A stretch of DNA of 64,000 bases. It comes from a virus (Duplodnaviria; Heunggongvirae; Uroviricota; Caudoviricetes). Where the stretch lies: IMG/VR virus record IMGVR_UViG_3300037524_001291; one strand, 5' to 3'. The translations under genes and the position numbers were made by a program. This document shows positions 1 through 64,000 of this stretch, one piece after another. The number at the start of each line of letters is the position of its first letter. The stretch's first letter is position 1. The notes under the pieces were generated by a model, which was given only the letters and a program-made list of their open reading frames with translations, did no database searches and was not told where the DNA came from.

Positions 1-99
1 ATATTAGTTTGATACTCTCTATAGTCAAAAACACTAAAATATTTTTCTACTTTTTAATCTTTTTTAAATGGTCTTCCTATAAATGTTTCCTACACTAGA

Positions 100-355
100 T
101 TTAAGGTTTTTACAAAATATTATGTCTTGTGACCCATCTCTAAAACCCAATTTTATGTTTAGTTATTAGAGTTATATTTTTAGAGATTTTTCAGTTACTT
201 TTTTCTTAAAAACCTTACAACTGTCTTATATAAACATTATCTAAGGTTTATGTGAAAAAATTAGTGTCTATGTTCCCTAGCAGAAAACGCTTAACTTTTT
301 TTATTTCTTTCAAAAAATCTCTCTTTTTTGAGAGGTTTTTATATTTTTTAATAAA
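100..355. repeat. Diverged ~260-bp non-coding repeat unit (copy of the 55.4-56.0 kb units)
   Basis: Core TCTATGTTCCCTAGCAGAAAACGCTTAA at 267 recurs at 55407, 55668 and 55927; flanks align with 55760-56015. Confidence 0.85.
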
Positions 356-482
356 AAGTGCATTTCCTTTTTTTGACCTATGGAAGGAAATGCAAAACCA
401 TATGTTTCTAACAGATTTACTTGTAACTAATGATTCTTCTCCATTCAATACATCCATTCTAGTATTCAGCCTAGTTTGGAAA

Positions 483-565
483 TGGGCAGGGTGTGACTCG
501 AACACACAAAGCCCGAAGGCAACAGATTTACAGTCTGTCTGTTTTACCAATTTACCTACCTACCC
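483..565 (-). tRNA. tRNA-Tyr(GUA)
   Basis: Acceptor GGGTAGG/CCTGCCC, anticodon arm ACAGA-CTGTAAA-TCTGT, long variable arm, T-loop TTCGAGT; CCA not encoded. Confidence 0.93.
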
Positions 566-832
566 AATAATCTGTTTTTTCTTCTCTAAGAAGCACTCAT
601 ACAAACCAGCGTCTTCATCATTTTGAGGTGTTACATCTTTATCAAACCTCATACAGTGCCCATCTATATACTCAGTACAATTACGACAACATATAACACC
701 CTCTAGCTCATCTAATTCTTCATCAGGTTCATCATGAGGTCCACCACATAACAAATCACACATATCATCTATCTCGTTCAAATTTCGACCATCTAGGGCT
801 CCCCTTAAAAAATCTTTTGCATATTTGTCCAT
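560..832 (-). CDS. Hypothetical Cys-rich acidic protein
   Basis: ORF with GGAGG-type RBS; CCRNC...C motif. Confidence 0.7.
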   Translation of the reverse strand: MDKYAKDFLRGALDGRNLNEIDDMCDLLCGGPHDEPDEELDELEGVICCRNCTEYIDGHCMRFDKDVTPQNDEDAGLYECFLEKKKQIIG

Positions 833-857
833 AAGTTTTCTTCTCCACCTCCTAAAA

Positions 858-1097
858 TTAAAATAAGTTTCCTTGGCTATCTCTCCAACCTACAGCACCA
901 CATCTAGTACATTTATAAGAACCATACTCATCTAAATCATCTAAGGATATCAAATAACCGTGCCATCCAATAGAGCATAAGAATTTTTTTATTCTTGATA
1001 ACAATCTAACACATTCCCTTCTAATAAAATCTAACGGTCTACACGAGAATCGAACTCGTGATGCCAGAGTGACAATCTGGTATGATAACCACTTCAC
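858..1097 (-). CDS. Hypothetical protein with C-terminal CxxC motif
   Basis: ORF track; co-oriented with neighbours; start codon uncertain. Confidence 0.5.
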   Translation of the reverse strand: MKWLSYQIVTLASRVRFSCRPLDFIRRECVRLLSRIKKFLCSIGWHGYLISLDDLDEYGSYKCTRCGAVGWRDSQGNLF

Positions 1098-1201
1098 CAG
1101 TAGACCTAAGCTACAGAGCCTCGAATAATATTATACCACTATCTCATAACTCTCTCAATACTCTAGTTTATTGACGATTAGAATATTGAGGTAGAAGTAA
1201 A

Positions 1202-1453
1202 CTATCTAGACTTATTTTTTATAATATCATCATCATCTAAAGAAGATTCTTTGATAGATGCTCTTTCTATAAATTCAAGGCAACTAGGGCATTTATAGTT
1301 TATTTTTTCTTTTCTAAACTCCCTAATATTTTTTTCAAAAGGTATAAATCTTCTTTTCTGTTGTCTATTAGTACAACTATTTAGGGTTACTATATCCCAT
1401 TCAACAGAAGTACTTAATGCACTACATCTAGAACACTCATATAACTTACTCAT
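1202..1453 (-). CDS. Hypothetical zinc-binding protein
   Basis: CSRC and CPSC pairs; RBS AGAGGAG upstream. Confidence 0.75.
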   Translation of the reverse strand: MSKLYECSRCSALSTSVEWDIVTLNSCTNRQQKRRFIPFEKNIREFRKEKINYKCPSCLEFIERASIKESSLDDDDIIKNKSR

Positions 1454-1472
1454 AGATTGTCTGCTCCTCTAG

Positions 1473-1552
1473 TGCGGAAAGAGAGATTTGAACTCTCACG
1501 CTAAGGCATACGAGCTTAAATCGTATGTGTCTTCCAATTCCACCACTTCCGC
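1473..1552 (-). tRNA. tRNA-Leu(UAA)
   Basis: Acceptor GCGGAAG/TTTCCGC, anticodon arm TACGA-TTTAAGC-TCGTA, long variable arm, T-loop TTCAAAT. Confidence 0.93.
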
Positions 1553-1815
1553 ATATCTTATAATTTTTCTACTCAGAACTCAATAGTAAAAGTCTGATTC
1601 CATACCACCTAATATACAAGTACAAAAACAAGTATTAAATTTTCAAAGTCCATATGAAATTCAATTCCTTTTAAACCGTACCACAATTCTCACATCCATG
1701 TCAATATTTATTTTAATAATTATGTGATGGTCACACAGTTTTACACTACCATAAAAAATGTAAACTTAATAAAGGGTTGTGTACCCACAATTTTTAAAAG
1801 TTATATTTTACAGAA

Positions 1816-2400
1816 TCAACTTGTTTTAGGCATAAAGGGTGCATAAACATAGCTAGGTTCTATAAAAGTTGCTAATTTATCTAAACTCTTTGTAGTTTTA
1901 CTAAAACGGTTGGCATACGAACTGGCAACAAAAGAGTAAGGTTTAATTTGAGTAGGTATACCGATACCTTCAAAGTATCCTAGCATTTCTCTTATTAGGG
2001 TTCTTGTTGCTCCATTTCTTCCTACATCTATATGAGCTTCGATTTTAAATGTAGAGTCTTTACTTCCCAATAGAATTTCAGAAGTTTTTAGAGTAATAAG
2101 GTCATTAAGAGTACAAATAACCTCGTAAGTACTGACTGTTTCCATATGTATTTTTTCCCTAAGACTTGTAATTCTTCTAGGTTCTATGTGTTTATTAATA
2201 CAGCACCAAGCACCATGTCCTACTCGATGTATTACAACTCCAGTAGCAAAGCAGGTTTGTTGACCTATTAATTGAGAATCTGTACCTACCATTATTTTAA
2301 AATCTCCTCTAGGGGTTTTGTTTATAAAGTCTAAAATGTTTATTTCTACATCTTCGAGACTCATATTTTTCTGAGTTGAGTTAAAGAAGATTCTTTCCAT
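1816..2400 (-). CDS. RNase H-like YkuK/DUF458 family protein
   Basis: Motifs VGTDSQ, VIHRVGHGAW, EAHIDVG and IKPYSFVASSYANRFSK. Confidence 0.85.
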   Translation of the reverse strand: MERIFFNSTQKNMSLEDVEINILDFINKTPRGDFKIMVGTDSQLIGQQTCFATGVVIHRVGHGAWCCINKHIEPRRITSLREKIHMETVSTYEVICTLNDLITLKTSEILLGSKDSTFKIEAHIDVGRNGATRTLIREMLGYFEGIGIPTQIKPYSFVASSYANRFSKTTKSLDKLATFIEPSYVYAPFMPKTS

Positions 2401-2430
2401 GTTTTCACATCCTTTATTTTTTAATATAAA

Positions 2431-2469
2431 AAGAGCTGTTAAGTCAATTTTTAAGACTTAACAGCTCTT
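2431..2469 (-). terminator. Intrinsic terminator (perfect 15-bp stem)
   Basis: AAGAGCTGTTAAGTC / GACTTAACAGCTCTT inverted repeat, followed by a T-tract on the minus strand. Confidence 0.75.
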
Positions 2470-2679
2470 ATATCCAAGTAGGTTATTTCTTGTTAGGGTA
2501 TCCTATTTTGGAAATTTTGAGGATTAAGTCTATACCTATATATTTGTTCTAAGAGTCCTAATATCATGGCATAATTAAATATACATGGCAAAATAGATGA
2601 GCCTGTATCATAAGTATTAAAGCTATTAGAATTCTTATTTAACAATATAGTCATAAACTTTCCTTTCCAAAAATATATT

Positions 2680-2991
2680 TTATTCGGGGAAATCACTTAA
2701 GTATGTATCTAAGTCACCGTCCCAAGCACCCACATCTGTTTTCACTAACTCTGTTTCAGCAATATCGGCTAATAAAGCTAAATAACCGTCAAGCACTTCT
2801 TTAATAACAAGTCTAAAGTTTGTTATGTTACCGTATCTTGTTAGGGTAAATACTGTATCTCCCCCACTTTCTACAGTAAAAATATTTTTAATTTTACCAT
2901 TAGGGTAAGGCTCAGTAGTATAATCATATGTTATATCATATTCTTCGGTCAAGTATGTTACAGTACAAGTAGCTGCTGCCATAAAAATCAC
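2680..2991 (-). CDS. Hypothetical acidic protein
   Basis: ORF with AGGAGTG RBS. Confidence 0.75.
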   Translation of the reverse strand: MIFMAAATCTVTYLTEEYDITYDYTTEPYPNGKIKNIFTVESGGDTVFTLTRYGNITNFRLVIKEVLDGYLALLADIAETELVKTDVGAWDGDLDTYLSDFPE

Positions 2992-3165
2992 TCCTATAAA
3001 AAATAATTCTCACTAACTTGTATATAAGAAGAATACTTAAAACTTATAAAATGTATTTCAAAGACTACCTTTCTGTAATTTGTAGAGGAGGTCCTTCCAA
3101 TACTCTTAGCTTTTCAAAGACTAATTTAATTACATTCCAATAGTTGACCCTTTGAAATACACTTT

Positions 3166-3254
3166 GTGAATTACTCATGACTAAAGTCACGAGCTTCCCC
3201 TTCAATATACCTATTGGTACAAGTTTACAGGGGCTAAAGGGTAATTCCTACCCA
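3166..3254 (-). mobile_element. Orphan IS200/IS605-type right end / TnpB omegaRNA remnant (ends TTCAC)
   Basis: GGGTAGGAATTACCC hairpin, AGCCCCTGTAAACT, terminal hairpin CTCGTGACTTTAGTCATGAG and TTCAC end; no tnpB ORF adjacent. Confidence 0.7.
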
Positions 3255-3264
3255 ATAAATTTTA

Positions 3265-3397
3265 AGATACATGAGAATAATTAGGGTAGTTTGTTGTTAT
3301 CATAATAGGATTTGAACCCATTACAGCCAGATTAAATGTCTAGTGCTCTACCAATTGAGCTATACGATGGAAACTACTTCCTACACAGCATGTATCT
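3265..3397 (-). ncRNA. Y-RNA-like tRNA mimic Y1 (Lys UUU-like loop) in a long bulged stem
   Basis: 9-bp terminal stem, CUGUGUAGGAAGUAGUUU...AAACUACCCUAAUUAUUCU wrapper; inner D arm GCTC-AATTGGTA-GAGC, anticodon arm, T arm ATGGG-TTCAAAT-CCTAT. Confidence 0.8.
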
Positions 3398-3410
3398 ATA
3401 TCTTCAAATT

Positions 3411-3545
3411 ATAGTTAAGGAGGATAACTAGGGTAGTTTACTGTTATCATAATCGGACTTGAACCGACAACTAGTTTATTTTAGGAAAACTGTTCTACCA
3501 ATTGAACAATACGATGGAAACTACTTCCTACACAGCCTTAACTAT
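3411..3545 (-). ncRNA. Y-RNA-like tRNA mimic Y2
   Basis: 10-bp terminal stem ATAGTTAAGG/CCTTAACTAT, same wrapper as Y1; D arm GTTC/GAAC, T arm GTCGG-TTCAAGT-CCGAT. Confidence 0.8.
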
Positions 3546-3602
3546 ATTAAATTTTTAAGTGTAAAGAGGGATACCCTTCCCTCTTTACGATAATTTTGTG
3601 GC

Positions 3603-3778
3603 ATGATTTACATTACTACCGACATTTAATTTACTTGATCATATCTTAGTATGTTCACTCTACCATTAAGTTACCCCGCCATAGTTTATACTTACTACTA
3701 TTTTTAGAAAAAAGGCGAGAGACGGAATCGAACCATCACTTAACTTATCCGTCAAGTAAAATTTGATGTAGTAATCAT
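3603..3778 (-). ncRNA. Circularly permuted tRNA-like module B
   Basis: Order is T arm (GATGG-TTCGATT-CCGTC), acceptor 3' strand TCTCGCC, 33-nt linker, acceptor 5' strand GGCGGGG, D arm; closed by TTTACTTGA/TCAAGTAAA and ATGATT/AATCAT. Confidence 0.75.
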
Positions 3779-3803
3779 AGCCTATATTTAGCTTGTGAGT
3801 TAG

Positions 3804-3899
3804 AAATTAAAATTGACTGCGATGTGTCTGCCATTCCACCACATCCCGTCATATCGGGATGGAAGGACTCGAACCTCCAATAATCGCTTTTTTTAATTT
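3804..3899 (-). ncRNA. Circularly permuted tRNA-like module A
   Basis: T arm GGAGG-TTCGAGT-CCTTC, then CATCCCG-ATATGA-CGGGATG hairpin, then D arm GTG-GAATGGCAGA-CAC; closed by GCGAT/ATCGC and AAATTAAAA/TTTTAATTT. Confidence 0.8.
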
Positions 3900-3903
3900 A
3901 AGT

Positions 3904-4650
3904 CTAAGTTTTATCTTGACTCACAAAAATATACTGAAGTATGTTATTACCAATGTTCACATTACTAGCCTCTACATTATTTGCCTCTTCCCTAGCACAC
4001 TTAACAGCTGATGAAAACTTCTCAATCCTAGTCAAAATACCCTGTTTTATAGGTACAGGTAAAGCACCACTATACTTAACTGTATTCCAATATCCTACCA
4101 AAACATCATCACTAATTAACTGAGTTTGTGCTGGATGCTCCTTAGTAGCTTCTGATAATACTATAGGCTTTTGTACCTTTTTTGACTTGTGAGTTGTGGT
4201 TGTTTCCGTTTTATACTGTCCAGAGTTTACATCAAAAGTCCAATCCTCTGACTCATCTAATACAGGAAGTGCTTCTACAAATGACCTAATATCATTAATT
4301 TGCTTCTCTAAGAATAAAAGAAATGTAGCTGGTACACCACTAGCTAAACACTTACCCTCAACAATTATATCAGCTAAAGCATTACAATTAGCATAATCTT
4401 TAGTAGCAGTTATATCAAACATCTCAGTTAGGGTGGTACACAAACCATCTATTTGCTCAACTGCCGTATGAATAACCTTCTTTTTTTCTTGAGGATAGTC
4501 TTCCCCTTCTTCATCTTTTTTCTGATAAGTTTTAGTAAAACCATTAAACAGATCAGGTTTTAGGGATATTTTGTGTAGATCTGATACTGTAGCATATGAT
4601 CTTGATTTAATTCCCTTCTCAATTGCAATAACTTGATTAAGCTTTTTCAA
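3904..4650 (-). CDS. Conserved uncharacterised protein (KLNQ.IA.EKG.KS family)
   Basis: TTG start 7 nt after RBS AGGGGG. Motifs DITATKDYANCNALAD, PATFLLFLEKQ, EATKEHPAQ, GYWNTVKYSGALP and AVKCAREEAN match a bacterial DUF family I recall (not verified by search). Confidence 0.85.
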   Translation of the reverse strand: MKKLNQVIAIEKGIKSRSYATVSDLHKISLKPDLFNGFTKTYQKKDEEGEDYPQEKKKVIHTAVEQIDGLCTTLTEMFDITATKDYANCNALADIIVEGKCLASGVPATFLLFLEKQINDIRSFVEALPVLDESEDWTFDVNSGQYKTETTTTHKSKKVQKPIVLSEATKEHPAQTQLISDDVLVGYWNTVKYSGALPVPIKQGILTRIEKFSSAVKCAREEANNVEASNVNIGNNILQYIFVSQDKT

Positions 4651-4687
4651 TGTTTTTCCCCCTACTTTAAAATACCTCATTTATACT

Positions 4688-4723
4688 TGGTGTTGGGTTT
4701 TATATGGGAAAACCTTGTCACCA
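4688..4723. repeat. Repeated hairpin, copy 1
   Basis: TGGTGTTGGGTTTT...GGGAAAACCTTGTCACCA; second copy at 4938-4971. Confidence 0.7.
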
Positions 4724-4856
4724 ACAACCAGAAAAAACCTAAGTAATTTAACTAAAACTTTTCAAGTTTGAACTCTTACTCTCTCTTAGGTGTTACTTTT
4801 AGATCCTAAGAAGAATGAAAGGTTCTCTGCTTGTAAATATCATTTAAAACTACTTA

Positions 4857-4928
4857 TAGCACCGATTGGATTTGAACCAATGTTCTTTGGATTATGAGTC
4901 CAATGGGATACCACTTCCCTACAGTGCG
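4857..4928 (-). tRNA. tRNA-Met(CAU), initiator-like
   Basis: C1:U72 mismatch, G11-C24 pair, anticodon arm TTGGA-CTCATAA-TCCAA, T-loop TTCAAAT. Confidence 0.88.
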
Positions 4929-4937
4929 ACATAAATA

Positions 4938-4971
4938 TGGTGTTGGGTTTTTTAGGGAAACCCTGTCACCA
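4938..4971. repeat. Repeated hairpin, copy 2
   Basis: TGGTGTTGGGTTTTTTAGGGAAACCCTGTCACCA. Confidence 0.7.
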
Positions 4972-5006
4972 TAGAACAATAAAAACCCTACTACCACACT
5001 AATACT

Positions 5007-5101
5007 TTGAACCTCACATCACTAAAGTGAGATGATTCCTGCTTCACTGACCTCGTAACCTACTATCTCCACAGGCTTAAAATTCCGTAGTTCCTACCGT
5101 A
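5007..5101 (-). mobile_element. omegaRNA-only copy of the right end of the IS200/IS605 element at 53044-54823
   Basis: About 93/95 identical to 53044-53138; ends TTCAA; TTGAT immediately 5' (5102-5106). Confidence 0.9.
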
Positions 5102-5109
5102 ATCAACAG

Positions 5110-5290
5110 CATCTACCCATAGTAGAAATTGACAAATAAAATATGGGTCTTTCCCCATCTGTCACCTATATTAAACTGATTATTAGACTAGTGGTTCAGC
5201 CTTTGAAACCCATATCAGCTTGAGGTAGCTCCTTAACAGTGCCTGTGTCGTTGCTACAATCTTCCACCTACTTACATAGGGAGCACTTAG
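5110..5290 (-). ncRNA. Candidate structured RNA (unassigned)
   Basis: GC-richer non-coding stretch with several complementary segments (GCUCC/GGAGC, GUGG/CCAC, CUGAU/AUCAG, AUGGGU/ACCCAU). Confidence 0.35.
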
Positions 5291-5296
5291 ATGTAC

Positions 5297-5345
5297 TTAA
5301 GATAAAAGGATTCGAACCTTTTAAGTATCCATCTATACTATCTTA
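5297..5345 (-). ncRNA. Mini tRNA-like element lacking the anticodon arm
   Basis: TAAGATA/TATCTTA 7-bp acceptor, GTAT-AGATGG-ATAC D-like arm, AAAGG-TTCGAAT-CCTTT T arm. Confidence 0.6.
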
Positions 5346-5356
5346 TAAATATTTTA

Positions 5357-5492
5357 ACATGAAAGAGAATAACTAGGTACTTTGAAACCTCAAAGAGGCT
5401 CGTGTCGGAATTGAACCAACAAATTTTTTCTCCAAATGAAAACGCTAGACCATCTAGCAACGATGTAAAGTATTCCTACACAGCTTTCATGT
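5357..5492 (-). ncRNA. Y-RNA-like tRNA mimic Y3 (Gln UUG-like loop)
   Basis: 9-bp terminal stem ACATGAAAG/CTTTCATGT, wrapper CUGUGUAGGA...CCUAGUUAUUCU, D arm GCTAG/CTAGC, T arm GTTGG-TTCAATT-CCGAC. Confidence 0.78.
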
Positions 5493-5531
5493 ATTATTTA
5501 ATTTTCAAGGGTCTCAACTAACATCTCTCAT

Positions 5532-5561
5532 AGTATAAATCAGTGAGTTTATCTTTGTCAA
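5532..5561 (-). promoter_or_regulatory. sigmaA-type promoter upstream of the ncRNA island
   Basis: TTGACA-18 nt-TATACT. Confidence 0.6.
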
Positions 5562-5682
5562 TACCCTAAATATAAAATTTTTAAATTAGTGATGTTATCA
5601 TGTTATTTATTTTCATATGACAAAAACATCAGATTGTTGTTAGGCTCTAGTCTAACTTTCAGCGATGTTATCATAAACCATC

Positions 5683-5982
5683 CTACGCATAACTAAACCA
5701 AATAAGTTTAATACCTTCAGAATCAATAGGATTCGGTTCATCTGATGTATATTCTACAGAGAGTAGTCCAGCTACACCGTCAGAGGCTTTATAAATAATT
5801 CTTAGGGTTTCGTCTGTCACCCCTCTACCACATATGTTACCATCAACAGTGAACTCATCTCCTATAGAGCTATTTCTAAGTTCTTGAAAGGAAATATCTC
5901 GTGAGTAGGAATGTTCCCAATCACATTTTGTTAGGGTTATTGCTGATTGTTCTAGAATTACCTCAGTTTTCATTTTTATCAT
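5683..5982 (-). CDS. Hypothetical protein
   Basis: ORF with AGAGGATG RBS. Confidence 0.7.
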   Translation of the reverse strand: MIKMKTEVILEQSAITLTKCDWEHSYSRDISFQELRNSSIGDEFTVDGNICGRGVTDETLRIIYKASDGVAGLLSVEYTSDEPNPIDSEGIKLIWFSYA

Positions 5983-5987
5983 CCTCT

Positions 5988-6239
5988 CTATACATCCATA
6001 CTAGATTTACGTACCCTCTCCACATGCATTATTGGTTCATCTCTTCTATAAGTAAAATTGTATGATCTATGAATATTAAACTCATAATATAAAACCCTAT
6101 ACTCTTTAGCATCTCCCTCCTCTCCTATCTCTTTAAAAGGATGTACCCTTAAGATTGAACCTACAGGTGGAAGTGGTATGGGAGTATACTCCCATACCCT
6201 CTCCCCATCAATACATTTACCATCACATTTTATTAGCAT
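5988..6239 (-). CDS. Hypothetical protein
   Basis: ORF with RBS, tightly packed with neighbours. Confidence 0.7.
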   Translation of the reverse strand: MLIKCDGKCIDGERVWEYTPIPLPPVGSILRVHPFKEIGEEGDAKEYRVLYYEFNIHRSYNFTYRRDEPIMHVERVRKSSMDV

Positions 6240-6253
6240 TTTTATCGTCCTCT

Positions 6254-6487
6254 CTAATTTTTCTTATATTCCTCAAATAACTTTTTAGTGAAGTTTTCTG
6301 TTACTTCCTTATCATGTGAAGGACATATATCATCCTGTTCCATACCAAATAGGCTAATAGTCTTTCCTTCCTCATCTACTAACTTACCAACCCACCTACC
6401 ATTACAGTAACCACTGATGTAAACTTTGTATGAATATAAGGTAGCTACATCATGAAAACCCTCTAAATCTAAAATTTTATCTGACAT
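6254..6487 (-). CDS. Hypothetical protein
   Basis: ORF with GGGAGG RBS just downstream of a promoter. Confidence 0.75.
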   Translation of the reverse strand: MSDKILDLEGFHDVATLYSYKVYISGYCNGRWVGKLVDEEGKTISLFGMEQDDICPSHDKEVTENFTKKLFEEYKKN

Positions 6488-6525
6488 AATATATACCTCC
6501 CTAAAAATAAAATCCCCACTATCTT

Positions 6526-6555
6526 ATTATATCATATAAAAATATATTATGTCAA
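6526..6555 (-). promoter_or_regulatory. sigmaA-type promoter, extended -10
   Basis: TTGACA-18 nt-TATAAT with TGn extension. Confidence 0.7.
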
Positions 6556-6610
6556 AATAAAATAGACCTAAATAAGAGGTCTATCTCAATACTCTAAATT
6601 AGAATTTTAT

Positions 6611-7084
6611 TTACTTTATAATCTCTTCTATTACCTCAGTATTTTCTAAATTTTCTTTAGGTTTTTCATTTAAACCTTCTTCAGTTTTCTTCATTTCTTC
6701 TATGTTTGTTTCTTCTTGAGGTTCTTCTTCTTTTTTGTTAGGGTCTTCTGTTTGAATTTCTTTAGCTTTTGCTACAGCTTCAGCTGTAATTTTTTTAGAT
6801 TCTTCGTTAATTTCCTCTTTGGTTAGAACACCTTTGGCTATTAGAACATTTTCGATAGCGTTAAGTCTCATCATGTTAGGGTATACAAATCTTTTGAAGA
6901 GTGTATTAACATCATTTAGTAAATGGTGAGCCATTTGATTTACGTTCTCGACAATTTGGGTGATAATGGGTGTTAGTTCGTTACGTCTTACTATCTCTCT
7001 ACTTTTGTTAGGGTCTTTCTCTTTGAATGGTAGGATATTTTTACTCATGTGGCACAGCTCCTTTTTTATTGTGTTATAAAGCAA
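6611..7084 (-). CDS. Hypothetical protein with acidic low-complexity C-terminus
   Basis: ORF track; probable start at MSKNILPF after AAGGAG. Confidence 0.75.
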   Translation of the reverse strand: MLYNTIKKELCHMSKNILPFKEKDPNKSREIVRRNELTPIITQIVENVNQMAHHLLNDVNTLFKRFVYPNMMRLNAIENVLIAKGVLTKEEINEESKKITAEAVAKAKEIQTEDPNKKEEEPQEETNIEEMKKTEEGLNEKPKENLENTEVIEEIIK

Positions 7085-7202
7085 AAATAGACATTAATTA
7101 CATGTCTATTTTTGAAAACTCTTACATATTATTTGTGGGAAATACTCATAGTAGTATTATAATATAACTTTAAAATCTTTTCAATGTAAACACTGATATA
7201 AG

Positions 7203-7242
7203 AGTATTACTTTTCTAATATATACACTTTAGCTTTTTGTAT
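7203..7242. repeat. 40-bp direct repeat of the 3' end of the 3D gene (8521-8560)
   Basis: 39/40 identity by eye. Confidence 0.9.
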
Positions 7243-7294
7243 CCCTCTTCGTCCTATCAACCTAATATATACTCAAATTCCCCTAACTATCTTT

Positions 7295-8482
7295 TTAGAG
7301 TAATAATGGTACTAGATGATAAAACCTATAACCACCACCACTCCAATTAACTCTTTTTGAAATTCCTCCCTGTTCTCCGTCTACAACTTTATCCAAGCGA
7401 GTTTTACAATGGGTATAACAGTGTTTACCAATCTCAATACCAATCCATCTTCTACCCATTTTAAGTGCAACGGCAGCGGTAGTTCCAGAACCAAGGAAAC
7501 TATCAAGAACTAAATCACCTTCAGTAGAACCCAAGGTTAGTATTCTTTCTAAAAGTCTTTCTGGCTTTGGAGTAGCAAAAACATCATCCCCATTAAAAAT
7601 TTTTACTTCTGCTCTTGCCTCATGAGTATGACCAACCTCATCAAATCTCCAAAGAGTTTTTGAAGGTACACCTACCTTTTTCAAGTCACACAAAAACGTT
7701 TTTCTTGAGGGTATAGCTTTCCCATCCTTACCAAACCAAATCTCATCATTTTCATCCATTCGAGCTAAGCTTTCTTTAGTATATCTTTCAAATGTTCCTA
7801 ATGGAGGCATCCAAGTAACTCCATTTTTGAAAGTAAAACTAAACTTCTCACTAAATAAAGATCCACTTTTTGCATGAAGAGGAGTGGATTTCCACACACC
7901 TTTAGAACTCTTATCTGGATTTCTATATGCCTTATCCATTTCTTCAGAACGAGGTAATCTATTTGGTCTCCATACATTTTTATTTTTAGCATAAAGTAAA
8001 ATATGATCATGAGTATCAGATAACCATTTTGTGTCATTAGCTCTGGTGTACTTTTTTTCCCATATAATATTAGTGATAAAATTTTTGCGACCAAAAATTT
8101 TATCACAGAGAACTTTTAAGTAATGACATTCATTATCATCAATACTAATCCAGATACTCCCATCATCACTCAACAAATTATAAAGAACATCCAATCTTGA
8201 TTTCATAAAACTAAGCCAAGTATCATGTTCTAAATTATCCTTATAGTGATCAAAGACCAAACCTGTATTATAGGGAGGGTCTATATAAATACATTTTATT
8301 TTCCCAGAGTAGTCATGTTCCAATGTCTTTAATGCAAGTAAATTATCCCCATATATTAAAATATTCTCAGTATTTTCATCTCCATAAGATTTTTCCTCAT
8401 CATAAATCAACCTTCCGAGATCCTTTTTAGATTTATCACCCTTTCCTATACAAGTTAATTCAAGCTTCTCAATATTAACCAT
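7295..8482 (-). CDS. Adenine DNA methyltransferase (beta class, type III Mod-like)
   Basis: YIDPPYNTG catalytic motif, [21 protein letters not shown]-binding motif. Confidence 0.93.
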
Positions 8483-8524
8483 TTATGTATTTACCTCCCA
8501 AAATAGTGAATTTACCATAAAGTA

Positions 8525-9241
8525 TTACTTTTCTAATATATATACTTTAGCTTTTTGTATTCCAAATTTATTACAAAGAGAGGTTTTATTTTCTCCCATA
8601 TAAATATCAATAATATCTCCTTTAACAGCTGATCCTGTATCCATAGCTTTATATATGCCGTTCATGTATGAGTATTTTTCAGGAAATTGAATATATAGAA
8701 TACTTCCTAAAGGTATTGTGTTAGGGTCTACAGCTACAGTAGTTTTATAAATAACTCTCTCTCCAGTTCTCGTTATACCATACTCAGGGTGGCTAGGTCT
8801 TTTTCCACAACTTACTATGGATAGGTCATATGCAGTAGCTCTCATATTAAGCATCTTACTATTATTTAGAATTTTCTTTGTTACTATATAGTCTCTTTTA
8901 GTTCCTCTACTAACTATTGTTTTAGAAGCTTGTATTCTATTATTAATACTTTCAAGAGTTTTTATTTGTTGTTCTAGTGTGCTTGCCTTTTTAAAGATTT
9001 CATCTAATTGCTTTGTAGTGTAAGAGTTTTGCTCTAGGGATTTCTGTAGTTTTTCCTGTAATTTTTCCTGTAATTTTTTATTTCCTACTCTTATCTGTTC
9101 TAACTCATTTTTTGCTTCTTGTATAGTGATATTCAGTCTATTTACTTTGTCTACTTGGACAATGTAAGGAATAGATATCAAGACTAACAGTAACAGTGCA
9201 ATTATTAGGATACTTAAAGTTCTTAATAATTTCTTGTTCAG
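8525..9241 (-). CDS. 3D-domain cell-wall-binding/lytic protein with coiled coil and N-terminal membrane anchor
   Basis: RATAY, AVDPNTIPLGS, AMDTGSAVKGDIIDIY. The frame extends to a CTG placed after RBS GGAGG, adding MNKKLLRTLSILIIALLLLVL. Confidence 0.88.
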   Translation of the reverse strand: MNKKLLRTLSILIIALLLLVLISIPYIVQVDKVNRLNITIQEAKNELEQIRVGNKKLQEKLQEKLQKSLEQNSYTTKQLDEIFKKASTLEQQIKTLESINNRIQASKTIVSRGTKRDYIVTKKILNNSKMLNMRATAYDLSIVSCGKRPSHPEYGITRTGERVIYKTTVAVDPNTIPLGSILYIQFPEKYSYMNGIYKAMDTGSAVKGDIIDIYMGENKTSLCNKFGIQKAKVYILEK

Positions 9242-9256
9242 AGTAATCCCTCCTCA

Positions 9257-9562
9257 TTATTCTTTTTTGTTAAGTAGATAAGGTAGTCTGTCTATATAGG
9301 ATTTACACAGTACTATTTCACAATTAAGTATTAATTTAATTACTTCTTCCTCCTTTTCCTTCTCTTTTCTTGTAATCATACTATATAAATTACAAATTCG
9401 AAAGAAGCTCCTCCCAAAGTGTTGTAATATAATAGATATTTGGGTATCATTTTCACTAAGTAACTTCTCAGTACTACCAGACAAATCTGAGTAGGTAGTT
9501 ACTGAGTCTACATCAATTCTTAAAAGAAGGTTCTTAAGTAATCGAATTAATATTTTTCTCAT
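9257..9562 (-). CDS. Hypothetical protein
   Basis: ORF overlapping the primase stop codon. Confidence 0.7.
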   Translation of the reverse strand: MRKILIRLLKNLLLRIDVDSVTTYSDLSGSTEKLLSENDTQISIILQHFGRSFFRICNLYSMITRKEKEKEEEVIKLILNCEIVLCKSYIDRLPYLLNKKE

Positions 9563-10326
9563 AGTCCAAACCCCTCTGTATTTAAAGTATTGAAAACAAA
9601 AGACTCATAAAAAATCTTTCGGTACATATAGTCTTCTGGGTTATGGGATAATTCTTCTAATATTCCTAAGTCTTTATCTGTAGAGTATAAAGGCATTACC
9701 TCTATCTGTATTTTAGGGTTGAGGTCTTTTAATCTTTTTGTAGAGAGAGTTACCCCAGCTCTTCCCCCATCATCATTATCAAAAGCTAAAATAAATTTAT
9801 CTGTTAGGGTAGTAAGTACTTCAGCTTGCATAAGAGTTATATTACTAGTGAGCATAGCTAGTATATCTTTGTGTATAACTCTAAAGCTATCAGCATCATA
9901 AATACCTTCAGTAAGAATCATCCACTTTCCAAATTTAAAATCAGGATTTATAAGATCTAGTCCGTATACAGTGTAGAACATAGAATAATCAATAAACTGT
10001 TTAATTTTAAGACTTCTGAATACAAGTGATACAGGTTTTCCACCTATCTCATTAAAGATTACTAAGAACTCTCCATTATCATTAAAAAACTGTTTTTGGT
10101 TATCTGTAAAGGACTTCATTAGTTTTAGAGAGTGTAGTTCTGCCAAAGTACATACTCTATAATTAGAATACCCATACTTAAGAGCTAACTCAGTATATTT
10201 GTTGTGAGTTATTTTTCTTTTCTTTATAAACTCTGAAATAGGGGGAAGATTATCATACAAAATCTGTATGACCTCCTTCTTAGGGTGTATTATAGAGTTG
10301 TTTTCAGGTATTCCATGAAACTCCAT
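9559..10326 (-). CDS. DNA primase-like TOPRIM catalytic core (no zinc-binding domain evident)
   Basis: ILTEGIYDADS and ILAFDNDDGGRAG TOPRIM motifs. Confidence 0.8.
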   Translation of the reverse strand: MEFHGIPENNSIIHPKKEVIQILYDNLPPISEFIKKRKITHNKYTELALKYGYSNYRVCTLAELHSLKLMKSFTDNQKQFFNDNGEFLVIFNEIGGKPVSLVFRSLKIKQFIDYSMFYTVYGLDLINPDFKFGKWMILTEGIYDADSFRVIHKDILAMLTSNITLMQAEVLTTLTDKFILAFDNDDGGRAGVTLSTKRLKDLNPKIQIEVMPLYSTDKDLGILEELSHNPEDYMYRKIFYESFVFNTLNTEGFGL

Positions 10327-10344
10327 AGTACTCAGAGTCCTTTC

Positions 10345-11289
10345 TTATAACCATAATTTTCTTGCCAGTGTACTATCCCCAACTATCCAGAATAGTACCT
10401 TGTTATTCTTAACGTCTATATTTCTCATCATGAAATCATAGGCTTTCGCTTCATAAATTTTATCTAAGAATTCTCTATCATTAAAGAATAGGGTAAGATG
10501 TTTAGAGTAGGCGTAAGTTTTATCGGGATAGAACTCATAGTCTATAGTATCTTGATCTAATATTCTATTTACTACATCAGTCCGGTCATATCCAGCTATC
10601 TGTACTCCTATAACTCTTTTAGGTTTTATATTATATTTTATAAGTCCCTTTAAGATTCCCCCAAAAGTAATAGCACTTCCTACGGGTACTATTAAAACAT
10701 CTAAATCTGTAGGAAGATTTTGTACCTGTAAAGCTATTGAATCTATTATTGCATTAGGGTTGGTATCTAAATTAATACCAAACTTCACAACAAAAAATTT
10801 CAAGTTCTTTTCGAGTTCATTTATTCTAGCTGTTAGGGTACTGTCATAACCTAATTTAGACTTTAAATCTACTTTAGCTCCAAGATTAATAGCATTGACT
10901 ATAAGAGGGTTAGTTAGTAGAGTTTCTTTTTTTGTAGCTCCTACTATGAGAAGGCTTTGAAAACCAAACTCTTTAGCTACTCTAGCTACGATAATACCTT
11001 GAGGAGAATTAACAGAAGTTCCAGTTGCAATAATCCCATTACATTCATTTTTAATGTATCTATAATTATCATGTATAAGATTTAATGCTTGTCGAACCTT
11101 CCCACCAGATAAAGGTACATCCTCAAATGGTTGGTAGTAATCATCTCTTTTATAAAATATACCCCTATGCTCCTCGATAGGGGTAATGTTGTATACACCA
11201 TACTCTTGCAATGTTTTCAAATCTATCACCCCATTTATCACTTCATTTATCACTTCATTTATCACTTCATTTATCACTTCATTTATCAC
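10345..11289 (-). CDS. PLP-dependent enzyme, fold-type II (ACC deaminase/D-cysteine desulfhydrase-like)
   Basis: YKRDD...SGGKVRQ (PLP lysine), SVNSPQG, IVPVGSAIT, LDKIYEAKAY; true start uncertain because of N-terminal repeats. Confidence 0.8.
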   Translation of the reverse strand: MINEVINEVINEVINEVINGVIDLKTLQEYGVYNITPIEEHRGIFYKRDDYYQPFEDVPLSGGKVRQALNLIHDNYRYIKNECNGIIATGTSVNSPQGIIVARVAKEFGFQSLLIVGATKKETLLTNPLIVNAINLGAKVDLKSKLGYDSTLTARINELEKNLKFFVVKFGINLDTNPNAIIDSIALQVQNLPTDLDVLIVPVGSAITFGGILKGLIKYNIKPKRVIGVQIAGYDRTDVVNRILDQDTIDYEFYPDKTYAYSKHLTLFFNDREFLDKIYEAKAYDFMMRNIDVKNNKVLFWIVGDSTLARKLWL

Positions 11290-11292
11290 TTC
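11233..11292. repeat. 12-bp tandem repeat x5 (INEV)
   Basis: ATTTATCACTTC x5. Confidence 0.95.
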
Positions 11293-11317
11293 ATATATCT
11301 ATAGTACGTAAAAACTC

Positions 11318-11923
11318 CTAAAAAGATTTCTCTTCTCTAAGTTTTTCATATTTGTATCCTTCTTCAATAAAATGTTTTCTACATACAGCTTCATAAGAAT
11401 CATTTCCACCGATTAAAATTTTATCTCCACTAAAAGTTGGTACATCATTAATCTTTCTCATATTCATAATAGCTTTACTCTCACACCAACATATAGTTTT
11501 TATTTCTTCGATTGAGTCTGACCAAGCTAGTAACCACTGACTACCTTCAAATAGCTCACCTTGAAAATCTGTTCTTAATCCATAGCATATAACAGGTATA
11601 TCTAGAGTATCTACTACAGTACAAAGAGAGGATATGTGAATCTTAGATAAGAACTGTGCTTCATCTACGATAACACAGTGTAAGTCCATTTCATTTTTAA
11701 TATTATCCACGAGTAAAAGGATATCGGTATCTTTTGTTATTATGGTAGCTTCTGAGCTAATACCTATACGAGAGCTTACAGAAGTTCTTCCACTTCGAGT
11801 ATCTATTTCAGGTTTTAATAAGATGGCATTAAGACCTCTCTCTGTATAGTTGTGTTTTACCATTAGTGCATTAGCTGTTTTTGATGCTCCCATAGCACCA
11901 TAACGAAAAAATAATTTAGCCAT
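11318..11923 (-). CDS. tdk: Thymidine kinase
   Basis: YGAMGASKT P-loop, VIVDEAQFL, YGLRTDF, C-terminal Zn site and GGNDSYEAVCRKHF. Confidence 0.96.
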   Translation of the reverse strand: MAKLFFRYGAMGASKTANALMVKHNYTERGLNAILLKPEIDTRSGRTSVSSRIGISSEATIITKDTDILLLVDNIKNEMDLHCVIVDEAQFLSKIHISSLCTVVDTLDIPVICYGLRTDFQGELFEGSQWLLAWSDSIEEIKTICWCESKAIMNMRKINDVPTFSGDKILIGGNDSYEAVCRKHFIEEGYKYEKLREEKSF

Positions 11924-11939
11924 AATTCAATGCTCCTCT

Positions 11940-12494
11940 TCATAAGTTTTTATAAATTTCTTTAGCTTCTAGTAAGGCTCTAGATACAGTAGCTTGAGAG
12001 CATCCCAATATCTTTGCAATATCTTCTTGATTTCTTTTAGGGTTTTCTATTTTTATTTTTAGGATTTCTTTTTTTAGTCCTGTTAGTCTTAGTAGAAGTC
12101 TTTTTATTATATTATTTTTTGAGGTATTATAAACAACTTTATCATACCCAGACTCAAGATATTCTAAAGTATCACCTTTAGTTACCCCCACTCCTTCATC
12201 ATTAGTAAAGAGAATGTCATCTAAAGAGCAGGACACATATTTATTCTGTTTCGACATAAACCGTATTTCTTTATAAATCTCATGTATAATAAAACGATTA
12301 GCAAAAGTGGTAATAGTACCTTTACTAAGGTCAAATTTTTTAGCGGCTTTTATTAGTCCTTGAACACCTACCTGATATATATGTTCCCAATCAGAGTTAT
12401 AAGCAGTACGAAAAATATTCATCATATATTTTTTTATTATAAAGGATACGAATTTAAGGTTATCCTCAACAAGTTTTACATCATAATCATATAC
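11940..12494 (-). CDS. sigma70-family sigma factor (sporulation SigF/G/K-like)
   Basis: Region 2 (LVEDNLKFVSFIIKKY; QVGVQGLIKAAKKFD; TFANRFI) and region 4 HTH (QEDIAKILGCSQATVSR). Region 2.1 lies upstream of the ATG at 12425; the GTA at 12494 is RBS-positioned. Confidence 0.85.
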   Translation of the reverse strand, partial: VYDYDVKLVEDNLKFVSFIIKKYMMNIFRTAYNSDWEHIYQVGVQGLIKAAKKFDLSKGTITTFANRFIIHEIYKEIRFMSKQNKYVSCSLDDILFTNDEGVGVTKGDTLEYLESGYDKVVYNTSKNNIIKRLLLRLTGLKKEILKIKIENPKRNQEDIAKILGCSQATVSRALLEAKEIYKNL

Positions 12495-13325
12495 CTAAAC
12501 AACCTCACTCTCAGTTTGAGGTTCTTTTTTAGAGTTTTTGGGTAAGATGTTAGTAGTATTATTAGTATTATTAGTAGTATTATTAGTTTTTAAACCTTTT
12601 TGTTTCTCTTTCATCTGCTTCATATCCCTAAATAGAAGGTCAATAGGGAAGTGTTTTTTATATTTACCGTTAGCTTCATAAGGTTGTATATCCTGTTCCA
12701 AGAAGAAATTAGATATTCCATTTAGAACTAAGGACTTTCCCATACGAGGGTCACAAGAGATGTTATAACCTAATAAAAAGCCTTTAATCATGCTTTTTTG
12801 ATAATTCATAAGTTTTATATTATTTTTATTTTCTATGTACTTTATTATTTGTAGTAAGGTTCTTTTATCCTCAGTTACTACTCTGACTTCTTTTTCTACT
12901 ACTTTTTCTACTACTTTTACATCTTCATCTACTAGGGCTAGGCTTTCTTTTAAGCTTTTATCTATATTCCCCATATCGTAAGGGCTTAAAGTTCCTACAA
13001 ATCTCTCTAATCTTTCTTTATCTACGGTAGTTATATGATTTAGTAATACAATAGAGGGTTTTGTTAGCCCACTCTCATTCCAAAACTCTAATTTTACCTG
13101 TACAGGTAAAACTCCTTTATCTTTAGAGGTTATAGGAGCTATAATAACTGTGGGACTAAACTCATTACCTTTATTATTTTGTAGTATTACAGCAGGTCTT
13201 TGTCCTCTTTGCTCACTCCCATAAGTTTTATCATCTCCCAAATTAACATAATATATATCACCTCTAAAAGGAATTAACTTTCTTACTCCCATTTCATTAT
13301 ATAAGTTAATACTATTTCTACCCAT
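12495..13325 (-). CDS. MazF/PemK-family endoribonuclease domain fused to an unknown C-terminal region
   Basis: RGDIYYVNL, GSEQRGQRPAVILQN, TVIIAPITS. Confidence 0.85.
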   Translation of the reverse strand: MGRNSINLYNEMGVRKLIPFRGDIYYVNLGDDKTYGSEQRGQRPAVILQNNKGNEFSPTVIIAPITSKDKGVLPVQVKLEFWNESGLTKPSIVLLNHITTVDKERLERFVGTLSPYDMGNIDKSLKESLALVDEDVKVVEKVVEKEVRVVTEDKRTLLQIIKYIENKNNIKLMNYQKSMIKGFLLGYNISCDPRMGKSLVLNGISNFFLEQDIQPYEANGKYKKHFPIDLLFRDMKQMKEKQKGLKTNNTTNNTNNTTNILPKNSKKEPQTESEVV

Positions 13326-13632
13326 TTCTTGTATACTCCCTTTCTAAAGTAAGTTTACTCAATATATTTTCAGGTATTCTAAAAGGTACTACTAAATACT
13401 CTTTTATAAATGTAATATTATTGGCTCTACTACATATAAAACACAAAGATATAGGAGTTTTTACATACATATCCAATCTAAATTTTCTCTTCTCACAAAG
13501 AATACATTTAGGAGCTAGACAGTTTAAAATCCTTTCCAAAAATTTAGTTCTTTTATTAGGGAGAGCATCTTTTTTTGAAAAAGTATTATCTCTCTTCTTA
13601 AATTCTATTATATTATTTTTGTATTTTCTCAT
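13318..13632 (-). CDS. Hypothetical zinc-binding protein
   Basis: CILC and CFIC pairs. Confidence 0.7.
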   Translation of the reverse strand: MRKYKNNIIEFKKRDNTFSKKDALPNKRTKFLERILNCLAPKCILCEKRKFRLDMYVKTPISLCFICSRANNITFIKEYLVVPFRIPENILSKLTLEREYTRNG

Positions 13633-13704
13633 AAAAGTCTCCCATCTATATTTAAAGAGATAAACTTTTTAAGGTTTATCTCTTTAAGTTACCCTTAAAT
13701 GCTC

Positions 13705-14127
13705 TTAATCTTCACCTAAGAGAAGTAATAACCTTCTAAAACCCTTAGCCATCTTAGCTACATCATCTTCTTCGTATTCATCTTCTTCGTATTCATCTTC
13801 TTCGCATTCATTGTGTGGATCGTCTTGCTCTGACATTAGACGGCTATCTACCACACCAATACCTACCTCTCTAAATAATCTTATAGCTTCTGCAAGTGCA
13901 GTAAAGAAAGTATCAGAGGACTCAGAAGGCAAATTTTCTAAGTTTTTAACTTCAAGACCTAAACCAAAAGTCACTAATGAAATGGTATGGCACTCTCCAC
14001 ACAGTACAAATTTTTGTTTATCTTTATCTTTCCGAAACGCACTAAGCAACCCCACCTTTAATTCTTCTCCACAATAGTTACATAAAGCTAATTCTCCATT
14101 ATTTTCAAAAGCCAATTTTTTTGACAT
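13705..14127 (-). CDS. Hypothetical zinc-ribbon protein with acidic repeat tail
   Basis: CNYC and CGEC pairs; EEDEY 15-bp repeats. Confidence 0.75.
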   Translation of the reverse strand: MSKKLAFENNGELALCNYCGEELKVGLLSAFRKDKDKQKFVLCGECHTISLVTFGLGLEVKNLENLPSESSDTFFTALAEAIRLFREVGIGVVDSRLMSEQDDPHNECEEDEYEEDEYEEDDVAKMAKGFRRLLLLLGED

Positions 14128-14208
14128 TTTCTTTTACCCCTCTCAATTTAATTTTTACAGTGGTTAAAACCTCTATACAATTAATATACGTATTCTCTTT
14201 TAAAATAG

Positions 14209-14481
14209 TTACACATTATCCGTTCTAACAAGTTTTTTATAAGTATTAATACAAAGTCTACATATATTAGGATTCTGTGTTTTTCCTAAACAAATATCAT
14301 TTAAATAATCCCTCAAAGATATATTTCCAAGCAAATAAAAAAGATACTTCTCTGAAAGTACCTCAGAAGGGGTATATCTTTTACAAAGGGTAACACTTGT
14401 ACTATTGGCTATATGACAAACATGTTCATGCTTTGTATTAATATTTGATTCAGTTTTTGTCAAAGCTCTTGATAAAAACAT
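14209..14481 (-). CDS. Hypothetical protein
   Basis: ORF track; His/Cys-rich. Confidence 0.6.
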   Translation of the reverse strand: MFLSRALTKTESNINTKHEHVCHIANSTSVTLCKRYTPSEVLSEKYLFYLLGNISLRDYLNDICLGKTQNPNICRLCINTYKKLVRTDNV

Positions 14482-14519
14482 ATGTAAGCCTTTCTATTAG
14501 TAAGTATAAGCAAGTAATC

Positions 14520-15068
14520 TTATTCTATTGTTTCTACTTCAAGAACATATCCCATAATTTCACCAACATCTGTTATAGTTCCAACAACTCTTACAAGCTG
14601 TTTTGCTTTAAAATTTGATACTATATCAAGGTGCTGTTTTTCTATATCACATCTAATATTATTAAATGAAAAATCACTGTTAATATCTGATAATGAAAAA
14701 TAACTTCCTGATGAATCTATACCAGATAGTTTCCCTTTTAATCTAATATATTTATTCATATAGGTTTGTGATGCTTTTAGTGCATTTGATTTAAGAGCAG
14801 AATTTAACTCATCTGCTGTTACATCAATAGGTATTGGTTTTGTGGTTGCAATAACTTTATTTCCTTGACTTGTTTGTGTTATTTCTGACTTTTCTGGTGT
14901 TCCCATATTTCCAACTATAATCAAACCAAAAACAACAACTAAAATAATAAACCAAACCCTTTTATAAATAGGCTTCTTGTTTACCCTACCACAACTAGGA
15001 CAAGTTACTTTTCCTCTTGCTGAAATCTCATGTCCACACGATTTACATTTTGTCATTTTGTCACTCAT
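14520..15068 (-). CDS. Membrane protein: zinc ribbon, TM helix and OB-fold (tRNA_anti-like) domain
   Basis: CKSC/CPSC, KRVWFIILVVV TM segment, ADEL...SNALKA...YMNKYIRLKGK OB pattern. Confidence 0.75.
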   Translation of the reverse strand: MSDKMTKCKSCGHEISARGKVTCPSCGRVNKKPIYKRVWFIILVVVFGLIIVGNMGTPEKSEITQTSQGNKVIATTKPIPIDVTADELNSALKSNALKASQTYMNKYIRLKGKLSGIDSSGSYFSLSDINSDFSFNNIRCDIEKQHLDIVSNFKAKQLVRVVGTITDVGEIMGYVLEVETIE

Positions 15069-15089
15069 AGAATAGAACCTCCAAAATAT

Positions 15090-15470
15090 TTATTTTTTTC
15101 CTTCTTCCTTTTTGTCTTCTAAACTCATTAGCACTATATTACCATTAAAAGAGCCTTTTTTAATATTTTTATACTTTCTCATTACTTCAAAATCCTCTAG
15201 AGAGATCCCATTATATCTAAGTATCATATAGACTACTTCTACTATATCTACTAGTTCTTCTATCTCTCCTGACTCTAGGTACTCGTTAACTTCTTCTAAT
15301 ATCTTTTTATTCATAAGTCTTTTTATATAATGTTTTCCCTCAGCAGTAGCATAAGTAAACTTAATTCCTTTTTCTCTAAGTATTTCAGGTATTTTATCCC
15401 TTACTATTTTATCTAATAATTTCTTCTTGTTATTCATATCTACATCTGCATCTCCTTTTTTTATCTCCAT
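15090..15470 (-). CDS. MazG-like nucleoside triphosphate pyrophosphohydrolase
   Basis: KIVRDKIPEI, EEVNEY...EELVDIVEVV, KKGSF. Confidence 0.85.
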   Translation of the reverse strand: MEIKKGDADVDMNNKKKLLDKIVRDKIPEILREKGIKFTYATAEGKHYIKRLMNKKILEEVNEYLESGEIEELVDIVEVVYMILRYNGISLEDFEVMRKYKNIKKGSFNGNIVLMSLEDKKEEGKK

Positions 15471-15718
15471 TTTTTATCTCCTTTCCTATACCATACAACG
15501 CACACTGTCTTAGGACGTTTCTTAGGGTATAGAGCTAACCCACATAAAAGAAGGATAAGTAGTAGAGGGTACTTAGTAATTGATATATAAAGAATATAAG
15601 GAAGGCATAAAACAAATATAATAGGTAAACTTCCTACAAAGCAACAAACATAAATACATAAAATCAAAGCACAAGGAACAATTACAATCACCCACATAAG
15701 ATAAGAGAAAAAATCCAT
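15461..15718 (-). CDS. Small hydrophobic membrane protein
   Basis: ATG after GGGAGTG; long hydrophobic stretch. Confidence 0.65.
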   Translation of the reverse strand: MDFFSYLMWVIVIVPCALILCIYVCCFVGSLPIIFVLCLPYILYISITKYPLLLILLLCGLALYPKKRPKTVCVVWYRKGDKKWR

Positions 15719-15722
15719 AGTA

Positions 15723-16016
15723 TCACTCCCAATCAGACATACGAGGTATTCTAGGTAAAACAATACCATTAACAAACTCATAGTATTTCTTAATTCCATT
15801 AGGGAAATTTTTTCTTTGTGTTTTTGTGTAGGAAAGACTTATCATGACTTTTCTTCTTAAATCCTGAGTTTTCTCCACTGTAGTTATAATCTCATCAATA
15901 TCTACACCATAATCTCGACACACCCTATTACACCATGCAATTCTACTCTTAGCTGCTGTTGGTGTTATTTCTTCTACCTCAATCATATGTTTTCTAAAAG
16001 CTTCCTCATGTTTCAT
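15723..16016 (-). CDS. Hypothetical helical protein
   Basis: ORF coupled to its neighbour by ATGA overlap. Confidence 0.7.
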   Translation of the reverse strand: MKHEEAFRKHMIEVEEITPTAAKSRIAWCNRVCRDYGVDIDEIITTVEKTQDLRRKVMISLSYTKTQRKNFPNGIKKYYEFVNGIVLPRIPRMSDWE

Positions 16017-16444
16017 ACCAGAGTCTCCTTCAGTGTAGATTCTTTTACTATTGTATAATTTTTCTTTTTAAGAGTTGGTAGAGAGAATCTAGGTAATATA
16101 GCTACTCTTAGTAATGTTGCAGAGTTTACTACCATTATTCCTCTATCATCTTCTTCAGCATCGCCATCTATATAGGTAGCAATAAAGAATTTATCATCAC
16201 CAAAGATTTTTATTTCTTTAGCAAAATCCTTATCATAAATCTCAATCTCAATATTACCCCCACTATTAGTTCCCAAAGTTTTTCCTATAATAGGATATCC
16301 ATTCTCCAGAGAACTATAAACATTAAATCCTTTATTAAGTTGATCTATTAGGGAGTTATAGGATTCTTGATTATACATAAGTTTTTTATCTGTAACTTGT
16401 TCTGGATATATACTTAAAGGAAACCACATTATCAGATTACTCAT
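16013..16444 (-). CDS. Hypothetical protein
   Basis: ORF with AGGTG RBS. Confidence 0.7.
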   Translation of the reverse strand: MSNLIMWFPLSIYPEQVTDKKLMYNQESYNSLIDQLNKGFNVYSSLENGYPIIGKTLGTNSGGNIEIEIYDKDFAKEIKIFGDDKFFIATYIDGDAEEDDRGIMVVNSATLLRVAILPRFSLPTLKKKNYTIVKESTLKETLV

Positions 16445-16536
16445 GATACACCTTCTTATCTAAAAGACTTATTATTTCCTTTGATAATTTTTTTGCATTT
16501 TCTTCTATACTCATTTAAAATCTCCCCTGTTCTCTA

Positions 16537-16950
16537 TTAATCTCTTTCAAAAAATATATCTATTATAGTTTTATTACAGTAAAGCCTTTCTTTTTTTATA
16601 TCTGATTTATCCAGTTCTTTTTTACAATGAAAATCTCTACAAATTTTAGGTCTTCTATCATAAATCTTACATTTTTTTGTTGTAGGGTCACTTAAAGGAC
16701 ACATGGCATAAAACATACCTTTTTTATAATACGATATGATCAGTTCTACACCCTCAGCATGAATTTTTCTTCCTTTAGGGTTATTCGTGAAATAATTCTT
16801 TAATTTTTTATACTCTGAGTCTGTAAGAATGCTACCAAGAGAGCAACAATCATTACAGTTAATACAGTTAGGGTTATTGTAGTCTACTACTTTATCTTCT
16901 AAAATACCTTTCAAAAATTCTTCTCTGGTCATAATACCCATTTTTATCAT
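16537..16950 (-). CDS. YkgJ-like cysteine-cluster (Fe-S/Zn) protein
   Basis: CINCNDCC and CPL...CKIYDRRPKICRDFHC. Confidence 0.85.
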   Translation of the reverse strand: MIKMGIMTREEFLKGILEDKVVDYNNPNCINCNDCCSLGSILTDSEYKKLKNYFTNNPKGRKIHAEGVELIISYYKKGMFYAMCPLSDPTTKKCKIYDRRPKICRDFHCKKELDKSDIKKERLYCNKTIIDIFFERD

Positions 16951-16955
16951 CCTTT

Positions 16956-17141
16956 CTAACCTAATTCAATATCCTCAGCTCTTGTAGCTTTACTATTTGT
17001 ATCATATGTGTATTGTACAAATACGTAAGAGTCATTTGTACTTGTTATAACTCCATACTCATAAAGTTTTAGGTCACAATCTTTATAGGGTTTATATGTA
17101 ACATTTCTTCCAATACTTTCAGAGGCTTCTTTTAAGGTCAT
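16956..17141 (-). CDS. Hypothetical phage protein
   Basis: EYGVITSTNDSYVFVQY, a small SH3-like pattern. Confidence 0.7.
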   Translation of the reverse strand: MTLKEASESIGRNVTYKPYKDCDLKLYEYGVITSTNDSYVFVQYTYDTNSKATRAEDIELG

Positions 17142-17154
17142 TTGTTTTTCCTTT

Positions 17155-18228
17155 CTATACTTTATATGTTTTTTTAGGCTTTCCTTTATTAACTATAGAG
17201 GGGCGTACTTGAATTACCTTACCACTTTTTAATGTTCTCTCACACCCTCTTCTATAATGCTCACAAGGACTTGTTCTAGGTTGTGTTTCTATATTAGGGT
17301 CTGTTGGTGTTCTATACCCAATGTATTTATATGTTGTTTTATGTATTTCAATCATAGTATCTTGTATAGGTGTATCCTTATGGGTTTTCTCATAGGTTCT
17401 TTTAGTTTCAGTATCTTGACGTATGCGTGTTATAACTTCTGGATATTTAGTAAGTCTTTTCATTATTTCATAAATGATAAGAAAAATATGTAGGAGTTTT
17501 TGTGCTTTTGGTATAACAGTTCTATTTTCTCCTTCTGGTACATGAGTCCCTAATAAACAGGTGTGACAATTTCTTATAGTTTTCATACAATAAGTATTCT
17601 CATCTCGAATAGTCTTATTATAATTAGTGCATTTCTTTGAAGGAGTTCCACACCCGATATATACTCTAGGTAACCTATCCAAATAAATTCTTCCTTCAGA
17701 GGTTTTAACTTCTCCAAAGAAAAGTTTTATATCTACCACAGAGTTATCCTCACTAACACGAGCCACTATATACTCCATTTCATCCTGATTAGGTTCAGTA
17801 CCCTCAAATGTGATATAGAAACACCTAAAAGGGAGATTTATCTTTTTAAGTTCTTCAATAGAATATTTGTCCATATTATGGAAAGATTTATCTACGATAT
17901 CACTATAACTTTTATCAGTAACGTGGAAGTGTGATCCAACAGAGAGTGTAGGGGTTAATGTTCCGTATGAGAGTAATAAATTATAAAGGTCTTTTAAGTC
18001 CTTTTCATAAGGGCTTAACTCTCTTATAGGTGTATCATCATTTACAATATCATTTTCTAAATGTTGTGGAGATAAAGATGATCGTTTAAAAAGATCTTGA
18101 ACAATCCTAACTGTGTCAAAAGACTCAGGTGTTAAGTCCTTACCTCTCAATTCTGGTATTCTTTTTGAAATTTGCTCATATAAAGCAAGAATTTTAGTGT
18201 GTGTATCTCTTACTATACTACCTCTCAT
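17155..18228 (-). CDS. Hypothetical phage protein with C-terminal H.RRG..R..KSG..V.P motif
   Basis: ORF track; the motif recurs in large-phage hypothetical proteins (recall). Confidence 0.75.
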   Translation of the reverse strand: MRGSIVRDTHTKILALYEQISKRIPELRGKDLTPESFDTVRIVQDLFKRSSLSPQHLENDIVNDDTPIRELSPYEKDLKDLYNLLLSYGTLTPTLSVGSHFHVTDKSYSDIVDKSFHNMDKYSIEELKKINLPFRCFYITFEGTEPNQDEMEYIVARVSEDNSVVDIKLFFGEVKTSEGRIYLDRLPRVYIGCGTPSKKCTNYNKTIRDENTYCMKTIRNCHTCLLGTHVPEGENRTVIPKAQKLLHIFLIIYEIMKRLTKYPEVITRIRQDTETKRTYEKTHKDTPIQDTMIEIHKTTYKYIGYRTPTDPNIETQPRTSPCEHYRRGCERTLKSGKVIQVRPSIVNKGKPKKTYKV

Positions 18229-18246
18229 AACAGTATTATCCTCCTC

Positions 18247-18606
18247 CTAATCAATTAACCCACGCTCTCTTTTTATCCTCTCTAAACATTCCAAAGCTTC
18301 TTGTAAAGTTGCATCTCTTCTACCATGAGTAGGTATGTATCTTCTATGTCTCCATTGTTTTCTTTTCTCCGAAGTATCATATCTTTTTCTTATTAGGGTA
18401 TACTTCTCTTTACCTATACCTTTTTGCCATTCTCTTACCTCTTTTGATATCTTTTCTCGGATAAAAGGATTCTTTCTATACTCCTTATGAATATTGCTTT
18501 TACAAATCTTACAATAGCTATGAAGACCGTCATAAGTTTGCTTATTCCTATAAAAATATTCAGATGTAGAGGGTTTTTCTATACCACATCTAGGACACAA
18601 CTTCAT
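18247..18606 (-). CDS. Zinc-finger protein resembling the N-terminal DNA-binding part of phage homing endonucleases
   Basis: CPRCGIEKP...F...DGLHSYCKIC; no HNH or EndoVII catalytic domain follows. Confidence 0.7.
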   Translation of the reverse strand: MKLCPRCGIEKPSTSEYFYRNKQTYDGLHSYCKICKSNIHKEYRKNPFIREKISKEVREWQKGIGKEKYTLIRKRYDTSEKRKQWRHRRYIPTHGRRDATLQEALECLERIKRERGLID

Positions 18607-18833
18607 TTTTCCTCTGTCTCCTTAGTGTATCCAGTACAGTCAGGACATACATGTTTATTCTCATCTCTAAACACCATACCAATACCATTATCTAAATTAA
18701 ATAGAGCGTTTTCCTCAGAAGAAAAATATCCAGAGAGCTTACAATTAGGTATTCCTCTTTCATCAGTAGTTCCTATGTAGAAGGCACAAGCACTTCTTAG
18801 AACTTTAATTTCTAGACCTCTTTTACACTTCAT
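18603..18833 (-). CDS. Hypothetical protein
   Basis: ORF overlapping neighbours. Confidence 0.7.
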   Translation of the reverse strand: MKCKRGLEIKVLRSACAFYIGTTDERGIPNCKLSGYFSSEENALFNLDNGIGMVFRDENKHVCPDCTGYTKETEEK

Positions 18834-19377
18834 AGTGTATCACCTCCAAGATTTTAAGGAGTTTAGGGTTCTTGACAATATAAACAGTGCCAAGACTTAT
18901 ATCATTAAATTTAATAATATGAGATCTAAGTATCTCTTTTTGTGTTTTTTGAAGATTTTTATAAATCGAAGTGATGTTATTATTATTGGTATGAAAGTAC
19001 TCATTACAATCAAGTAAGAGTTCTAACTCTCTTGCCATATCAGTACAAGAGAAAGACCCTAGAACTATACCAGAAACCATTGACTCAAGAGTAGAAGCTT
19101 TTATATATCTAGTTAGGTTAAATCCCAAAACTTCTAAATTTTTTGAGAATTTAGTGATTAAACTTCTAACTACTATAGAATTAGTCATATCCAACACTGA
19201 AGTATCATCTACTTCTACAGTATAAAGAAACTCCCCATAACTTTTTGCTACTTTAATGTCTTTAGACATATATATCCCAACACCCTCAGTTAAAACAGTC
19301 TGAATATCGTGTCTACAAAGACTCTCACTAACTATGAAATCTGAAAACTTCCTAGGACTTCCATGATAAAGTAACAT
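18823..19377 (-). CDS. ADP-ribosyltransferase-fold protein (putative)
   Basis: LYHGS, GVGIYMS, VAKSYG pattern. Confidence 0.65.
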   Translation of the reverse strand: MLLYHGSPRKFSDFIVSESLCRHDIQTVLTEGVGIYMSKDIKVAKSYGEFLYTVEVDDTSVLDMTNSIVVRSLITKFSKNLEVLGFNLTRYIKASTLESMVSGIVLGSFSCTDMARELELLLDCNEYFHTNNNNITSIYKNLQKTQKEILRSHIIKFNDISLGTVYIVKNPKLLKILEVIHYEV

Positions 19378-19428
19378 GATTACCCCCTTCTCTCAATTAA
19401 AAACACCCCATTATTACCCCACAGTTTA

Positions 19429-19457
19429 ATTATACCATAAATTAATATAAATGTCAA
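19429..19457 (-). promoter_or_regulatory. sigmaA-type promoter, extended -10
   Basis: TTGACA-17 nt-TATAAT with TG extension. Confidence 0.8.
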
Positions 19458-19497
19458 TATCAATAAACCTAAATAATGAGATAGACTCATTATTTAC

Positions 19498-19704
19498 CTA
19501 AATAGGTACAACAAGAATGATAGTATAAGATGGTTCATTTTTAGATATAATTGTATTAAGGTTATTAACTATAAAATTTGTACCTTCAAGTGTTAGGTAT
19601 TCACCTACACGAGGGAAGTGTTTTTGATGGGATATATCTACTTCTACAATAGTTCCATCATTAAGATTCTTTATTAGGGTTTTCATTTTGAATGTTCCTT
19701 TCAA
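19498..19704 (-). CDS. Hypothetical protein
   Basis: ORF track. Confidence 0.65.
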   Translation of the reverse strand: MKGTFKMKTLIKNLNDGTIVEVDISHQKHFPRVGEYLTLEGTNFIVNNLNTIISKNEPSYTIILVVPI

Positions 19705-19858
19705 TACATATTTTTCTTATTATAATCTCTGAGGGATTTACTACACTATCATCTACATAAAACATTAGAAGATCTCCCTCTCCAATACCAACACAATCTC
19801 TTATATCTTTAGGTATAACTACCTGTGCCTTAGATGATACCCTAGAAAAATAATTCAT
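19661..19858 (-). CDS. AbrB/MazE/SpoVT-family DNA-binding protein
   Basis: RVSSKAQVVIPKDIRDCVGIGEGDLLMF. Confidence 0.88.
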   Translation of the reverse strand: MNYFSRVSSKAQVVIPKDIRDCVGIGEGDLLMFYVDDSVVNPSEIIIRKICIERNIQNENPNKES

Positions 19859-19935
19859 AAATCCTCCTTTCTTACTTTCTTACTATACAATATTTTAGGT
19901 AAAAAAAGAACCCCTAAATATTTAGGAGTTTGATA

Positions 19936-20217
19936 TTATTTTACCTGACTAAAATCTTTCCAAATCATAGTTTCTTTAAAAGTTTTAGAATCCTGTTCAG
20001 AATAGGCTATATATTTCTTTTCGGTATAGCTATAAGATAGTCTCCAAGTATCGGGTACTCCTCTTATGTATTCATCACCATCACCTATGCTGTATATTTC
20101 CTTGTTTAGGGTTACAAAGAGTTGGCAGAAGTTTCCACAAGCTTTAGTAATTGGAACTCTTTCAATCACTCTACCATCTGGCAATTCAATTTTTATTTTC
20201 TTTTTCAAATGAATCAC
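19936..20217 (-). CDS. Hypothetical protein
   Basis: ORF with AGGAGTG RBS. Confidence 0.7.
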   Translation of the reverse strand: MIHLKKKIKIELPDGRVIERVPITKACGNFCQLFVTLNKEIYSIGDGDEYIRGVPDTWRLSYSYTEKKYIAYSEQDSKTFKETMIWKDFSQVK

Positions 20218-20388
20218 TCCTTATCTTTTTTGAGGTCTTACAGATTTACCTAGAAACAAATCATAATACCATAGCCATCTTAAGAATCTAAAAGGTAGGC
20301 ATATTATCCACCATATAGCTAAGAATACGTAACCTAAGAATAAAGTATGTAATATAGAACCTATCATAAATAATCACCCCTTTTAAAT

Positions 20389-20619
20389 TTAATTATACAT
20401 CTCATTAAATTTCTGTATCACTATCTCTCTATCTGAAGAGTTAAAAGTAATTCCCTCAAGACTCTTTACCTTAATTATAAGGTCATCTAGGTTATTATCA
20501 AATTTAAATTCTTTATTCTTTATTAGGGTTATCATTTTAGAAGAAAACTCAGTTGAGTCCACCAAGATAAGATTTCTTATAAGTCCTTCTACTATCTCTT
20601 CTCTACGTGCTATTCTCAT
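20389..20619 (-). CDS. Hypothetical protein
   Basis: ORF with GGAGGGG RBS. Confidence 0.75.
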   Translation of the reverse strand: MRIARREEIVEGLIRNLILVDSTEFSSKMITLIKNKEFKFDNNLDDLIIKVKSLEGITFNSSDREIVIQKFNEMYN

Positions 20620-20666
20620 AAATAATCCCCTCCTAAATTATATTACCTCATAGACCTACTATATTT

Positions 20667-20695
20667 ATTATACCATAAATTATAAGAAAAGTCAA
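20667..20695 (-). promoter_or_regulatory. sigmaA-type promoter
   Basis: TTGACT-17 nt-TATAAT with TG extension. Confidence 0.7.
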
Positions 20696-20718
20696 TATAG
20701 TAGGTCTATCTCATTATT

Positions 20719-21531
20719 TTATAATAGGTCTTTTACTCTATCTCTTAAATCTGAGAGTGGTGCTACTTCTTTTCTTTTTTCTAATTTTCCTGATATTTTA
20801 CTACTCCCTTTCACTATATTAGTACCTTTTATAACAGCGTTTCCAAATACTTTAGCTTTTTCTTGTATTTGAGCTTTCTCAGATACTTCAGCATTACCGA
20901 ATACCTCAGCATTATCAAATAATTTAGCTTCACCTGATACTTTAGCTTCTCCGTATACCTTAGAGTTTCCAGAGAGGTATGCAGTACCAGTTATCACAGC
21001 TTTTTCAGACACCTCAGCATTATCGGTTATTTCAACTTCCCCATTGATGGAGGCATTACCAAAAACTCTAGCTTTTGAATTTATATCACATTTACCTCTT
21101 ATTCTAGAATCACCATAGATGTCAGCTTCACCTCTAATATTACCATCATGTAAAATAGCTCTTTGTCTAAGTTGAGCTTTTCCAGAAATACTACCACCCT
21201 GCATCTGAGCCCAATCATAGACCTCAGCATTGTCCATAACAGTAGAGTCTCCATAAACAGAGGCTCTTCTAAAGACCTTAGCATTATCACATACTAGGGC
21301 TGTGTCTCTTATTAGGGCGTTATCATAGACCCTTGCATTTCCTATTACCATAGCATTATCATAAATCCAGCAGTATCCAGAATCAGAGAGATTAGACTCA
21401 CTTTCAACCCAACCACCTAATACTCCAGCAAGAACATCACTTCTTAAAGGTATTCTAGATTCTATTCGATATAAGGTTTTACCCATCAATGTTTTTGTTA
21501 TGTCTAATCTAAGTTTATATTTATCATTCAA
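20719..21531 (-). CDS. Hexapeptide-repeat left-handed beta-helix protein with C-terminal tag
   Basis: LYRIES...GGWVESESNLS..GYCW head, A.V.[GD][DN] repeats, tail RKEVAPLSDLRDRVKDLL. Confidence 0.9.
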   Translation of the reverse strand: MNDKYKLRLDITKTLMGKTLYRIESRIPLRSDVLAGVLGGWVESESNLSDSGYCWIYDNAMVIGNARVYDNALIRDTALVCDNAKVFRRASVYGDSTVMDNAEVYDWAQMQGGSISGKAQLRQRAILHDGNIRGEADIYGDSRIRGKCDINSKARVFGNASINGEVEITDNAEVSEKAVITGTAYLSGNSKVYGEAKVSGEAKLFDNAEVFGNAEVSEKAQIQEKAKVFGNAVIKGTNIVKGSSKISGKLEKRKEVAPLSDLRDRVKDLL

Positions 21532-21546
21532 AGAATGTCACATCCT

Positions 21547-22467
21547 TTATAGTAAGTCTTTTACTCTAGCTTTTAAATCTGAGAGTGGGGCTACCTCTTT
21601 TCTTTCAGGTGTTACACCTTCATAGTCTCCTACTGTATATTCTCCTCTATCTATTTCTAAATTTCCATAAATTTTAGTACGACCATATACCTTAACATTT
21701 CCAAATACTTTTGCTTTTTCAAATACTTCAGCTTCTCCATAGACTAGAGCTATATCATATACTCTAACATCTCCATATACATTAGCATTTCCATATACCT
21801 TAGCTTTTCCATATACCTTGGCGTTATCATATACCTTAGCTTTTCCAAATACTTTAGCTTCTCCTGATACCTGAGCTTCTCCAAATACAAAAACATTTCC
21901 ATCTATTTTAGCTTCTCCATATACTCTAACATCTCCATATACCTTAGCTTCTCCATATACCTTAGCTTTTCCATATACTTTTGCTCTTCCATAGACTAGA
22001 GCTTCTCCAGCTATCCAAGCTTCCCCATATACACTAGCATTTCTAAATATTTGAGCATTTCCATATACCCTAGCTTTCCCTTCTAATGTAGCACTTTCAT
22101 ATACTCTAGCTTCTCCATAAGCAACAGACTTAGCCATTAACCAACCATGATCATATATACGGGCTTTTCCATAGACCTTAGCATTATCAGAAACTATTGT
22201 ATCATCAAATACCTCAGCTTCTCCTGATACAATGGCATTATTTGTTACCAAAGCATTTCCATATACCTTGGCATCTTCACAAACAATAGCATCATCATAT
22301 ACCCAACAATCTCCCACAGAAGATAGGTTAGATTCTTTCTCTATATAACCACCTAACTCCCCTGCCTTTTTAACACTTTTAAATTTTACTAGGGCTCTTA
22401 TTCTTGTTACTGTGCTACTATTTACTTTTTTTGTATCACTATATACAAACTCATATTTTTTATTCAT
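21547..22467 (-). CDS. Hexapeptide-repeat beta-helix protein with C-terminal tag
   Basis: AKVYG repeats; tail RKEVAPLSDLKARVKDLL. Confidence 0.9.
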   Translation of the reverse strand: MNKKYEFVYSDTKKVNSSTVTRIRALVKFKSVKKAGELGGYIEKESNLSSVGDCWVYDDAIVCEDAKVYGNALVTNNAIVSGEAEVFDDTIVSDNAKVYGKARIYDHGWLMAKSVAYGEARVYESATLEGKARVYGNAQIFRNASVYGEAWIAGEALVYGRAKVYGKAKVYGEAKVYGDVRVYGEAKIDGNVFVFGEAQVSGEAKVFGKAKVYDNAKVYGKAKVYGNANVYGDVRVYDIALVYGEAEVFEKAKVFGNVKVYGRTKIYGNLEIDRGEYTVGDYEGVTPERKEVAPLSDLKARVKDLL

Positions 22468-22483
22468 TTATATAACCACTCCC

Positions 22484-22969
22484 TTAGCTTAGTTCTTTTC
22501 CAATCTGGTTAATAAGTTCTTTTATTTCTTGGTAGCGTCTTTTACAATCTCCAAGTAGAGGTAAAACATTTTTGAAGGTTTCATTACCTTTATAATCATT
22601 TATTAGGGTTTCTATATCCTTATAGTCCTTTTCAGCACTTATATATAAAGTTTTTAAAGACACATCAAAAGAAATATTTTTTTTCCTTATAGTAGAGCTT
22701 CCAGAGTAAACTTCTTCATTTGTAGGGACTTTGTTAATGATAGAATTAAGAACATCTTTATAGTTTTTCTTTTCCATTTTAGCTAATTTTTTAACATGTT
22801 CTATACCTTTATCATATAGTGGGTTTGTTCCATCACCCATAATAAGAGCTTCTCCATAAGTATCTAATATATATTTTTTATAATCTTTAGGGTTTGTAGG
22901 TATTTTTTCTTCATTTACTCTAACTTCTTGTAATCCTTCAAGAATCCCTTTAATTGATTTATCATTCAT
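22484..22969 (-). CDS. Hypothetical protein
   Basis: ATG after AGGAGG. Confidence 0.8.
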   Translation of the reverse strand: MNDKSIKGILEGLQEVRVNEEKIPTNPKDYKKYILDTYGEALIMGDGTNPLYDKGIEHVKKLAKMEKKNYKDVLNSIINKVPTNEEVYSGSSTIRKKNISFDVSLKTLYISAEKDYKDIETLINDYKGNETFKNVLPLLGDCKRRYQEIKELINQIGKELS

Positions 22970-23132
22970 TAGAAAAATCCTCCTCATAAACTATTATACG
23001 TATTATATATATATCCCAATATCAAAAGATAAAAATTAAAAATACCTCCCAAAAACCCCAAATCTTAAAATACCCAACCTTAAATTTTAAAGTGTCATTT
23101 TTTATTTGTGGACTAGTTGAAAGTATAAATTC

Positions 23133-23329
23133 GAGTAAGGTGAAATACCAAAAACACCTCAAATATTTAATACAAATTAAAAAACACATTAAATATTTAC
23201 AGTTTGATAAAAATGAACTAAAACACCCTCAAATAGACATAATATTCTTAGTATGTAAAATTAAAATACTAAATCATTTTTTAAACTTATATTAAATATT
23301 TAAGGTGTTTTAGTGTTTTTACCTTAGTC
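23133..23329. repeat. Imperfect 40-bp inverted repeat with internal AAAACAC..AAATA copies
   Basis: 23133-23172 versus the reverse complement of 23290-23329: 33/40 by eye. Confidence 0.7.
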
Positions 23330-23602
23330 AAAATTCATGTTTTGCACTAGTTGAAATACACTTTTACTCACTTAAAAAATTTAAGTTGAGTTTTATGAAA
23401 TATATTACTAGTAATTTTATTGTTTTTTAAGATGTTAGGGTACTTTTCTACAAATCTCACGTTAGGATAAGTTTTAACGAATGTGACTTATAAGATGTAA
23501 ATTTATATTACCCTACCTCTAAAAATTGATTTAAGAGCATTGTACGAGGTCATATAGTATCTTATTCTATATTATTTAAAAAGATATAATCACAAAGAAA
23601 AA

Positions 23603-23628
23603 AGATGAGGGAGGTGAGTCTCTCATCT
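23603..23628 (-). terminator. Intrinsic terminator
   Basis: AGATGAG/CTCATCT stem followed by TTTTTTCTTT on the minus strand. Confidence 0.6.
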
Positions 23629-23679
23629 ATCCAAAATATTGTAGGGTATTTTGGGTTTAATTGAGGGTAGTGCATCTCT

Positions 23680-24885
23680 CTATTGTTTGGAGAGTACTCC
23701 AAACATATTATGAATACTATCATAATATACAATACTACCATCTTCTAACACTTGCATTAGGGATTTAGTTCCTTTACTAAAACCAGTAGTAGAAGTAACA
23801 CCATCAGAATCCACATAAGCTTCTACAGAACCGTCTATATTAATGATATCTACTTCTCCACCCTTAGAGGCATAGAACTTATCATTTAGAGAAGATATAC
23901 TATCATATTTACCTGTAAAAGTTTCAACACGTTCCCAAGTTCCCTTACTCATACTGTATTTATCGAGAGCCATACCACCAACATTAGATTGTAGAACATA
24001 GAGATATTCAGTAGTAGGTATAGCTTGTAGTACACTATTATAACTTCCAGCGTCACCGACAACATCTACATATTTTCTAGAAGTATCTTTAACTCTAAAT
24101 ACATCTAAAGCACTTCCATCTTTTCTACTATAGACAATAGCACCTTTAGAATCAACGTAAGCGAAATCATCAGAACCAAACATCCAATTAAAAGACTTAT
24201 CGGCAACAACGGGTTTGAACTCAGGACTTACTTGTATTAGAGTTCCTCTATAATCAGGTTTTCCACCATTTTTTACAAATTTACCAGACATAAATACTTT
24301 ATTTGTTTTAGGATCATGTACGAGTTTGTACCCTCTATATACTGAGAGTCTTTCTATTTTACCCAAGTCATTTTTATATCTAAGTTTTAGAGTACTAAGT
24401 TTTTTAATAGTAGTTACTTCATTAGTTTTGGGGTCATATTTCCTTAAGAATTGATTTTTATATTCAGTAGTTTCATTAACTTTAGTCCATCCATTTTCAT
24501 TTACCAGACTACCATTCCAATAGCTTCCCATACCATCATAAGGTACAGAACCATCAATGAACCATACATTTTTATCATTATCTACTACCATACTCCAAAC
24601 AGTACCGATAGAAGCTTCATCAAATGTACCATTTTTATGTCCAAAATCACCACTACCAAAGAGTAATTTATCAGTAAATTTTGAATCCGTATCTTCATCA
24701 ATAGTTACATCAGTAGTATAGTCTTCAAAAGTTAGGGTCATCTCAGAGTTTTGGGTATCTCCTGTTAGGGCTTTGTCTTCTACTTCAAAAGTTTTTGTTA
24801 GGTCATAAGCTCCTACATTGATACTCATAAGTGTACTCATTATTACTACTACCAATAGTGTTAATAGTTTTTTCATTATGAACAC
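23680..24885 (-). CDS. Secreted protein, probable beta-propeller
   Basis: Signal peptide MKKLLTLLVVVIMSTLMSINVGA; repeated beta-rich blades. Confidence 0.7.
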   Translation of the reverse strand: MFIMKKLLTLLVVVIMSTLMSINVGAYDLTKTFEVEDKALTGDTQNSEMTLTFEDYTTDVTIDEDTDSKFTDKLLFGSGDFGHKNGTFDEASIGTVWSMVVDNDKNVWFIDGSVPYDGMGSYWNGSLVNENGWTKVNETTEYKNQFLRKYDPKTNEVTTIKKLSTLKLRYKNDLGKIERLSVYRGYKLVHDPKTNKVFMSGKFVKNGGKPDYRGTLIQVSPEFKPVVADKSFNWMFGSDDFAYVDSKGAIVYSRKDGSALDVFRVKDTSRKYVDVVGDAGSYNSVLQAIPTTEYLYVLQSNVGGMALDKYSMSKGTWERVETFTGKYDSISSLNDKFYASKGGEVDIINIDGSVEAYVDSDGVTSTTGFSKGTKSLMQVLEDGSIVYYDSIHNMFGVLSKQ

Positions 24886-24931
24886 CCTCCCTCTCTCAAT
24901 TAACTTTCCCCCATATATTCCCTACTATTTA

Positions 24932-24960
24932 AGTATACCATAATTAAATAAAAATGTCAA
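24932..24960 (-). promoter_or_regulatory. sigmaA-type promoter
   Basis: TTGACA-17 nt-TATACT with TG extension. Confidence 0.75.
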
Positions 24961-25009
24961 GATAGCACCATTATTTAGGTACAATACCTGACACTTTTAT
25001 TTAACGAGT

Positions 25010-25942
25010 CTAATATTTTAAATATCCTAGGCGTAAAAATTCTAGATGAAGTTCATGAGCTATTTCAATTATTTGAGGGTGAGCGTCTTTATGGTCTCTA
25101 AGAATGAAGAATTCGTTCCATCCCTGTATGTTGTTGGTCATAACGAGTTCAGTTTTTAGGGAGTTTGTTAGAACGCTTCTAGCTTCTTGTGGTGTAGATT
25201 TAAAAAACTTTATTAGGGTGAGGTATGATATTTCGCTGACTTTATTGGCATACAGCCAAATAAATCTTTTAAGACCTTTTGTATAGAAAGGAGAGTCTAT
25301 GATAGTTATTCCTTTTTGCTTACCGTAATTGATGTATCTAGTGCTAGCTTGGCTAAAAGAGAAAGTTCTATGTCGTACAATTTCATTTGCTATAGCTCTA
25401 TCGCAAATAACCTTAGCTGAAATATATTTATGTAGATTTCTAATTCGAGGTTCTAGGTTTTGTATGTCTTCAAAAGAGAGTTCTTTTTTCACAAGGGCTT
25501 TTTGTATAGAGGTAATGTCTCCATATATATCTTTTCCACCATAAAGAGTAGGGTATCTTTTAGATAGGAAGGATAATATTATTTGTAAGAAGATATTGCT
25601 AGATTTTTTATAAAGGTCAACAAATCCCCTAGTGCTACCAGAGATAAGGTAGAGTTCATCATGTCTATCATCAATGGTACAAGAGAAGGTCATATTTAAG
25701 AATTTAGGGTTTAGTTCTTTTATTTCGTAATAGAGTTGTTGAGAAACTTCTAAGACAAATACATGGTGTTCTGTTACACTATAATGTTTTTTATCTATTA
25801 GAGAAGAGATAAATTTTACATGACTATCAGCTGTTATTTTATCTTCGCTATTATAACATACCCTACCTATATATTCTATTTTTCTATTAGGGTCTATTTC
25901 CATATCAAATATTATAGATGCTTTAGGTTTTATAATTCTCAT
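25010..25942 (-). CDS. thyX: FAD-dependent thymidylate synthase
   Basis: GRVCYNSE, H.SV.EH, RAIANEIVRHRTFSFSQASTRY signature, ARSVL, AHPQI. Confidence 0.95.
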   Translation of the reverse strand: MRIIKPKASIIFDMEIDPNRKIEYIGRVCYNSEDKITADSHVKFISSLIDKKHYSVTEHHVFVLEVSQQLYYEIKELNPKFLNMTFSCTIDDRHDELYLISGSTRGFVDLYKKSSNIFLQIILSFLSKRYPTLYGGKDIYGDITSIQKALVKKELSFEDIQNLEPRIRNLHKYISAKVICDRAIANEIVRHRTFSFSQASTRYINYGKQKGITIIDSPFYTKGLKRFIWLYANKVSEISYLTLIKFFKSTPQEARSVLTNSLKTELVMTNNIQGWNEFFILRDHKDAHPQIIEIAHELHLEFLRLGYLKY

Positions 25943-25969
25943 TCATCATCCTCCGCACAAAAAATTATT

Positions 25970-26566
25970 TTAAAGTATATCTTGTCGAATTAAAGCATCT
26001 CGGAGTCTTGCTGTTACTACCTTTCTTTCTGGAAAATCTATCTTTTCAATATCCTCAGTACCATCCAAGACAGTATCATCTGTTACTATTATATCTCCAC
26101 TTACCTCAGCAGTTCCTTTTATTATAGCTCTCCCTGACACTTTAGCTTTCCCTGATACAGTGGTTTGTCCTGATACACTAGCTTTACCAGACACTATACT
26201 TTGTCCTGATACAAGAGCTTTTCCATAAACTTTAGCGAGCTCATAGACCTGAGCATTTCCAGATATAATAGCATTCTCAGATATTTGTGCTTTTCCAGCT
26301 ATTTGAGCCTTTCCAAATACTTTAGCATTTCCAGACACTGTAGCGTTTTCAGTTACAAAAGCATTTTCAAAGACTTTAGCGTTACCAAATACCCAACAAT
26401 TATTATTTGCAGATATATTGGCTTCTTTTTCTATATATCCACCAAGGTCACCTTCTTTAATGTTACTAAAGGATTTTAAAGCTCTTATTCTTGTTAGGGT
26501 TCTTCCATTTTCATTTTTAGTATTGTCTTTTACCAGTTCATATTTATAATTCATATATAGAATCAC
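25970..26566 (-). CDS. Hexapeptide-repeat beta-helix protein (diverged tail)
   Basis: TLTRIRALKSF...GDLGGYIE head; A.V.G repeats. Confidence 0.9.
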   Translation of the reverse strand: MILYMNYKYELVKDNTKNENGRTLTRIRALKSFSNIKEGDLGGYIEKEANISANNNCWVFGNAKVFENAFVTENATVSGNAKVFGKAQIAGKAQISENAIISGNAQVYELAKVYGKALVSGQSIVSGKASVSGQTTVSGKAKVSGRAIIKGTAEVSGDIIVTDDTVLDGTEDIEKIDFPERKVVTARLRDALIRQDIL

Positions 26567-26569
26567 TCC

Positions 26570-27289
26570 TTATAGAATATCTTTTACTCTAGCTTTTAAA
26601 TCAGAGAGAGGGGCTATTTCTCTTTTTATTTTACCGTCTAATTTTGTATCTCCCTCAATATCACTATATCCCTTTACATCAGTATCACCTGATATTCGAG
26701 CTTTTCCCCTTACTACAGCGTTTCCATGTATTGTAGCCTTTCCAAGTATATGAGCTTCTCCATATATCCAAGCCTTTTCAAATACTTTGGCTTCTCCAGA
26801 TAACCAAGCCTTTTCAAATATATGAGCATCTCCATATATCTCAACATTCTCACCGACCTCAGCCTCTCCATATACAAAAGAACTTCCATACACTTTAACA
26901 TTTCCTCTTAACTTAGCCTTATCATAAACGTTAGCATATCCGAATATAGATATCTTTCCAGATATACTAGCATTTCCAAAAACTTTAGCATTATCATATA
27001 CTTTAGCACTTCCTAATATCTTAGCTTCCCTAAATACCTCAGCATTTCCAAAGACCTCAGAGCTATTAGCTATTTGAGCATCTCCAAATACTTTAGAATT
27101 TTGATAGGCTTTACAATAGGGATATACCCAGCAGTTATCCGAGTGAGATAAGTTATCTTCTTTTTCTATATATCCACCAAGGTCACCCTTTTTTATACTT
27201 AAGAAAGTTTTTAAAGCTCTTATTCTTGTTAGGGTTCTTCCATTATATTTTATGGTATCATCAGTTACTAACTCATATTTTTCAAACAT
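26570..27289 (-). CDS. Hexapeptide-repeat beta-helix protein with C-terminal tag
   Basis: Tail KREIAPLSDLKARVKDIL. Confidence 0.9.
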   Translation of the reverse strand: MFEKYELVTDDTIKYNGRTLTRIRALKTFLSIKKGDLGGYIEKEDNLSHSDNCWVYPYCKAYQNSKVFGDAQIANSSEVFGNAEVFREAKILGSAKVYDNAKVFGNASISGKISIFGYANVYDKAKLRGNVKVYGSSFVYGEAEVGENVEIYGDAHIFEKAWLSGEAKVFEKAWIYGEAHILGKATIHGNAVVRGKARISGDTDVKGYSDIEGDTKLDGKIKREIAPLSDLKARVKDIL

Positions 27290-27304
27290 TATGTAATCAC
27301 TCCC

Positions 27305-28201
27305 TTATAATAGGTCTTTTACTCTAGCTTTTAAATCCGAGAGAGGAGCTATTTCTTTTCTTTCAGGTTTTCCATCAACATCATAGTCTACTTTCATAGT
27401 ATTATTAATTAGTAATTTTCCTTTAAGTATCGCCTTTCCAAAAACCTCAGCTTTATCACAAATTCTTATATCTCCTGATATATTAGCATCTCCATATACC
27501 CTAGCGTTTCCTTCTATAATAGCATTTCCAGAGACCTTAGCATATTGAGATACAGAAGCTGTGTCTCTGATGTGAGAAGAACCAAAAATTTCAGTATTTC
27601 CAAGGACAGAGGCATCTCCATAGATCTGAGCTTTTCCAAATATTTTACAAGATTCCATGATATGAGCTGTCCCATATATTTTAGCATTTCCCTCTACACG
27701 AGAGTAACCTGAGATAGTTCCTCCATATACCTCAGCCTTTCCACCTATCTCAGCATCTCCGAATATATATACATCATCTCCATAGACCTTAGCTTTTCCA
27801 AATAAAATAGCTTTTCCTGATATATTAGCATGTCCAAAGACTTGTACATCATCATATATAGTAACCTTTTCAGCTATATAACAATCTCCATAAATCTTAG
27901 CATCACCATGTATAGAAGCATCTTCATAAATTCTAGCGTTTCCACATACTTTGGCATTTTCATATACTTTAGCTCTTCCAAACACCCTAGCATTTTCATA
28001 TACTTTAGCATTTCCATATACTTTAGCATTATCACCAATCCAACAATCCCCCTTATGGGATAAGTTAGATTCTTTCTCTATATATCCACCTAAGTCACCA
28101 GAATCATAAAAGTAAGAGTCTTTTAAAGCTCTTATTCTTGTTAGGGTTATGTTTCCTTCCTTTATGGTATCATCTTTTACAAACTCATATTTTTTATCCA
28201 T
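27305..28201 (-). CDS. Hexapeptide-repeat beta-helix protein with C-terminal tag
   Basis: Tail RKEIAPLSDLKARVKDLL. Confidence 0.9.
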   Translation of the reverse strand: MDKKYEFVKDDTIKEGNITLTRIRALKDSYFYDSGDLGGYIEKESNLSHKGDCWIGDNAKVYGNAKVYENARVFGRAKVYENAKVCGNARIYEDASIHGDAKIYGDCYIAEKVTIYDDVQVFGHANISGKAILFGKAKVYGDDVYIFGDAEIGGKAEVYGGTISGYSRVEGNAKIYGTAHIMESCKIFGKAQIYGDASVLGNTEIFGSSHIRDTASVSQYAKVSGNAIIEGNARVYGDANISGDIRICDKAEVFGKAILKGKLLINNTMKVDYDVDGKPERKEIAPLSDLKARVKDLL

Positions 28202-28215
28202 TATGTAAGCACTCC

Positions 28216-29130
28216 TTATAATAGGTCTTTTACTCTAGCTTTTAAATCTGAGAGTGGGGCTATTTCTTTTCTTTTAGGGGCTATTGTAAAATTTCTATTC
28301 TCATCCCCAAACACTTCATCATCACCATATACCTCTGCTTGACCATATACCGTAGCTAGTCCATATATTTTAGCCCTACCATATACCTGTGCCTTATTAA
28401 ATACCTGAGCTTTTTCAAACACTCGAGCAAGTCCATATACCTGAGCTTTTTCATATATATGTGCATTTCCATATATCTGAGCATTTCCATATACTCTAGC
28501 TTCCCCATATACAAAAGCTTCTTCAAAAAGACAAGCTTCTTCAAATATCTTGGCTTTATCCTCTACAGCAGCATTTCCATATATCTTAGCTTTTCCATAT
28601 ACCTCAGCCTCTCCTTTTACCTCTGCTGTTCCATATATTTTAGCTTCTCCAGATATTTTAGCCTTCCCAGAAAAAATTTTAGCCTTTCTAAATACTTGAG
28701 CTTCATCATATATACCAGCTTCTCCAGACACCTCTGCATCTCCATATACCTGTGCATTACCAAATATCTTAGCGTAAGCAAACACCCTAGAACTACCATA
28801 GACTATAGCATTTCCAAATACTGAAGACATATCATATACTTTAGCTTCTCCCAATACCTTAGCTTTTTCAAATATATGTGCATCTCCATATACAGAAGCA
28901 TTTCCAAATACAACGGCATCTCCTTCTACTTTAGCATCTTCAAATACTTTAGCTGTATGAAATACCCAACAAATATTCTTAACAGATAGGTTGCTTTCTT
29001 TTTCTATATATCCACCCAAATCTCCTTTTTTTACATCTCCAAAAGACCTTAAAGCTCTTATTCTTGTTAATATTTTCCCCATAAATTTTATGGTATCATC
29101 AGTTACAAACTCATATTTAGTATTAGGCAT
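28216..29130 (-). CDS. Hexapeptide-repeat beta-helix protein with C-terminal tag
   Basis: Tail RKEIAPLSDLKARVKDLL. Confidence 0.9.
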   Translation of the reverse strand: MPNTKYEFVTDDTIKFMGKILTRIRALRSFGDVKKGDLGGYIEKESNLSVKNICWVFHTAKVFEDAKVEGDAVVFGNASVYGDAHIFEKAKVLGEAKVYDMSSVFGNAIVYGSSRVFAYAKIFGNAQVYGDAEVSGEAGIYDEAQVFRKAKIFSGKAKISGEAKIYGTAEVKGEAEVYGKAKIYGNAAVEDKAKIFEEACLFEEAFVYGEARVYGNAQIYGNAHIYEKAQVYGLARVFEKAQVFNKAQVYGRAKIYGLATVYGQAEVYGDDEVFGDENRNFTIAPKRKEIAPLSDLKARVKDLL

Positions 29131-29137
29131 TGTACAA

Positions 29138-29731
29138 TCACTCCTTAGTATATTTTTTCTCCCAAACTGATTGAGAGGTAGTATTCCATCTTCCTATATT
29201 ACTTTCCAAAGCTCTTTGTTCTACATCTAAAAACACCTTTTTATATTTTGTATTAGGGCTATAAAATTTTACTGTGGCGTACCCTCTATGCAGAAGTATA
29301 AGGTTTAACATATCACCATTAGAAAGGTACACATAAGCTAGAAGTCTTTTATAAAGGTCATATCTTTCTTTGTCGAACTCTAGTGTTACTGTTTTACCCT
29401 CTAAAGTCTTTTTAGTAAAATCGGAGGATTCTTTACCATAAAATTGTATAGGAGTACCTGATTTTACTGTTTCAGGAGTATCTACACCGATTAGTCTTAC
29501 TTTAGTGGGGATATCATTATAAATAATTTCAAAAGTATCGCCATCAATAACCCTATTTACAGAAGCTCTTAGGGTTTCTCCTCGTACTCCAAGACCTATC
29601 TCAGAGATAATTTGAGAGTGGTCTGTAGGTTTTGTGGCAATATCTATACCAAAGATACTACTAGCCCCTATAACAGATAGGGCTACTATAGTAGCAGCTA
29701 GTTTTTTTGTTTTATTTTTTAATATTTGCAT
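29138..29731 (-). CDS. Thermonuclease (SNase-like), secreted or anchored
   Basis: RVIDGDT, VRLIGVDTPET, DLYKRLLAYV, LHRGYA; ATG after GGGAGG; N-terminal hydrophobic segment. Confidence 0.92.
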   Translation of the reverse strand: MQILKNKTKKLAATIVALSVIGASSIFGIDIATKPTDHSQIISEIGLGVRGETLRASVNRVIDGDTFEIIYNDIPTKVRLIGVDTPETVKSGTPIQFYGKESSDFTKKTLEGKTVTLEFDKERYDLYKRLLAYVYLSNGDMLNLILLHRGYATVKFYSPNTKYKKVFLDVEQRALESNIGRWNTTSQSVWEKKYTKE

Positions 29732-29807
29732 AAAATATCCTCCCATAAAATAAGAGTAACTAGTAAGTATATATAAACTAGTTACTCTAAGAACATTCAA
29801 GGGAGAT

Positions 29808-30065
29808 TTAAACACGAACAGAAATAGATAATTTTAATTTTTCTAATTGTAAAGGTCGGTCCAAGATGTCTATATAATCATCTTCATCTAAAAGGGTTAT
29901 TTTATAGATTCCTGTTTCTATTTTGAGGTGTTCTAGAAGAAGTTTCTCCCCTGTAAGGTTTTCTATATGAAATATAACATTTCCAGTCTTAACTACATCT
30001 TCAAGTTTACCTCTTATTTCTTTTGTTAGGGATGCTTTGTTTTCAAGGCTATTAGATTGTATCAT
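29808..30065 (-). CDS. Hypothetical protein
   Basis: ORF; weakly similar to 30052-30321. Confidence 0.7.
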   Translation of the reverse strand: MIQSNSLENKASLTKEIRGKLEDVVKTGNVIFHIENLTGEKLLLEHLKIETGIYKITLLDEDDYIDILDRPLQLEKLKLSISVRV

Positions 30066-30321
30066 GACTCACCTCATCATCAATATGTATAGTAAAGGTA
30101 ATCTTTTTATTATCTGGTTCGAATATTGAAGGTGTCATAATAATGCTATCTTTTTTATAAATTTTTAGGGTGTATTCATTATTAGAGTCCTTGCTACACT
30201 TATATACTAAATCTTTATTGGTGTTGTTTTCTACTTGAAGAATAATATCTCCAGTAGAATCAAGTTTATTAAGAGTATTTATAATTTCAGAGATAAGGTC
30301 ATTTCTAGTAGTTTTCTCCAT
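30052..30321 (-). CDS. Hypothetical protein
   Basis: ORF with RBS. Confidence 0.7.
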   Translation of the reverse strand: MEKTTRNDLISEIINTLNKLDSTGDIILQVENNTNKDLVYKCSKDSNNEYTLKIYKKDSIIMTPSIFEPDNKKITFTIHIDDEVSHDTI

Positions 30322-30324
30322 AGC

Positions 30325-30543
30325 TTATTCCTCTCTTTTTAACTTACAATAGGCAAGAGTACCATGTATATCTCTACACTCATCACACACTTTACCAGTA
30401 AGCTCACATATTTTTGTCATCTTAAACTTATAGGGTATGTACATAGCATCCAAAATATCTCTCATCTGTCTTCGAGCCTTATACTTATTATCAGCTTCAA
30501 TTATTTTCCCTACAGAAATATCTGCCTCAACTAGCCACTTCAT
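30325..30543 (-). CDS. Hypothetical protein
   Basis: ORF with AGAGG RBS. Confidence 0.7.
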   Translation of the reverse strand: MKWLVEADISVGKIIEADNKYKARRQMRDILDAMYIPYKFKMTKICELTGKVCDECRDIHGTLAYCKLKREE

Positions 30544-30561
30544 AAGAATAAATCCTCTCTT

Positions 30562-32445
30562 TTATGTATTTTCTACTTTAGGGTTAATTATACTTAAAAG
30601 CTTCTCTAACAGTTCTTGTTCTTCCGTTAAGTTTGTTAGGGTAGAGGATAAGAAGTTCAATTGTTTTTCTATTATAACTATTTGTGACATTAAACTCTTA
30701 GATCTATTTTGAATCGTCTTTAGATAAGAGTTGTCTAATACCTCTACTATTTCTGTTTCAAAAATTTTAGGTTTAATATTAGGTTCTTCTTTAACTGTTT
30801 CTACTCTATCAGATTTCATATTTTCTAATATAGGTTTATTATTCTGAGGCTCTCCTGACAACTTAGAGTTTATAAGTTTTATAACATCCTCTACCGAAGG
30901 ATTATCTAAGAGTTTTTGTAAGTAATCATCTATAGAAGTTTTACATATAAAAGGCTCTGCTATCACACTTAAAGATGTTTTTCTCACACAGTCTACAAAA
31001 GCTTTTCCATGTGTTTCGGCATGTCTTCCAAATCCAGCAACAGATAAAGGAATAAGACATAAAGGACATAAAAACATATCCCTCTTCCCATCGAGATACC
31101 GAGTAAAATTATTGTTAGAGTTTTTAGCGAATAAGTGTAATATATGGAGTAGAGAACTATACCCATAATCATTACTTTTTTTCTGTAAATTATACCAAAG
31201 AATATGTGAGGCATCTTTTATTTTACTTATAGACTCACGACACCTAGTAACATCGGTAGAAGTATTACCAGTAAGTGTAGTACTAACTCCTCTAAGAATC
31301 TCTTTTATAGAGATATCAGTATTAAGTATAGAATCTGTTTCATCAGGAGTTACTAAAGTATCCTCTTCTAAACAAGTATTATTAGTTTCTACAGTACCTA
31401 ATATCTTAGCTTCAAACTCTTTATACACTGTATTAGGGTCTTTTACAGGAAATAATTTTAAATGACTTGTAATACCTAAGAATTTTCCATTATAAGGAGC
31501 TAGAAGGGATTTAAACTGAGTAGGATAACTTTTATATAAATCTGATAACTGAGTACAATTATGATGTACCCTAATATGTTCGATAAGATTTTGAACCTCT
31601 CCATCTATATTCTGAGGTATACCACAAATAGGGCATCTTCTGTATCCTTCTAGTGTAACTTTTCCAGAACTCTGAAGAAATTTATATCGGTTATAAGAGT
31701 TAGATATTCTCGACTTATGTTTTTTTAATTCTCCATTATCTTCCAAAGGCAAGGTTTCCTCTGGAGTTTTAATATCTATGACCTTCAATAGTGTAGGAGA
31801 TACAGGATATACAAAATCTTTTGAGGATTTCACACAATCTAAGAGGTTTATGAGTATTTTATCCTCATCTAATCCCCTAATAATTTCTTTATATTCAGAA
31901 AAAGAAATTCTTACTCCATTGTACCTCTTAAAGATATTCTCAATATTATGTGTTTCTACAAAGTTAAGAAAAGTATCATTATGACTTTGTTTAGCATGTA
32001 CTCTCATACCATTTAAAGAAATAGGCATAAGACATAAAGGGCAAATAAATATATCTCTATTCCCAGCGATATATCTGTTATATGCTCGTAGATGATTATT
32101 AAAAAAGTTACCTTTTGATATAATTTTAGGGTTATCTTCTTTATTAGGGACAGCTTTCCACTCTAGTTTTCCTGTATTCCCACAAGGACAAGAAGAATAA
32201 CCAACGGGTATAAACTTTCTACATGTAGTACATCTTGTATGGTCTTTATAATAGAGGACATGACCAGCGTATAAAGCTCTCATCTCTATTACATTTATGG
32301 GTACTGATAAAAGTTCTGCTAATTCCTCAGCTGAGAATACGGTATAGTTTTCTGCTATAAAATCCCCATCTAAACTACAACTATCCTCAAGCTCTCTAAG
32401 TTTTATAGGGTCTACTTTCTCAACATTGTTTAAAAAATGTTCCAT
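30562..32445 (-). CDS. Multi zinc-finger protein
   Basis: CTTC/CPCG ribbon plus three CxxC...H-x2/3-H modules. Confidence 0.75.
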   Translation of the reverse strand: MEHFLNNVEKVDPIKLRELEDSCSLDGDFIAENYTVFSAEELAELLSVPINVIEMRALYAGHVLYYKDHTRCTTCRKFIPVGYSSCPCGNTGKLEWKAVPNKEDNPKIISKGNFFNNHLRAYNRYIAGNRDIFICPLCLMPISLNGMRVHAKQSHNDTFLNFVETHNIENIFKRYNGVRISFSEYKEIIRGLDEDKILINLLDCVKSSKDFVYPVSPTLLKVIDIKTPEETLPLEDNGELKKHKSRISNSYNRYKFLQSSGKVTLEGYRRCPICGIPQNIDGEVQNLIEHIRVHHNCTQLSDLYKSYPTQFKSLLAPYNGKFLGITSHLKLFPVKDPNTVYKEFEAKILGTVETNNTCLEEDTLVTPDETDSILNTDISIKEILRGVSTTLTGNTSTDVTRCRESISKIKDASHILWYNLQKKSNDYGYSSLLHILHLFAKNSNNNFTRYLDGKRDMFLCPLCLIPLSVAGFGRHAETHGKAFVDCVRKTSLSVIAEPFICKTSIDDYLQKLLDNPSVEDVIKLINSKLSGEPQNNKPILENMKSDRVETVKEEPNIKPKIFETEIVEVLDNSYLKTIQNRSKSLMSQIVIIEKQLNFLSSTLTNLTEEQELLEKLLSIINPKVENT

Positions 32446-32496
32446 AATATTTATAACACTCCTTTTCTAAATTAAATACAAAAAACCTCAATACTA

Positions 32497-32769
32497 TTAG
32501 GACTTTTTAAGATTTTTCTTTAGTACACCCACAAGTGTGTTATCTTTTATATGTACAGGTATTTTATTATATAATCTCCTCTCTCTACCTAAATTTTTTA
32601 AAAAGTTTTCTAAGACAGCGATCCTATTAGAAATAAAGACAAGTTCTTCCTCAGGACTTTTTTCTATTTCAGATAAAGAAGTTATAATCACCTCTTCTTT
32701 TGAAATAATATCATTTAATACAGTTCTATGTTTTTTTCTTGCTTTTTTTATACCCTCACTAATACCCAT
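32497..32769 (-). CDS. Hypothetical coiled-coil protein
   Basis: ORF with RBS. Confidence 0.7.
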   Translation of the reverse strand: MGISEGIKKARKKHRTVLNDIISKEEVIITSLSEIEKSPEEELVFISNRIAVLENFLKNLGRERRLYNKIPVHIKDNTLVGVLKKNLKKS

Positions 32770-32862
32770 CTAATCACTTTCCCTTCTAAAAATTATATTT
32801 TACAAGAGTTTACAATATTATAATACTGTAAAATTAGTAAAATAACAACATAGTCATACAAT

Positions 32863-34452
32863 TTAACCAAAAGTTATATCTAAACCCAGATGAAAAGTTG
32901 AAAAATCTTCTTGATAGGGTTCTTTTAGTATTCCTTTTTTTATTTCTTGTTCTCTTATTTTTTTCCATAATTTCATTTTTTCTAAGTTAGCTGTAATTTT
33001 AGAGATAAAAGGTGCTAATTCTAAAGGGTATATCTCATCATATAGTGAGTCATCTGTAGCTTTTCCTACATGATCGGCAATTACGAGATTTGTTTTAGCT
33101 CGTGTAATTGCAGTATAAATCCAAGCTCGAGCGTCTTTTCCCCAATCCACAACTACAGCTACATTAGGAAACTCAGATCCTTGAGCAGAATGGCAGGTCA
33201 TACAATAAGCGTAATCGAACTTACAAATCTTATCATCGAATACTTTTATACCGTTATCAGGTTTTACAAAAAAGTAAGAGAGTCTACTAAAGATAACTAG
33301 AGAAATATTATCTATAACATCTTTTATTCTCATTTTAATAAGGTCATTTTCTGGTTTAATTTCCAACACCTCTTGTACAATGTATATACCACCGTTAGGT
33401 ATCATACCTAATTGTACTTCGAAAGAATCTTTAATATATACATTTTTCCTACAGACAATTCTATCTCCAACTTGAGGATACATAGGGTTATATGTAAGTT
33501 TTAGTTGGTTTTTTTCAAATTCTTGTGTGTGAGGGGTAGGACAGAATCCTAAAAGTTCTCTTACTCTTCTATTAATGTAATTTTTAGTTCTATGTTGTCC
33601 TGAGATAAACTGAAAGTTATTTTTAACAAGAACCGTAAAATTATCATAAAGCTTTAAATGACTCTCTAGAATAAAAACACCTTTATTTATTTTTTTCCCA
33701 TATTTTTTAGTAATTTTGCTCATTATATCTTTAGCATAATGAGTTTTTTTATCAAGGCTGTTTACATATCGAGCCAGTTCAAGGATATCATTATCCTCTA
33801 AGTGTCTAAAGCAAACAGTGAGAGTATAAGTAGGATTTTTTATATATTTGTTCATTTTACCATTGATAGGGTTTAGTTGATTAAAATCACCTATGAGTAC
33901 TACAGGTATATGTAGCAATAATACATCTTCCATGGTATACTCATCTACCATAGATCCTTCATCCATAAGGATAACCTTAGGCGTCACTTCAAAGTCCTCA
34001 ATATCTCTAGTTAAAAACTTTACCCTCTCATTATATTCTGTGTCAGGGTCTTGTTTGTATATAGATGAATGTATTGTTCTAGGATATATTTTAAAATCTT
34101 GTAGCACTTGGTATAATCTCTTAGAAGCTGTCCCAGTAGGAGCAGCAAGAAGTATTTCACTAATATTAATACCCTTTTCAAGAAGTTGTGATACTATTTC
34201 TTTTGTTAGGGTGGTTTTTCCTGTACCAGCTTCACCACCAATAGAAAGCACCTTATAATCAAGTGTTTTTACATGATTTAGTATATCTTCTTTCTTTTGT
34301 TCATGTTTTATAAGAGCTATCTTAGCTAATTCTTTTTTATCTTTTTTATCTTTGTACTCTAGAAGAGCTTGTTCCTTAGGACTTTTATAAGTTTGTCTAT
34401 AAGCACATATACATTCTTCTAACTCTAATTCTAGTTTAATTGCTTTTCTCAT
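32863..34452 (-). CDS. SF1B helicase (RecD/Dda-like)
   Basis: GEAGTGKTT, AAPTGTA, MDEGSMV, IGDFNQL, YCMTCHSAQGSEF, IYTAITRAK. Confidence 0.93.
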   Translation of the reverse strand: MRKAIKLELELEECICAYRQTYKSPKEQALLEYKDKKDKKELAKIALIKHEQKKEDILNHVKTLDYKVLSIGGEAGTGKTTLTKEIVSQLLEKGINISEILLAAPTGTASKRLYQVLQDFKIYPRTIHSSIYKQDPDTEYNERVKFLTRDIEDFEVTPKVILMDEGSMVDEYTMEDVLLLHIPVVLIGDFNQLNPINGKMNKYIKNPTYTLTVCFRHLEDNDILELARYVNSLDKKTHYAKDIMSKITKKYGKKINKGVFILESHLKLYDNFTVLVKNNFQFISGQHRTKNYINRRVRELLGFCPTPHTQEFEKNQLKLTYNPMYPQVGDRIVCRKNVYIKDSFEVQLGMIPNGGIYIVQEVLEIKPENDLIKMRIKDVIDNISLVIFSRLSYFFVKPDNGIKVFDDKICKFDYAYCMTCHSAQGSEFPNVAVVVDWGKDARAWIYTAITRAKTNLVIADHVGKATDDSLYDEIYPLELAPFISKITANLEKMKLWKKIREQEIKKGILKEPYQEDFSTFHLGLDITFG

Positions 34453-34472
34453 CTAATTTTCTCCCAATCTAA

Positions 34473-34904
34473 TTATAATGGTTCAATAGTCAACTGTTCT
34501 TTATATAAAGCATCACATTCTACACTATCAGGAAAGTGTCCTTGTATATCAGGTAAGAGTATACGCAACACAGGTCTTCTAGACTCGGTTGTTTGAAATA
34601 GTTTTATTTTATAGTCACCTTTTAATACATTAGGTACAATCTCATTATTCGAAAATCTTTTTCCTTGTCTAACCATATCAACAATGGTATGAAACATAGC
34701 TGAAACTGTGTCAGGAGATAATTTTAAAGTTATCTGAAAATCTAGATGATTGAAAGACTCAATCAATCCATGAGTATGAGAATCTATCTTACCTACTAGG
34801 GGTATGTAGTGAATGTAAAATCCATATAACTTCATAGACTCTTTAATTATACGATCTAATTCTTCCTCAGAGGGACAACCACACTTTTTGCTCATAACAC
34901 TCAC
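34473..34904 (-). CDS. DUF4262-like protein
   Basis: HTHGL..SFNH.DFQI...LRILLPD..G.FP pattern. Confidence 0.7.
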   Translation of the reverse strand: MSVMSKKCGCPSEEELDRIIKESMKLYGFYIHYIPLVGKIDSHTHGLIESFNHLDFQITLKLSPDTVSAMFHTIVDMVRQGKRFSNNEIVPNVLKGDYKIKLFQTTESRRPVLRILLPDIQGHFPDSVECDALYKEQLTIEPL

Positions 34905-34913
34905 CTTTCTAAA

Positions 34914-35435
34914 TTATATCACTCCCCAACTATCCAGTAATACTTCTATTTCTAATTTAAAGAATATCTCACCACCAAATCTCATATCAGCTATAGTTTG
35001 TGGGACTGTCTTTTTAAAAGAAGTCCAACAACCAAATCTCTTTCCCCCAGCGGGCTTTACCTTGTGTATGGTACATATCTTTCTTTCCATATCAAACAAT
35101 ATACATGGAGAGAACTCACGTTCATGTGTATCGGGCAGTATATTTCCTGCAAATTCCTTATCAGAAACTCTTACTGCGTTTAGAATGTATCCATCTCTTA
35201 TTCCTAATTTAGCAAATGTTAGATATTTAGTATACAATTCTTTCTTATCAATCTTCAAGTATTCTGATACCCTAAACACATCACCCCTATTCCAAGTACA
35301 AGGGCTGATATGACAACATAAACCACAGCACTTACATTTTTTCTCCTTAAGTACCATATCATAGATTTCATTAGTTCTTACATTTAACTTATAATACTCT
35401 AAATCCTCATCAAATTTACTACTCATAACACTCAC
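34914..35435 (-). CDS. YkgJ-like cysteine-cluster protein
   Basis: CKCCGLCC and PCILF...CTIHKVKPAG. Confidence 0.82.
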   Translation of the reverse strand: MSVMSSKFDEDLEYYKLNVRTNEIYDMVLKEKKCKCCGLCCHISPCTWNRGDVFRVSEYLKIDKKELYTKYLTFAKLGIRDGYILNAVRVSDKEFAGNILPDTHEREFSPCILFDMERKICTIHKVKPAGGKRFGCWTSFKKTVPQTIADMRFGGEIFFKLEIEVLLDSWGVI

Positions 35436-35467
35436 CTTTCTAAATTACTTTACTCTCAATTATTTTT

Positions 35468-35662
35468 TTATTTTCTTTGTATCTTCTCTATATCTTCTTT
35501 AATTTTCATTTCATCTGAGAGTCTTAGAGCTGTCATTACCCCACATTCAAAGAATCTTCTAGCAATAGCTATAACCTCTTCTGAGGGGCAATCCTCTTCT
35601 GGTATTGGTTCTTCTCCTAATGCCTTTTCAAGTATTTCCATACACTTTTCTTTTACAGTCAT
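35468..35662 (-). CDS. Hypothetical protein
   Basis: ORF track. Confidence 0.65.
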   Translation of the reverse strand: MTVKEKCMEILEKALGEEPIPEEDCPSEEVIAIARRFFECGVMTALRLSDEMKIKEDIEKIQRK

Positions 35663-36072
35663 TTTAAATTACCCTCTTTTCTTTTTAAATTAACTCTCCA
35701 TCTACTTTTTCTTATTTCTTCTAACCATACATACTGAGAAGGTATAACATCTCCTCCATTAGGGTGAGGATCATGAACTAATTTCCCCACTGAATGTATT
35801 ACAGAATGATAACTTCCTCTAGGGCTTGTTCCCCAAACCATATAAAACTCAGTATTAGGGATATCTTTGTCGAAAAAAAGTTTGTATCCTTTAGTTTTAA
35901 GCCATTCTTCTAGAAAATCTATCCATGTATGACCTTTTCTTGTTTTATGTTCTATGAAATGAGGTATATCTTTTATAGGTAAGTGTAAGAGAGAACATAT
36001 ACAAGCTCTAAGACAATCTCCTTGTATTTTTTTCTTTTTATCTGTTAGTAGAGATTGGTATACAGGTATCAT
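35659..36072 (-). CDS. Conserved phage hypothetical protein
   Basis: GDCLRAC...SPRG..HSVI...VHDPHP. Confidence 0.75.
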   Translation of the reverse strand: MIPVYQSLLTDKKKKIQGDCLRACICSLLHLPIKDIPHFIEHKTRKGHTWIDFLEEWLKTKGYKLFFDKDIPNTEFYMVWGTSPRGSYHSVIHSVGKLVHDPHPNGGDVIPSQYVWLEEIRKSRWRVNLKRKEGNLK

Positions 36073-36636
36073 TTACAGGTTCTCCATATCTGAAAGAGTA
36101 TTAGACATAGTAGATAAGATTTTGTCTACTATATCTTGTTGTGGAGGTTCTTTATCCTCAAAAGGTACAGCTATAAGAAGTCCCATAATACTCTCCTGAT
36201 AATATATAGCTTTTATAAAAACCTTATTGAATACTTCAGAGTGGTTTGTTAGGGGTATTTGTTTATAAGTTTTTAAGATATCTCTAGGTAGGTCTTTAAA
36301 CTCATCAAAGATTTCTTTTAGATCCTGAGATATTTGGTATCCTTTTAAAAATCTTTCTTTTTGTTCATCTCCTTTAAACTCAAAGATAAAATCATGGTTA
36401 ACTATACAAATCTGTATACCTAAAGCTTTTACACCAGAGAGTACTAGATCTCTTATAATCTCATTATGTTTTTTTGAAATAATAGAATTGTATTTCTTAA
36501 CTAACAGATCCCCATTATCTGTTATGATAAGTTCTAGAGGGTCACCTTCAGATATTTTAAGTTTTTTTCTAAGTTCTTTAGGTATAACCACCCTACCTAA
36601 ATCATCTATTCTTCTTATAATACCTACATCACTCAT
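36073..36636 (-). CDS. SpoVT-like transcription regulator (AbrB domain plus GAF-like domain)
   Basis: GIIRRIDDLGRVVIPKELRKKLKISEGDPLE...KKY. Confidence 0.9.
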   Translation of the reverse strand: MSDVGIIRRIDDLGRVVIPKELRKKLKISEGDPLELIITDNGDLLVKKYNSIISKKHNEIIRDLVLSGVKALGIQICIVNHDFIFEFKGDEQKERFLKGYQISQDLKEIFDEFKDLPRDILKTYKQIPLTNHSEVFNKVFIKAIYYQESIMGLLIAVPFEDKEPPQQDIVDKILSTMSNTLSDMENL

Positions 36637-36638
36637 TC

Positions 36639-36845
36639 TTAAGTCACCCTTTCTATCTCATTTATTTTTTCTAACACCATTCTTAGGGTATTTTCTTTAA
36701 TTTTGATTCTTTTTACATCTTCAGAAGAATTTCCTACACGAGAAGCTGTTCCCTTACCATAGGTTTTTGTATCTATTATGGTCTTTTCTAACCATGTCTT
36801 AAGCTGAACAATCGTCTCCACAGGCTCTTTTTTAACAGATGTCAT
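36639..36845 (-). CDS. Hypothetical protein
   Basis: ORF with GGAGGGG RBS. Confidence 0.7.
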   Translation of the reverse strand: MTSVKKEPVETIVQLKTWLEKTIIDTKTYGKGTASRVGNSSEDVKRIKIKENTLRMVLEKINEIERVT

Positions 36846-37088
36846 AATAAAAATCCCCTCCCTATAATATCATCAGAAATACTCAAAGGATGTAGGGTTT
36901 ATTCTACATCTTCTATATAAAGTATTTATTTTTTAAACTGACGGAATATAAGATACTTTTCTAATTTAATATCTCATAATAACAATTCTATTATAACAGA
37001 GGTAAATCTAAATTAAAACATAATCTCATAATTTAAAGTAAATCTTTTTTTAACTATAAAGTCAGGATAGTAGGATTAGAGTATAAAA

Positions 37089-37120
37089 TAAAGTAGATAT
37101 AGGTATCTATATCTACTTTA
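37089..37120 (-). terminator. Intrinsic terminator (perfect 14-bp stem)
   Basis: TAAAGTAGATATAG/CTATATCTACTTTA followed by a T-tract. Confidence 0.7.
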
Positions 37121-37134
37121 TAAATCAATAATAT

Positions 37135-38013
37135 TTAGTTAGAAATAGCATTTACTTCTCTTCTAAAGCTCTCTGAAAATTCTTCTATATCTTTTTGAGT
37201 TTCATACTCATAATTATCTAATAACTCTTTTCCAGATGCCTTAACATTACCAGACACTGTAGCATCACCAGCTACTCTAACATTACCAGATATATCAGCA
37301 TTATCATATACTTCAGCCTTAATAAAGACTTTAGCATTACCATATACTTTAGCATTATCATATACTTGAGCTTCATCATATACCTGAGCATTTCCATAGA
37401 CTTTAGCCTTACCAAAGACTCTAGCGTTACCAGATACCACAGCTTTTTCATATACCTGTGCATCCCCATACACTTCAGCATTATCAAATACCAAAGCATC
37501 TCCATAGACCTTAGCTTTTTCCAATACTGTAGCTTTACCAGATACTTTAGCATTACCATAGACTTGAGCAGTGTCAGATAATTTAGCGTCTCCAAAGACT
37601 TGAGCATTACCAAAGACTTTAACATCAAAAGATAAATTAGAGTTTCCAAAGACTTGAGCCTTATCATATATATTTGAATTAGATACTTTAGCATTACCAT
37701 AGACTTTAGCATTACCATAGACTCTACTAACATCAAGGAGTTCAGCATTACCATATACTTTAGCATTACCAGATACTATAGAATAATCATCGACTAGAGC
37801 ATTATCATAGACTTTAGCTTTTTCATATGCCATAGCTCTAAGATCTACCCAACAATTTCCTTTATCAGATAGGTTGTCTTCACTTTGGATATACCCACCT
37901 AAGTCTCCCTCTTTCACTTTACCAAAACTCTTTAAAGCTTTTATTCTGTATAAGGTTGTTCCACTAAAAATTATACTCTTATCCATCAGTAATTCATATT
38001 TACTGTTAGCCAT
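37135..38013 (-). CDS. Hexapeptide-repeat beta-helix protein (different tail)
   Basis: LYRIKALKSFG...GDLGGYI head; AKVYGN repeats. Confidence 0.9.
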   Translation of the reverse strand: MANSKYELLMDKSIIFSGTTLYRIKALKSFGKVKEGDLGGYIQSEDNLSDKGNCWVDLRAMAYEKAKVYDNALVDDYSIVSGNAKVYGNAELLDVSRVYGNAKVYGNAKVSNSNIYDKAQVFGNSNLSFDVKVFGNAQVFGDAKLSDTAQVYGNAKVSGKATVLEKAKVYGDALVFDNAEVYGDAQVYEKAVVSGNARVFGKAKVYGNAQVYDEAQVYDNAKVYGNAKVFIKAEVYDNADISGNVRVAGDATVSGNVKASGKELLDNYEYETQKDIEEFSESFRREVNAISN

Positions 38014-38075
38014 TATAGTATTCCTCCTATTAAAAATATATCTTACTCAATATATATATATAAATCTTTTCATAT

Positions 38076-38738
38076 TTAAAGTAAATCTTTTACTCTATTT
38101 TTTAAATCAGAGAGTGGAGCTATTTCTTTTCTTACTTTTCCATCTAATTTTGTATCCCCAAAGATTTTTTCATCATCCTTTAATTCTACATTTCCACGTA
38201 CCTCAGCGTTTCCGTATATCTGAACATTTCCATGTATTTTAGCGTTATCAGATACTTTAGAATTACCATACACCTTAGCATTACCTGATACCTCAGAAGC
38301 ACCATATACATGAGTCTTTCCATATACCAAAGCTTCTCCAAAGATTTCAGCATTATCAAATACTTTAGCTTTTTCATATACCTCAGCACTTTCATATATC
38401 CTAGCTTTATCATATATTTCAGCGTTACCATATACCTTAGTATTTTCATATACCCGAGCTTCTCCAAATATTTTGGCATTATCAAAAACACTAGCATAGT
38501 CAAATACTTTAGCATCTCCAAATACTTTGGCATCTCCATACACAAAAGCTTGTCCACCTACCCAACACTCACCATTATGAGAAAGATTATCCTCACTCTC
38601 TATATATCCACCTCTATAATAGGCTTTCATCTTACCAAAGGATTTTAAAGCTCTTATTCTTGTTAGGGTTCTTCCTTCATATGTTATTGTGTCCTCTTTT
38701 ATAAACTCATATTTTTTATTAGGCATTAGGTTAGGCAC
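38076..38738 (-). CDS. Hexapeptide-repeat beta-helix protein with C-terminal tag
   Basis: Tail RKEIAPLSDLKNRVKDLL. Confidence 0.9.
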   Translation of the reverse strand: MPNLMPNKKYEFIKEDTITYEGRTLTRIRALKSFGKMKAYYRGGYIESEDNLSHNGECWVGGQAFVYGDAKVFGDAKVFDYASVFDNAKIFGEARVYENTKVYGNAEIYDKARIYESAEVYEKAKVFDNAEIFGEALVYGKTHVYGASEVSGNAKVYGNSKVSDNAKIHGNVQIYGNAEVRGNVELKDDEKIFGDTKLDGKVRKEIAPLSDLKNRVKDLL

Positions 38739-38742
38739 TCCT

Positions 38743-39165
38743 TTATAGTAAGTCTTTAACTCTGGCTTTTAAATCTGAGAGAGGGGCTACTTCTTTTCTT
38801 ATCTGTGCTTTTCCTTTTGCTATTCTTCTAGTTGATAAAAGTTGAGGATGGTAGTCTCCCCAGTAATAATCATCTACATCATCTAGGGTTTTATAAGGTC
38901 GTACTCTATTTATAGTGTCGTATGCTTTTGTTCCAAAAATACGCCCTGTTTCTTTCTCTATCATATAGTTACTTTGTTTAGCAACTTTAATCAACACATA
39001 TTTTTGACGATATTCAGCTGTAACAACACCATACCCCATAGAAAGAAGAGAGTCATGACCCTCATCATATAGTTTTTGTTTAATCTCATTAGATATTTTA
39101 TTTACTAGGTAGTCTACTTTACGTTTGAATTCGTCTGTAACTGGTATAACAGGGGCACCCCACAT
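38743..39165 (-). CDS. Unrelated phage protein carrying the same C-terminal tag
   Basis: No hexapeptide repeats; tail RKEVAPLSDLKARVKDLL. Confidence 0.85.
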   Translation of the reverse strand: MWGAPVIPVTDEFKRKVDYLVNKISNEIKQKLYDEGHDSLLSMGYGVVTAEYRQKYVLIKVAKQSNYMIEKETGRIFGTKAYDTINRVRPYKTLDDVDDYYWGDYHPQLLSTRRIAKGKAQIRKEVAPLSDLKARVKDLL

Positions 39166-39201
39166 AATAAATCATCTCCTAAAAATAAAATTTATTAGGG
39201 T

Positions 39202-39462
39202 TTAGTGTTCAAACTCATAGGTGTCTAAATCAGGGGTATCCCCGACTTTTTCTAAGAGTTCGTACTCACCATCACGTATACTACAGAGAACGTCATGTTC
39301 ACCAAATCCTGTATCTAGAGATATCTTAACAGTATATCCAATACAACCATCAGCAAGTAGCTGAATACCACAAATAGTTCCAATTTTAGTATGTTCAATA
39401 GAAGTAGTATCTTCTTTAAGGATTTTAACTTTATCCTCTAAACACAGGTTAAACTTTCTCAT
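39202..39462 (-). CDS. Hypothetical protein
   Basis: ORF with GGAGGTG RBS. Confidence 0.75.
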   Translation of the reverse strand: MRKFNLCLEDKVKILKEDTTSIEHTKIGTICGIQLLADGCIGYTVKISLDTGFGEHDVLCSIRDGEYELLEKVGDTPDLDTYEFEH

Positions 39463-39514
39463 GAAAAAACACCTCCCTATATTAATTATATATAAAGAGG
39501 TGTTAATTTAGAGA

Positions 39515-39904
39515 CTACAAATTAAAAATCTGTTGATACTTATCCAAAGTTTCCTTAGAATCAGGTACAAGAGTAAGACTAGATAGATACCAAAAGTGTT
39601 CCCATTTGATTTTTAGAGGTGTTGAAGCATTCTCATCAAACCTTTTACAGAGAAAAACAAACTCTAAGTACGCATTTATACCATGAGTAAACAATAAGGA
39701 AACATCTAGGGCATTAACTCCAATATAGTTTTTAATACCTTCAAGAGCTGTATCTACAGGAGTTTTCCCTACTGATACAATCTCAGTAGGGAAACTCCAT
39801 GTATTTGATACATCTTTATCTAGTATTAAGACTTTATTTTGAGAATTTACTATAAAACATTTACAAACCCATAAATCTTCGGGACTTCTATGTTTTCTAA
39901 TCAA
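39515..39904 (-). CDS. NUDIX-fold protein with degenerate Nudix box
   Basis: KVLIL...WSFP...V..GKTPVDTALEGIKNYIG. Confidence 0.6.
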   Translation of the reverse strand: MIRKHRSPEDLWVCKCFIVNSQNKVLILDKDVSNTWSFPTEIVSVGKTPVDTALEGIKNYIGVNALDVSLLFTHGINAYLEFVFLCKRFDENASTPLKIKWEHFWYLSSLTLVPDSKETLDKYQQIFNL

Positions 39905-39933
39905 GTCTTAATCTCCATTCTAACAACTTTTTT

Positions 39934-42900
39934 TTATGGTCTTGTTACAGGGTATACATCCATCTTTAGAGGATTTTTTAGAGTAGATTTGTCTATCATC
40001 AAAATATTATCATTTTGGTCTTTAACAATCTCAACAGTAATAACTCCATTACTTGGTATTACATTTCCAAGATTAAGAATTACTTCTCTATTATTCCCAC
40101 CTTCTGGAATAACTGCTGATGTTACTGTCCATAACTGTCCACCTATAGTAACTTTAAAGTTTCTAGCAGAAGAGTTAGAATCAGCATTAACAGAAGGAGC
40201 TACAAAATAACGTACTTGTTCATCAAATTCTACTTTAATTTGATTTGTTCCAGTAACCTTTGCATTAAGTACAACTGGACGAGCGTTATCCAATACCCAT
40301 ACTCTTACATCAACAGGGAACATTTGACCACCATCAGGATGAGCTACTCTACTTACAGAGAAAGCACAATCTCCTGTTTCTTTTACACTATCTCTAGGTA
40401 GAACAAATATAGCATATTGATGTTTATTATCTGGGTCTGCATTATTAACAGTATACTCAATAACAGTATTAGTTCCGAGTAATGCATCCCACTCAGTTAG
40501 GGTCTTACCATCTAAAGAGTAGTTATCTTTATTAGTAAGTGTTCTTACATCAATTGTACCTGTAAACTCCACTCTCATTGAGTTTGAAGCTTCATCATAG
40601 TACATTAGTTCTCTTGATGTTTGTGGTACATATTGTTCTGGTGTTGGTTTTGGAAGTTTTTCTAACACTTTTCCTAACCTTGTCATTTGAGTAGAAGTAT
40701 AACCAAGTCCTACATGGTTATCATGTCTTCTGAAGTGATATCTTTCTGGTGTTTCTACTCTAGCATCATCAACATAGAGAATATCGTAGAAGTTTCCACC
40801 AAATTCAAAATCATATTCTACTGTAGAAGGTACAAGTAGATCTGTGATTTCTGGAGTTTGTTCAAAAGTATTCAACTCATTATCTAGAGGTGAATCTGTG
40901 AAGTATCCATTAGGGATTTCAACTTTATATTGAGTATTTCCTACTAGTTTTGCATTTTCCAATAACTCAGGATAATTTGACAAATCTAGAAGCAACTCGT
41001 TAGTATTCCAGTCAAAAGAGATACTTCCTAAGAAACCTGGATGATTATCTGAATTCTCTGTTGGAGGGATAGGTGCATCAGGTCTTAGGGTATAATTTGT
41101 AACCACTGCCTTATGTGTTGCCCCATTTTTATCTACATAAGATACTGTAATAGGCAAGTAATGGTCATTATTATATTGATTTCTTGAGATAGTATTTTTA
41201 AATCTCAAATCATCATACTGATAAGCGATAGGTGCTACAAAAGGAGTGATATTTTCGTCAGCTACCCATGGATTTACATCTTTCACAGGTATACTAAGAA
41301 CAGTACCTCTTCCTTTGTATTTAATATCAGCAATACCTAATGTTGTAGGTGCTAGTATGTCATTTCTCAATTCCATACCTACTTTATACATACTGTTTGC
41401 ATATAGAGGGTGAACTGGATGAGCTACAACAGCTTCCTCAACACATACATCTCTATAGATTACATCTTGATTATCGTATGCAAGGTATTCACTTGAGTGT
41501 ACTCCTGTTGGTATTGCTCCTGATGGCTCAGTATCAACACAAGGTACAGCTACATATGAATAGTACTTTCCATTAGCTGATTTCTTTGAAGGTGCGAAAG
41601 GAACTTGTAGAAGTCCAATACCTTCTCCGTCTGGATTTTTGATTTTTAGAGTACCTTGAACATCTTCTCTGTTAAATTCAACTCTGAAAATGTTATCAGC
41701 TACTTGATCGATATTTTTGATAACTGGAGGAACTATTACAGGAGGCACTACAGCATTATCATGGAATTTTACTGTTAGATAATGTTCAGCAGGCACTTCA
41801 ATATTTCCAGCTAAATCAGTAATACCCTTTATTTGGATATTATAAGTTTGATGTACAGCAAATTCTTCATTGAATCTTTCACACTCTTTTAATACTGCTT
41901 TTTCAGCTTCTAGAGTTACTATTCTAGAATCCCAATAATCACTATCTGCATCCATTCTAAATGTCAAATACTCATTTATATTTCCCATTAGGGTAGATGC
42001 TATCAAGTTATTATTTACATACAATCTAACATTTCTATCTCTTAATAAAGCAGAAATTGAAAGATCATGTGTATCAAAAACAGGTTCTGAGTATAGAAGT
42101 GAGATTTTTTCAGCTTCTTGACTATTTGATGGTAATGTTCTTACTAGGTCAAATGTTCCTAACTCAACTGGTAGTGAAGTTCCTTCTGAAACAGAAGTTA
42201 CGTTATTAAATGGAACTTTGTTTACTCCTACTAGTTCAGGTTTAACCAAATCAAGAATCTTGATAGATTGTACTGCTGTATTTATTGAGAATCTTCCAGA
42301 TGTATCTTTAATATTTCTTACTCCAACATTAACAGACATATCTTTTACTAAGCTTTTTGTTGTTGGAACTGCTGTTTTAGATGCTCTCATTACAATTACT
42401 AGTGTTTTTTCAGCATCATCAGTCAAATCCAAATCTTCTATATTAGTAAATCTAGCGTCTTCTGGCAAGTATATATTTACTACTGTCTTACCATTAACAT
42501 TAGCTGAACTAATATTATGATTCCACCACTCATCTATACCACCAGAGTAAGTAGTAGCTAGATTACTAAGTTGATTACTTTCAAGTATAGAAGGTGTGTT
42601 CCACACAGCACTACCGTCTACCATCTCGAAGTAATAATTTCTAGGGTCTTTTGCACTAGCTAAATCAACTGCTTTATTAAACGTCACTTTAATATGACGA
42701 TAACTAACAAAACTAATTTGCTCTACTGCTGACCTTAATGGTGTTGGTGTTGCTGTAGGTGTTGCTGTAGGTGTTGCTGTAGGTGAACCTGTTGCTAGAG
42801 TATCAAAATCACTCCATAATTGAGATGTTGGTGGATTTGTACCATCTTTATCCCATAGAGTAATATTTGAGAAAGAGCTTTTTTCTTGAGGTGTCATTGG

Positions 42901-43134
42901 AGTTCCTGTGAATAAACCAACGAATCCATTAGTTTGACCAAGCAAATTATAGAAGTACTTACCATTTGCTAAGTCTAGGGCTGTTTGAACCCCAGGTATG
43001 TTATTAAACAGTGACCTCAAGGTAAATGCGGTATTTCCTAATACTACTGTATCGTTAGGTAGTGCCATAGCTGGTGTACTTAACAACATAACCAAAGCTA
43101 AAGCTAACGATATAACTCTCATCTTTCTTTTCAT
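39934..43134 (-). CDS. Large secreted S-layer-like protein with Thr-Pro linker and Ig-like domains
   Basis: Signal peptide after GGGAGG, (TPTA)n linker, V.F...VD...A....NY Ig-like (Big) patterns. Confidence 0.8.
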   Translation of the reverse strand: MKRKMRVISLALALVMLLSTPAMALPNDTVVLGNTAFTLRSLFNNIPGVQTALDLANGKYFYNLLGQTNGFVGLFTGTPMTPQEKSSFSNITLWDKDGTNPPTSQLWSDFDTLATGSPTATPTATPTATPTPLRSAVEQISFVSYRHIKVTFNKAVDLASAKDPRNYYFEMVDGSAVWNTPSILESNQLSNLATTYSGGIDEWWNHNISSANVNGKTVVNIYLPEDARFTNIEDLDLTDDAEKTLVIVMRASKTAVPTTKSLVKDMSVNVGVRNIKDTSGRFSINTAVQSIKILDLVKPELVGVNKVPFNNVTSVSEGTSLPVELGTFDLVRTLPSNSQEAEKISLLYSEPVFDTHDLSISALLRDRNVRLYVNNNLIASTLMGNINEYLTFRMDADSDYWDSRIVTLEAEKAVLKECERFNEEFAVHQTYNIQIKGITDLAGNIEVPAEHYLTVKFHDNAVVPPVIVPPVIKNIDQVADNIFRVEFNREDVQGTLKIKNPDGEGIGLLQVPFAPSKKSANGKYYSYVAVPCVDTEPSGAIPTGVHSSEYLAYDNQDVIYRDVCVEEAVVAHPVHPLYANSMYKVGMELRNDILAPTTLGIADIKYKGRGTVLSIPVKDVNPWVADENITPFVAPIAYQYDDLRFKNTISRNQYNNDHYLPITVSYVDKNGATHKAVVTNYTLRPDAPIPPTENSDNHPGFLGSISFDWNTNELLLDLSNYPELLENAKLVGNTQYKVEIPNGYFTDSPLDNELNTFEQTPEITDLLVPSTVEYDFEFGGNFYDILYVDDARVETPERYHFRRHDNHVGLGYTSTQMTRLGKVLEKLPKPTPEQYVPQTSRELMYYDEASNSMRVEFTGTIDVRTLTNKDNYSLDGKTLTEWDALLGTNTVIEYTVNNADPDNKHQYAIFVLPRDSVKETGDCAFSVSRVAHPDGGQMFPVDVRVWVLDNARPVVLNAKVTGTNQIKVEFDEQVRYFVAPSVNADSNSSARNFKVTIGGQLWTVTSAVIPEGGNNREVILNLGNVIPSNGVITVEIVKDQNDNILMIDKSTLKNPLKMDVYPVTRP

Positions 43135-43197
43135 AAAAACTTCCTCCCATGTCATTTTTTTATCATTAAGAAGATTATACATCTTCAAAAGACCTTT

Positions 43198-45423
43198 TTA
43201 TTTTACAATTGTGTATCCTGTGGAACTATTTGTACTTACATTAACTACTACAGTACCCACAACAGTTTCGTCATTATTTAATATACTAACTATTCTTGTT
43301 GTCTCTGTAGTATTAACCTCAATAGTTTCTCCAATAGGTTTTATTAGGGTAGAGCCTTCTACTTTAAACTTTGTACCTATTGTAGAGGATATAACCTTAA
43401 TACTTTTAAAAGTGGGAAGTGATTCAGCAACTACTACAGAAATATTAGATGTTTGTATCTCTGTATCAGATAGTATCACATTGTACCAATTTTCACTTCC
43501 AGTACTTATATTTAGAACTAAAGTTCCTCTTACTATTAAACCAGTACTATCTAAAAAGGTAATAAGAACTGTTGTATTACTAGAGTTAATTACTATAAAA
43601 TCTCCTACATCTTTAACTAAACTTGATCCTTCAACCTTAAATTTAAGTCCTAAAGGAGCATCGAGTAATTTAATAGTCTTAAAACTAGGTAGAGCCTCAG
43701 CTACCACTACAGACATTTTAATATTACTTCCGATAGGTGGTGTAGGTGTTGGTACTACTGTAGCTGTAGGTGTTGCTGTAGCTGTAGGTGTTACTGTAGG
43801 TGTTACTGTAGGTGTTGGGCTAGGTGTTACTGTAGATGTTGGGCTAGGTTTTATAAGTAAAGTTATAGTATATTCCTTTACTTGATTAGTACCTACATCA
43901 ATAACAACTGTCCCTATAACCCTACCATCTAAATCTAGGATTGAAAGTAATTTAGTAGTATCTCCTGTATTAATAACAACTTCTTCTCCTAAGTTTTTAA
44001 TTAGGGTAGAACCATCAACTTTAAACTTAGAACCGATATTTGATTCTACTTTTACATTTTTAAAAGTAGGTAATGAAGAAGCTACCACTACAGTAACCTT
44101 AGCTTTATAACTAGGTGTTGCTGTAGGGGTAGGAGTTGGTACTACAGGTGACTTTATTATTGTATAATTCTTAGTACTAGAAACTCCAACATCAATATCT
44201 GTTGTTCCAAGTACTACATCATTAGCATCTAATACAGAAAGTTTCCTTTTAGTTTCAGATGTATTAACTACAATATCCCCACCGATACCTTTAACTAGGG
44301 TTGATCCTTCTATCTTAAACTTAGTTCCGATTGTCATAGTATTTACTTTTATATTCTTAAAAGTAGGTAATGAAGAAGCAACTACTACCGTAACATTAAC
44401 AAGTTCATTAGGAACTTCAGTAGGCTTAGGTGTTGGTACTGCTATAGAAGTATTTCCACCACCGCCACCACCTCCACCAGAACTCTGATAAGGTGTTACT
44501 GTAATTTTAAATTTACTTGTTACAGGATATGAATTAGATCCTTTACGAGATGCAGTAATAGTTATTTCAGAAGTTCCCTGTGATACAGGAGTAATTGTCA
44601 TAGTAGAATCTTTAAGAACTACTTTTACAACTGAGGTATTACTTGAAACAACTGTTAAATCAACTGTTTCTGGTGATACTTTAATTGTTTGACTAAAAAC
44701 CCCAGTATTTAATGATATAACTTTATCGTCTATCTTAGTAATAACTATTGAAACTGGTGTTGATGTAGGGGATGGTGTTGATGTAACTACAGCATCTTTA
44801 CCTTTTAGCTTCAATATATTTTGAAGTACTACTATAGCTTCAGCTCTAGTTATTAATTTTGTATGACGGAAGTAACCATCTACATATCCACTCATATAAC
44901 CTTCTTTAATAACTGCGTTGATGTATCCCTTACTCCATTCTGGGAAGTCTTTAGAATCCTTTAAAGTGCTAGGAGTACTTGTTGTTTTTAATTTCATTAT
45001 TCTTGCTACTATAACAGCCACTTCTTGTCTTGTTATCTTTTTATTAGGACTAACTTGATTTGACCCTACCCCTACTAAATAACCATTTTTCTTTGCTATA
45101 GAGGTTTGACTGTAGAACCAATCACTAGGACGAACATCTGAGAAATTATCTCCCTCCTCCGTAAATCCAAATGACTTATTAACTAGGGTTATGAGTTCTG
45201 CCCTTGTTATGGGTTTATCCAATCCAAGTGTTCCGTCTGGATATCCTTTAATGATACCAGAATCTATCCAAATAGAAACTTGATCCTTAGCCCAGTGGTT
45301 TTCCAACTCTGTATAAGTATTCCCTACAGCAAAAACAGATCCTGATAATATACTAATCATCATTATCATTGCTGTAAGAAATGCAACAGATTTGTTTCTA
45401 CTTCTAGTACTAAACTCCAACAT
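43198..45423 (-). CDS. S-layer homology (3x SLH) protein with Ig-like domain and four C-terminal repeats
   Basis: HWAK...GIIKGYPDGT...ITRAE, FSDV..SDW, ITRQE, ITRAE; four V.VVA.SLPTFK repeats separated by TP linkers. Confidence 0.93.
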   Translation of the reverse strand: MLEFSTRSRNKSVAFLTAMIMMISILSGSVFAVGNTYTELENHWAKDQVSIWIDSGIIKGYPDGTLGLDKPITRAELITLVNKSFGFTEEGDNFSDVRPSDWFYSQTSIAKKNGYLVGVGSNQVSPNKKITRQEVAVIVARIMKLKTTSTPSTLKDSKDFPEWSKGYINAVIKEGYMSGYVDGYFRHTKLITRAEAIVVLQNILKLKGKDAVVTSTPSPTSTPVSIVITKIDDKVISLNTGVFSQTIKVSPETVDLTVVSSNTSVVKVVLKDSTMTITPVSQGTSEITITASRKGSNSYPVTSKFKITVTPYQSSGGGGGGGGNTSIAVPTPKPTEVPNELVNVTVVVASSLPTFKNIKVNTMTIGTKFKIEGSTLVKGIGGDIVVNTSETKRKLSVLDANDVVLGTTDIDVGVSSTKNYTIIKSPVVPTPTPTATPSYKAKVTVVVASSLPTFKNVKVESNIGSKFKVDGSTLIKNLGEEVVINTGDTTKLLSILDLDGRVIGTVVIDVGTNQVKEYTITLLIKPSPTSTVTPSPTPTVTPTVTPTATATPTATVVPTPTPPIGSNIKMSVVVAEALPSFKTIKLLDAPLGLKFKVEGSSLVKDVGDFIVINSSNTTVLITFLDSTGLIVRGTLVLNISTGSENWYNVILSDTEIQTSNISVVVAESLPTFKSIKVISSTIGTKFKVEGSTLIKPIGETIEVNTTETTRIVSILNNDETVVGTVVVNVSTNSSTGYTIVK

Positions 45424-45430
45424 AAACTTT

Positions 45431-45562
45431 CTGCTACTATAAACATAGACAAATATCTATGCAAGAAAATTGCTGGTTCAACGTGTCTGTTCTCGTATAT
45501 CTCTATACTACTAACATTTAATATAACACTCCACAGCCGTAAATTCCCATGTAACCCACGGT
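45431..45562 (-). mobile_element. Degenerate TnpB omegaRNA/right-end remnant (IS607-like end)
   Basis: ACCGTGGGTTACATGGGAATTTACGGCTGTGGAG...CGTTGAACCAGCAA pattern; no tnpB ORF. Confidence 0.55.
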
Positions 45563-45924
45563 ACATATATACAAAATCTTTTTAAATGATTTTTGTATAT
45601 CTTCTTAGTAGCTTTCTCCTTTCATAATTTTTTTTAATTTTACTTGGCTTTCGCATTTTCACAACACATACGCCCCTATGGGTCTATATTAAGTATGTGC
45701 CTACAATTTATACATTTGTCAATGTTTAATACATATAAAACAATATTCTAAGACATAAAAATCTCCTCCCCTCTCTAGAAATAGTAGTATGGTGACTTTA
45801 TTCTAACTAAGTAAAGAAATAAAGTAACAATCACAGGATAATACTCTTTTATTGAATTATTGTTACCATCTAATATAAGATACGTAAAAAATATAATTTA
45901 GTTTCTACTCTTTTTTATTTATTT

Positions 45925-46752
45925 TTATTTATTTTTATAATTGGTAATTAATATCTCACACTCTTTACCACTTTTATCTTTTTTTTGATAATTACAATTC
46001 TTATAATTATACTCTAAGTAACTAACATTATACCTAATTGACCACTCTTTAATCCAATCGGTATTTAACATATTAGACATAGCGAACTTAATATCCATTT
46101 TATTTAAATTATCTAATAATTTAAATAGCTCCATATCATTATTATAAGTCCATCCACCATTTTCATTATATGTAGAAGTTGTTTTACTATAAGGAGGGTC
46201 TACATAGACAAAATCATCTTTCTGTAATGAATTTATATCCAATGAGGTAAAATCCTCATTAATAAATCTAATATTAATAGTTTTTATATGATCTACAAAC
46301 TCTATAAATTTTTGTTTTAGTATAGGGTTAAAACTCCTACTACCAAAAGGTAGATTAAATTTACCCTTTTTATTAAACCTAATTTGGTTATTAAAAGAAT
46401 AACAAACTAGGGTATAGAGTACTTCGGGTGTATTATTACCATTATTATAATATTCCCTTAATTTAATATACCCATCCACATTAGTTTTTGATAATTGAAA
46501 AAGCTCTATAAGTTTTTGTATCTTAAGTAGAATCGTCTCACTACTAAGTTTTTGGCACATTATATAAAATTCAATAATTTGTGGTATTATATCACTACAT
46601 ATTATTTTATTAGCTTTTACATTTATCCCGACATTACACCCACCACAGAATAAATCAATAAAAGTATTAATTTTGTTAGGAAATAGTGGTAGTATTTGTG
46701 GAAGTAGTTTATACTTTCCTCCTACATAAGAAAATGCTGATTTAATATAGAT
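45925..46752 (-). CDS. Dam-like (D12 class) adenine methyltransferase
   Basis: The frame is open upstream of the ORF-track start, giving YIKSAFSYVGGKYKLL and FIDLFCGG; FVYVDPPY. The start is probably ATC. Confidence 0.9.
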   Translation of the reverse strand: MYIKSAFSYVGGKYKLLPQILPLFPNKINTFIDLFCGGCNVGINVKANKIICSDIIPQIIEFYIMCQKLSSETILLKIQKLIELFQLSKTNVDGYIKLREYYNNGNNTPEVLYTLVCYSFNNQIRFNKKGKFNLPFGSRSFNPILKQKFIEFVDHIKTINIRFINEDFTSLDINSLQKDDFVYVDPPYSKTTSTYNENGGWTYNNDMELFKLLDNLNKMDIKFAMSNMLNTDWIKEWSIRYNVSYLEYNYKNCNYQKKDKSGKECEILITNYKNK

Positions 46753-46827
46753 ACTCTTTTCACTCCAATCTAATAATGTATTAAAAGACTCACCTATGTA
46801 TATATATTTTTATAATCTAAATAGGGA

Positions 46828-47043
46828 GTGGTTTATTTGCCAATAAGGAATAAAGATAACAACTGTTATTGTAATAGAGCGTACTATTTAAAAAAAGACC
46901 ATTTAAAAATAATTATGTGTAATAAAGAATTTAATTTAGTATGTTCCCATGCAAAACTTTGTAATAAGTATGGCTATTTTATCTTAAAAGACTCATCTGT
47001 ATTATGTCCTTATAATACAGAAGGTAAAAATAAGAGAAACTAA
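46828..47043 (+). CDS. Small Cys-rich protein (plus-strand cassette)
   Basis: GTG start with AGGGAG RBS. Confidence 0.6.
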   Translation: MVYLPIRNKDNNCYCNRAYYLKKDHLKIIMCNKEFNLVCSHAKLCNKYGYFILKDSSVLCPYNTEGKNKRN

Positions 47044-47085
47044 ATATTATTTTTTTACGTATATATTTTTAGGGAGGTGATTATT

Positions 47086-47250
47086 TTGAAGATTGTAACC
47101 GACATATGGAAATGTTTGTGTGGAAAGAATATTATAATACTAGGAGAGAATTTAGAGAGTATAAAATTAAAAAGTGATGAGATACTCTGTCCTATTTGTG
47201 GTGAAACAATGGAAAGTTCTGAAACAAGAACCTTAGAAATTGTTAAGTAG
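47086..47250 (+). CDS. 54-aa zinc-ribbon protein (not in ORF track)
   Basis: TTG after AGGGAGGTG; WKCLCG...CPICG. Confidence 0.75.
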   Translation: MKIVTDIWKCLCGKNIIILGENLESIKLKSDEILCPICGETMESSETRTLEIVK

Positions 47251-47270
47251 AACACAATTAAAAAGCAACA

Positions 47271-47307
47271 AAAAAAGATAGAAGCAGTTTAAGCTTCTAT
47301 CTTTTTT
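47271..47307. terminator. Bidirectional terminator between convergent genes
   Basis: AAAAAAGATAGAAGC / GCTTCTATCTTTTTT. Confidence 0.8.
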
Positions 47308-47324
47308 ATTAAAATAGTTTAAGT

Positions 47325-47951
47325 CTATCTAAGTCTTCTTTTGTACTCCTTTATAAGTTCTTCCCTTGATAGAGGTATGAGTTTTGGTACAATAACACCT
47401 AAAAGCTTCATATCCCTTTTTATATCTATGGTTGTTCTGGGAGTATATTTATATCTACTATCAAATTGAAATTTTAGAGAATTTTTGTAAGCTTCTGTTA
47501 GAATATAAGCTTGTTCTTCCTTGCTTAAACTACTTCTTTTAGCTCTTTCCTGTGTCCATGAGAGTGTTCCTCTAGAGTTAGGGTATGAGTATTCTTTAAT
47601 TACTACTGAATCATTTTTAATATCCCTTTCTATATCTATGTAGACTTGAGGTACGATGAGAGAATAATCAATATTTTTTATTTTTTCTAAGGCATCTGTA
47701 TAAGCTTTAGTTAGAAGATAGGCTTTAGCTTCTTTACTCAAGATAGATTTGAGAGATTTTTGAGTTGCTAGATAGAGTTTATCTTTAGTTGGGTTCTTAA
47801 TAGGGTTAATATATGTGTATGCCTTAATTATAACATACTCATCAGGTTTTGGGTAGTTATTTTTTGGTATATCTATGGCAAAACTAGGTAGTACACATAC
47901 TAATAAAACCATTAAGACTGTTATATAACTTACTAATTTTTTACGTCTCAT
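47325..47951 (-). CDS. Secreted protein with internal duplication
   Basis: Signal peptide; two SL(L)S.E..AY.LT.AY...L...IDI.RD.K repeats. Confidence 0.75.
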   Translation of the reverse strand: MRRKKLVSYITVLMVLLVCVLPSFAIDIPKNNYPKPDEYVIIKAYTYINPIKNPTKDKLYLATQKSLKSILSKEAKAYLLTKAYTDALEKIKNIDYSLIVPQVYIDIERDIKNDSVVIKEYSYPNSRGTLSWTQERAKRSSLSKEEQAYILTEAYKNSLKFQFDSRYKYTPRTTIDIKRDMKLLGVIVPKLIPLSREELIKEYKRRLR

Positions 47952-48020
47952 GATAAAACCCCCTTTAATCTTGTTCCCATATAAATTTAAGTATTAACTT
48001 AGAATGTTTATAAGAAAGTA

Positions 48021-48314
48021 TTAAGAAAGTCTTTCTATGTAATCAATATTTGCTCCTTTAACTGAGGTACAAATATCAAGAACAAATTTATTTATCTCAG
48101 ATGTGTTATAAACAAAGGTAGGACAGTAAGTTTCTCCTAAGAAGTATCCCCAAGTATTAGCTAAAGTAACAAATCTTTTACCTAAAGTAAGTGTTCGTGT
48201 TATACCCTGGAATGTAATTTCAAAGGTTATAGGTAATCCCTTATCTCCATATTCCCAAAGTTGATGTAACATAGTTAGAAAATCTACATGTTTACCCTCA
48301 TGAATTTTAGTCAT
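48021..48314 (-). CDS. Hypothetical protein
   Basis: ORF track. Confidence 0.7.
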   Translation of the reverse strand: MTKIHEGKHVDFLTMLHQLWEYGDKGLPITFEITFQGITRTLTLGKRFVTLANTWGYFLGETYCPTFVYNTSEINKFVLDICTSVKGANIDYIERLS

Positions 48315-48833
48315 TTAAAGACACTTCCTTTCTTTATAGGGTAACTTTCTTGTTGTATTAAGAGGTATACCATTTTTAATCCTGTAATCCATATTAAACT
48401 GTAGATAGCTATATATTTCATTAGATGTAAAAGTTTCATTATCTTCTATTAGGGGTATTTCTTTTTGTCCTAAGAAATCTAATACTTTTGCTACAAGCAT
48501 AGTCTCATCTTCGGTATAACTAGAGAAATCTTTTTCTTCTATACTTATAATAAGTTTTCCACAAAGTTTTTCAGGCTCATCTTTTGTATAAAGTATAACC
48601 TTTCCAAATTTTCTTTCAGCTTTTATATATTCTTGATCTAGAAAAAGGTCAAAAGCGTACTCAACAAAGTTGGACAGTTTACTATCTATATCATCTATAT
48701 CTTCTAAGAATTTATCATCTATCATATTTAGTCTATTTCTACTTTCAGGATGTCTAATAACATTCCCATAGCATATATGTTTTCCTTTTAATATTCCTTC
48801 TGTAACTCTATACATCTCACCTAAAACTGGCAT
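48315..48833 (-). CDS. Hypothetical protein
   Basis: ORF with GAGGTG RBS. Confidence 0.75.
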   Translation of the reverse strand: MPVLGEMYRVTEGILKGKHICYGNVIRHPESRNRLNMIDDKFLEDIDDIDSKLSNFVEYAFDLFLDQEYIKAERKFGKVILYTKDEPEKLCGKLIISIEEKDFSSYTEDETMLVAKVLDFLGQKEIPLIEDNETFTSNEIYSYLQFNMDYRIKNGIPLNTTRKLPYKERKCL

Positions 48834-48846
48834 AAAAACACCTCAC

Positions 48847-49341
48847 TTATATCATTCCCTTTTTATATGTTAGATAATCTTCTTTATATATAAGAATTTC
48901 CAACTCCACAGCAAGAGGTAAGAATCTATTTATAGCTCCTACTAAAGTTTCATCTTTTATTAGGGTTACTTCTCTTCCTTTATTCCCTTGTAAATCTAGT
49001 TCAAGAGAATTCTCAGAGTATTTTTTTATAGTACCTTTTAATCCTATAGGAGTTTCTATGTATAATATCCTATTATTTTTTAGATCAGACACTATATCAT
49101 CATAAGCAGTATAGAGATATAATACTTTACAATCTAAGTCCTCTAAATAATCTATATCTTTGAGCATTTTCCAACGTATGTATAAGATTAGAGAAAATTG
49201 AATTGTTACTACTAGTATGGTATAAGAATAAGATATGTTTTTTAGAAATATTATATCTAGAATCATACACAGACAGGTATATGTAAAAAGGCTAAATTCT
49301 ATCTGTTTTCTCTCTTTATTGTATTGAAATTTAAAATCCAT
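48847..49341 (-). CDS. Hypothetical membrane protein
   Basis: Two N-terminal hydrophobic segments. Confidence 0.7.
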   Translation of the reverse strand: MDFKFQYNKERKQIEFSLFTYTCLCMILDIIFLKNISYSYTILVVTIQFSLILYIRWKMLKDIDYLEDLDCKVLYLYTAYDDIVSDLKNNRILYIETPIGLKGTIKKYSENSLELDLQGNKGREVTLIKDETLVGAINRFLPLAVELEILIYKEDYLTYKKGMI

Positions 49342-49349
49342 TAGTATAC

Positions 49350-49583
49350 CTACCCAATAAAAGAATCATAAACGATGCGAAGAGTCATATCTTTTGTTAG
49401 GGAGTATTTTAGGATCTTTTTTTCCTTATCACCAAGACAAAACTCTTTTGATACAAAATCAGAAAACTCTTTTAAATCAATCTTTAACTTTACTAAACTA
49501 TCATTCTTCTCACACTCACCATACTTAGCTTTTATCTTACTCATATACACTGAAAATCCTACATGTCCTGACATTATATCCAC
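49350..49583 (-). CDS. Hypothetical protein
   Basis: ORF with AGAGGGG RBS. Confidence 0.7.
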   Translation of the reverse strand: MDIMSGHVGFSVYMSKIKAKYGECEKNDSLVKLKIDLKEFSDFVSKEFCLGDKEKKILKYSLTKDMTLRIVYDSFIG

Positions 49584-49673
49584 CCCTCTCTAAATTAACC
49601 ACTCTAACCCAATAATCTAATGTCCTTTAATACTATTATATCATATATTATTCTAAATAACAAGATAGCAATA

Positions 49674-50681
49674 CTAATTTAAAGTAAATAAGGTGCTACA
49701 AAAAGAATTATCTTCTTCTACAAGTAGGTGGTAGATAGTACCAGAGTAGTTAAGTAATTCAATGCTTTCGATTTTAAGGAAAGCATTATGAAAATTACGA
49801 AACCAGAGGGAGTTATCTTTTTTTCCGATTCTTTGTAATTCTGTAGATGTTAGGGTCATGGCTAGGTATTCAAAATCTTTATTTTTCCCAACACATTTAT
49901 ATATGTTTGAGAAGCTGTTTAATCTTAATAAGATTCTTTGATACCCTAAAAGCATTTTAAGTGCTGATGTAGCTCTAAAAAACATATCTGTATTTTTTTC
50001 TTTATTAGAGAGTATGAAAGGTTTTATAAACTCTTTTAAAAAAGGTATACTTGAATTTATGATTCCTTCGGGTATATATCTAGATCCACGGCTTCCAAAA
50101 CTAGAGAACAAATCAGAAAAAGTTGTATCTGTAGTAAACATATAAGTTACTCCATCGAAAACAAACTCTTCTAACTTAATATCTAATCTTTTTCCACAGT
50201 TAGTTAGGGATTCTATAACATTGTTCCGATTTTCGGTATTAAAAGTAATTCTATTCTCGTTATCCATATAGCCATATATCATAAAATTACCTATAAATTC
50301 AGCTTTTTTTCTTTCTGTATAATCATCTTTACCTTCTCCACAAGCAAATACTACTTTATCCCCTACCCTCACATCTTTAGCACTAATCCAATCAAACAAA
50401 TCTTTGTTTCTAAATCCACTCTCCCCTCTAAAAACATAAAGAGGTTGTTCTTCTGACAATATAATGGGAAGGTAAACACCATTTATTTTTATTTTATATA
50501 TTTTACCATTATAGCTCTGATTTTCGGTTTTTATAACTCTTTTAAAATTGCCTTTATGTGTGTATACCAAAGTACCTACGGATACAGTCTCAATAGGTTT
50601 ATATCCAAATATCGTTATCACATTCTGTCCTTTAACTAACCCATTTAATGTCTCTGTATTAGTATTTAAGAATCTATTCAC
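49674..50681 (-). CDS. Free-standing intein-like protein (Hint plus degenerate LAGLIDADG) without exteins
   Basis: YKPIETVSVGTLVYTHKG block A/N2, SEEQPLYV block B (His lost), DWISAKDVRVGDKV, IYHLLVEEDNSF block F, terminal Asn at the stop. Confidence 0.8.
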   Translation of the reverse strand: MNRFLNTNTETLNGLVKGQNVITIFGYKPIETVSVGTLVYTHKGNFKRVIKTENQSYNGKIYKIKINGVYLPIILSEEQPLYVFRGESGFRNKDLFDWISAKDVRVGDKVVFACGEGKDDYTERKKAEFIGNFMIYGYMDNENRITFNTENRNNVIESLTNCGKRLDIKLEEFVFDGVTYMFTTDTTFSDLFSSFGSRGSRYIPEGIINSSIPFLKEFIKPFILSNKEKNTDMFFRATSALKMLLGYQRILLRLNSFSNIYKCVGKNKDFEYLAMTLTSTELQRIGKKDNSLWFRNFHNAFLKIESIELLNYSGTIYHLLVEEDNSFCSTLFTLN

Positions 50682-50758
50682 ACTTAAACCTCCATATATA
50701 AACTATAAATTTAAAATACAGAGTATGTTCCCACACATATTAGAGTTTAAGTATTTTA

Positions 50759-51283
50759 CTATAGATTAGTACTACCAAGAGCTCCTTCTTTTCTTAGACT
50801 ATCTGAAAGTATATCAGTTTCTTCAACATGAAGATGTAGGGTAGGTATAATAAGACCTTGAGCTATAGGAGAAGATTTTGGTATAAGAGTAACGGTCTCA
50901 TGTTTTAGGGTTTTGTCTATTTCTGAAATTTTATTATCTGTTATTAAGATATGTTTATGTGAGATATTATGAAGATCTATAAAAACTTCTCCACGATACC
51001 CACTATCTATAACATGAGCTCCTACAATAGCTCCCCTAGTACCAACACTACCACGATTACAAAGAATAAATCCAAGACCTTTAGGAAATTCCATAGATAT
51101 TCCCGTAGGTATAATAATACTCTCATTTGGAGCTAAAAGGGTTATAGGACAATCAAAAATTCCATAGATATCATATCCAGAGTCCTCCTCTCTTTTTTTA
51201 GGTAAGATTGCATTAGGGTTTAGTTTTTTTACTTTTAGAGTTGCTGTTGTTAAATCACAAAGATAGCACATAGATAAAATCAT
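50759..51283 (-). CDS. dut: Trimeric dUTPase
   Basis: DSGYDI, NRGSV, IDSGYRGE, IAQG, RKEGALGST. Confidence 0.93.
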   Translation of the reverse strand: MILSMCYLCDLTTATLKVKKLNPNAILPKKREEDSGYDIYGIFDCPITLLAPNESIIIPTGISMEFPKGLGFILCNRGSVGTRGAIVGAHVIDSGYRGEVFIDLHNISHKHILITDNKISEIDKTLKHETVTLIPKSSPIAQGLIIPTLHLHVEETDILSDSLRKEGALGSTNL

Positions 51284-51289
51284 CCTCCT

Positions 51290-52072
51290 TTAAAGATAAT
51301 CAGGTAGAGGTATAAATCTCTCTACTCTTTTTATTGCTATTTCATAGTATTTTTGATTATTCTCAAACCCTATAAATTTTCGATCTGTCTGAAGACATGC
51401 AATAGCTGTAGTACCTGACCCGATACAAGTATCTAACACAATATCACCAACATTGGTATAGGTTTTGATTAAGTACTCAAATAGTTTTACAGGTTTTTGA
51501 GTTGGGTGTAGACCTCTTTCTAAATTAAACTTAAAAACTGTTCTAGGGTATCTTTTACCATCAGCATTATCTGTATTAGTTCTTCCTTTGAAACCTTCAA
51601 GATTTTCAACATTACTCATATCACGAATGACTTTATAAGGTGTTCCAAAAGTAAATTGAGGATTATAAGTCATATTTCTACCACTCTTATTATAGGTGGT
51701 AGGGCTTTTCCCAAACACTAGTACTAACTCATGTACTCTAAAAGGCTGTGTTTTAACATGTACAAAGTTACTTCCATTATCCTTTTCCCATACCCACTCA
51801 TATTTAAAATAATCTATATGTTTGTTTATAAGATAACTAGCAAAAGGGTTAGTGGCAGTAAGAACTATAGCACCACAATCCTTTATTACTCTTAGATAAT
51901 GTTCCCATAAAATATCTTGATTTATAGGAGTATCCCATTTATTTGCTGTTACTCTTTGTTTTCCTTCAAAAGTATAGGGTAGGTCACTCAAAATCATATC
52001 AATACTTTTATCCTCAATGCCTATTATACCTTCTAAACAGTCTTTAAAATATATTTTATTCAACTCTATCAT
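51290..52072 (-). CDS. DNA methyltransferase (beta class, N4C/N6A)
   Basis: ILSDLPY, HPTQKPVKL, VLDTCIGSGTT. Confidence 0.93.
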   Translation of the reverse strand: MIELNKIYFKDCLEGIIGIEDKSIDMILSDLPYTFEGKQRVTANKWDTPINQDILWEHYLRVIKDCGAIVLTATNPFASYLINKHIDYFKYEWVWEKDNGSNFVHVKTQPFRVHELVLVFGKSPTTYNKSGRNMTYNPQFTFGTPYKVIRDMSNVENLEGFKGRTNTDNADGKRYPRTVFKFNLERGLHPTQKPVKLFEYLIKTYTNVGDIVLDTCIGSGTTAIACLQTDRKFIGFENNQKYYEIAIKRVERFIPLPDYL

Positions 52073-52106
52073 TAGTAGCTACCACACCTATTATATTTTT
52101 CTGATG

Positions 52107-52568
52107 TTAATACAATACTTCCCCTACAACTCTTATGATATCACCAATAGTAAGTATATCTTCAGCTATATCAAGAGGTATTTTTCTTCCTGTTAGGGTA
52201 TCTAGTTTTATAAGCATTATTTTCTTGTTATCACTCTCAAATCCTAAATCTTCTAATAATCTGGTTTGTAATGTCAGGTTAGTTATATTATACTCTGTCC
52301 CCACCACATTTACGATCTCATTAAACATTTTATTATTTAGGGGTCTAAAATGAATTTGCTCGTTATAAATGAAGTATGTACCTAACACTTCTTTATCCAT
52401 ACAACAATCTATAATAAGAGGATGATGTATTGATTCACCTCTATGAATTTCCATACTCTCAGGTACTCTATGAAAGACATGTCTATTTTCACAAAAGGTA
52501 TCATGAAAACTACATCCACACTGAGCTATAATCTTACCATTACAAAATATACACCTTTCCACTATCAT
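52107..52568 (-). CDS. Zinc-binding domain fused to an acyl-carrier-protein-like domain
   Basis: CIFC/CGC N-terminus; LLEDLGFES...IP...AEDILTIGDII C-terminus. Confidence 0.55.
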   Translation of the reverse strand: MIVERCIFCNGKIIAQCGCSFHDTFCENRHVFHRVPESMEIHRGESIHHPLIIDCCMDKEVLGTYFIYNEQIHFRPLNNKMFNEIVNVVGTEYNITNLTLQTRLLEDLGFESDNKKIMLIKLDTLTGRKIPLDIAEDILTIGDIIRVVGEVLY

Positions 52569-52575
52569 ATTGAAC

Positions 52576-52900
52576 TCACAATCCTAAGAGGGAAAAATTC
52601 TTAATAAATATTTTAGCTATATTTCTAGCATCATCTATTCCCTCCATACTCAAAGCATTTACCATCCCCATCTTTTTTACACCTTTCTTATTTGCGTATA
52701 GAGTTTTAAGATCTACATGTTTATATACCCAATCTCCACACATGATATGCAAACTAGAGTCATTTAGTAGCTGTTTTCTATCATAAGCTCCCCCAAGATA
52801 AGAGTAGATAATCTTCTCCAATCTCCACACATGTTACCCAATCTCCACACATATTACCCAATCTCCACACATGATATGCAAACTATAACCATTTAGTAGC
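52576..52900 (-). pseudogene. Decayed DEDDh exonuclease fragment with micro-duplications
   Basis: DDARNIAKIF Exo III-like motif; AATCTCCACAC repeats at 52731, 52820, 52840 and 52860. Confidence 0.5.
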
Positions 52901-53149
52901 TTCTAAGTCAAACACTATATAATGCATCACTTCTTAATATCACCTTTCTCTCTCAAAGCAGTTTTATAAATATGTTCTAATCGAGCTAAAGTAAATAGGT
53001 AAGAAGTATGATTTTCCATAGTTTTTATTTCTTTAATAACACTTTGAACCTCACATCACTAAAGTGAGATGATTCCTGCTTCACAGACCTCGTAACCTAC
53101 TATCTCCACAGGCTTAAAATTCCGTAGTTCCTACGGTAGTTTCTTTATA

Positions 53150-54271
53150 TTATATTGCTATTAATCGTAATCCTTCATTTTTAATATTTATCGCTGCATT
53201 AATATCTCTATCATGTTCACTTCTACAGCTAGAACATATCCATTTTCGAACTGATAAATCCTTGGTTTCTTTATTTTGATATCCGCAGTTACAGCAAAAT
53301 TGACTGGATGGATACCATTTGTCTATTTGCACCAATGTTCTATTATACCACTTAGCTTTGTACTCCATCTGTCTAACAAATTCACTCCACGATACATCAC
53401 TTATCGCTTTTGCTAAACAATGATTTTTAACCATATTTTTCACTTGCAAACTTTCTAAACAAATAATTTGGTTTTCATTAATAAGTTTAGTTGAAAGTTT
53501 TTGGATAAAATCTTTTCTTTGATTGGTAATTTTTTCATGTACTCTATTTAATTTAATTCTTTGTTTGTGCCAATTTTTACTTCTTTTTTTCTTAGATGTT
53601 AATCTTCGTTGCATCTGTTTTAATTTTTGTTCTAGTTTGTATAAATGTTTTGGATTTTCAAATTTTTCACCTACTGAAGTAATAGCAAATTCTTTAATGC
53701 CTAAATCCACACCAATATAACTTTGATTCTGGGGCAACTGTTCTATTACCACATCCCCGCAACAAACTGACACACAATACTTGTTTGACGGTGATTTACT
53801 AATTGTGCAATTTAAAATTCTTCCTTGAACATCTTGTGATAATGCTATTTTTATTAATCCCAATTTAGGTAATTTTATCTTATTACCTCTGATTTCAATG
53901 TTATTATTCGTAAATGTTGTTTTATATGAATAATCATGGCTGTGTTTATTTTTAAATCTAGGAAACCCTTGTTCTTTATTGCCTTTTTTAACTTCCCTAA
54001 AGAAATTCTGATAAGCTTTATCCAAATCTTTAAGTGAGTTTTGCAGTGCGAATTTATCTATTTCTTTTAACCAATTTAATTCTATTTTTAGCTGAGTTAA
54101 ATCTGCCGAGCAAGCATTATAATTTGAGCTTTGTTGCTCGTTTTTATATAATTCAATTCTTTTATTCAGATAATAATTATAGACAAACCTACAAGACCCA
54201 AAGGTTTTAGATAATTGTTTTTCTTGTTCCTTATTCGGATAAATTCTATATTTATAAGCTTTCTCTATCAT
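53150..54271 (-). CDS. tnpB: TnpB RNA-guided nuclease
   Basis: KAYKYRIYPN; RuvC D (VDLGIK), E (CLESL) and D (DRDINAAINI) intact; Zn finger. Confidence 0.96.
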   Translation of the reverse strand: MIEKAYKYRIYPNKEQEKQLSKTFGSCRFVYNYYLNKRIELYKNEQQSSNYNACSADLTQLKIELNWLKEIDKFALQNSLKDLDKAYQNFFREVKKGNKEQGFPRFKNKHSHDYSYKTTFTNNNIEIRGNKIKLPKLGLIKIALSQDVQGRILNCTISKSPSNKYCVSVCCGDVVIEQLPQNQSYIGVDLGIKEFAITSVGEKFENPKHLYKLEQKLKQMQRRLTSKKKRSKNWHKQRIKLNRVHEKITNQRKDFIQKLSTKLINENQIICLESLQVKNMVKNHCLAKAISDVSWSEFVRQMEYKAKWYNRTLVQIDKWYPSSQFCCNCGYQNKETKDLSVRKWICSSCRSEHDRDINAAINIKNEGLRLIAI

Positions 54272-54283
54272 AACAAATTCACC

Positions 54284-54685
54284 TTATTTTTCTTTTTGAT
54301 TACTTATATAGTTTTTAATTTGTTCCTCAGTATTCTCACTAACCGTTGCTATAAAATAACTTGGATTCCATAAATGTCCACCCCATAATTTATTTTTTAA
54401 TTCGGGATGTTTTATAAATAATTTTCTCGCACTAATACCCTTTAAGCACTTGATAATATCTGGTATGTAGTGCTGAGGTGTACATTCTATAAGTAAATGA
54501 ATATGATCTATTTCATTCTCCATCATAATTATTGTGAATTTATAGTCTTGGGCTATTGATTCTAATAATTCTTTAAGTGAAGTCTCTACTTTATTTTCCA
54601 AAACTTTATGTCTATATTTAACACACCAAACTATGTGATATTGAATTGAATAAACGTATCCACGACCATGATATATATTTGCCAT
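54284..54685 (-). CDS. tnpA: IS200-type HUH Y1 transposase
   Basis: YHIVWCVKYR, DHIHLL, LWNPSYF, YI.NQ. Confidence 0.96.
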   Translation of the reverse strand: MANIYHGRGYVYSIQYHIVWCVKYRHKVLENKVETSLKELLESIAQDYKFTIIMMENEIDHIHLLIECTPQHYIPDIIKCLKGISARKLFIKHPELKNKLWGGHLWNPSYFIATVSENTEEQIKNYISNQKEK

Positions 54686-54851
54686 TTCTCACCTCTTTTA
54701 AACAATACCATATGATTTAGTTAAAGTCTAGTATATAAATCATATATTTTTGTATTTCAGATACCATACACAAGACCTTTGCCCTAACTCATGACTGAAG
54801 TCACGAGTGTGCGGTCAAATGAAATCAAAAAGGCTTCTAGGTTCAGGTCTT

Positions 54852-55382
54852 TTATCTATATCTTCCCACCCTCTCTCTTTCTTGGGAAATTAGAATATGT
54901 TCAGGTACTTCTATAATAGGGTTTATACCACAAGACACACTATTTATTATATAATTTGTATCAGCTTCTCCAAACATTTCTACAAGACTTTTTCTTATAG
55001 CTTCAATAATCATTGGTCCTTTACGATAATTTTTCTTACAACAACCATTTAAGGCTCTGTAATGAAGTATTAAAGTGTTATTTGAATTTAACATTAGAGG
55101 GTACATTAAACATACAATAGGCTTATCCCTATAAGGCAAACTACACCCTGTATCAGTTAAATAAAAGCAAATAGCATCATCTTCAGATCGAGAAGGCCAA
55201 AAAGATTTTCCAGTACAACATTTTCCCAAACATCCTTCTTTTATACCTTCAAGAGTACAATCAATATGCTTACTACACCATAAACTACTAATCTTCCAAA
55301 CAGTACCCATATCTCCAGCTCTCATACTCTCAAACTCATATAAGAGAGTACATATATCAAAAATAAAATTATTCATAATCAT
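54852..55382 (-). CDS. YkgJ-like cysteine-cluster protein
   Basis: GCLGKCC and CFYLTDTGCSL...KPIVCLMYPL. Confidence 0.75.
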   Translation of the reverse strand: MIMNNFIFDICTLLYEFESMRAGDMGTVWKISSLWCSKHIDCTLEGIKEGCLGKCCTGKSFWPSRSEDDAICFYLTDTGCSLPYRDKPIVCLMYPLMLNSNNTLILHYRALNGCCKKNYRKGPMIIEAIRKSLVEMFGEADTNYIINSVSCGINPIIEVPEHILISQERERVGRYR

Positions 55383-55399
55383 ACCTCTAAAGTAAAAAA

Positions 55400-56015
55400 T
55401 TTTTAGTCTATGTTCCCTAGCACAAAACGCTTAAATCTCACTATCTACTGTTTTTTATAAAACCTTATAACCCTCACCAACATACATTTTTAGAGGTTTT
55501 ATTATAGATTTGTATTTTTCTCATTTCTCAATATTATGTATTTTTCACACAGTTTTATGTTATTTTAGGTGTAAAAAATATTTGTATTATTTTAATAAAA
55601 ATCCCTATAACTATTTACTACAAACATTATTAGGGTTTATTGTTAATTTTTCTTTAAAAATTTTATCTCTATGTTCCCTAGCAGAAAACACTTAACTTTT
55701 TTTCTCTCTTTTTCTCTCCCATTAAAAATATTTTCTGTAAGTGTTTGGTGGTAAGAGTTTTAAGGTTTTTCAAAAATGTTATGTACTTTTGACCTCTCTA
55801 AAACCCTTACATTATGTTTAGTTATTAAAGTTATATTTTTAATGATTTTTCTCTCTTACTTTTCTCAAAAACCCTATAACTGTTTTCTACACAATACATA
55901 AAGGGTTTTATAAGAAGAATTTAGTGTCTATGTTCCCTAGCAGAAAACGCTTAACTTTTTATACTTTTTCAAAAAATCTCTCTTTTTTGAGAGATTTTTT
56001 ATATTTTTTAATAAT
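55400..56015. repeat. Three tandem diverged ~260-bp non-coding units
   Basis: 28-bp core at 55407, 55668 and 55927 (spacing 261 and 259); shared AAAAA(T/C)CCTATAACT sub-element. Confidence 0.85.
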
Positions 56016-56372
56016 CAAATTTCAAATATCCAAAATATTAGTTAATACCTAAAATTAATATTTGTAGATAGTTTATTAAATATATCCAGAGGAATATATT
56101 TAGTAATATCCTCTATAGCGTCTAACTCTCCCTCAGGTTAAACAATATCTTCTGAACATATAAAATCACCTATATCAATAATTTCGTTCAAATTTCGACC
56201 TACTAGAGTTTCGAGTATCACTCATCTCACTTTTAAAAGTTTAAGTACCCACCGAAGAATAAAATATAAAAAGAGATAAGCTAAACCTATAAGAAGTATC
56301 CCACCAATTTTAAAAATAAAAGAGGATAGAAAATATAAAAGCAAGAATGCCCCAAGATACCCTAGTATTTTT

Positions 56373-57587
56373 TTAACTATTTCTAAATTTATCGACAACT
56401 ACAACACGCTCCCCATCATCACTAAAACTAGTGTAAGCTTTATCAGCTCCAATATACTTACTTAAAACTTCCACAAATCTTGATATATCTAATACTTCTT
56501 GTTTTTCATCCTCTACAAAAGATATCTCACCATCTAGATGGTCTAAACATGTTACAGCAAGACTTACATTATAAGGTAATCCCTTAGCTTTTTCTAAATC
56601 TCTAGCTATCATTTTTTTAAAGTAATTTATATCTAATAAAGCATACCTTAATTTACCTTGAAATTCATTATATACATTGGTTAAATCTACTATCTTTGAA
56701 TAAGGTTTAATGTCCAACTCATAAGGGAGTGGTCCAGCACCATGACGAGTAAGATAAGGTCTTGTTACATATACAATTTCTATATCCCCATCTAAATAAT
56801 TACGTTCTTTTATAAGTTCCACTACATTCGATATACCTGTATTGGAGTGTGTTACATGAGGAAAGTTCTCATGATTTTGATCTAAGAGTAGACCTTGAGC
56901 CCCTTCAAAAATGATATGATTATAATCATCCAAACAACTTGAATCTACTGTTAGGGATATCTTTTTCAATTCTTCTATATCCAAAAGAAACCTACGTATT
57001 ACTCCATCATCTTCTAGAAGTTTAGTAGCCCATTCAGGTATTTCTTTTATTCCAAAATCTTTGATTTTATAAGTCATATGTTTATCTTTTATAAGTCTCA
57101 TTTTTTTCTCTAAACTTACCGTATCATATATATCATTTACTTCTATTTTATAATCGTCAATATGACTTCTTACTATTGTTTCATGTATACCGAAACCACA
57201 GCTACCATGTCTTTTATCACCTCTATCAAATTCTTTTATTTGATTGAGTATAATATCATAAGGTGTAGTTATCAAACAGTTCTTATCAACTAATAGAGAT
57301 ATATTAGGGGTTATTTTTACTAAGTCACTATACTCTTTTAAAACTCTTCTAGGATTTACAATAAAGTATTTTCCTAAGTAAGTTGGTAATCCTCTAAGAG
57401 TACCACAACCAAAACTACCAAAAACATGTCTATGACCTTTAGAAGTTACTACAGTGTGCCCTGCTTGACATCCACCATTAAATCTAACTACAATACCACC
57501 TTTTGCATTACGGGAAAGGTATTCAGTTACTAATCCTTTTCCCTCATCTCCCAAATTACTACCAATTACAACCTTAATATTTTTCAT
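56373..57587 (-). CDS. purA: Adenylosuccinate synthetase (divergent PurA-like)
   Basis: GDEGKG, RFNGGCQAGHT, FEGAQGLLLD, TRHGAGP. Confidence 0.9.
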   Translation of the reverse strand: MKNIKVVIGSNLGDEGKGLVTEYLSRNAKGGIVVRFNGGCQAGHTVVTSKGHRHVFGSFGCGTLRGLPTYLGKYFIVNPRRVLKEYSDLVKITPNISLLVDKNCLITTPYDIILNQIKEFDRGDKRHGSCGFGIHETIVRSHIDDYKIEVNDIYDTVSLEKKMRLIKDKHMTYKIKDFGIKEIPEWATKLLEDDGVIRRFLLDIEELKKISLTVDSSCLDDYNHIIFEGAQGLLLDQNHENFPHVTHSNTGISNVVELIKERNYLDGDIEIVYVTRPYLTRHGAGPLPYELDIKPYSKIVDLTNVYNEFQGKLRYALLDINYFKKMIARDLEKAKGLPYNVSLAVTCLDHLDGEISFVEDEKQEVLDISRFVEVLSKYIGADKAYTSFSDDGERVVVVDKFRNS

Positions 57588-57628
57588 AAAATTCCTCCCC
57601 TTAAGCATTAATACAAGAACCACTAAAC

Positions 57629-58066
57629 TTATGGATTAATAGGGTCTAGTTCATCAAAGAACCCTAGCCAATATTCTATTCTTTTATTCTCTTTATCTTG
57701 TGCCTTCAAAGCCTTTTCCGATACATAATTTACGGTATCATCCATAATAGTATCTACAATTTTTTGAGATATAGGGTATATAGTGTATACCTCACCCTCA
57801 GTAGAAGTAGCACAAGGTGCACAAGGTACTTTTAATTCTTTCATGGCTTTCTTGAAGTCTAAATTAGTAAAAGAGAATCCTAGAATCTCTTCAAAATAGT
57901 AATGAAAAGCATTACTATTGTGTTTTTTATTATATGAACCTGTAAAGTCTTTAGGGTCTAGATATTTAGTTATACATTTTTTAAGTCTAAACATCTTTTC
58001 CGAATCTATCTCTGGTATCTTACCCTCATCAGTTCCAATTTCAAAATCTATTGACATATCACACAT
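57629..58066 (-). CDS. Hypothetical protein
   Basis: ORF with GAGGAG RBS. Confidence 0.7.
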   Translation of the reverse strand: MCDMSIDFEIGTDEGKIPEIDSEKMFRLKKCITKYLDPKDFTGSYNKKHNSNAFHYYFEEILGFSFTNLDFKKAMKELKVPCAPCATSTEGEVYTIYPISQKIVDTIMDDTVNYVSEKALKAQDKENKRIEYWLGFFDELDPINP

Positions 58067-58129
58067 CTCCTCATCATATATTTTTAGGGTATGTTTCCAT
58101 ACCCTAAGCCCATTCCCTAAGTTTTAATC

Positions 58130-58318
58130 CTATTCCTCTGTTTTCTCTTCAACTTCTGGTGTTACTTCTGGTGTTACTTCTGGGATTACTTCTGGCATTA
58201 CTTCTGAGATTACTTCTGGTGTTACTTCTGGTGTTACTTCTGGCATTACTTCTGGTGTTACTTCTGGCATTACTTCTGGTGTTACTTCTGGTGTTACTTC
58301 TGCATTACCTTGTCCCAT
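58130..58318 (-). CDS. Low-complexity (EVTP)n micro-protein
   Basis: About 12 copies of a 12-bp unit; RBS AAGGGAG. Confidence 0.6.
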   Translation of the reverse strand: MGQGNAEVTPEVTPEVMPEVTPEVMPEVTPEVTPEVISEVMPEVIPEVTPEVTPEVEEKTEE

Positions 58319-58351
58319 GATAAATTCTCCCTTCTTAAAGTATTTTTTATA

Positions 58352-59293
58352 TTATTCAAAAGACACTACACTACCAGTGGTATTATCCACAGATGTTAGA
58401 GAATCTAGTGCTTTTGATACAACCAAACTGGTAGAACCATCCCAACTTTTAATAATACTCTCTTTCTCTACTCCAGCACACATTTGTAATATAGAGGTTA
58501 TAACTTCTCCCATTTTAGTATGGTCGGATAAGAGTATAGCTTTTTGACCTAATAAATCTCTCCAAGCTTTTATAACACTTTCAGCACAACACCCACTCAT
58601 ATGACTTCCCTCTTCAACAATCAAATGGTAAACATCATATTGTCTTGAAGCTAGGGTTAAAAGCTCCTTAGCAGTGTATCTATCTTGTTGAGGTTTGTAT
58701 CCTAAAACTTTCTCTATATCAGTACTTTTTAGATAGGGTGTTGGTTCTTCATCTCCTATAGTAAATAAGAATCCTTTCTTATTTCTCTTTTCAAAGCAGT
58801 CAATCCTAGTATGCATCCCAGCAAAGAGCCAAGCTAAAGCATAACTCTCATAACTATTACCACCACCACCACCTTCTAAATAGAGTTTAGTAAGTTGTTC
58901 AGCAATACGAATATCAGCTTCAAATTGAGTAATCTGTAAGGGTGATTTATCTCCAGCTTCTACATCACCAATACCCATGAACATGATATGAGGGTCTTTT
59001 ATAGGTTTTCTTGTATAAATCTCTGTAGCTAAGTTTGATAATCCTTGTCTTGCCATTGCTTCAAGAACCCTACTCATAGAGCCTGTAACATCTAACCCAA
59101 TAATAATAGCATTAGATTCTGGATTATCAGTAGAATCACAAGACTCTCTGATAGTAACTCCTTTAGGGTCTAGTTCATTTACTATAGCTTTTGAAGTATA
59201 AATATCCCCTACTGTAGCCTTACTTGATACATATGTTGTTGAATATGATTCCCAATCTTTTGGTGTCCATCTTCCCGAACCAATAACAATCAC
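58352..59293 (-). CDS. von Willebrand A (VWA) domain protein
   Basis: MIDAS LDVTGSM, GGGGNSYESY, FTIGDE. Confidence 0.88.
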   Translation of the reverse strand: MIVIGSGRWTPKDWESYSTTYVSSKATVGDIYTSKAIVNELDPKGVTIRESCDSTDNPESNAIIIGLDVTGSMSRVLEAMARQGLSNLATEIYTRKPIKDPHIMFMGIGDVEAGDKSPLQITQFEADIRIAEQLTKLYLEGGGGGNSYESYALAWLFAGMHTRIDCFEKRNKKGFLFTIGDEEPTPYLKSTDIEKVLGYKPQQDRYTAKELLTLASRQYDVYHLIVEEGSHMSGCCAESVIKAWRDLLGQKAILLSDHTKMGEVITSILQMCAGVEKESIIKSWDGSTSLVVSKALDSLTSVDNTTGSVVSFE

Positions 59294-59508
59294 TCTCCTT
59301 TTTTTGATAATTTTTCTAATTCTTTTTTAGCTAATTCTGATAGCATATAACCAGCTTCTTCACAGAAGTCATGTTGAACAAATAAACAAATACAAAAACC
59401 ATCTTTCTTATTAATACCAGTCCCCTTACAAAATTTGCAGTCTTCTTTAGGGTTATATTTTAACTTTATTTTTGGATGTTTTTTCTTTTTTTCTTCTAAT
59501 AGGCTCAT
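59290..59508 (-). CDS. Small zinc-finger protein
   Basis: CKFCKGTG...CIC...C. Confidence 0.7.
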   Translation of the reverse strand: MSLLEEKKKKHPKIKLKYNPKEDCKFCKGTGINKKDGFCICLFVQHDFCEEAGYMLSELAKKELEKLSKKGE

Positions 59509-59573
59509 AAATACCTCACTAAAAATTCATACCTCTAAAAACATATACGTAAAAACTCTAAATTTAATTTCTT

Positions 59574-60611
59574 TTAGGGTAATTTCCCTATACTTTTATA
59601 AAAATCTTCTATATCAAAAGACATAGATGTGAATTCTCTCTTACCAAAACTCTCTGTTAGAACCTTCTGCCAATTCTCATATTCTACCCTAGCTTTACCA
59701 TATGATACTCCTCTTAACCACTCACATAAGGGTTTTGGTATATTTCTATCTTCTATAAGTCTTGTCCCTGTTCTATCTCCTAAGAGTTCTCTTCCTATCA
59801 ATCTAATAGACTCTAAGTCAGTTTCAATACTCCCAAACTTACTATTTTTTATTTTGGGAGGCATAATAGAATAAATCTTCTCACTTACACTAATCATTTT
59901 CTCTTTTTGAGGTACAGTGTACCACCATCCACCTACAAGTAGACCAGAGTGATATTTAGGAGAGACAGTATATGTATCTAAGGATATACCATTATGAGAT
60001 AGTTTAGCATAGTCCAAGTAACATGATATGTTGTAGAGTGAGCTTAATATCCATGCTACATGTTTAGGAGATAATTTTCCATTATAAAACTCTAAGATAT
60101 CTTTGAGAAGAAAGAGGTCTAAAGATTTTGATAGTATTATTACTAGGGTTCCTTTCTTACTCTCAAAAGTTTCAAGTATAGTAGGAAGGTATTTTTCCAT
60201 CTCATTTTTCATTTTATCATTAGAATAAGTTAAATTTTTTATTCTGTTGATACCGTTCTCATACAATCTTTTATACTTCTCATCAAGCTCATAAGTAATA
60301 GAGTGGGTACTAATATAAATTTTCCCTAATTCAAACTCATGATAGTTTCTAACTTTTAATGAGTAGATTTTACCAAACTTAGAAGTAAACTTAATTTGAC
60401 CTTTAAGTACCCAAGTATTAGTTTCAAGCATATGAATACCCTCAGTATATAAAGCATTAACTTTGGCTATGATATTATTTGATTCTTCTGAATTTAAATT
60501 TAGATCAGGATGCCACTGTTTACAGTAGACTCTATACTCTTCTTTTATATTATTTTCTGTGAAAATATCTGACGGTAAAACAGCATTAAGTATTTCTGTA
60601 GCACTTTTCAT
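59574..60611 (-). CDS. J-domain plus degenerate protein-kinase-like protein
   Basis: WHPD J motif; HVAWILSSL..LSHNGI..GLLVGGWWY kinase-like C-lobe. Confidence 0.8.
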   Translation of the reverse strand: MKSATEILNAVLPSDIFTENNIKEEYRVYCKQWHPDLNLNSEESNNIIAKVNALYTEGIHMLETNTWVLKGQIKFTSKFGKIYSLKVRNYHEFELGKIYISTHSITYELDEKYKRLYENGINRIKNLTYSNDKMKNEMEKYLPTILETFESKKGTLVIILSKSLDLFLLKDILEFYNGKLSPKHVAWILSSLYNISCYLDYAKLSHNGISLDTYTVSPKYHSGLLVGGWWYTVPQKEKMISVSEKIYSIMPPKIKNSKFGSIETDLESIRLIGRELLGDRTGTRLIEDRNIPKPLCEWLRGVSYGKARVEYENWQKVLTESFGKREFTSMSFDIEDFYKSIGKLP

Positions 60612-60731
60612 CTATTTTCCTTCTCTCATTTAAAATACTCTCAAAAAATATAGATTAGTAGAGTAAATACTTTACTAATCTATACTTAAATTATAACATG
60701 GCATACTAAATATTATACACTAAAACCTAAA

Positions 60732-62348
60732 TTATTCAAATAATACCGATAAAGAATCTCTAGCAAACTCCCAAGCTCTTCTTTCATCTGAGAAAACTCC
60801 GTCAACACCACCAGTAAAATTCTTTTTCTCTACATCTAGTGTAATAGCAGTGTTTCCAGTACCACTAGCAGTAGCTGTAAAAGTTTTTCCTACGATACCA
60901 TTAATAGCTTCAGCTACTAGGGTAGCAGTGTTTAGAGAACTTCCGTCACCTTCTCTAAGGTCTTCTGAATTTACGACACTATCAAATCCAGTTCCACCAC
61001 CATGAAAAGCCATATTTAAAGTAGCATCACTTACTCTAGGTGTTTTATCTGTTAGGGTTAATGTATCTGTTAGTGCTGATACATCATACTCACCAGTGAT
61101 ATCTGTATCAGCTAAGAGTAGAGTCTCAAAAGCAGTAGCTACATCTGAAGTTGTAGTAGTAGAGCTTAGAACAACTTCGTAAGTAACAGGGGAAGTTGTG
61201 ATATGAGCTCCTGTTACTGTTAGAGTTATAGTTCCAGCATGAGAGTATGTACCTAAAAATGTGATACTTTCTGTTTGTTCTGTTCCAGCAAAAGGTGTTA
61301 CCCCTGTTCTTAGGTCTTCAGAGGAAGTTACATCATCAAAACCTGAAGTACCAGCGTCAAAAGCGATATTAAGAGTAGCATCACTATCTCTTTCGGTTTT
61401 ATCTGTTAGGGTTAATGTGTTAGTTAGTTTAGTTACATCATAAGCAGTAGTAACATCAATATCAATAGAAATTTGAGCGTACAGAGAATCTATTAAATCT
61501 GAGGTTGTAACTGATCCACTAAGTACTACATCATAAGTTTTAGGAGAAGTTAATAAATGTGTTCCTACTACAGTAAAAGTAACTGTATCGTCTCCTGAGT
61601 AAGTTCCAGTAAGAGTAATTTTTTCTTGTTGAGTAACACCTATAATAGGGTCTGCTCCAGAAGTACCATTATCTGAGTTTGGTATATTTGTAAATCCAGT
61701 GGGAGTGATACCATCAAAAGAGATATTAAGGGTAGCATCATTAGTTCTTTCTGTTTTATCTTCTAGGGTTAGGGTATTATTTAATTTAGTTACTATGTAT
61801 TCATCTGTAACATCCGTATCAACAGAAATTTGGCTATAAAAATCGTTTATGATATCAGAAGTTGTAACTGATCCACTGATAACTACATCATAAGTTTTAG
61901 GTGCATCTGTGATATGTTCCCCATCTACAGTAAAAGTTACTGTACCGTCCCCTGTATAAGTACCAGTGATAGTAATTCTTTCTTGTTGAGCTATTTTATT
62001 ATCAATAGTACTTAGAGTTACCAATATATCTTCATCTGTTAGGGTGGCTGATAGAGGTACTTCTCCCTCTTCATGGGTAACCTCAATTGTAAAATTATTT
62101 GCAAATTCTCCCTCTACATCAGATTCAATGGTTACAACACCATTCTCTCCAGAACCTATAGTAGTTGAGGCTTTTACAGGTGCTGTGTAAGAGGGTTCTT
62201 CTTTTTTAGCTACTTTATAAAGTAGACATGCACTAGATTCATCCCCAGCTTTAGCTCTAAGAATAAGGTCATCAATATATTGAACAGTAGGAATAGGAGA
62301 TGAGTGTATTGCTCCAAAGAGTTGAGAACATTTTTTGAATGAGAACAT
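60732..62348 (-). CDS. Thr/Asp-rich beta-repeat protein, probable virion structural (sheath-like domains)
   Basis: Three ~100-aa repeats starting QQE.IT.TGTY; ends FTGGVDG. Confidence 0.6.
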   Translation of the reverse strand: MFSFKKCSQLFGAIHSSPIPTVQYIDDLILRAKAGDESSACLLYKVAKKEEPSYTAPVKASTTIGSGENGVVTIESDVEGEFANNFTIEVTHEEGEVPLSATLTDEDILVTLSTIDNKIAQQERITITGTYTGDGTVTFTVDGEHITDAPKTYDVVISGSVTTSDIINDFYSQISVDTDVTDEYIVTKLNNTLTLEDKTERTNDATLNISFDGITPTGFTNIPNSDNGTSGADPIIGVTQQEKITLTGTYSGDDTVTFTVVGTHLLTSPKTYDVVLSGSVTTSDLIDSLYAQISIDIDVTTAYDVTKLTNTLTLTDKTERDSDATLNIAFDAGTSGFDDVTSSEDLRTGVTPFAGTEQTESITFLGTYSHAGTITLTVTGAHITTSPVTYEVVLSSTTTTSDVATAFETLLLADTDITGEYDVSALTDTLTLTDKTPRVSDATLNMAFHGGGTGFDSVVNSEDLREGDGSSLNTATLVAEAINGIVGKTFTATASGTGNTAITLDVEKKNFTGGVDGVFSDERRAWEFARDSLSVLFE

Positions 62349-62774
62349 ATAAAATTCCTCCTTTAAAATTAATTAAGTACTAATACTCTTATATATATCT
62401 CACTTAAAATTATTACAAAAAAATAAACCTTAAAATAGGTTTATTTATATTATAATCTATTTAACTTTTCTCATAGATAAGTATCTCTATTCCTAGCTAC
62501 ATACTCTGACTCTTCTTTACTTACCTTCCACCCCTTAGAAACTGAATTATCATAAGACCATATCCTAATATTTTTAAGTATACAAAAATGAAAAACACAA
62601 TAAAGAAATACCCAATGAAACCCCCTTACAAAATACAAGCCAAAACTACTTACCCCTAAAATCTCTCCTATAAAATCCCCTAAAGCAAAAACTAAAATAT
62701 CTACTAATCCTAATATCCCTGACTCATCTTGCATATTAATATCTGGCATTATTTTACCTCCCAATCTTAATATA

Positions 62775-63149
62775 CTACTCAACCTCAACATAATCAAAAC
62801 ATAAGGCTAGAACATCGTCATAACTTTTAGAAGAAGTTGCTAAGTTACAAAACTCCTCAGCTCTTTTATAAAGTCCTTCACGCTTTAGGGTTCTCATTAC
62901 CTTACCAATAATATTAAAAACATTTCCATCCTCTCCAACTAATTTACAAACAGGTTTTATTATTCCTAACATCATTTTATCCGTCTCACCTATAGCATCT
63001 ATCTGTTCTTCTGTGAGATAATCGCCTTCAAAATCAAGACACCCATCAGAACCAAACATATGAAATTTTTCAGAATCAATTGTACCCTTAATGTGAATTA
63101 CATCTCCAGAAACATACCTCTCAGTAATAACTACTTTAAAATCTGACAT
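62775..63149 (-). CDS. Phage hypothetical protein with C-terminal GEDGN.F.I.G domain
   Basis: ATG after AGAGGGGTG. Confidence 0.75.
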   Translation of the reverse strand: MSDFKVVITERYVSGDVIHIKGTIDSEKFHMFGSDGCLDFEGDYLTEEQIDAIGETDKMMLGIIKPVCKLVGEDGNVFNIIGKVMRTLKREGLYKRAEEFCNLATSSKSYDDVLALCFDYVEVE

Positions 63150-63217
63150 AATAGAACACCCCTCTCTCAATTAACTTACCAATAATGTTAAAAACATTTC
63201 CATCCTCTCCAACTAAT

Positions 63218-63430
63218 TTACAAAGAGGTTTTATTCCTAACCTTTCTAAGATAATTGTTATCCTTTTCTATTATGGCATCTATTTGTTTATCTGAAAAAG
63301 AATCACCTATAAACTCCACACCCCATCCAGAATCATATATATGAAACTTTTCACCATCAATTTTACCTTCAATATGAAGTGCATTCTCAGTAGTAAATCT
63401 CTTAGTAATAACTACTTTAAAATCTGACAT
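63218..63430 (-). pseudogene. Truncated paralog of 62775-63149
   Basis: Same MSDFKVVIT start and RBS; the following DNA (63171-63230) matches 62904-62950 out of frame. Confidence 0.6.
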
Positions 63431-63482
63431 AATAAAACACCCCTCTCTCAATTAACTTACCCAATATTACCCCTACTATTTA

Positions 63483-63511
63483 ATTATATCATAGCTACAC
63501 TATTTTGTCAA
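63483..63511 (-). promoter_or_regulatory. sigmaA-type promoter, extended -10
   Basis: TTGACA-17 nt-TATAAT with TG extension. Confidence 0.8.
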
Positions 63512-63678
63512 GTTTTATGTACATCAAAAGTAAGATAAGAGGTTGGCTATAGGTACAGATGAAATAAAGAAAAAATACTATGGACTTGTATCCATAGTAT
63601 TTTTTCTTATTAAAGGAGTAGTTAAATACAAACAATATAATTCCAAGAATCTAATTCTACAACTTTACCAAATGAAAA

Positions 63679-63951
63679 TCAATCATCTTCACAGCCACAA
63701 TCTGTATTGAGATTATAATTATAATTACCAGCTACTTGATGGTTGTGTACATTTAGGGATTCTTCTTGTTCATCACATAAAGGTATTATTTCTTCAGTAT
63801 TATAGAGGTTTAGGTGTTTTACTTCATCCACCATTTCAATAGGTTCAAGCATATCTCTAAGTATTATAGGTTTTCCATTAATTTCTCCTTTAAACTCATA
63901 AACTATTTGCCCTCTAAGTCCTTCTGGTATTTCAAATTCATATAAATACAC
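63679..63951 (-). CDS. Hypothetical acidic protein (may extend beyond the window)
   Basis: ORF track. Confidence 0.55.
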   Translation of the reverse strand: MYLYEFEIPEGLRGQIVYEFKGEINGKPIILRDMLEPIEMVDEVKHLNLYNTEEIIPLCDEQEESLNVHNHQVAGNYNYNLNTDCGCEDD

Positions 63952-64000
63952 ACCAGCACTTATTCTATGTGAAGAATTTATAGGTGTTTCTTCTAGTACA

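Follow-up and report, generated by a model that had tools for sequence, protein, structure and literature searches.

A single short word recurs so often on one strand of this phage DNA that the question arises of what selects it and what reads it. The window, that is, the whole 64,000-nt stretch analysed here, comes from a novel myovirus-like phage whose genome spans at least 164 kb and has a base composition of 31% G+C. It contains the hexamer TAGGGT 130 times, with 103 copies on the plus strand and 27 on the minus strand. Strand-specific base composition predicts about 5.6 plus-strand copies, and dinucleotide shuffles yield 38.7 ± 6.1 (maximum 58) for the two strands together. The outermost plus-strand copies lie at 1382 and at 62886–62891, and the mean spacing between plus-strand copies is 603 bases. 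The first-pass annotation had put roughly 100 copies on the plus strand and about 20 in the reverse complement, against about 5 expected, over the range 1381–62891 and at intervals of about 600 bp. The exact counts agree with these figures, and the bias is stronger than was stated there. Longer forms are skewed as well, with plus:minus ratios of 71:5 for TTAGGGT, 27:0 for GTTAGGGT and 26:0 for TGTTAGGG.

The information in this word resides in a core shorter than the hexamer that was first taken as the unit. The plus strand carries a field of 153 TAGGG sites (794–63758), as defined by exact counts, a position matrix and synonymous-codon shuffles; 103 of these are TAGGGT (1382–62891), 71 are TTAGGGT, and the mean spacing of the field is about 400 bases. 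Every one of the approximately 200 genes in a 164-kb composite is encoded on the window's minus strand, where TAGGG reads CCCTA in the gene sense. The sense-strand consensus is ACCCTAAC(A), with CCCTA as the information-bearing core and weak flanks. Single-substitution variants of CCCTA show no enrichment, and all five core positions therefore matter. The weak flank preferences are identical in both main reading frames, and extension on the 3' side raises the enrichment further (CCCTAACA, 46 versus 3.1 in a codon-aware scan). Two head-to-tail copies form TAGGGTTAGGGT at 61764–61775 on the plus strand. A few TAGGGT copies are non-independent because they are located in the repeats of paralogous β-helix genes: a motif copy at 26483–26518 (plus strand) belongs to a C-terminal tag shared among these genes, and its 24-base context is found four times, at 26495, 27230, 28142 and 38664. 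One other 8-mer in the window, CCATATAC, is skewed 29:0 and is not recovered by the codon-aware scan; we attribute its skew to VYG repeats of the same gene family.

Most copies of the word are written into protein-coding sequence. The 103 plus-strand TAGGGT copies comprise 43 at ACC-CTA codon pairs, 38 in the arrangement xAC-CCT-Axx, 5 in xxA-CCC-TAx and 17 in intergenic DNA; the first of these contexts had been recognized in the first-pass annotation, and the second had gone unnoted. To evaluate enrichment, we shuffled synonymous codons so that all proteins and the codon usage of each gene stayed unchanged. In the 88 genes of the window, ACCCTA occurs 95 times versus 21.7 ± 3.9 in the shuffled sequences (maximum 39 in 300 shuffles, z = 18.8), and in the composite it occurs 224 times versus 45.6 ± 5.7 (z = 31). 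The corresponding values for CCCTA in the composite genes are 350 and 91. The enrichment thus does not vanish under a codon-aware null, which was the check that the first-pass annotation had proposed. Reading frames 0, 1 and 2 are each enriched. With proteins and codon usage fixed, and all frames affected, a codon-pair or dipeptide artefact is rejected.

The extent of this constraint is evident in individual contexts. Thr-Leu pairs are encoded as ACC-CTA in 107 of 398 cases, where about 3% is expected, and [NDHY]-Pro-Axx contexts are written xxC-CCT-A in 99 of 142 (70%). The Thr-Leu dipeptide is itself in excess (398 occurrences versus 282 expected), and one in two CCC triplets of the sense strand belongs to a copy of the word. 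In this phage and its close relatives the choice among synonymous codons, and to some extent among amino acids, is bent to place the word on one strand only, and the enrichment points to selection on the word at the DNA or RNA level. Motif density in intergenic DNA is 1.9 per kb versus 2.4 per kb in genes, and a conservative context-preserving shuffle of the intergenic sequences indicates a modest excess of CCCTA (35 versus 22 ± 3.6). The use of genetic code 4 was considered for this genome and rejected, since open reading frames became no longer under it.

Two further explanations for a strand-biased word can be set aside. Evasion of a Type III or ISP restriction system can be dismissed, as the rarer orientation shows no depletion: sense-strand TAGGGT is found 32 times in the composite versus 20.2 expected, and it is the majority orientation that departs from expectation, by five-fold enrichment. 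Evasion, for which the EcoP15I sites of T7 are the model, would entail selective loss of one orientation and no surplus of the other. An antisense promoter of the σ70 extended −10 type was considered because TGTTAGGGT matches TGnTAnnnT by letters. It was rejected, as the upstream information ends within three bases and the sites are intragenic and point against the genes.

The composite contains about 390 sites, most of them inside genes, at a density of 20–40 per 10 kb over the entire 164 kb and equally in the structural, replication and accessory modules. The sites are distributed more evenly than expected by chance. The coefficient of variation of inter-site spacing is 0.82 versus 1.00 ± 0.05, the variance-to-mean ratio of counts in 1–4-kb bins is 0.52–0.57, and 6 of the 1-kb bins are empty where 15.5 are expected. 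Counts per gene are also under-dispersed, and genes with at least one site exceed the Poisson prediction. Following start codons, the density is 3.5–4.1 per kb at 30–120 nt versus about 2.3, and it is lower within 30 nt of either end of a gene. The polarity of the motif is constant over 164 kb, with zero flips, and no switch in GC skew at four-fold sites was found across the composite. An IS200/IS605-type element encoding TnpA and TnpB (53044–54823, minus strand; Pfam OrfB_IS605, Cas12f1-like_TNB and Y1_Tnp) falls in a 2579-base gap between sites (52338–54917). The earlier remark that the word is missing from the IS holds for the pentamer, with zero plus-strand TAGGG in this interval. Both IS605-type elements of the composite lack sites in the favoured orientation, and the element in the window appears to have inserted too recently to have gained the motif.

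The trait extends to three uncultured relatives whose tail sheath proteins are 57–63% identical to that of this phage. In each, the top sense-strand pentamer or hexamer matches and is on the same strand. Within orthologous genes of the relatives, 6 of about 30 sites are at an identical position; individual site positions turn over between relatives and density is conserved. The trait is absent from Bacillus phage SP-15, which has only the tail module in common with this phage and does not share its replication genes, and from more distant relatives. A metagenome scan recovered only distant sheath relatives (at most 45% identical), none of which has the motif, and it is also absent from Aquificaceae-binned relatives. 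Queries with the helicase and TOPRIM proteins retrieved zero relatives from a viral contig collection. Contigs that are near-identical at the strain level show few differences among them. Clues to the host, from TnpB, an SLH protein and ribonucleotide reductase, indicate only Bacillota/Clostridia. In ten candidate Bacillota/Clostridia genomes, which may not include the true host, the extended word (ACCCTAAC or AACCCTAAC) is not over-represented, and relative to a reversed-word control it is rarer in nine and similar in one. Literature searches found no precedent for such a signal at this density in phages or viruses.

Priming of DNA replication, or some other process that runs in one direction, is probably what the word signals. 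We tentatively regard (A)CCCTA(AC) on the sense strand as a genome-wide, direction-specific selected signal for which the lagging-strand priming machinery would be the most likely reader. In the mechanism we propose, forks would run co-directionally with transcription across the one-orientation genome, and the sense strand would then be the lagging-strand template. A DnaG-type primase from the phage or its host would start opposite the T of CTA and copy the CCC, and the resulting G-rich primer, pppAGGG(U), would be stable enough in DNA of this base composition. Without selection, such sites would be too rare on the C-poor sense strand. The initiation trinucleotides of Firmicute DnaG are CTA and TTA (PMC2978363), and Clostridium difficile DnaG prefers CCC, with initiation at CTA stimulated by the helicase (PMC5204125). 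Two documented DnaG specificities thus come together in CCCTA, where a terminal CTA overlaps with CCC (PMC2978363, PMC5204125), and CTA is a pyrimidine-pyrimidine-purine initiation triplet, as in DnaG- and T7-type sites. T7 primase is reported to use pentamers built on this logic, to which the 3' flank also contributes (PMC12839067).

Priming had already been suggested in the first-pass annotation. Survival of the codon-aware null, the location on the sense strand, the CTA and CCC elements, the even spacing, the equal density in all modules and the lack of selection against the opposite orientation all speak for it; the lack of a zinc finger in the candidate primase (see below) and the behaviour of T7 speak against it. 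T7 is the best-known phage that combines pentameric primase sites with a single gene orientation, and in its genome these pentamers are neither enriched nor skewed (187 versus 215); there is therefore no known case of primase specificity alone remodelling the genome of a phage. Because all genes lie on one strand, transcription and the presumed direction of the fork are fully confounded. The composite also encodes UvsX-like, SbcCD-like and Dda-like proteins, which suggest T4-style recombination-dependent replication that is not necessarily unidirectional.

The candidate primase is a 255-residue TOPRIM-domain protein, P0241 (9559–10326, minus strand). The TOPRIM assignment made in the first-pass annotation is supported by the motifs TEGIYD (EGxxD) and DNDDGG (DxD) and by matches to Pfam Toprim_2 (E = 2.3e-6) and PHROG 47 'DNA primase' (E = 5e-13). 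The protein is very divergent. The translation has one cysteine and no zinc-binding domain, the neighbouring open reading frames likewise lack one, and in the sampled genome we found no cognate primase with the template-reading zinc-binding domain that characterizes DnaG- and T7-type systems. A sequence search of the PDB gave a sole and marginal match, Aquifex DnaG (2au3, E = 0.02), no homologue was matched in cultured phages, and a single-sequence AlphaFold model was too poor to interpret (pLDDT 34). No further primase families are present in the composite gene tables, which omit roughly 20 kb or more of genome sequence, and host DnaG could read the sites instead of a phage enzyme. It is possible, if rather doubtful, that a clade of large uncultured Bacillota phages carries a genome-wide polar 'punctuation' of 5–9 nt, present in about 70% of possible codon contexts and evenly spaced every 400 nt or so, that is read by a phage-specific machine. 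Candidates for such a reader are a zinc-finger-less TOPRIM primase with a sequence-recognizing partner and a new single-strand or RNA reader.

The polarity equals the direction of transcription throughout the 164 kb, and the word could instead act at the RNA level or be coupled to transcription, as ACCCUAA(C) recurring about every 400 nt of transcript and read in the mRNA or the non-template strand. We consider this unlikely. The word might be read by a KH-type protein that binds C triplets (KH domains bind CCCT-type cores), by an antitermination or processivity factor reloading on very long one-directional units, or by an RNA-processing or stability factor. The higher density past start codons, the scarcity at gene ends and the excess of genes with at least one site would suit such a reader. 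However, site counts track gene length with no saturation at one per gene, and the equal density in all modules is unlike that of a class-specific regulatory element. RNA-folding prediction gives the motif no extra accessibility (unpaired probability 0.49 versus 0.52 when flanks are synonymously resampled), no protein that would read the word came to light, and no bacterial or phage system with a 5-nt mRNA word this dense was found. On the antisense strand, 5'-TAGGG(T)-3' is short, G-rich, polar and over-represented, as are the Chi sequences of Firmicutes (AGCGG, GAAGCGG and GCGCGTG; that of B. subtilis is a 5-mer). A helicase-nuclease moving with transcription, either host AddAB/RecBCD or a phage enzyme, would stop degrading DNA there and promote recombination instead, so that rolling-circle tails or genome ends are protected. 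The orientation would suit an enzyme that enters the old end of a co-directionally replicating rolling-circle tail, and the phage's own recombination proteins would use the product. Several observations make this quite unlikely: the ten candidate host genomes, though they may not include the true host, show no over-representation of the extended word, the presumably host-derived IS elements lack it, SP-15 shows no Chi-type enrichment even though its host has a known Chi, and even spacing is not predicted. To our knowledge, 2.4 sites per kb is far above the density in any Chi-bearing phage.

We assign a low probability to other polar DNA functions, in which the word would orient a double-stranded DNA translocase, as KOPS (GGGNAGGG) and SRS (GAGAAGGG) do, or would be the target of strand-specific modification or nicking. 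The uniform polarity fits an orienting signal, and AGGG is common to the word, KOPS and SRS; the phage also encodes at least four DNA methyltransferases, several of N6/N4 types and one Dam-like. Against this, the word is about 10–30 times denser than KOPS or SRS, and the gene tables contain nothing resembling FtsK/SpoIIIE. Neither the enrichment nor the polarity would follow if the word were a modification target, and nicks in one strand every 400 bases would fragment that strand. It is more improbable still that the word is a non-adaptive by-product of a strand-asymmetric, context-specific mutation or repair bias that turns near-variants such as TCCTA into CCCTA, by analogy with the inflation of CCWGG by very-short-patch repair in E. 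coli. TCCTA is indeed the most depleted neighbour word (141 versus 230 expected), and site positions do change between relatives. Its deficit of about 89, however, covers a third of the CCCTA surplus of about 260, and such a bias would not explain the even spacing, the Thr-Leu excess, in which amino-acid sequence is bent too, or the rise in enrichment with 3'-flank extension.

Polar, over-represented words are known to organize bacterial chromosomes; Chi, KOPS and the skews of primase triplets are examples. The word described here is frequent enough to reshape codon and even dipeptide usage, and under any reading it sets a phage clade apart by a simple k-mer signature. If it marks the starts of Okazaki fragments, it would show that the specificity of a primase can constrain coding across a whole genome, and the direction of replication in uncultured phages could be read from sequence. 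If it is Chi-like or acts at the RNA level, its reader is one not yet known. A punctuation of the kind outlined above would amount to sequence-programmed lagging-strand priming or polar genome marking, for which we found no report in any virus.

Among known systems, the closest are the primase sites 5'-(G/T)(G/T)GTC-3' of T7 gp4, 5'-CTA/TTA-3' of Firmicute DnaG and 5'-CCC-3' of C. difficile and Aquifex DnaG. As in these, the word is a short single-strand sequence with a CTA triplet on the presumed lagging-strand template, and the templated bases 5' of CTA would yield a G-rich primer. The weak 3'-flank preference resembles the one reported for T7 primase. None of the known primase systems has a four- to fifteen-fold genome-wide enrichment achieved through codon choice, and T7 shows none at all; DnaG and gp4 read the template through a zinc-binding domain, which P0241 does not have. 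RecBCD/AddAB Chi sites are likewise polar, G-rich, over-represented oligomers of 5–8 nt, and in both cases the direction from which a moving enzyme meets the site would determine its function. The present word differs from Chi in belonging to a phage and not to a chromosome, in its density and antisense placement relative to genes, and in being unenriched in the candidate host-like genomes. With the skewed chromosomal oligomers KOPS and SRS it shares a strong skew (up to 27:0 for 8-mers), a long uniform polarity and an AGGG core, and it differs from them in its 5-nt core and in having no dif-like point of convergence. The stoperators of cluster A mycobacteriophages are also asymmetric sites, dispersed over phage genomes and all facing one way with respect to transcription, but they are 13–14 bp long, number about 25–35 per genome and are mostly intergenic, whereas the sites described here have a 5-bp core, number about 390 and are mostly intragenic.

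The hexamer TAGGGT occurs 103 times on the plus strand of the window and 27 times on the minus strand, with about 6 expected on the plus strand from base composition. These exact counts bear out the first-pass annotation, which had tallied roughly 100 and 20 against about 5 expected. The skew increases with word length (TTAGGGT, 71:5; GTTAGGGT, 27:0). The window is 31% G+C with negative GC skew throughout, and its minus strand holds essentially all ORFs, which were not improved by genetic code 4. Walking public metagenome contigs with identical encoded proteins yielded a composite of 164,336 bases, analysed in gene orientation (the reverse of the window), in which one strand carries 199 of 206 called ORFs. 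ACCCTA is found there 268 times on the sense strand versus 45 on the complement (ACCCTAA, 135 versus 7). Complete co-orientation over at least 164 kb (about 200 genes; the window and 100 kb beyond) is unusual for phages so large.

Family scans of the window identified an SF1B helicase, a TOPRIM protein (255 residues; 9559–10326, minus strand), DNA methyltransferases, an SLH-domain protein, IS605-type TnpB and a PurA-like adenylosuccinate synthetase (56373–57623, minus strand) whose best phage matches, some labelled PurZ-type in some databases, are 37–43% identical; there are six tRNA genes. The composite adds tail sheath, tube and baseplate genes, a family A DNA polymerase, ligase, clamp-loader subunit, SbcCD-like proteins, a UvsX-like recombinase, a class II ribonucleotide reductase, Ro60/TROVE and a sigma factor, a gene content that makes it a large, myovirus-like phage. 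The clamp-loader subunit gene is split by an intein (L010:17789–20221, outside the window), and the Ro60/TROVE protein adjoins vWA proteins (L007:10001–11653, outside the window) in a genome that also has tRNA-like RNAs. Terminase, portal and capsid genes lie beyond the walked part, so the composite falls short of the full genome. Close relatives are lacking for most of the proteins; for the helicase, the next-best match has 30% identity.

Enrichment of the word persists when synonymous codons are permuted inside each gene, preserving proteins and per-gene codon usage. Under this codon-aware null, ACCCTA is observed 224 times in composite genes versus 45.6 ± 5.7 expected (z = 31), and 95 versus 21.7 ± 3.9 times in window genes alone. 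CCCTA (350 versus 91) ranks top among all 5- to 8-mers, each of its single substitutions drops the observed/expected ratio to 0.6–1.9, and enrichment grows in the 3′ direction (CCCTAAC, 71 versus 7.5; CCCTAACA, 46 versus 3.1). Flank preferences are weak and alike in both main frames: A 5′ of the core, A then C 3′, and G disfavoured. All three reading frames contain the word: ACC-CTA encodes 27% of Thr-Leu pairs (about 3% expected), xxC-CCT-A fills 70% of the contexts in which [N/D/H/Y]-Pro precedes a codon starting with A, and the CCC-TAx frame has 21 sites versus 53 Pro-Tyr pairs. The Thr-Leu dipeptide is itself over-represented (398 versus 282), and half of sense-strand CCC triplets (409 of 822) lie within the word. 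Intergenic density (1.9 per kb) is near the genic value (2.4 per kb) and modestly exceeds that of a conservative shuffle. Another word, CCATATAC, has many sites in the window and is skewed 29:0 between strands, yet shows no excess over the codon-aware null; we think that it reflects Val-Tyr-Gly repeats of an eight-member beta-helix gene family.

Every 10-kb composite bin contains 20–40 sense-strand sites, the complement is nowhere dominant, and GC skew at four-fold sites keeps its sign except in the last, partial bin. Just upstream of the sheath gene lies a tandem array of 23 copies of the 9-nt unit TATTAACCC, each with the motif (L015:5790–6010, outside the window). It translates as an (Ile-Asn-Pro)n stretch in a gene whose length differs between two strains (86 versus 187 residues in L015 and L016), and was entered as one site in the spacing statistics. 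Spacing is more regular than random (CV 0.82 versus 1.00 ± 0.05; none of 3000 simulations so low), with a variance/mean of 0.52–0.57 in 1–4-kb bins and 6 site-free 1-kb bins versus 15.5 expected. Per-gene counts are proportional to gene length and under-dispersed; among genes of 900 nt or longer, just three are site-free, and two of these are the two TnpB genes.

The word ranks first among over-represented sense-strand pentamers or hexamers in three uncultured relatives that were recovered from other samples and whose tail sheaths are 63%, 58% and 57% identical to that of this phage (L144: ACCCTA, 14:3; L165: CCCTA, 40:9; L146: CCCTA, 48:27, and ACCCTA, 21:1). Orthologous genes share the codon position for only 6 of about 30 sites; density is conserved and location is not. 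The word is absent in about 40 more distant tail-sheath relatives, in contigs binned with Aquificaceae and in cultured Bacillus phage SP-15. Since sheath relatives 34–43% identical (L172, L173, L175) occur on Aquificaceae-binned contigs, the wider family may include phages of thermophiles. SP-15 (222 kb) resembles this phage in having nearly all genes on one strand (288 of 300); the two have only the tail module in common (22 of 199 proteins).

Other words are avoided. GATC is strongly depleted in window and composite under the codon-aware null (GATCC, 8 versus 75; GATCT, 75 versus 192), even though the phage methyltransferases comprise one Dam-type (MethyltransfD12) and at least three N6/N4 enzymes; this suggests that a host restriction system cutting at GATC exerts selection. 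Long A runs are avoided on the composite sense strand (AAAAAAAA, 8 versus 74 expected) and likewise in SP-15 (L153–L164; AAAAAA, 5 versus 166), which may reflect escape from transcriptional or translational slippage.

The facts call for a reader of the word that works one-directionally over the whole genome, for which coverage matters and position does not. An RNA-level signal is disfavoured by site counts proportional to gene length and by uniform density among gene modules, and pure mutation bias by the regular spacing and the Thr-Leu shift. A Chi-like signal would predict the same polarity for rolling-circle tails, but is unsupported in ten candidate host-like genomes, which may not include the real host. 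The literature searched gave no earlier example of a phage with a word of this kind.

The primase site proposed in the first-pass annotation is the likeliest single reading but a tentative one, with the odds somewhat against it. If forks travel with transcription, the sense strand would be the lagging-strand template and a primer made at the word would be pppAGGG(U). The reading is favoured because the word contains both CTA, the start triplet of Firmicute DnaG (PMC2978363), and CCC, that of Clostridioides difficile DnaG (PMC5204125). The opposite orientation is neutral under the codon-aware null, as a primase site predicts, and regular spacing suits Okazaki initiation. The reading is weakened because no zinc finger was found in the TOPRIM protein sequence and because replication and transcription directions are inseparable in this one-orientation genome. 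The recombination genes suggest T4-like replication, which also counts against it. So does the contrast with T7, whose primase pentamers are, unlike the word here, neither enriched nor skewed; this objection is softened because at 48% G+C such pentamers are frequent by chance in the T7 genome.

What the first reader, a model, noticed from the sequence alone, without database searches (positions are those of the whole stretch)
3265..5492. Three tRNA bodies wrapped in a conserved Y-RNA-like stem, in non-permuted order
Seen: Y1 (3265-3397), Y2 (3411-3545) and Y3 (5357-5492) each carry D, anticodon and T arms in normal tRNA order. The acceptor helix continues into a long stem with a shared internal loop, 5'-CUGUG-UAGGA...CCUA-(G/A)UUAU(U/C)CU-3'. 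It is closed by 9-10-bp terminal helices whose sequences differ in all three copies but still pair, which is compensatory-type evidence. Knowledge: bacterial YrlA Y RNAs are tRNA mimics with a Ro60-binding helix (GNCGAAN0-1G; here GUAGGAAG, two changes), but their module is permuted (T arm, acceptor, D arm). Inference: a distinct Y-RNA topology that keeps an anticodon arm and has a blocked acceptor end. It could tether Ro60 or act as a decoy. No Ro60/TROVE gene is in the window.
Basis: partly seen in the sequence, partly recalled or inferred. Interest (0 to 1): 0.88.

Follow-up and report, generated by a model that had tools for sequence, protein, structure and literature searches.

The report
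Stem-capped tRNA mimics in a phage
An uncultured wetland phage carries three copies of a tRNA-shaped RNA whose two ends are sealed by a long stem with a strictly conserved internal loop, so they look like non-decoding tRNA mimics, but no relative elsewhere, no Ro60 partner and no function could be shown.

Summary
Y1 (3265-3397), Y2 (3411-3545) and Y3 (5357-5492), all on the minus strand, share one architecture. It runs: a 9-10 bp terminal helix, an internal loop CUGUG / RUUAUYCU, helix UAGG/CCUA, an AA bulge, a 6-7 bp helix, then a tRNA-like body in normal order.

The loop and UAGG/CCUA are nearly invariant. The terminal helix differs in sequence but always pairs. The tRNA body is the least conserved part.

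Y1 and Y2 score as tRNA but carry A33 or C33 and a C1.A72 mismatch. Y3 has only a 4-bp acceptor plus an extra hairpin. The family is therefore not a set of ordinary decoders.

The Y RNA/Ro60 reading is not supported:
- There is no Rfam YrlA or Y_RNA match.
- The "Ro60 motif" with two changes occurs at chance frequency.
- There is no TROVE gene in the window or in five related phage records.
- D. radiodurans Yrn1 already has the non-permuted order.

No homologue of the wrapper was found in IMG/VR, in GTDB genomes or in 91 related loci. One metatranscriptome contig spans Y1 with its wrapper.

Best reading: lineage-specific, tRNA-Lys-derived, end-blocked tRNA mimics, possibly decoys for tRNA-targeting factors. 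Function is inferred, not shown.

The parts
3265..3397 (-). Y1, 133 nt. P1 3397-3389 / 3273-3265; loop CUGUG 3388-3384; UAGG 3383-3380 / CCUA 3285-3282; AA 3379-3378; P3 3377-3371 / 3292-3286; 3' loop AUUAUUCU 3281-3274; tRNA-Lys(UUU)-like body 3369-3297 with A33 and C1.A72
   Evidence: (model R1, 150 bits)
3411..3545 (-). Y2, 135 nt. P1 3545-3536 / 3420-3411; loop CUGUG 3535-3531; UAGG 3530-3527 / CCUA 3432-3429; P3 3524-3518 / 3439-3433; 3' loop GUUAUCCU 3428-3421; body 3516-3444 with a Leu(UAA)-like loop CCUAAAA (C33), a weak anticodon stem, no long variable arm, and the same acceptor and D arm as Y1
   Evidence: 146 bits
5357..5492 (-). Y3, 136 nt. P1 5492-5484 / 5365-5357; loop CUGUG 5483-5479; UAGG 5478-5475 / CCUA 5377-5374; P3 5472-5467 / 5383-5378; 3' loop GUUAUUCU 5373-5366; tRNA-like core 5466-5400 (4-bp acceptor, 5-bp D stem, anticodon loop AUUUGGA, T arm); extra hairpin 5399-5387
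   Evidence: tRNA 26.5 bits, below GA; 108 bits
5532..5561 (-). Promoter-like site TTGACA-18-TATACT (11/12), about 40 nt upstream of Y3. Candidate start of the island transcript
   Evidence: a consensus match only; the total count of such sites is not above the shuffles
3134..3402 (-). Stretch held as one contig in a wetland metatranscriptome: Y1 with both wrapper junctions, plus 130 nt downstream. It ends inside the 13-nt Y2-Y1 spacer. The strand of the contig is not informative
   Evidence: In the first 20 kb of the window, only this stretch and 4994-5271 are present in the two RNA libraries

Best explanation
Y1-Y3 are a lineage-specific family of tRNA-derived structured RNAs of about 133-136 nt. 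Y1 is clearly derived from tRNA-Lys(UUU). They are transcribed with the rest of the minus-strand tRNA-like island. An L-shaped tRNA-like body is kept, but its acceptor end is closed by a bipartite rod of about 21 bp. This keeps the RNA out of aminoacylation and translation, and probably protects its ends. The invariant asymmetric loop (CUGUG / RUUAUYCU, next to UAGG/CCUA) is the selected element. I read it as a docking or cleavage site for one protein that handles all three copies. The three bodies display different anticodon stem-loops: Lys UUU with U33A, Leu UAA with U33C, and Gln-like UUG. My preferred mechanism is that they act as decoys or sponges for factors that recognise tRNA anticodon arms, most plausibly host anticodon nucleases. 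Shown: the architecture, the pattern of conservation, the non-canonical tRNA features, and presence in an RNA library. Inferred: a stable capped species, protein binding at the loop, and the decoy action.
For: - All three copies share the fold, and the closing helix covaries.
- The wrapper loop is more conserved than the tRNA body. This is the opposite of what is expected for a leader and trailer that are discarded.
- Y3 keeps every helix through compensatory changes, yet it has only a 4-bp acceptor and an inserted hairpin. A 7-bp chargeable acceptor is therefore not what is selected.
- Y1 and Y2 have A33 and C33 where tRNAs have U33, and they have C1.A72.
- Y2 lacks the long variable arm, while the phage has a normal class II tRNA-Leu(UAA) at 1472-1552.
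- Y1 and Y2 share their acceptor and D arm and differ mainly in the anticodon arm.
- A metatranscriptome contig bridges both wrapper/body junctions of Y1.
- The closest relative (L033, DUF7873 72% identical) has ordinary tRNAs at the corresponding places, so the wrapper is an added feature.
- Phage tRNAs with altered anticodon loops as counter-defence are an established idea (PMC10264068).
Against: - No homologue was found outside this contig, so all covariation comes from three paralogues.
- No binding protein was identified.
- The RNA evidence is one low-depth assembled contig. It cannot show ends, strand or abundance, and it continues 130 nt past Y1.
- UUU, UAA and UUG read the phage's commonest Lys, Leu and Gln codons (AAA 78%, UUA 38%, CAA 76%). 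This fits real supply tRNAs equally well.
- The loop between P3 and the acceptor could let RNase P and RNase Z release Y1 and Y2.
- The host and its nucleases are unknown.
Confidence: 0.4

Rival explanations
1. Pre-tRNA cassettes. Y1 and Y2 (and perhaps Y3) are precursors of real tRNAs, possibly nuclease-resistant ones. The paired leader and trailer with its conserved loop is a processing or timing signal (RNase III-like, RNase P/Z, or a phage endonuclease). It is removed to give tRNAs of about 75 nt, to which the CCA end is then added.
For: - Y1 and Y2 score like the phage's other tRNAs (53 and 48 bits against 52-66).
- The other phage tRNAs do not encode CCA either (tRNA-Met).
- The anticodons match the most used codons.
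- An unpaired loop separates the acceptor from P3.
- Anticodon-loop variants of phage tRNAs are known (PMC10264068).
- M. smegmatis YrlA is cut by RNase P and receives CCA (PMC4201824).
Against: - The wrapper is more conserved than the body.
- Y3 cannot form a canonical acceptor.
- A33 and C33, C1.A72, and Y2 as a class I 'Leu' alongside a true class II tRNA-Leu(UAA).
- An RNA contig spans both junctions uncut.
- No other tRNA of the window has such flanks (Tyr, Asp, Leu and Met). Nor do the ordinary tRNAs that model R1 hits in the related loci.
Confidence: 0.2
2. A Ro60-type Y RNA. The terminal stem and loop bind a host Ro60/Rsr, and the tRNA-like module tethers a partner such as PNPase.
For: - The overall plan (ends paired in a stem with a conserved internal irregularity, plus a tRNA-like module) resembles D. 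radiodurans Yrn1 (PMC4201824).
- Two permuted, YrlA-topology modules lie in the same island.
- Some jumbo phages encode TROVE proteins (PMC7824862).
Against: - No YrlA or Y_RNA covariance-model match.
- The motif resemblance is at chance level.
- No TROVE in the window ORFs tested or in five related phage records.
- The terminal helix, which is the Ro60 site in known Y RNAs, is not conserved in sequence here.
Confidence: 0.07
3. A DNA-level feature. A small mobile or recombining tRNA-like cassette, with ends CTGTG...TTATYCT, has inserted into the loops of pre-existing hairpins. The 'terminal helices' are then just the different host hairpins.
For: - The ends of the conserved block are sharp, and the flanking inverted repeats differ in every copy.
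- The phage carries an IS605-type TnpB element and a stray copy of its end inside the island.
Against: - No empty site, target duplication or further copy was found.
- The ends do not resemble the IS end copied at 5000-5101.
- All internal helices of the cargo covary as an RNA.
- The region is in an RNA library.
Confidence: 0.05

Closest known systems
Deinococcus radiodurans Yrn1 (Y RNA bound by Rsr/Ro60)
   Same: The 5' and 3' ends pair in a long stem with a conserved irregularity. The stem leads into a tRNA-like module in non-permuted order, with an anticodon-like arm between the D-like and T arms (PMC4201824).
   Different: Yrn1 has no full D arm, a 6-nt 'anticodon' loop, a sequence-conserved Ro60-binding helix and an adjacent rsr gene. 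Y1 and Y2 are nearly complete tRNAs, the closing helix is variable, and no Ro60 is in sight.
YrlA RNAs (Rfam RF02553)
   Same: tRNA mimics with T and D arms, closed by a stem formed from the RNA ends. They are also found in phages.
   Different: YrlA is permuted (T arm, acceptor hairpin, D arm), lacks an anticodon arm, carries GNCGAAN0-1G and lies within 4 kb of Ro60. Y1-Y3 fail all four tests. The two neighbouring modules at 3590-3900 have the YrlA topology, but they too do not match the model.
Phage tRNAs with anticodon-loop changes that evade host tRNases (van den Berg et al. 2023, PMC10264068)
   Same: Phage-encoded, tRNA-shaped, with substitutions in the anticodon loop beside an otherwise normal anticodon.
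   Different: Those are free, chargeable tRNAs. Here the acceptor end is sealed, position 33 itself is changed, and one copy has no proper acceptor.
T4 rnaC / rnaD (species 1 and 2 stable RNAs in the T4 tRNA cluster)
   Same: Stable RNAs of about 120-140 nt with unknown function, inside a phage tRNA gene cluster. rnaC has a tRNA-type T arm.
   Different: No cloverleaf in normal order, no terminal wrapper, no shared loop and no sequence similarity.

Membership tests
YrlA (Rfam RF02553) | Match to the covariance model at or above 69 bits | tested here: not met
   cmscan of 3200-5600, both strands, at E<=10 gives no YrlA row. The family is present in the library.
YrlA (Rfam RF02553) | Permuted module: T arm, acceptor hairpin, D arm; no anticodon arm | tested here: not met
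   Y1-Y3 have the order D, anticodon, T.
YrlA (Rfam RF02553) | GNCGAAN0-1G near the 5' end | tested here: not met
   GUAGGAAG has two mismatches. Such near-matches number 2183 in the window against 2324 expected.
YrlA / bacterial Y RNA | Encoded within about 4 kb of a Ro60 (TROVE) gene on the same strand | tested here: not met
   No TROVE in the 50 window ORFs scanned, which include every ORF of 255 aa or more except the embedded one at 42998-43885(+). None in 5 related phage records. The rest of this phage genome and the host are not available.
Y RNA in the functional sense | Bound by Ro60 in vivo | not testable with these tools
   Needs immunoprecipitation or pull-down.
tRNA (Rfam RF00005), functional decoder | Covariance-model score at or above 29 bits | tested here: inconclusive
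   Y1 53.1 and Y2 48.1 bits, met. Y3 26.5 bits, not met.
tRNA (Rfam RF00005), functional decoder | U33 in a 7-nt anticodon loop | tested here: not met
   Y1 CAUUUAA (A33) and Y2 CCUAAAA (C33). Only Y3, AUUUGGA, has U33.
tRNA (Rfam RF00005), functional decoder | 7-bp acceptor stem with free 5' and 3' ends | tested here: not met
   Y1 and Y2: 6 bp plus C1.A72, with both strands continuing into P3. Y3: 4 bp plus an inserted hairpin. Release by RNase P or RNase Z was not tested.
tmRNA (standard or permuted) | Detection by ARAGORN or the Rfam tmRNA models | tested here: not met
   None in the window. As a positive control, a permuted tmRNA was detected in the relatives L022 and L023.

The most novel reading that the evidence does not exclude
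The phage makes a set of end-capped tRNA decoys. These would be L-shaped RNAs that cannot be charged, each presenting a different anticodon arm with the nuclease-critical position 33 altered. They would soak up or block host anticodon nucleases or other tRNA-directed defence proteins. The invariant loop would recruit a protein that matures or stabilises them. This would be an RNA-only anti-defence principle distinct from supplying replacement tRNAs.
Probability: 0.2. Interest if true: 0.85.

Novelty: new variant of a known kind. Interest (0 to 1): 0.55.

Why it matters
tRNA mimics are known in bacteria and phages (YrlA/Yrn1, tmRNA and newer structural families), and phage tRNAs are now seen as counter-defence tools. 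A mimic that keeps the whole cloverleaf, anticodon arm included, while sealing the acceptor end behind a conserved protein-type loop has not been described, to my knowledge. If it is a stable species, it would give a simple, testable model of how a virus uses the tRNA shape without translation. It would also give a natural end-capped tRNA scaffold. If it is only an unusual precursor, it would still show a new way of packaging phage tRNAs for processing. The case is limited by having one metagenomic genome and three paralogues.

Tried and rejected
1. Exact and degenerate wrapper patterns in IMG/VR. These gave only chance hits or unrelated tRNA leaders: L001-L021, L114-L123. L121 and L114 carry the 12-mer GCUGUGUAGGAA before ordinary tRNAs but have no wrapper.
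2. The same patterns in 185,579 GTDB genomes. The results were 0 hits and 23 chance hits, none with a wrapper by model R1 or by folding.
3. Covariance model R1 and a fuzzy motif search over 91 DUF7873-linked loci (488 kb) and over five whole related phage records. Only ordinary tRNAs matched, mostly through the body positions alone (about 25-110); the few full-length alignments had no paired wrapper. Scores were at most 49 bits, against 108-150 for Y1-Y3.
4. A leader/trailer duplex screen of 134 tRNAs. Strong flank pairing is not rare in dense, GC-rich tRNA arrays, so I make no rarity claim from single duplexes.
5. The DUF7873 protein as a possible partner. There was no PDB sequence hit. The AlphaFold model is good (pLDDT 85), but there was no informative fold match. 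Its relatives lack Y-type wrappers, so it is not the wrapper's specific partner.
6. T4 rnaC and rnaD have a different architecture.
7. Readings of the loop as a K-turn, a loop E, an 11-nt tetraloop receptor, a bulge-helix-bulge splice site or a hammerhead/twister core. By inspection the defining nucleotides are absent, and Rfam found no ribozyme family here.
8. MazF (UACAU) sites in the wrappers: present in 2 of 3 copies, not significant.
Full report
**Setting.** The window is 31% G+C, with essentially all genes on the minus strand. No whole genome is held for it, and it has no nucleotide match among deposited phages. The DNA comes from wetland metagenomes. The gene content is phage-like and largely novel. 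It includes DNA methylases, a thymidine kinase, ThyX, dUTPase, an SF1 helicase, an SLH-domain protein, a PurA-like enzyme, an IS605-type TnpB, a MazF-domain protein and a SpoVT/AbrB-like protein.

**The observation.** On the minus strand, Y1 (3265-3397), Y2 (3411-3545) and Y3 (5357-5492) align over their whole length. Each folds on its own into the same shape:
- a terminal helix P1 of 9-10 bp;
- an asymmetric internal loop, CUGUG on the 5' side and A/G-UUAU-U/C-CU on the 3' side;
- a 4-bp helix UAGG/CCUA;
- a 2-nt AA bulge;
- a 6-7 bp helix P3;
- a tRNA-like core with D, anticodon and T arms in the normal order.

The 11-mer CTGTGTAGGAA occurs exactly three times in 64 kb, only here.

The conservation pattern is as follows:

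| Segment | Identity between copies |
|---|---|
| CUGUG + UAGG + AA | 11/11 in every pair |
| CCUA | 4/4 |
| 3' loop | 6-7 of 8 |
| P1 strands | about 50% |
| tRNA body | 41-70% |

P1 pairs in 100% of cells, and 4 of its 10 columns changed on both sides. Perfect 9-bp pairing at this span occurs at 3 in 10,000 random positions of the window. The covariation comes from three paralogues only.

**Are they tRNAs?** Y1 (53.1 bits, Lys UUU) and Y2 (48.1 bits, UAA) pass the Rfam tRNA threshold. Y3 (26.5 bits) does not. Several features argue against ordinary decoding.
- Y1's anticodon loop is CAUUUAA, which is the tRNA-Lys loop with U33 replaced by A.
- Y2's loop is CCUAAAA, a Leu(UAA)-type loop with C33. 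It sits on a weak stem, in a class I body with no long variable arm. The phage has a normal class II tRNA-Leu(UAA) at 1472-1552.
- Y1 and Y2 share an identical acceptor and D arm, with a C1.A72 mismatch. They differ mainly in the anticodon arm.
- Y3 keeps well-formed D, anticodon and T helices through compensatory changes. However, it has only a 4-bp acceptor (UCGU/ACGA), and a 13-nt hairpin is inserted before the 3' strand of P3.

The part that should be discarded in a precursor (the wrapper loop) is the best conserved. The part that should be constrained in a tRNA is the least conserved. On the other side, UUU, UAA and UUG read the phage's most used Lys, Leu and Gln codons. An unpaired loop separates the acceptor from P3 in Y1 and Y2. 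The phage's other tRNA genes also lack an encoded CCA. Release of Y1 and Y2 as tRNAs therefore cannot be excluded.

**The Y RNA / Ro60 reading.** A permissive cmscan (E<=10) of 3200-5600 returned only tRNA and noise, with no YrlA and no Y_RNA. YrlA (RF02553) is in the library. The proposed Ro60 motif needs two substitutions. Such near-matches occur 2183 times in the window against 2324 expected. No TROVE domain was found in the 50 window ORFs scanned, which include every ORF of 255 aa or more except an embedded one at 42998-43885(+). None was found in five related phage records, two of them complete. In known Y RNAs the sequence-conserved Ro60 site is the terminal helix, and here that helix is the variable part. 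Finally, Chen et al. 2014 (PMC4201824) already describe D. radiodurans Yrn1 with the orientation opposite to YrlA, with an anticodon-like arm. The non-permuted plan is therefore not a new Y-RNA topology in itself. Membership in the Y RNA family is not supported. A Ro60-like mode of action remains possible but unlikely.

**Relatives.** No homologue of the wrapper was found in any of the following searches.
- Four IMG/VR pattern scans and a 3'-motif scan.
- Two GTDB genome scans.
- A fuzzy motif search.
- Covariance model R1 over 91 loci fetched through the neighbouring DUF7873 gene.
- R1 over five whole related phage records.
- R1 over the pattern hits, which folding confirmed as negative.

R1 scores Y1-Y3 at 108-150 bits and everything else at 56 bits or less, which is ordinary tRNAs whose flanks do not form a wrapper. 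The closest relative, L033, has a DUF7873 protein 72% identical. It conserves the RNA modules next to DUF7873 but has ordinary tRNAs where Y1/Y2 and Y3 lie. The wrapper therefore looks like a recent, lineage-specific addition to tRNA genes.

**Expression.** A promoter-like site, TTGACA-18-TATACT, lies about 40 nt upstream of Y3. It is a consensus match only. Two wetland metatranscriptomes hold parts of the island. Within the first 20 kb of the window, the only stretches present are 3134-3402 and 4994-5271. The first stretch covers Y1 with both wrapper/body junctions and 130 nt downstream, and it ends in the 13-nt Y2-Y1 spacer. These are low-depth assembled contigs. They suggest transcription, and they suggest that uncut junctions exist. 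They cannot show ends, strand or abundance.

**Context.** The island holds other tRNA look-alikes, which I followed only in part.
- Directly after the DUF7873 gene (3904-4680) lie two circularly permuted modules (about 3800-3900 and 3590-3790). Each has a T arm, an acceptor hairpin and a D arm closed by a long stem.
- The first module is conserved in L033, L027 and L026, with fully covarying acceptor hairpins.
- A strict regular expression finds such a module downstream of DUF7873 in 15 of 55 distinct loci.
- DUF7873 gave a confident model (pLDDT 85) with no informative fold match.

These neighbours show that this phage group invests in tRNA mimicry. They do not share the Y wrapper.

**Verdict.** Y1-Y3 are real, structured, selected elements. 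The best-supported reading (about 0.4) is a family of end-blocked tRNA mimics derived from tRNA-Lys. Their invariant loop would be a protein docking or processing site. Their variable anticodon arms, altered at position 33 in two copies, would be offered to tRNA-directed factors, plausibly as decoys for anticodon nucleases. The concept of altered phage anticodon loops is in PMC10264068.

Rivals:
- unusual pre-tRNA cassettes (about 0.2);
- a Ro60-type Y RNA (about 0.07);
- a DNA-level cassette inserted into hairpins (about 0.05);
- the remainder is something not yet thought of.

I class it as a new variant of a known kind (phage and bacterial tRNA mimics). Interest is moderate to high. It is limited by a single metagenomic genome and by the lack of orthologues and of end-mapped RNA.

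Noticed in passing
window 3800-3925 (-) and 3590-3790 (-): Two circularly permuted tRNA-like modules lie directly after the DUF7873 stop codon. Each has a T arm, an acceptor hairpin and a class II-type D arm closed by a long imperfect stem. The topology is that of YrlA or a two-piece tmRNA, but there is no Rfam match. The first module is conserved, with covarying acceptor hairpins, in L033, L027, L026 and others (15 of 55 loci by a strict pattern).
   Followed up: partly
L054 and L057, just downstream of the DUF7873 gene (rows): In some relatives the loop of the permuted module's acceptor hairpin begins with ACCA. This would fit cleavage into a two-piece, CCA-ended tRNA-like RNA.
   Followed up: no
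window 3904-4680 (-): The DUF7873 protein (Pfam E 2e-94) is very often next to tRNA genes or tRNA-like RNAs in phage and metagenome contigs. The AlphaFold model is confident (pLDDT 85; helical bundle plus beta sheet), with no informative match in PDB or AFDB.
   Followed up: partly
window 5283-5346 (-): A mini tRNA-like element without an anticodon arm lies 10 nt after Y3. It has a 7-bp acceptor UAAGAUA/UAUCUUA, a D arm, a UUA linker and a T arm AAAGG-UUCGAAU-CCUUU.
   Followed up: no
window 5000-5101 and 53037-53138: A 102-nt stretch inside the island is 97% identical to the stretch next to the 3' end of the IS605-type tnpB (53150-54271). It is a stray IS end or omega-RNA-like copy. Metatranscriptome contigs cover 4994-5271.
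   Followed up: partly
window 4857-4928 (-): tRNA-Met(CAU) has a C1.U72 mismatch (initiator-like end). Near-identical hairpins flank this area at about 4690-4735 and 4935-4975.
   Followed up: no
L027 6733-6808 (also L030, L080): A relative has a tRNA-like gene directly after DUF7873. Its anticodon arm is a 7-bp stem with an AAAA tetraloop, so it is another evidently non-decoding tRNA mimic.
   Followed up: no
L022 / L023 8552-8849: Rfam finds a permuted tmRNA (RF04321, 59.8 bits) 1.8 kb downstream of DUF7873 in a complete 104-kb phage record.
   Followed up: no
window 45470-45537 (-): A RAGATH-18 RNA (69 bits) lies just downstream of the SLH-domain gene.
   Followed up: no
window 12495-13325 (-) and 36073-36636 (-): A 276-aa protein has a MazF/PemK endoribonuclease domain. 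Far from it lies a MazE/SpoVT-like protein. The latter hints at a spore-forming Firmicute host.
   Followed up: no
window 1816-2400 (-); L026 about 8066-8575: A YkuK-type RNase H-like protein (PF04308) lies beside the tRNA island. A similar ORF follows a tRNA in L026.
   Followed up: no
window 247-316, 55387-55456, 55648-55717, 55907-55976: A four-copy direct repeat of about 70 nt shares the core TCTATGTTCCCTAGCAGAAAACGCTTAAC. It may be a regulatory or promoter element.
   Followed up: no
window 56373-57623 (-): An adenylosuccinate synthetase-like gene in a phage. It could be PurZ-type (2-aminoadenine DNA). I did not examine it.
   Followed up: no

What the first reader, a model, noticed from the sequence alone, without database searches (positions are those of the whole stretch)
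20719..39165. Shared 18-aa C-terminal tag on six beta-helix proteins and one unrelated protein
Seen: (R/K)(K/R)E(V/I)APLSDL(K/R)(A/D/N)RVKD(L/I)L-stop ends ORFs 20719, 21547, 26570, 27305, 28216 and 38076, and also 38743, which has a different fold. It is far more conserved than the adjacent bodies, and two paralogs have other tails. Inference: either a portable addressing peptide (capsid-loading, docking or degradation signal, amphipathic helix) or a ~55-bp DNA joint, next to the following RBS, that lets gene cassettes recombine.
Basis: partly seen in the sequence, partly recalled or inferred. Interest (0 to 1): 0.75.

Follow-up and report, generated by a model that had tools for sequence, protein, structure and literature searches.

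The report
Shared C-terminal docking tag, 17 phage proteins
An uncultured wetland phage of roughly 165-175 kb ends at least 17 of its proteins, built on at least seven unrelated bodies, with the same 18-residue peptide kept by strong selection on the protein, which most likely plugs them all into one shared partner, possibly the assembling virus head, though that partner is not identified.

Summary
All seven window ORFs end in [RK][KRQ]E[IV]APLSDL[KR]xRVKD[LI]L-stop. The same genome holds ten more tagged ORFs outside the window, giving 17 in five tandem arrays: 10 YdcK-type beta-solenoids and 7 small proteins with no Pfam or PHROG family, six unrelated body types.

Synonymous divergence in the tag (pS 0.40) matches that of the solenoids' conserved N-domain (0.48). 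Non-synonymous divergence is four times lower (0.07 vs 0.30). So the peptide is selected, not the DNA, and the fusions are old. No RNA structure was found.

The tag is a linker plus an 11-residue amphipathic helix at the exact C-terminus. It has an a-d-a-d heptad, and only the f position varies freely. Three untagged paralogues carry diverged or truncated tags. The tag occurs nowhere else in 1.84 billion representative proteins.

Best reading: a portable docking peptide for one common partner. The most likely partner is the prohead. This resembles the 80alpha scaffold/CpmB C-terminal helix, encapsulin cargo peptides and, in function, the T4 capsid-targeting sequence.

The partner is unproven because the head module is missing from every assembly. 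A primary role as a DNA recombination joint is not supported. Earlier notes of this scan report similar tags in other phages.

The parts
20719..21531 (-). Tagged YdcK-type beta-solenoid (270 aa), last gene of array B; tag codons 20722-20775, ...KRKEVAPLSDLRDRVKDLL-stop
   Evidence: followed by a promoter-like site, not by a coupled gene
21547..22467 (-). Tagged YdcK-type beta-solenoid (306 aa), array B; tag codons 21550-21603
25970..26566 (-). Solenoid paralogue with a diverged tag (ERKVVTARLRDALIRQDIL-stop), last gene of array C
26570..27289 (-). Tagged beta-solenoid (239 aa), array C; tag codons 26573-26626 (...KREIAPLSDLKARVKDIL)
27305..28201 (-). Tagged beta-solenoid (298 aa), array C; tag codons 27308-27361
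28216..29130 (-). Tagged beta-solenoid (304 aa), first gene of array C, 7 bp after a secreted SNase-like gene; tag codons 28219-28272
37135..38013 (-). Solenoid paralogue with a truncated tag remnant (...FRREVNAISN-stop; the stop lies where the helix would begin), last gene of array D, followed by a terminator-like hairpin at 37121-37088
38076..38738 (-). Tagged beta-solenoid (216 aa from the ATG at 38726), array D; tag codons 38079-38132. AF2 model: N-terminal beta domain, solenoid 55-196, linker, helix 205-215 = LSDLKNRVKDL
38743..39165 (-). Tagged non-solenoid protein (140 aa). The body resembles phage DUF7717 by structure and embedding only; tag codons 38746-38799
39202..39462 (-). Untagged 86-aa first gene of the array-D transcription unit, which starts after the terminator-like hairpin at 39504-39468

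Best explanation
The 18-residue tail is a portable, protein-level docking peptide. It consists of a short basic lead-in ([RK][KRQ]E[IV]AP) and an 11-12-residue amphipathic helix (LSDL[KR]xRVKD[LI]L) that ends the chain and hangs on a flexible linker. Its job is to bring at least 17 otherwise unrelated proteins of one phage to a single common binding site. The site I think most likely is the inside of the assembling head (scaffold core or capsid protein), which would make these proteins packaged cargo.

Shown: the tag exists on 17 ORFs with at least 7 body types. It is under strong purifying selection as a peptide. It is old. It is helical in a model. It is confined to this phage lineage.

Inferred: it binds one common partner, because nearly every residue on all faces of the helix is invariant and only the heptad f position varies.

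Speculative: the partner is the prohead. This rests on the largest array lying in the late structural operon between the Neck1 and tail-sheath genes, and on close precedents.
For: 1. Portability. The tag sits on 10 solenoids and 7 small proteins with no Pfam or PHROG family; only two of those seven are related to each other. The body of 38743-39165 resembles DUF7717 proteins of 114-127 aa that end before the tag.
2. Selection on the peptide. Tag pS is 0.40 and pN 0.069. The solenoid N-domain has pS 0.48 and pN 0.30. Codon identity at identical residues is 0.69-0.71 in both. Tags on the unrelated bodies are equally diverged (pS 0.385).
3. No RNA structure: alifold finds none and the MFE z-score is about 0.
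4. Always the exact C-terminus, 17 of 17, including array-terminal genes with no downstream RBS.
5. Structure. AF2 (pLDDT 82) gives linker 197-204 and helix 205-215. The heptad has a=L19, d=L22, a=V26, d=L29. The only freely variable position is f (A/D/N/S). The best PDB profile match, not significant, is a leucine zipper.
6. Not a membrane helix: muH 0.40-0.44 and mean hydrophobicity -0.11, with three acidic residues.
7. Context for a virion link. Array E (7 genes) lies 13 bp after a Neck1/tail-completion gene (phrog_222, 2.7e-9) and before sheath, tube and tape-measure genes.
8. Precedents. 80alpha scaffold and SaPI1 CpmB share a C-terminal 11-residue amphipathic helix plus hook on a flexible linker that docks on the capsid protein (PMC5644958). 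Encapsulin cargo-loading peptides are short, usually C-terminal, shared by unrelated cargo and sufficient for loading (PMC7355545). T-even internal proteins are diverse and share only the capsid-targeting sequence (PMC3012670; PMC7411985).
9. Three paralogues with diverged or truncated tags show the tag is a separable module.
Against: 1. No partner is identified.
2. The packaging and head module (terminase, portal, protease, scaffold, capsid) is absent from every assembly I could reach. I therefore could not test whether the scaffold or protease carries the tag, or whether the capsid protein binds it.
3. A profile search of 1.84 billion representative proteins found no further carrier such as a scaffold. 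This mildly disfavours the 'scaffold-tail mimic' form of the idea.
4. Four of the five arrays lie among replication and nucleotide-metabolism genes, not structural genes.
5. The helix is not followed by a hook or RIIK motif as in 80alpha.
6. The residues before the invariant Glu (R-K-E) do not match the [LIA]-x-E sites of T4-type prohead proteases, so processing is not indicated.
7. No proteomic or expression data exist.
Confidence: 0.55

Rival explanations
1. Self-association tag. The two-heptad helices of different tagged proteins bundle with each other (a mini coiled coil). This would assemble solenoids and small proteins into homo- or hetero-oligomers, for example solenoid rods carrying small passenger proteins.
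For: The tag has a canonical a-d-a-d heptad, and only the f position varies. The best PDB profile match, though not significant, is a bZIP zipper. Every array contains at least one solenoid, and small tagged proteins never occur without one.
Against: Eleven to twelve residues is very short for a stable coiled coil on its own. Invariance of the polar b, c, e and g positions and of the non-helical EIAP lead-in fits a specific receptor pocket better than a generic zipper. Arrays B and C contain only solenoids.
Confidence: 0.15
2. Degradation or chaperone handle. The exposed C-terminal peptide is recognised by a host or phage protease or unfoldase (as ssrA-type tags are), or by a chaperone system. 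This would give all tagged proteins a common lifetime or a common folding route.
For: The position is strictly the exact C-terminus, 17 of 17. The peptide is tethered and accessible.
Against: The tag does not resemble known C-terminal degrons such as LAA-COOH (my own knowledge). Degrons usually need only a few terminal residues, whereas here 16 of 18 positions are constrained. Seven tagged genes sit in the late structural operon, where timed removal has no obvious role.
Confidence: 0.08
3. DNA-level cassette joint. The ~55-bp tag plus stop codon plus RBS is kept mainly as a recombination substrate that shuffles gene cassettes between arrays, and its translation is incidental.
For: Each body in an array is flanked by ~75-bp direct repeats (tag-TAA-(A)GGAGTG-ATTA..ATG). 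Tags share rare codons (CTC, GCC, GAC), so they are homologous as DNA. A 921-bp contig in another run places the first gene of array A directly before the second gene of array E.
Against: Synonymous sites in the tag are as diverged as in the N-domain, while amino acids are four times more conserved. The frame and the stop position are invariant. Array-terminal genes keep the tag without an RBS. The A/E high-identity block is a whole-gene duplication (81% over 465 bp), not a junction at the tag. The odd contig can be an assembly chimera across a 33-nt exact repeat.
Confidence: 0.05
4. Nascent-chain or termination signal. The last 18 residues act inside the ribosome exit tunnel at the stop codon, to tune termination or re-initiation on the next gene 15-17 nt downstream.
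For: The tag always abuts the stop codon. Its length fits the tunnel. All faces of the peptide are constrained. Genes within an array are tightly spaced with strong RBSs.
Against: Four array-terminal tagged genes have no coupled downstream gene. Known arrest peptides sit on short leader ORFs and usually end in Pro or similar residues (my own knowledge). Stalling on 17 full-size proteins would be costly.
Confidence: 0.04
5. Membrane-targeting amphipathic helix, as in MinD or FtsA, bringing the proteins to the cytoplasmic membrane.
For: The helix is C-terminal and amphipathic with flanking basic residues.
Against: The hydrophobic moment (0.40-0.44) and mean hydrophobicity (-0.11) are low. There are three invariant acidic residues and no aromatic residues. 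The polar face is invariant, which is not expected for lipid binding.
Confidence: 0.05

Closest known systems
C-terminal 'helix-and-hook' of Staphylococcus phage 80alpha scaffolding protein and SaPI1 CpmB (PMC5644958)
   Same: A motif of about 16-21 residues at the exact C-terminus. It contains an 11-residue amphipathic helix tethered by a flexible linker, is shared by proteins with unrelated bodies, and is used to dock on one partner (the capsid protein N-arm).
   Different: Here no hook or RIIK motif follows the helix; instead a conserved extended lead-in (RKE[IV]AP) precedes it. There are 17 carriers rather than 2. Most carriers are encoded outside the head module. Neither a scaffold carrying the tag nor capsid binding could be examined.
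Phage T4 capsid-targeting sequence on internal proteins IPI-III and Alt (PMC3012670, PMC7411985); P1 DarB N-terminal signal (PMC9024508)
   Same: A diverse set of otherwise unrelated small phage proteins, encoded at several loci, share only one short conserved peptide that addresses them to one place.
   Different: T4 and P1 signals are N-terminal, and the T4 signal is cut off after [LI]-x-E by gp21. This tag is C-terminal, its preceding residues (R-K-E) do not fit that site, and virion location is unknown.
Encapsulin cargo-loading peptides (PMC7355545)
   Same: Short, usually C-terminal, linker-tethered peptides conserved across unrelated cargo proteins, binding the interior of an HK97-fold shell.
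   Different: No encapsulin shell gene is seen in about 130 kb of this genome, the sequence motif is unrelated, and this tag is helical and heptad-like.
YdcK-type beta-solenoid proteins of phages (PF18836; PHROG 5070/7964)
   Same: Ten tagged and four untagged proteins are clear members: N-terminal beta domain plus hexapeptide solenoid.
   Different: The family has many recurrent C-terminal tail types, but none resembles this tag among the 120 best homologues. The five paralogues of phage LfeInf share no tail. The tag is therefore a lineage-specific addition, not a family feature.
Earlier notes of this scan: C-terminal helix tag N-V-L-D-R-L-A-x-I on about 20 proteins of a jumbo-phage clade (e1-1919829), and scaffold-tail-mimic tags in other phages (e1-3428516, e1-501022 and others)
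   Same: The same kind of phenomenon: one short C-terminal peptide on many unrelated proteins of one phage, with the partner unidentified or inferred to be the capsid.
   Different: The sequences differ, and my profile found no carrier outside this phage. Those notes are unchecked AI notes. In the scaffold-mimic cases the scaffold itself carries the tag, which I could not examine here.

Membership tests
YdcK-type beta-solenoid (PF18836 / PHROG 5070, 7964): bodies of 10 tagged proteins | Significant match to the family profiles, including the N-terminal domain | tested here: met
   PF18836 up to 2.4e-21. PHROG 5070/7964 E-values from 1e-57 to 1e-103 for all window solenoids and for L007 10808-11545.
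80alpha SP/CpmB-type C-terminal capsid-docking motif | Linker-tethered amphipathic helix of about 11 residues within the last 16-21 residues | tested here: met
   The AF2 model has helix 205-215 of 216 after linker 197-204. The amphipathic a-d-a-d pattern is present.
80alpha SP/CpmB-type C-terminal capsid-docking motif | Terminal hook with an RIIK-like motif after the helix | tested here: not met
   All 17 tags end ...RVKD[LI]L-stop with the helix running to the end; there is no RIIK.
80alpha SP/CpmB-type C-terminal capsid-docking motif | The phage's own scaffolding protein carries the motif and it binds the capsid protein | not testable with these tools
   The head module is absent from every contig reached. 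The profile search found no other carrier.
T4-type capsid-targeting sequence | Short peptide shared by otherwise unrelated proteins at several loci | tested here: met
   17 ORFs, at least 7 body types, 5 arrays.
T4-type capsid-targeting sequence | N-terminal position and removal at an [LI]-x-E site by the prohead protease | tested here: not met
   The tag is C-terminal. The residues before the invariant Glu are [RK]-[KRQ], not hydrophobic-x. Cleavage itself is not testable.
T4-type capsid-targeting sequence | Carriers are present in proheads or virions | not testable with these tools
   The phage is uncultured and there are no proteomes. Only three DNA metagenome runs hold it.
Encapsulin cargo-loading peptide | An encapsulin shell gene in the same operon or genome | tested here: not met
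   No encapsulin or linocin family appears in the precomputed Pfam tables for about 130 kb of the genome.
Radical-SAM-linked protein tags (earlier scan notes e1-516640 and relatives) | A dedicated radical SAM/SPASM enzyme encoded near the tagged genes | tested here: not met
   No radical SAM or SPASM family appears in any gene table of this phage (same calls). This tag is C-terminal and has no Cys or Ser-rich target.
Membrane-targeting amphipathic helix (MinD/FtsA type) | High hydrophobic moment, basic and aromatic residues, few acidic residues | tested here: not met
   muH is 0.40-0.44 and mean hydrophobicity -0.11. There are three invariant acidic residues and no aromatic residue.

The most novel reading that the evidence does not exclude
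This phage runs a natural C-terminal cargo-loading system on an unusually large scale. One 18-residue tail loads at least 17 different proteins into the prohead, about a tenth of its genes, including ten thin rod-shaped beta-solenoids. The cargo would then be delivered into the host together with the DNA. This would be the first large C-terminal counterpart of the T4 capsid-targeting sequence. It would also give the widespread but uncharacterised phage YdcK-solenoid family a first functional setting as injected proteins.
Probability: 0.3. Interest if true: 0.85.

Novelty: new variant of a known kind. Interest (0 to 1): 0.72.

Why it matters
Short portable address peptides are rare and useful. 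The T4 capsid-targeting sequence and encapsulin cargo peptides became tools for packaging foreign proteins.

This case shows a single 18-residue C-terminal peptide that evolution has placed on at least seven unrelated protein bodies. Selection has held it almost invariant through substantial synonymous divergence. That is strong evidence for a specific, transferable protein-protein interaction.

Identifying the receptor would:
- explain what about a tenth of this phage's genes are organised around;
- give a first functional setting to phage YdcK-type solenoids, a family with thousands of members and no known role;
- possibly supply a new compact docking pair.

Together with earlier scan notes of other C-terminal tags in large phages, it suggests that tag-based addressing of accessory proteins may be a common, under-described principle in large phages.

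Tried and rejected
- Complex prediction of the adjacent pair, solenoid 38076-38726 plus tagged protein 38743-39165: no verdict, score 0.00, controls not run. This is not evidence either way.
- The look-up of sequencing runs returned three wetland DNA runs kept as contigs; no RNA holder is listed.
- Tag DNA patterns found nothing in metagenome contigs (two scans) or genome contigs (one scan). In viral contigs they found only L001.
- No near match of window 20000-40000 in INPHARED phages, and no tblastn hit for 38743-39165.
- Attempts to recover the head module all failed: walking from array A, a contig overlap test, the search for related loci with the terminal TerL-like fragment, end-overlap patterns, and walking along the tail contig.
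- Foldseek of the solenoid model against the PDB gave only generic beta-helix matches with E above 0.5.
- Atlas searches for P0007 and P0009 were uninformative.
- The PDB profile search with the tag gave only non-significant hits.
- Considered and rejected: an SD-sequestering hairpin between the tag's CCA-CTC and the downstream GGAGTG. Only 7 of 17 tags have CCA, and alifold finds no structure.
- Considered and rejected: a promoter embedded in the tag. The -10-like bases fall on freely varying Leu codons.
- Considered and rejected: a DNA-mimic role for the bodies. Body pI is 5.2-9.5 with small net charge.
- Considered and rejected: a family-wide tail. LfeInf paralogues and the 120 best homologues lack it.
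- Literature searches for YdcK or 'polymer-forming cytoskeletal' proteins in phages found nothing relevant. PMC3709472 (Duda et al. 2013, HK97 protease targeting domain) is not held, so that precedent rests on my own knowledge and the paper's title only.

Full report
**1. Observation**

ORF listing and a six-frame fuzzy search confirm the finding. Seven minus-strand ORFs of the window end in [RK][KRQ]E[IV]APLSDL[KR]xRVKD[LI]L followed directly by a stop codon. Nothing similar occurs elsewhere in the window.

- Six of the ORFs are YdcK-type beta-solenoids (PF18836; PHROG 5070/7964, both of unknown function).
- The seventh, 38743-39165, has no Pfam or PHROG family, and only itself as a match in 5.8 billion proteins.
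- Its body resembles phage DUF7717 proteins by embedding (0.90) and by predicted structure (TM 0.68/0.80 over residues 8-112). Those relatives are 114-127 aa long, so they end before the tag.
25970-26566 ends ERKVVTARLRDALIRQDIL. 37135-38013 ends FRREVNAISN-stop, with the stop where the helix would begin.

**2. Extent**

The window belongs to an uncultured wetland phage. It is present in NCBI MAG GCA_025491015.1 as two contigs of 98.5 kb and 65.9 kb, in JGI samples, and on one contig of 161.8 kb.

- A degenerate DNA pattern for the tag found a second locus, L001, equivalent to L004. It holds seven tagged ORFs in a row, four of them small non-solenoid proteins.
- A profile of the last 30 residues, searched against 1.84 billion representative proteins, returned only this phage's proteins. 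Two of them were new (P0008, P0009) and lie in a third locus together with a tagged solenoid.
- The total is 17 tagged ORFs in five tandem arrays:
  - A: 3 genes, after a vWA-TerF-like gene.
  - B: 2 genes.
  - C: 3 genes plus one with a diverged tag.
  - D: 2 genes plus one with a truncated tag.
  - E: 7 genes, between a Neck1/tail-completion gene (phrog_222) and the tail sheath, tube and tape-measure genes.
- Two further untagged solenoids follow the tail-fibre genes. One of them ends TQRKSVKTVSE-stop, again cut where the helix would begin.
- The seven non-solenoid bodies have no family. Only two are related to each other, at 32% over 66 aa.
- The tag was not found in metagenome or isolate-genome contig collections or in INPHARED phages.
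- It is not a feature of the solenoid family. The 120 best homologues show several other recurrent tails but never this one, and the five paralogues of phage LfeInf share no tail.

**3. Peptide or DNA?**

- Across the 17 tags, mean pS is 0.40 and mean pN is 0.069.
- In the conserved N-terminal domain of the ten tagged solenoids, pS is 0.48 and pN is 0.30.
- Codon identity at positions with identical amino acids is 0.69-0.71 in both regions. A codon-usage null gives 0.48, and shared rare codons show that the tags are homologous as DNA.
- The tag is therefore no better conserved at silent sites than another domain of the same genes, but it is four times better conserved at replacement sites.
- Tags on the unrelated bodies are equally diverged at silent sites (pS 0.385). 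The fusions are old and each has been maintained by selection.
- RNAalifold finds no structure over the tag and junction, and the MFE z-scores average 0.
- Inside arrays the tag is followed by TAA-(A)GGAGTG-ATTA..ATG. Array-terminal genes keep the tag without any RBS.
- The only high-identity block that includes a tag (arrays A and E, 94.5% over 128 bp) belongs to a whole-gene duplication (81% over 465 bp) together with its terminator hairpin. It is not a junction at the tag.
- One 921-bp contig from another run joins the first gene of array A to the second gene of array E. The two junctions share a 33-nt exact repeat, so a k=31 assembly chimera is as likely as a real recombinant.
- I conclude that the peptide is the selected object. 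Cassette shuffling across the ~75-bp repeats is a possible by-product, not the reason the tag is conserved.

**4. Anatomy of the tag**

- An AlphaFold2 model of 38076-38726, built with a 61-sequence alignment (mean pLDDT 82), shows an N-terminal beta domain, a solenoid at 55-196, a linker at 197-204, and a helix at 205-215, which is LSDLKNRVKDL.
- The hydrophobic residues follow a heptad: a=L19, d=L22, a=V26, d=L29. Of the 18 positions, only the f position varies freely (A/D/N/S). Four others vary conservatively.
- The polar b, c, e and g positions and the non-helical lead-in E-[IV]-A-P are also invariant. This argues for a deep, specific binding site rather than a generic amphipathic contact.
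- The hydrophobic moment is modest (0.40-0.44) and three acidic residues are invariant, which argues against a lipid-binding helix.
- The best PDB profile hit, not significant, is the HY5 leucine zipper LSELENRVKDL.

**5. Most likely mechanism**

One short, tethered, exactly C-terminal helix sits on 17 proteins with at least seven bodies and is held nearly invariant. This is what a docking peptide for a single partner looks like.

I rank the assembling head as the most likely partner, for three reasons.
- The largest array is co-transcribed with neck and tail genes.
- The layout matches the 80alpha scaffold/CpmB C-terminal motif: an 11-residue amphipathic helix on a flexible linker, shared by unrelated proteins, docking on the capsid protein (PMC5644958).
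- HK97-fold shells are known to load cargo through short, usually C-terminal peptides. Examples are encapsulin cargo peptides (PMC7355545) and the proposed C-terminal targeting propeptide of the SPN3US prohead protease (PMC7411985). T-even phages address a diverse set of internal proteins with only a shared short sequence (PMC3012670).

This step is inference. The packaging and head module is missing from every assembly. All contigs break at the N-terminus of a TerL-like ORF and just upstream of Neck1. No scaffold-like carrier of the tag appeared in the profile search. Four of the five arrays lie among replication genes.

**6. Rivals**

The rivals are self-association of the tags, a degron or chaperone handle, a DNA joint, a nascent-chain signal and a membrane helix. 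Each is listed with its evidence and a refuting test. None is excluded except where stated. Together I give them about 0.4.

**7. Comparison and novelty**

Shared address peptides are a known kind of feature: the T4 capsid-targeting sequence, the P1 DarB signal, encapsulin cargo peptides and the 80alpha SP/CpmB motif. Earlier notes of this scan report other C-terminal tags in large phages. Those notes led me to the 80alpha paper, which I then read.

They also raised a radical-SAM-linked alternative. I checked it and did not find it: no such enzyme appears in about 130 kb of gene tables.

This case is a new sequence family. It is unusually large in scale, it sits mostly on a solenoid family of unknown function, and its partner is unknown. 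I class it as a new variant of a known kind, of high interest because the selection signal is clean and the receptor is experimentally reachable.

Noticed in passing
L023 9395-9946 and 10001-10993 (contig JAOQIA010000156.1, 19191-40183): Two more untagged solenoid paralogues lie directly after the tail-fibre genes. One ends TQRKSVKTVSE-stop, a truncated tag-like tail. The other (P0106, 330 aa) has its own C-terminal domain of about 110 aa. The phage thus has at least 14 solenoid paralogues.
   Followed up: partly
L020 17502-17684 and L001 1-178: Every assembly of this phage (NCBI, JGI, the 161.8-kb contig) breaks at the same two points: the N-terminus of a TerL-like ORF, and just upstream of the Neck1 gene. 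The whole packaging and head module is therefore never joined to the rest. The reason (microdiversity, introns or inteins, repeats) is unknown.
   Followed up: partly
L007 11488-11620 and L004 4510-4645: Arrays A and E end with the same tag-plus-terminator module, 94.5% identical over 128 bp and including a hairpin (AAAAGTCTAACC...GGTTAGACTTTT), although the downstream genes are unrelated.
   Followed up: yes
Logan contig of SRR12684588 (921 bp; no DNA available): P0008 (first gene of array A) is directly followed by P0005 (second gene of array E). This is either a natural cassette recombinant or a k=31 assembly chimera across a 33-nt exact repeat.
   Followed up: partly
Homologues P0014-P0133 of the solenoid family: The YdcK-solenoid family (more than 2,100 hits at E<=1e-10) has modular C-terminal tails of several recurrent types, for example ...AYKDSExSGREYERVVKYVESI..., ...DDIITVQxGKIRCKRAFILDKYEIEN and ...GGLExNPHRxEYLRLIPLINxYF. 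This suggests a general scaffold-plus-adaptor design.
   Followed up: no
window 39934-45423: Two large co-oriented genes upstream of array D: a 741-aa SLH-domain protein and a 1,084-aa protein with a signal peptide. Cell-wall-anchored proteins are unusual in a lytic-type phage genome, and they hint at an S-layer-bearing Firmicute host.
   Followed up: no
L020 13368-15800: A clamp-loader-like gene (DNA_pol3_delta2) is interrupted by an intein. The window also holds a stand-alone intein-like ORF at 49674-50681, noted by others.
   Followed up: no
L001 5714-6277: A 187-aa ORF between array E and the sheath gene has about 25 tandem I-N-P tripeptide repeats followed by (EDIQ)n repeats.
   Followed up: no
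L022 11852-17884: A 2,010-aa tail-fibre-region protein made of LRR_5, DUF285 and Flg_new repeats.
   Followed up: no
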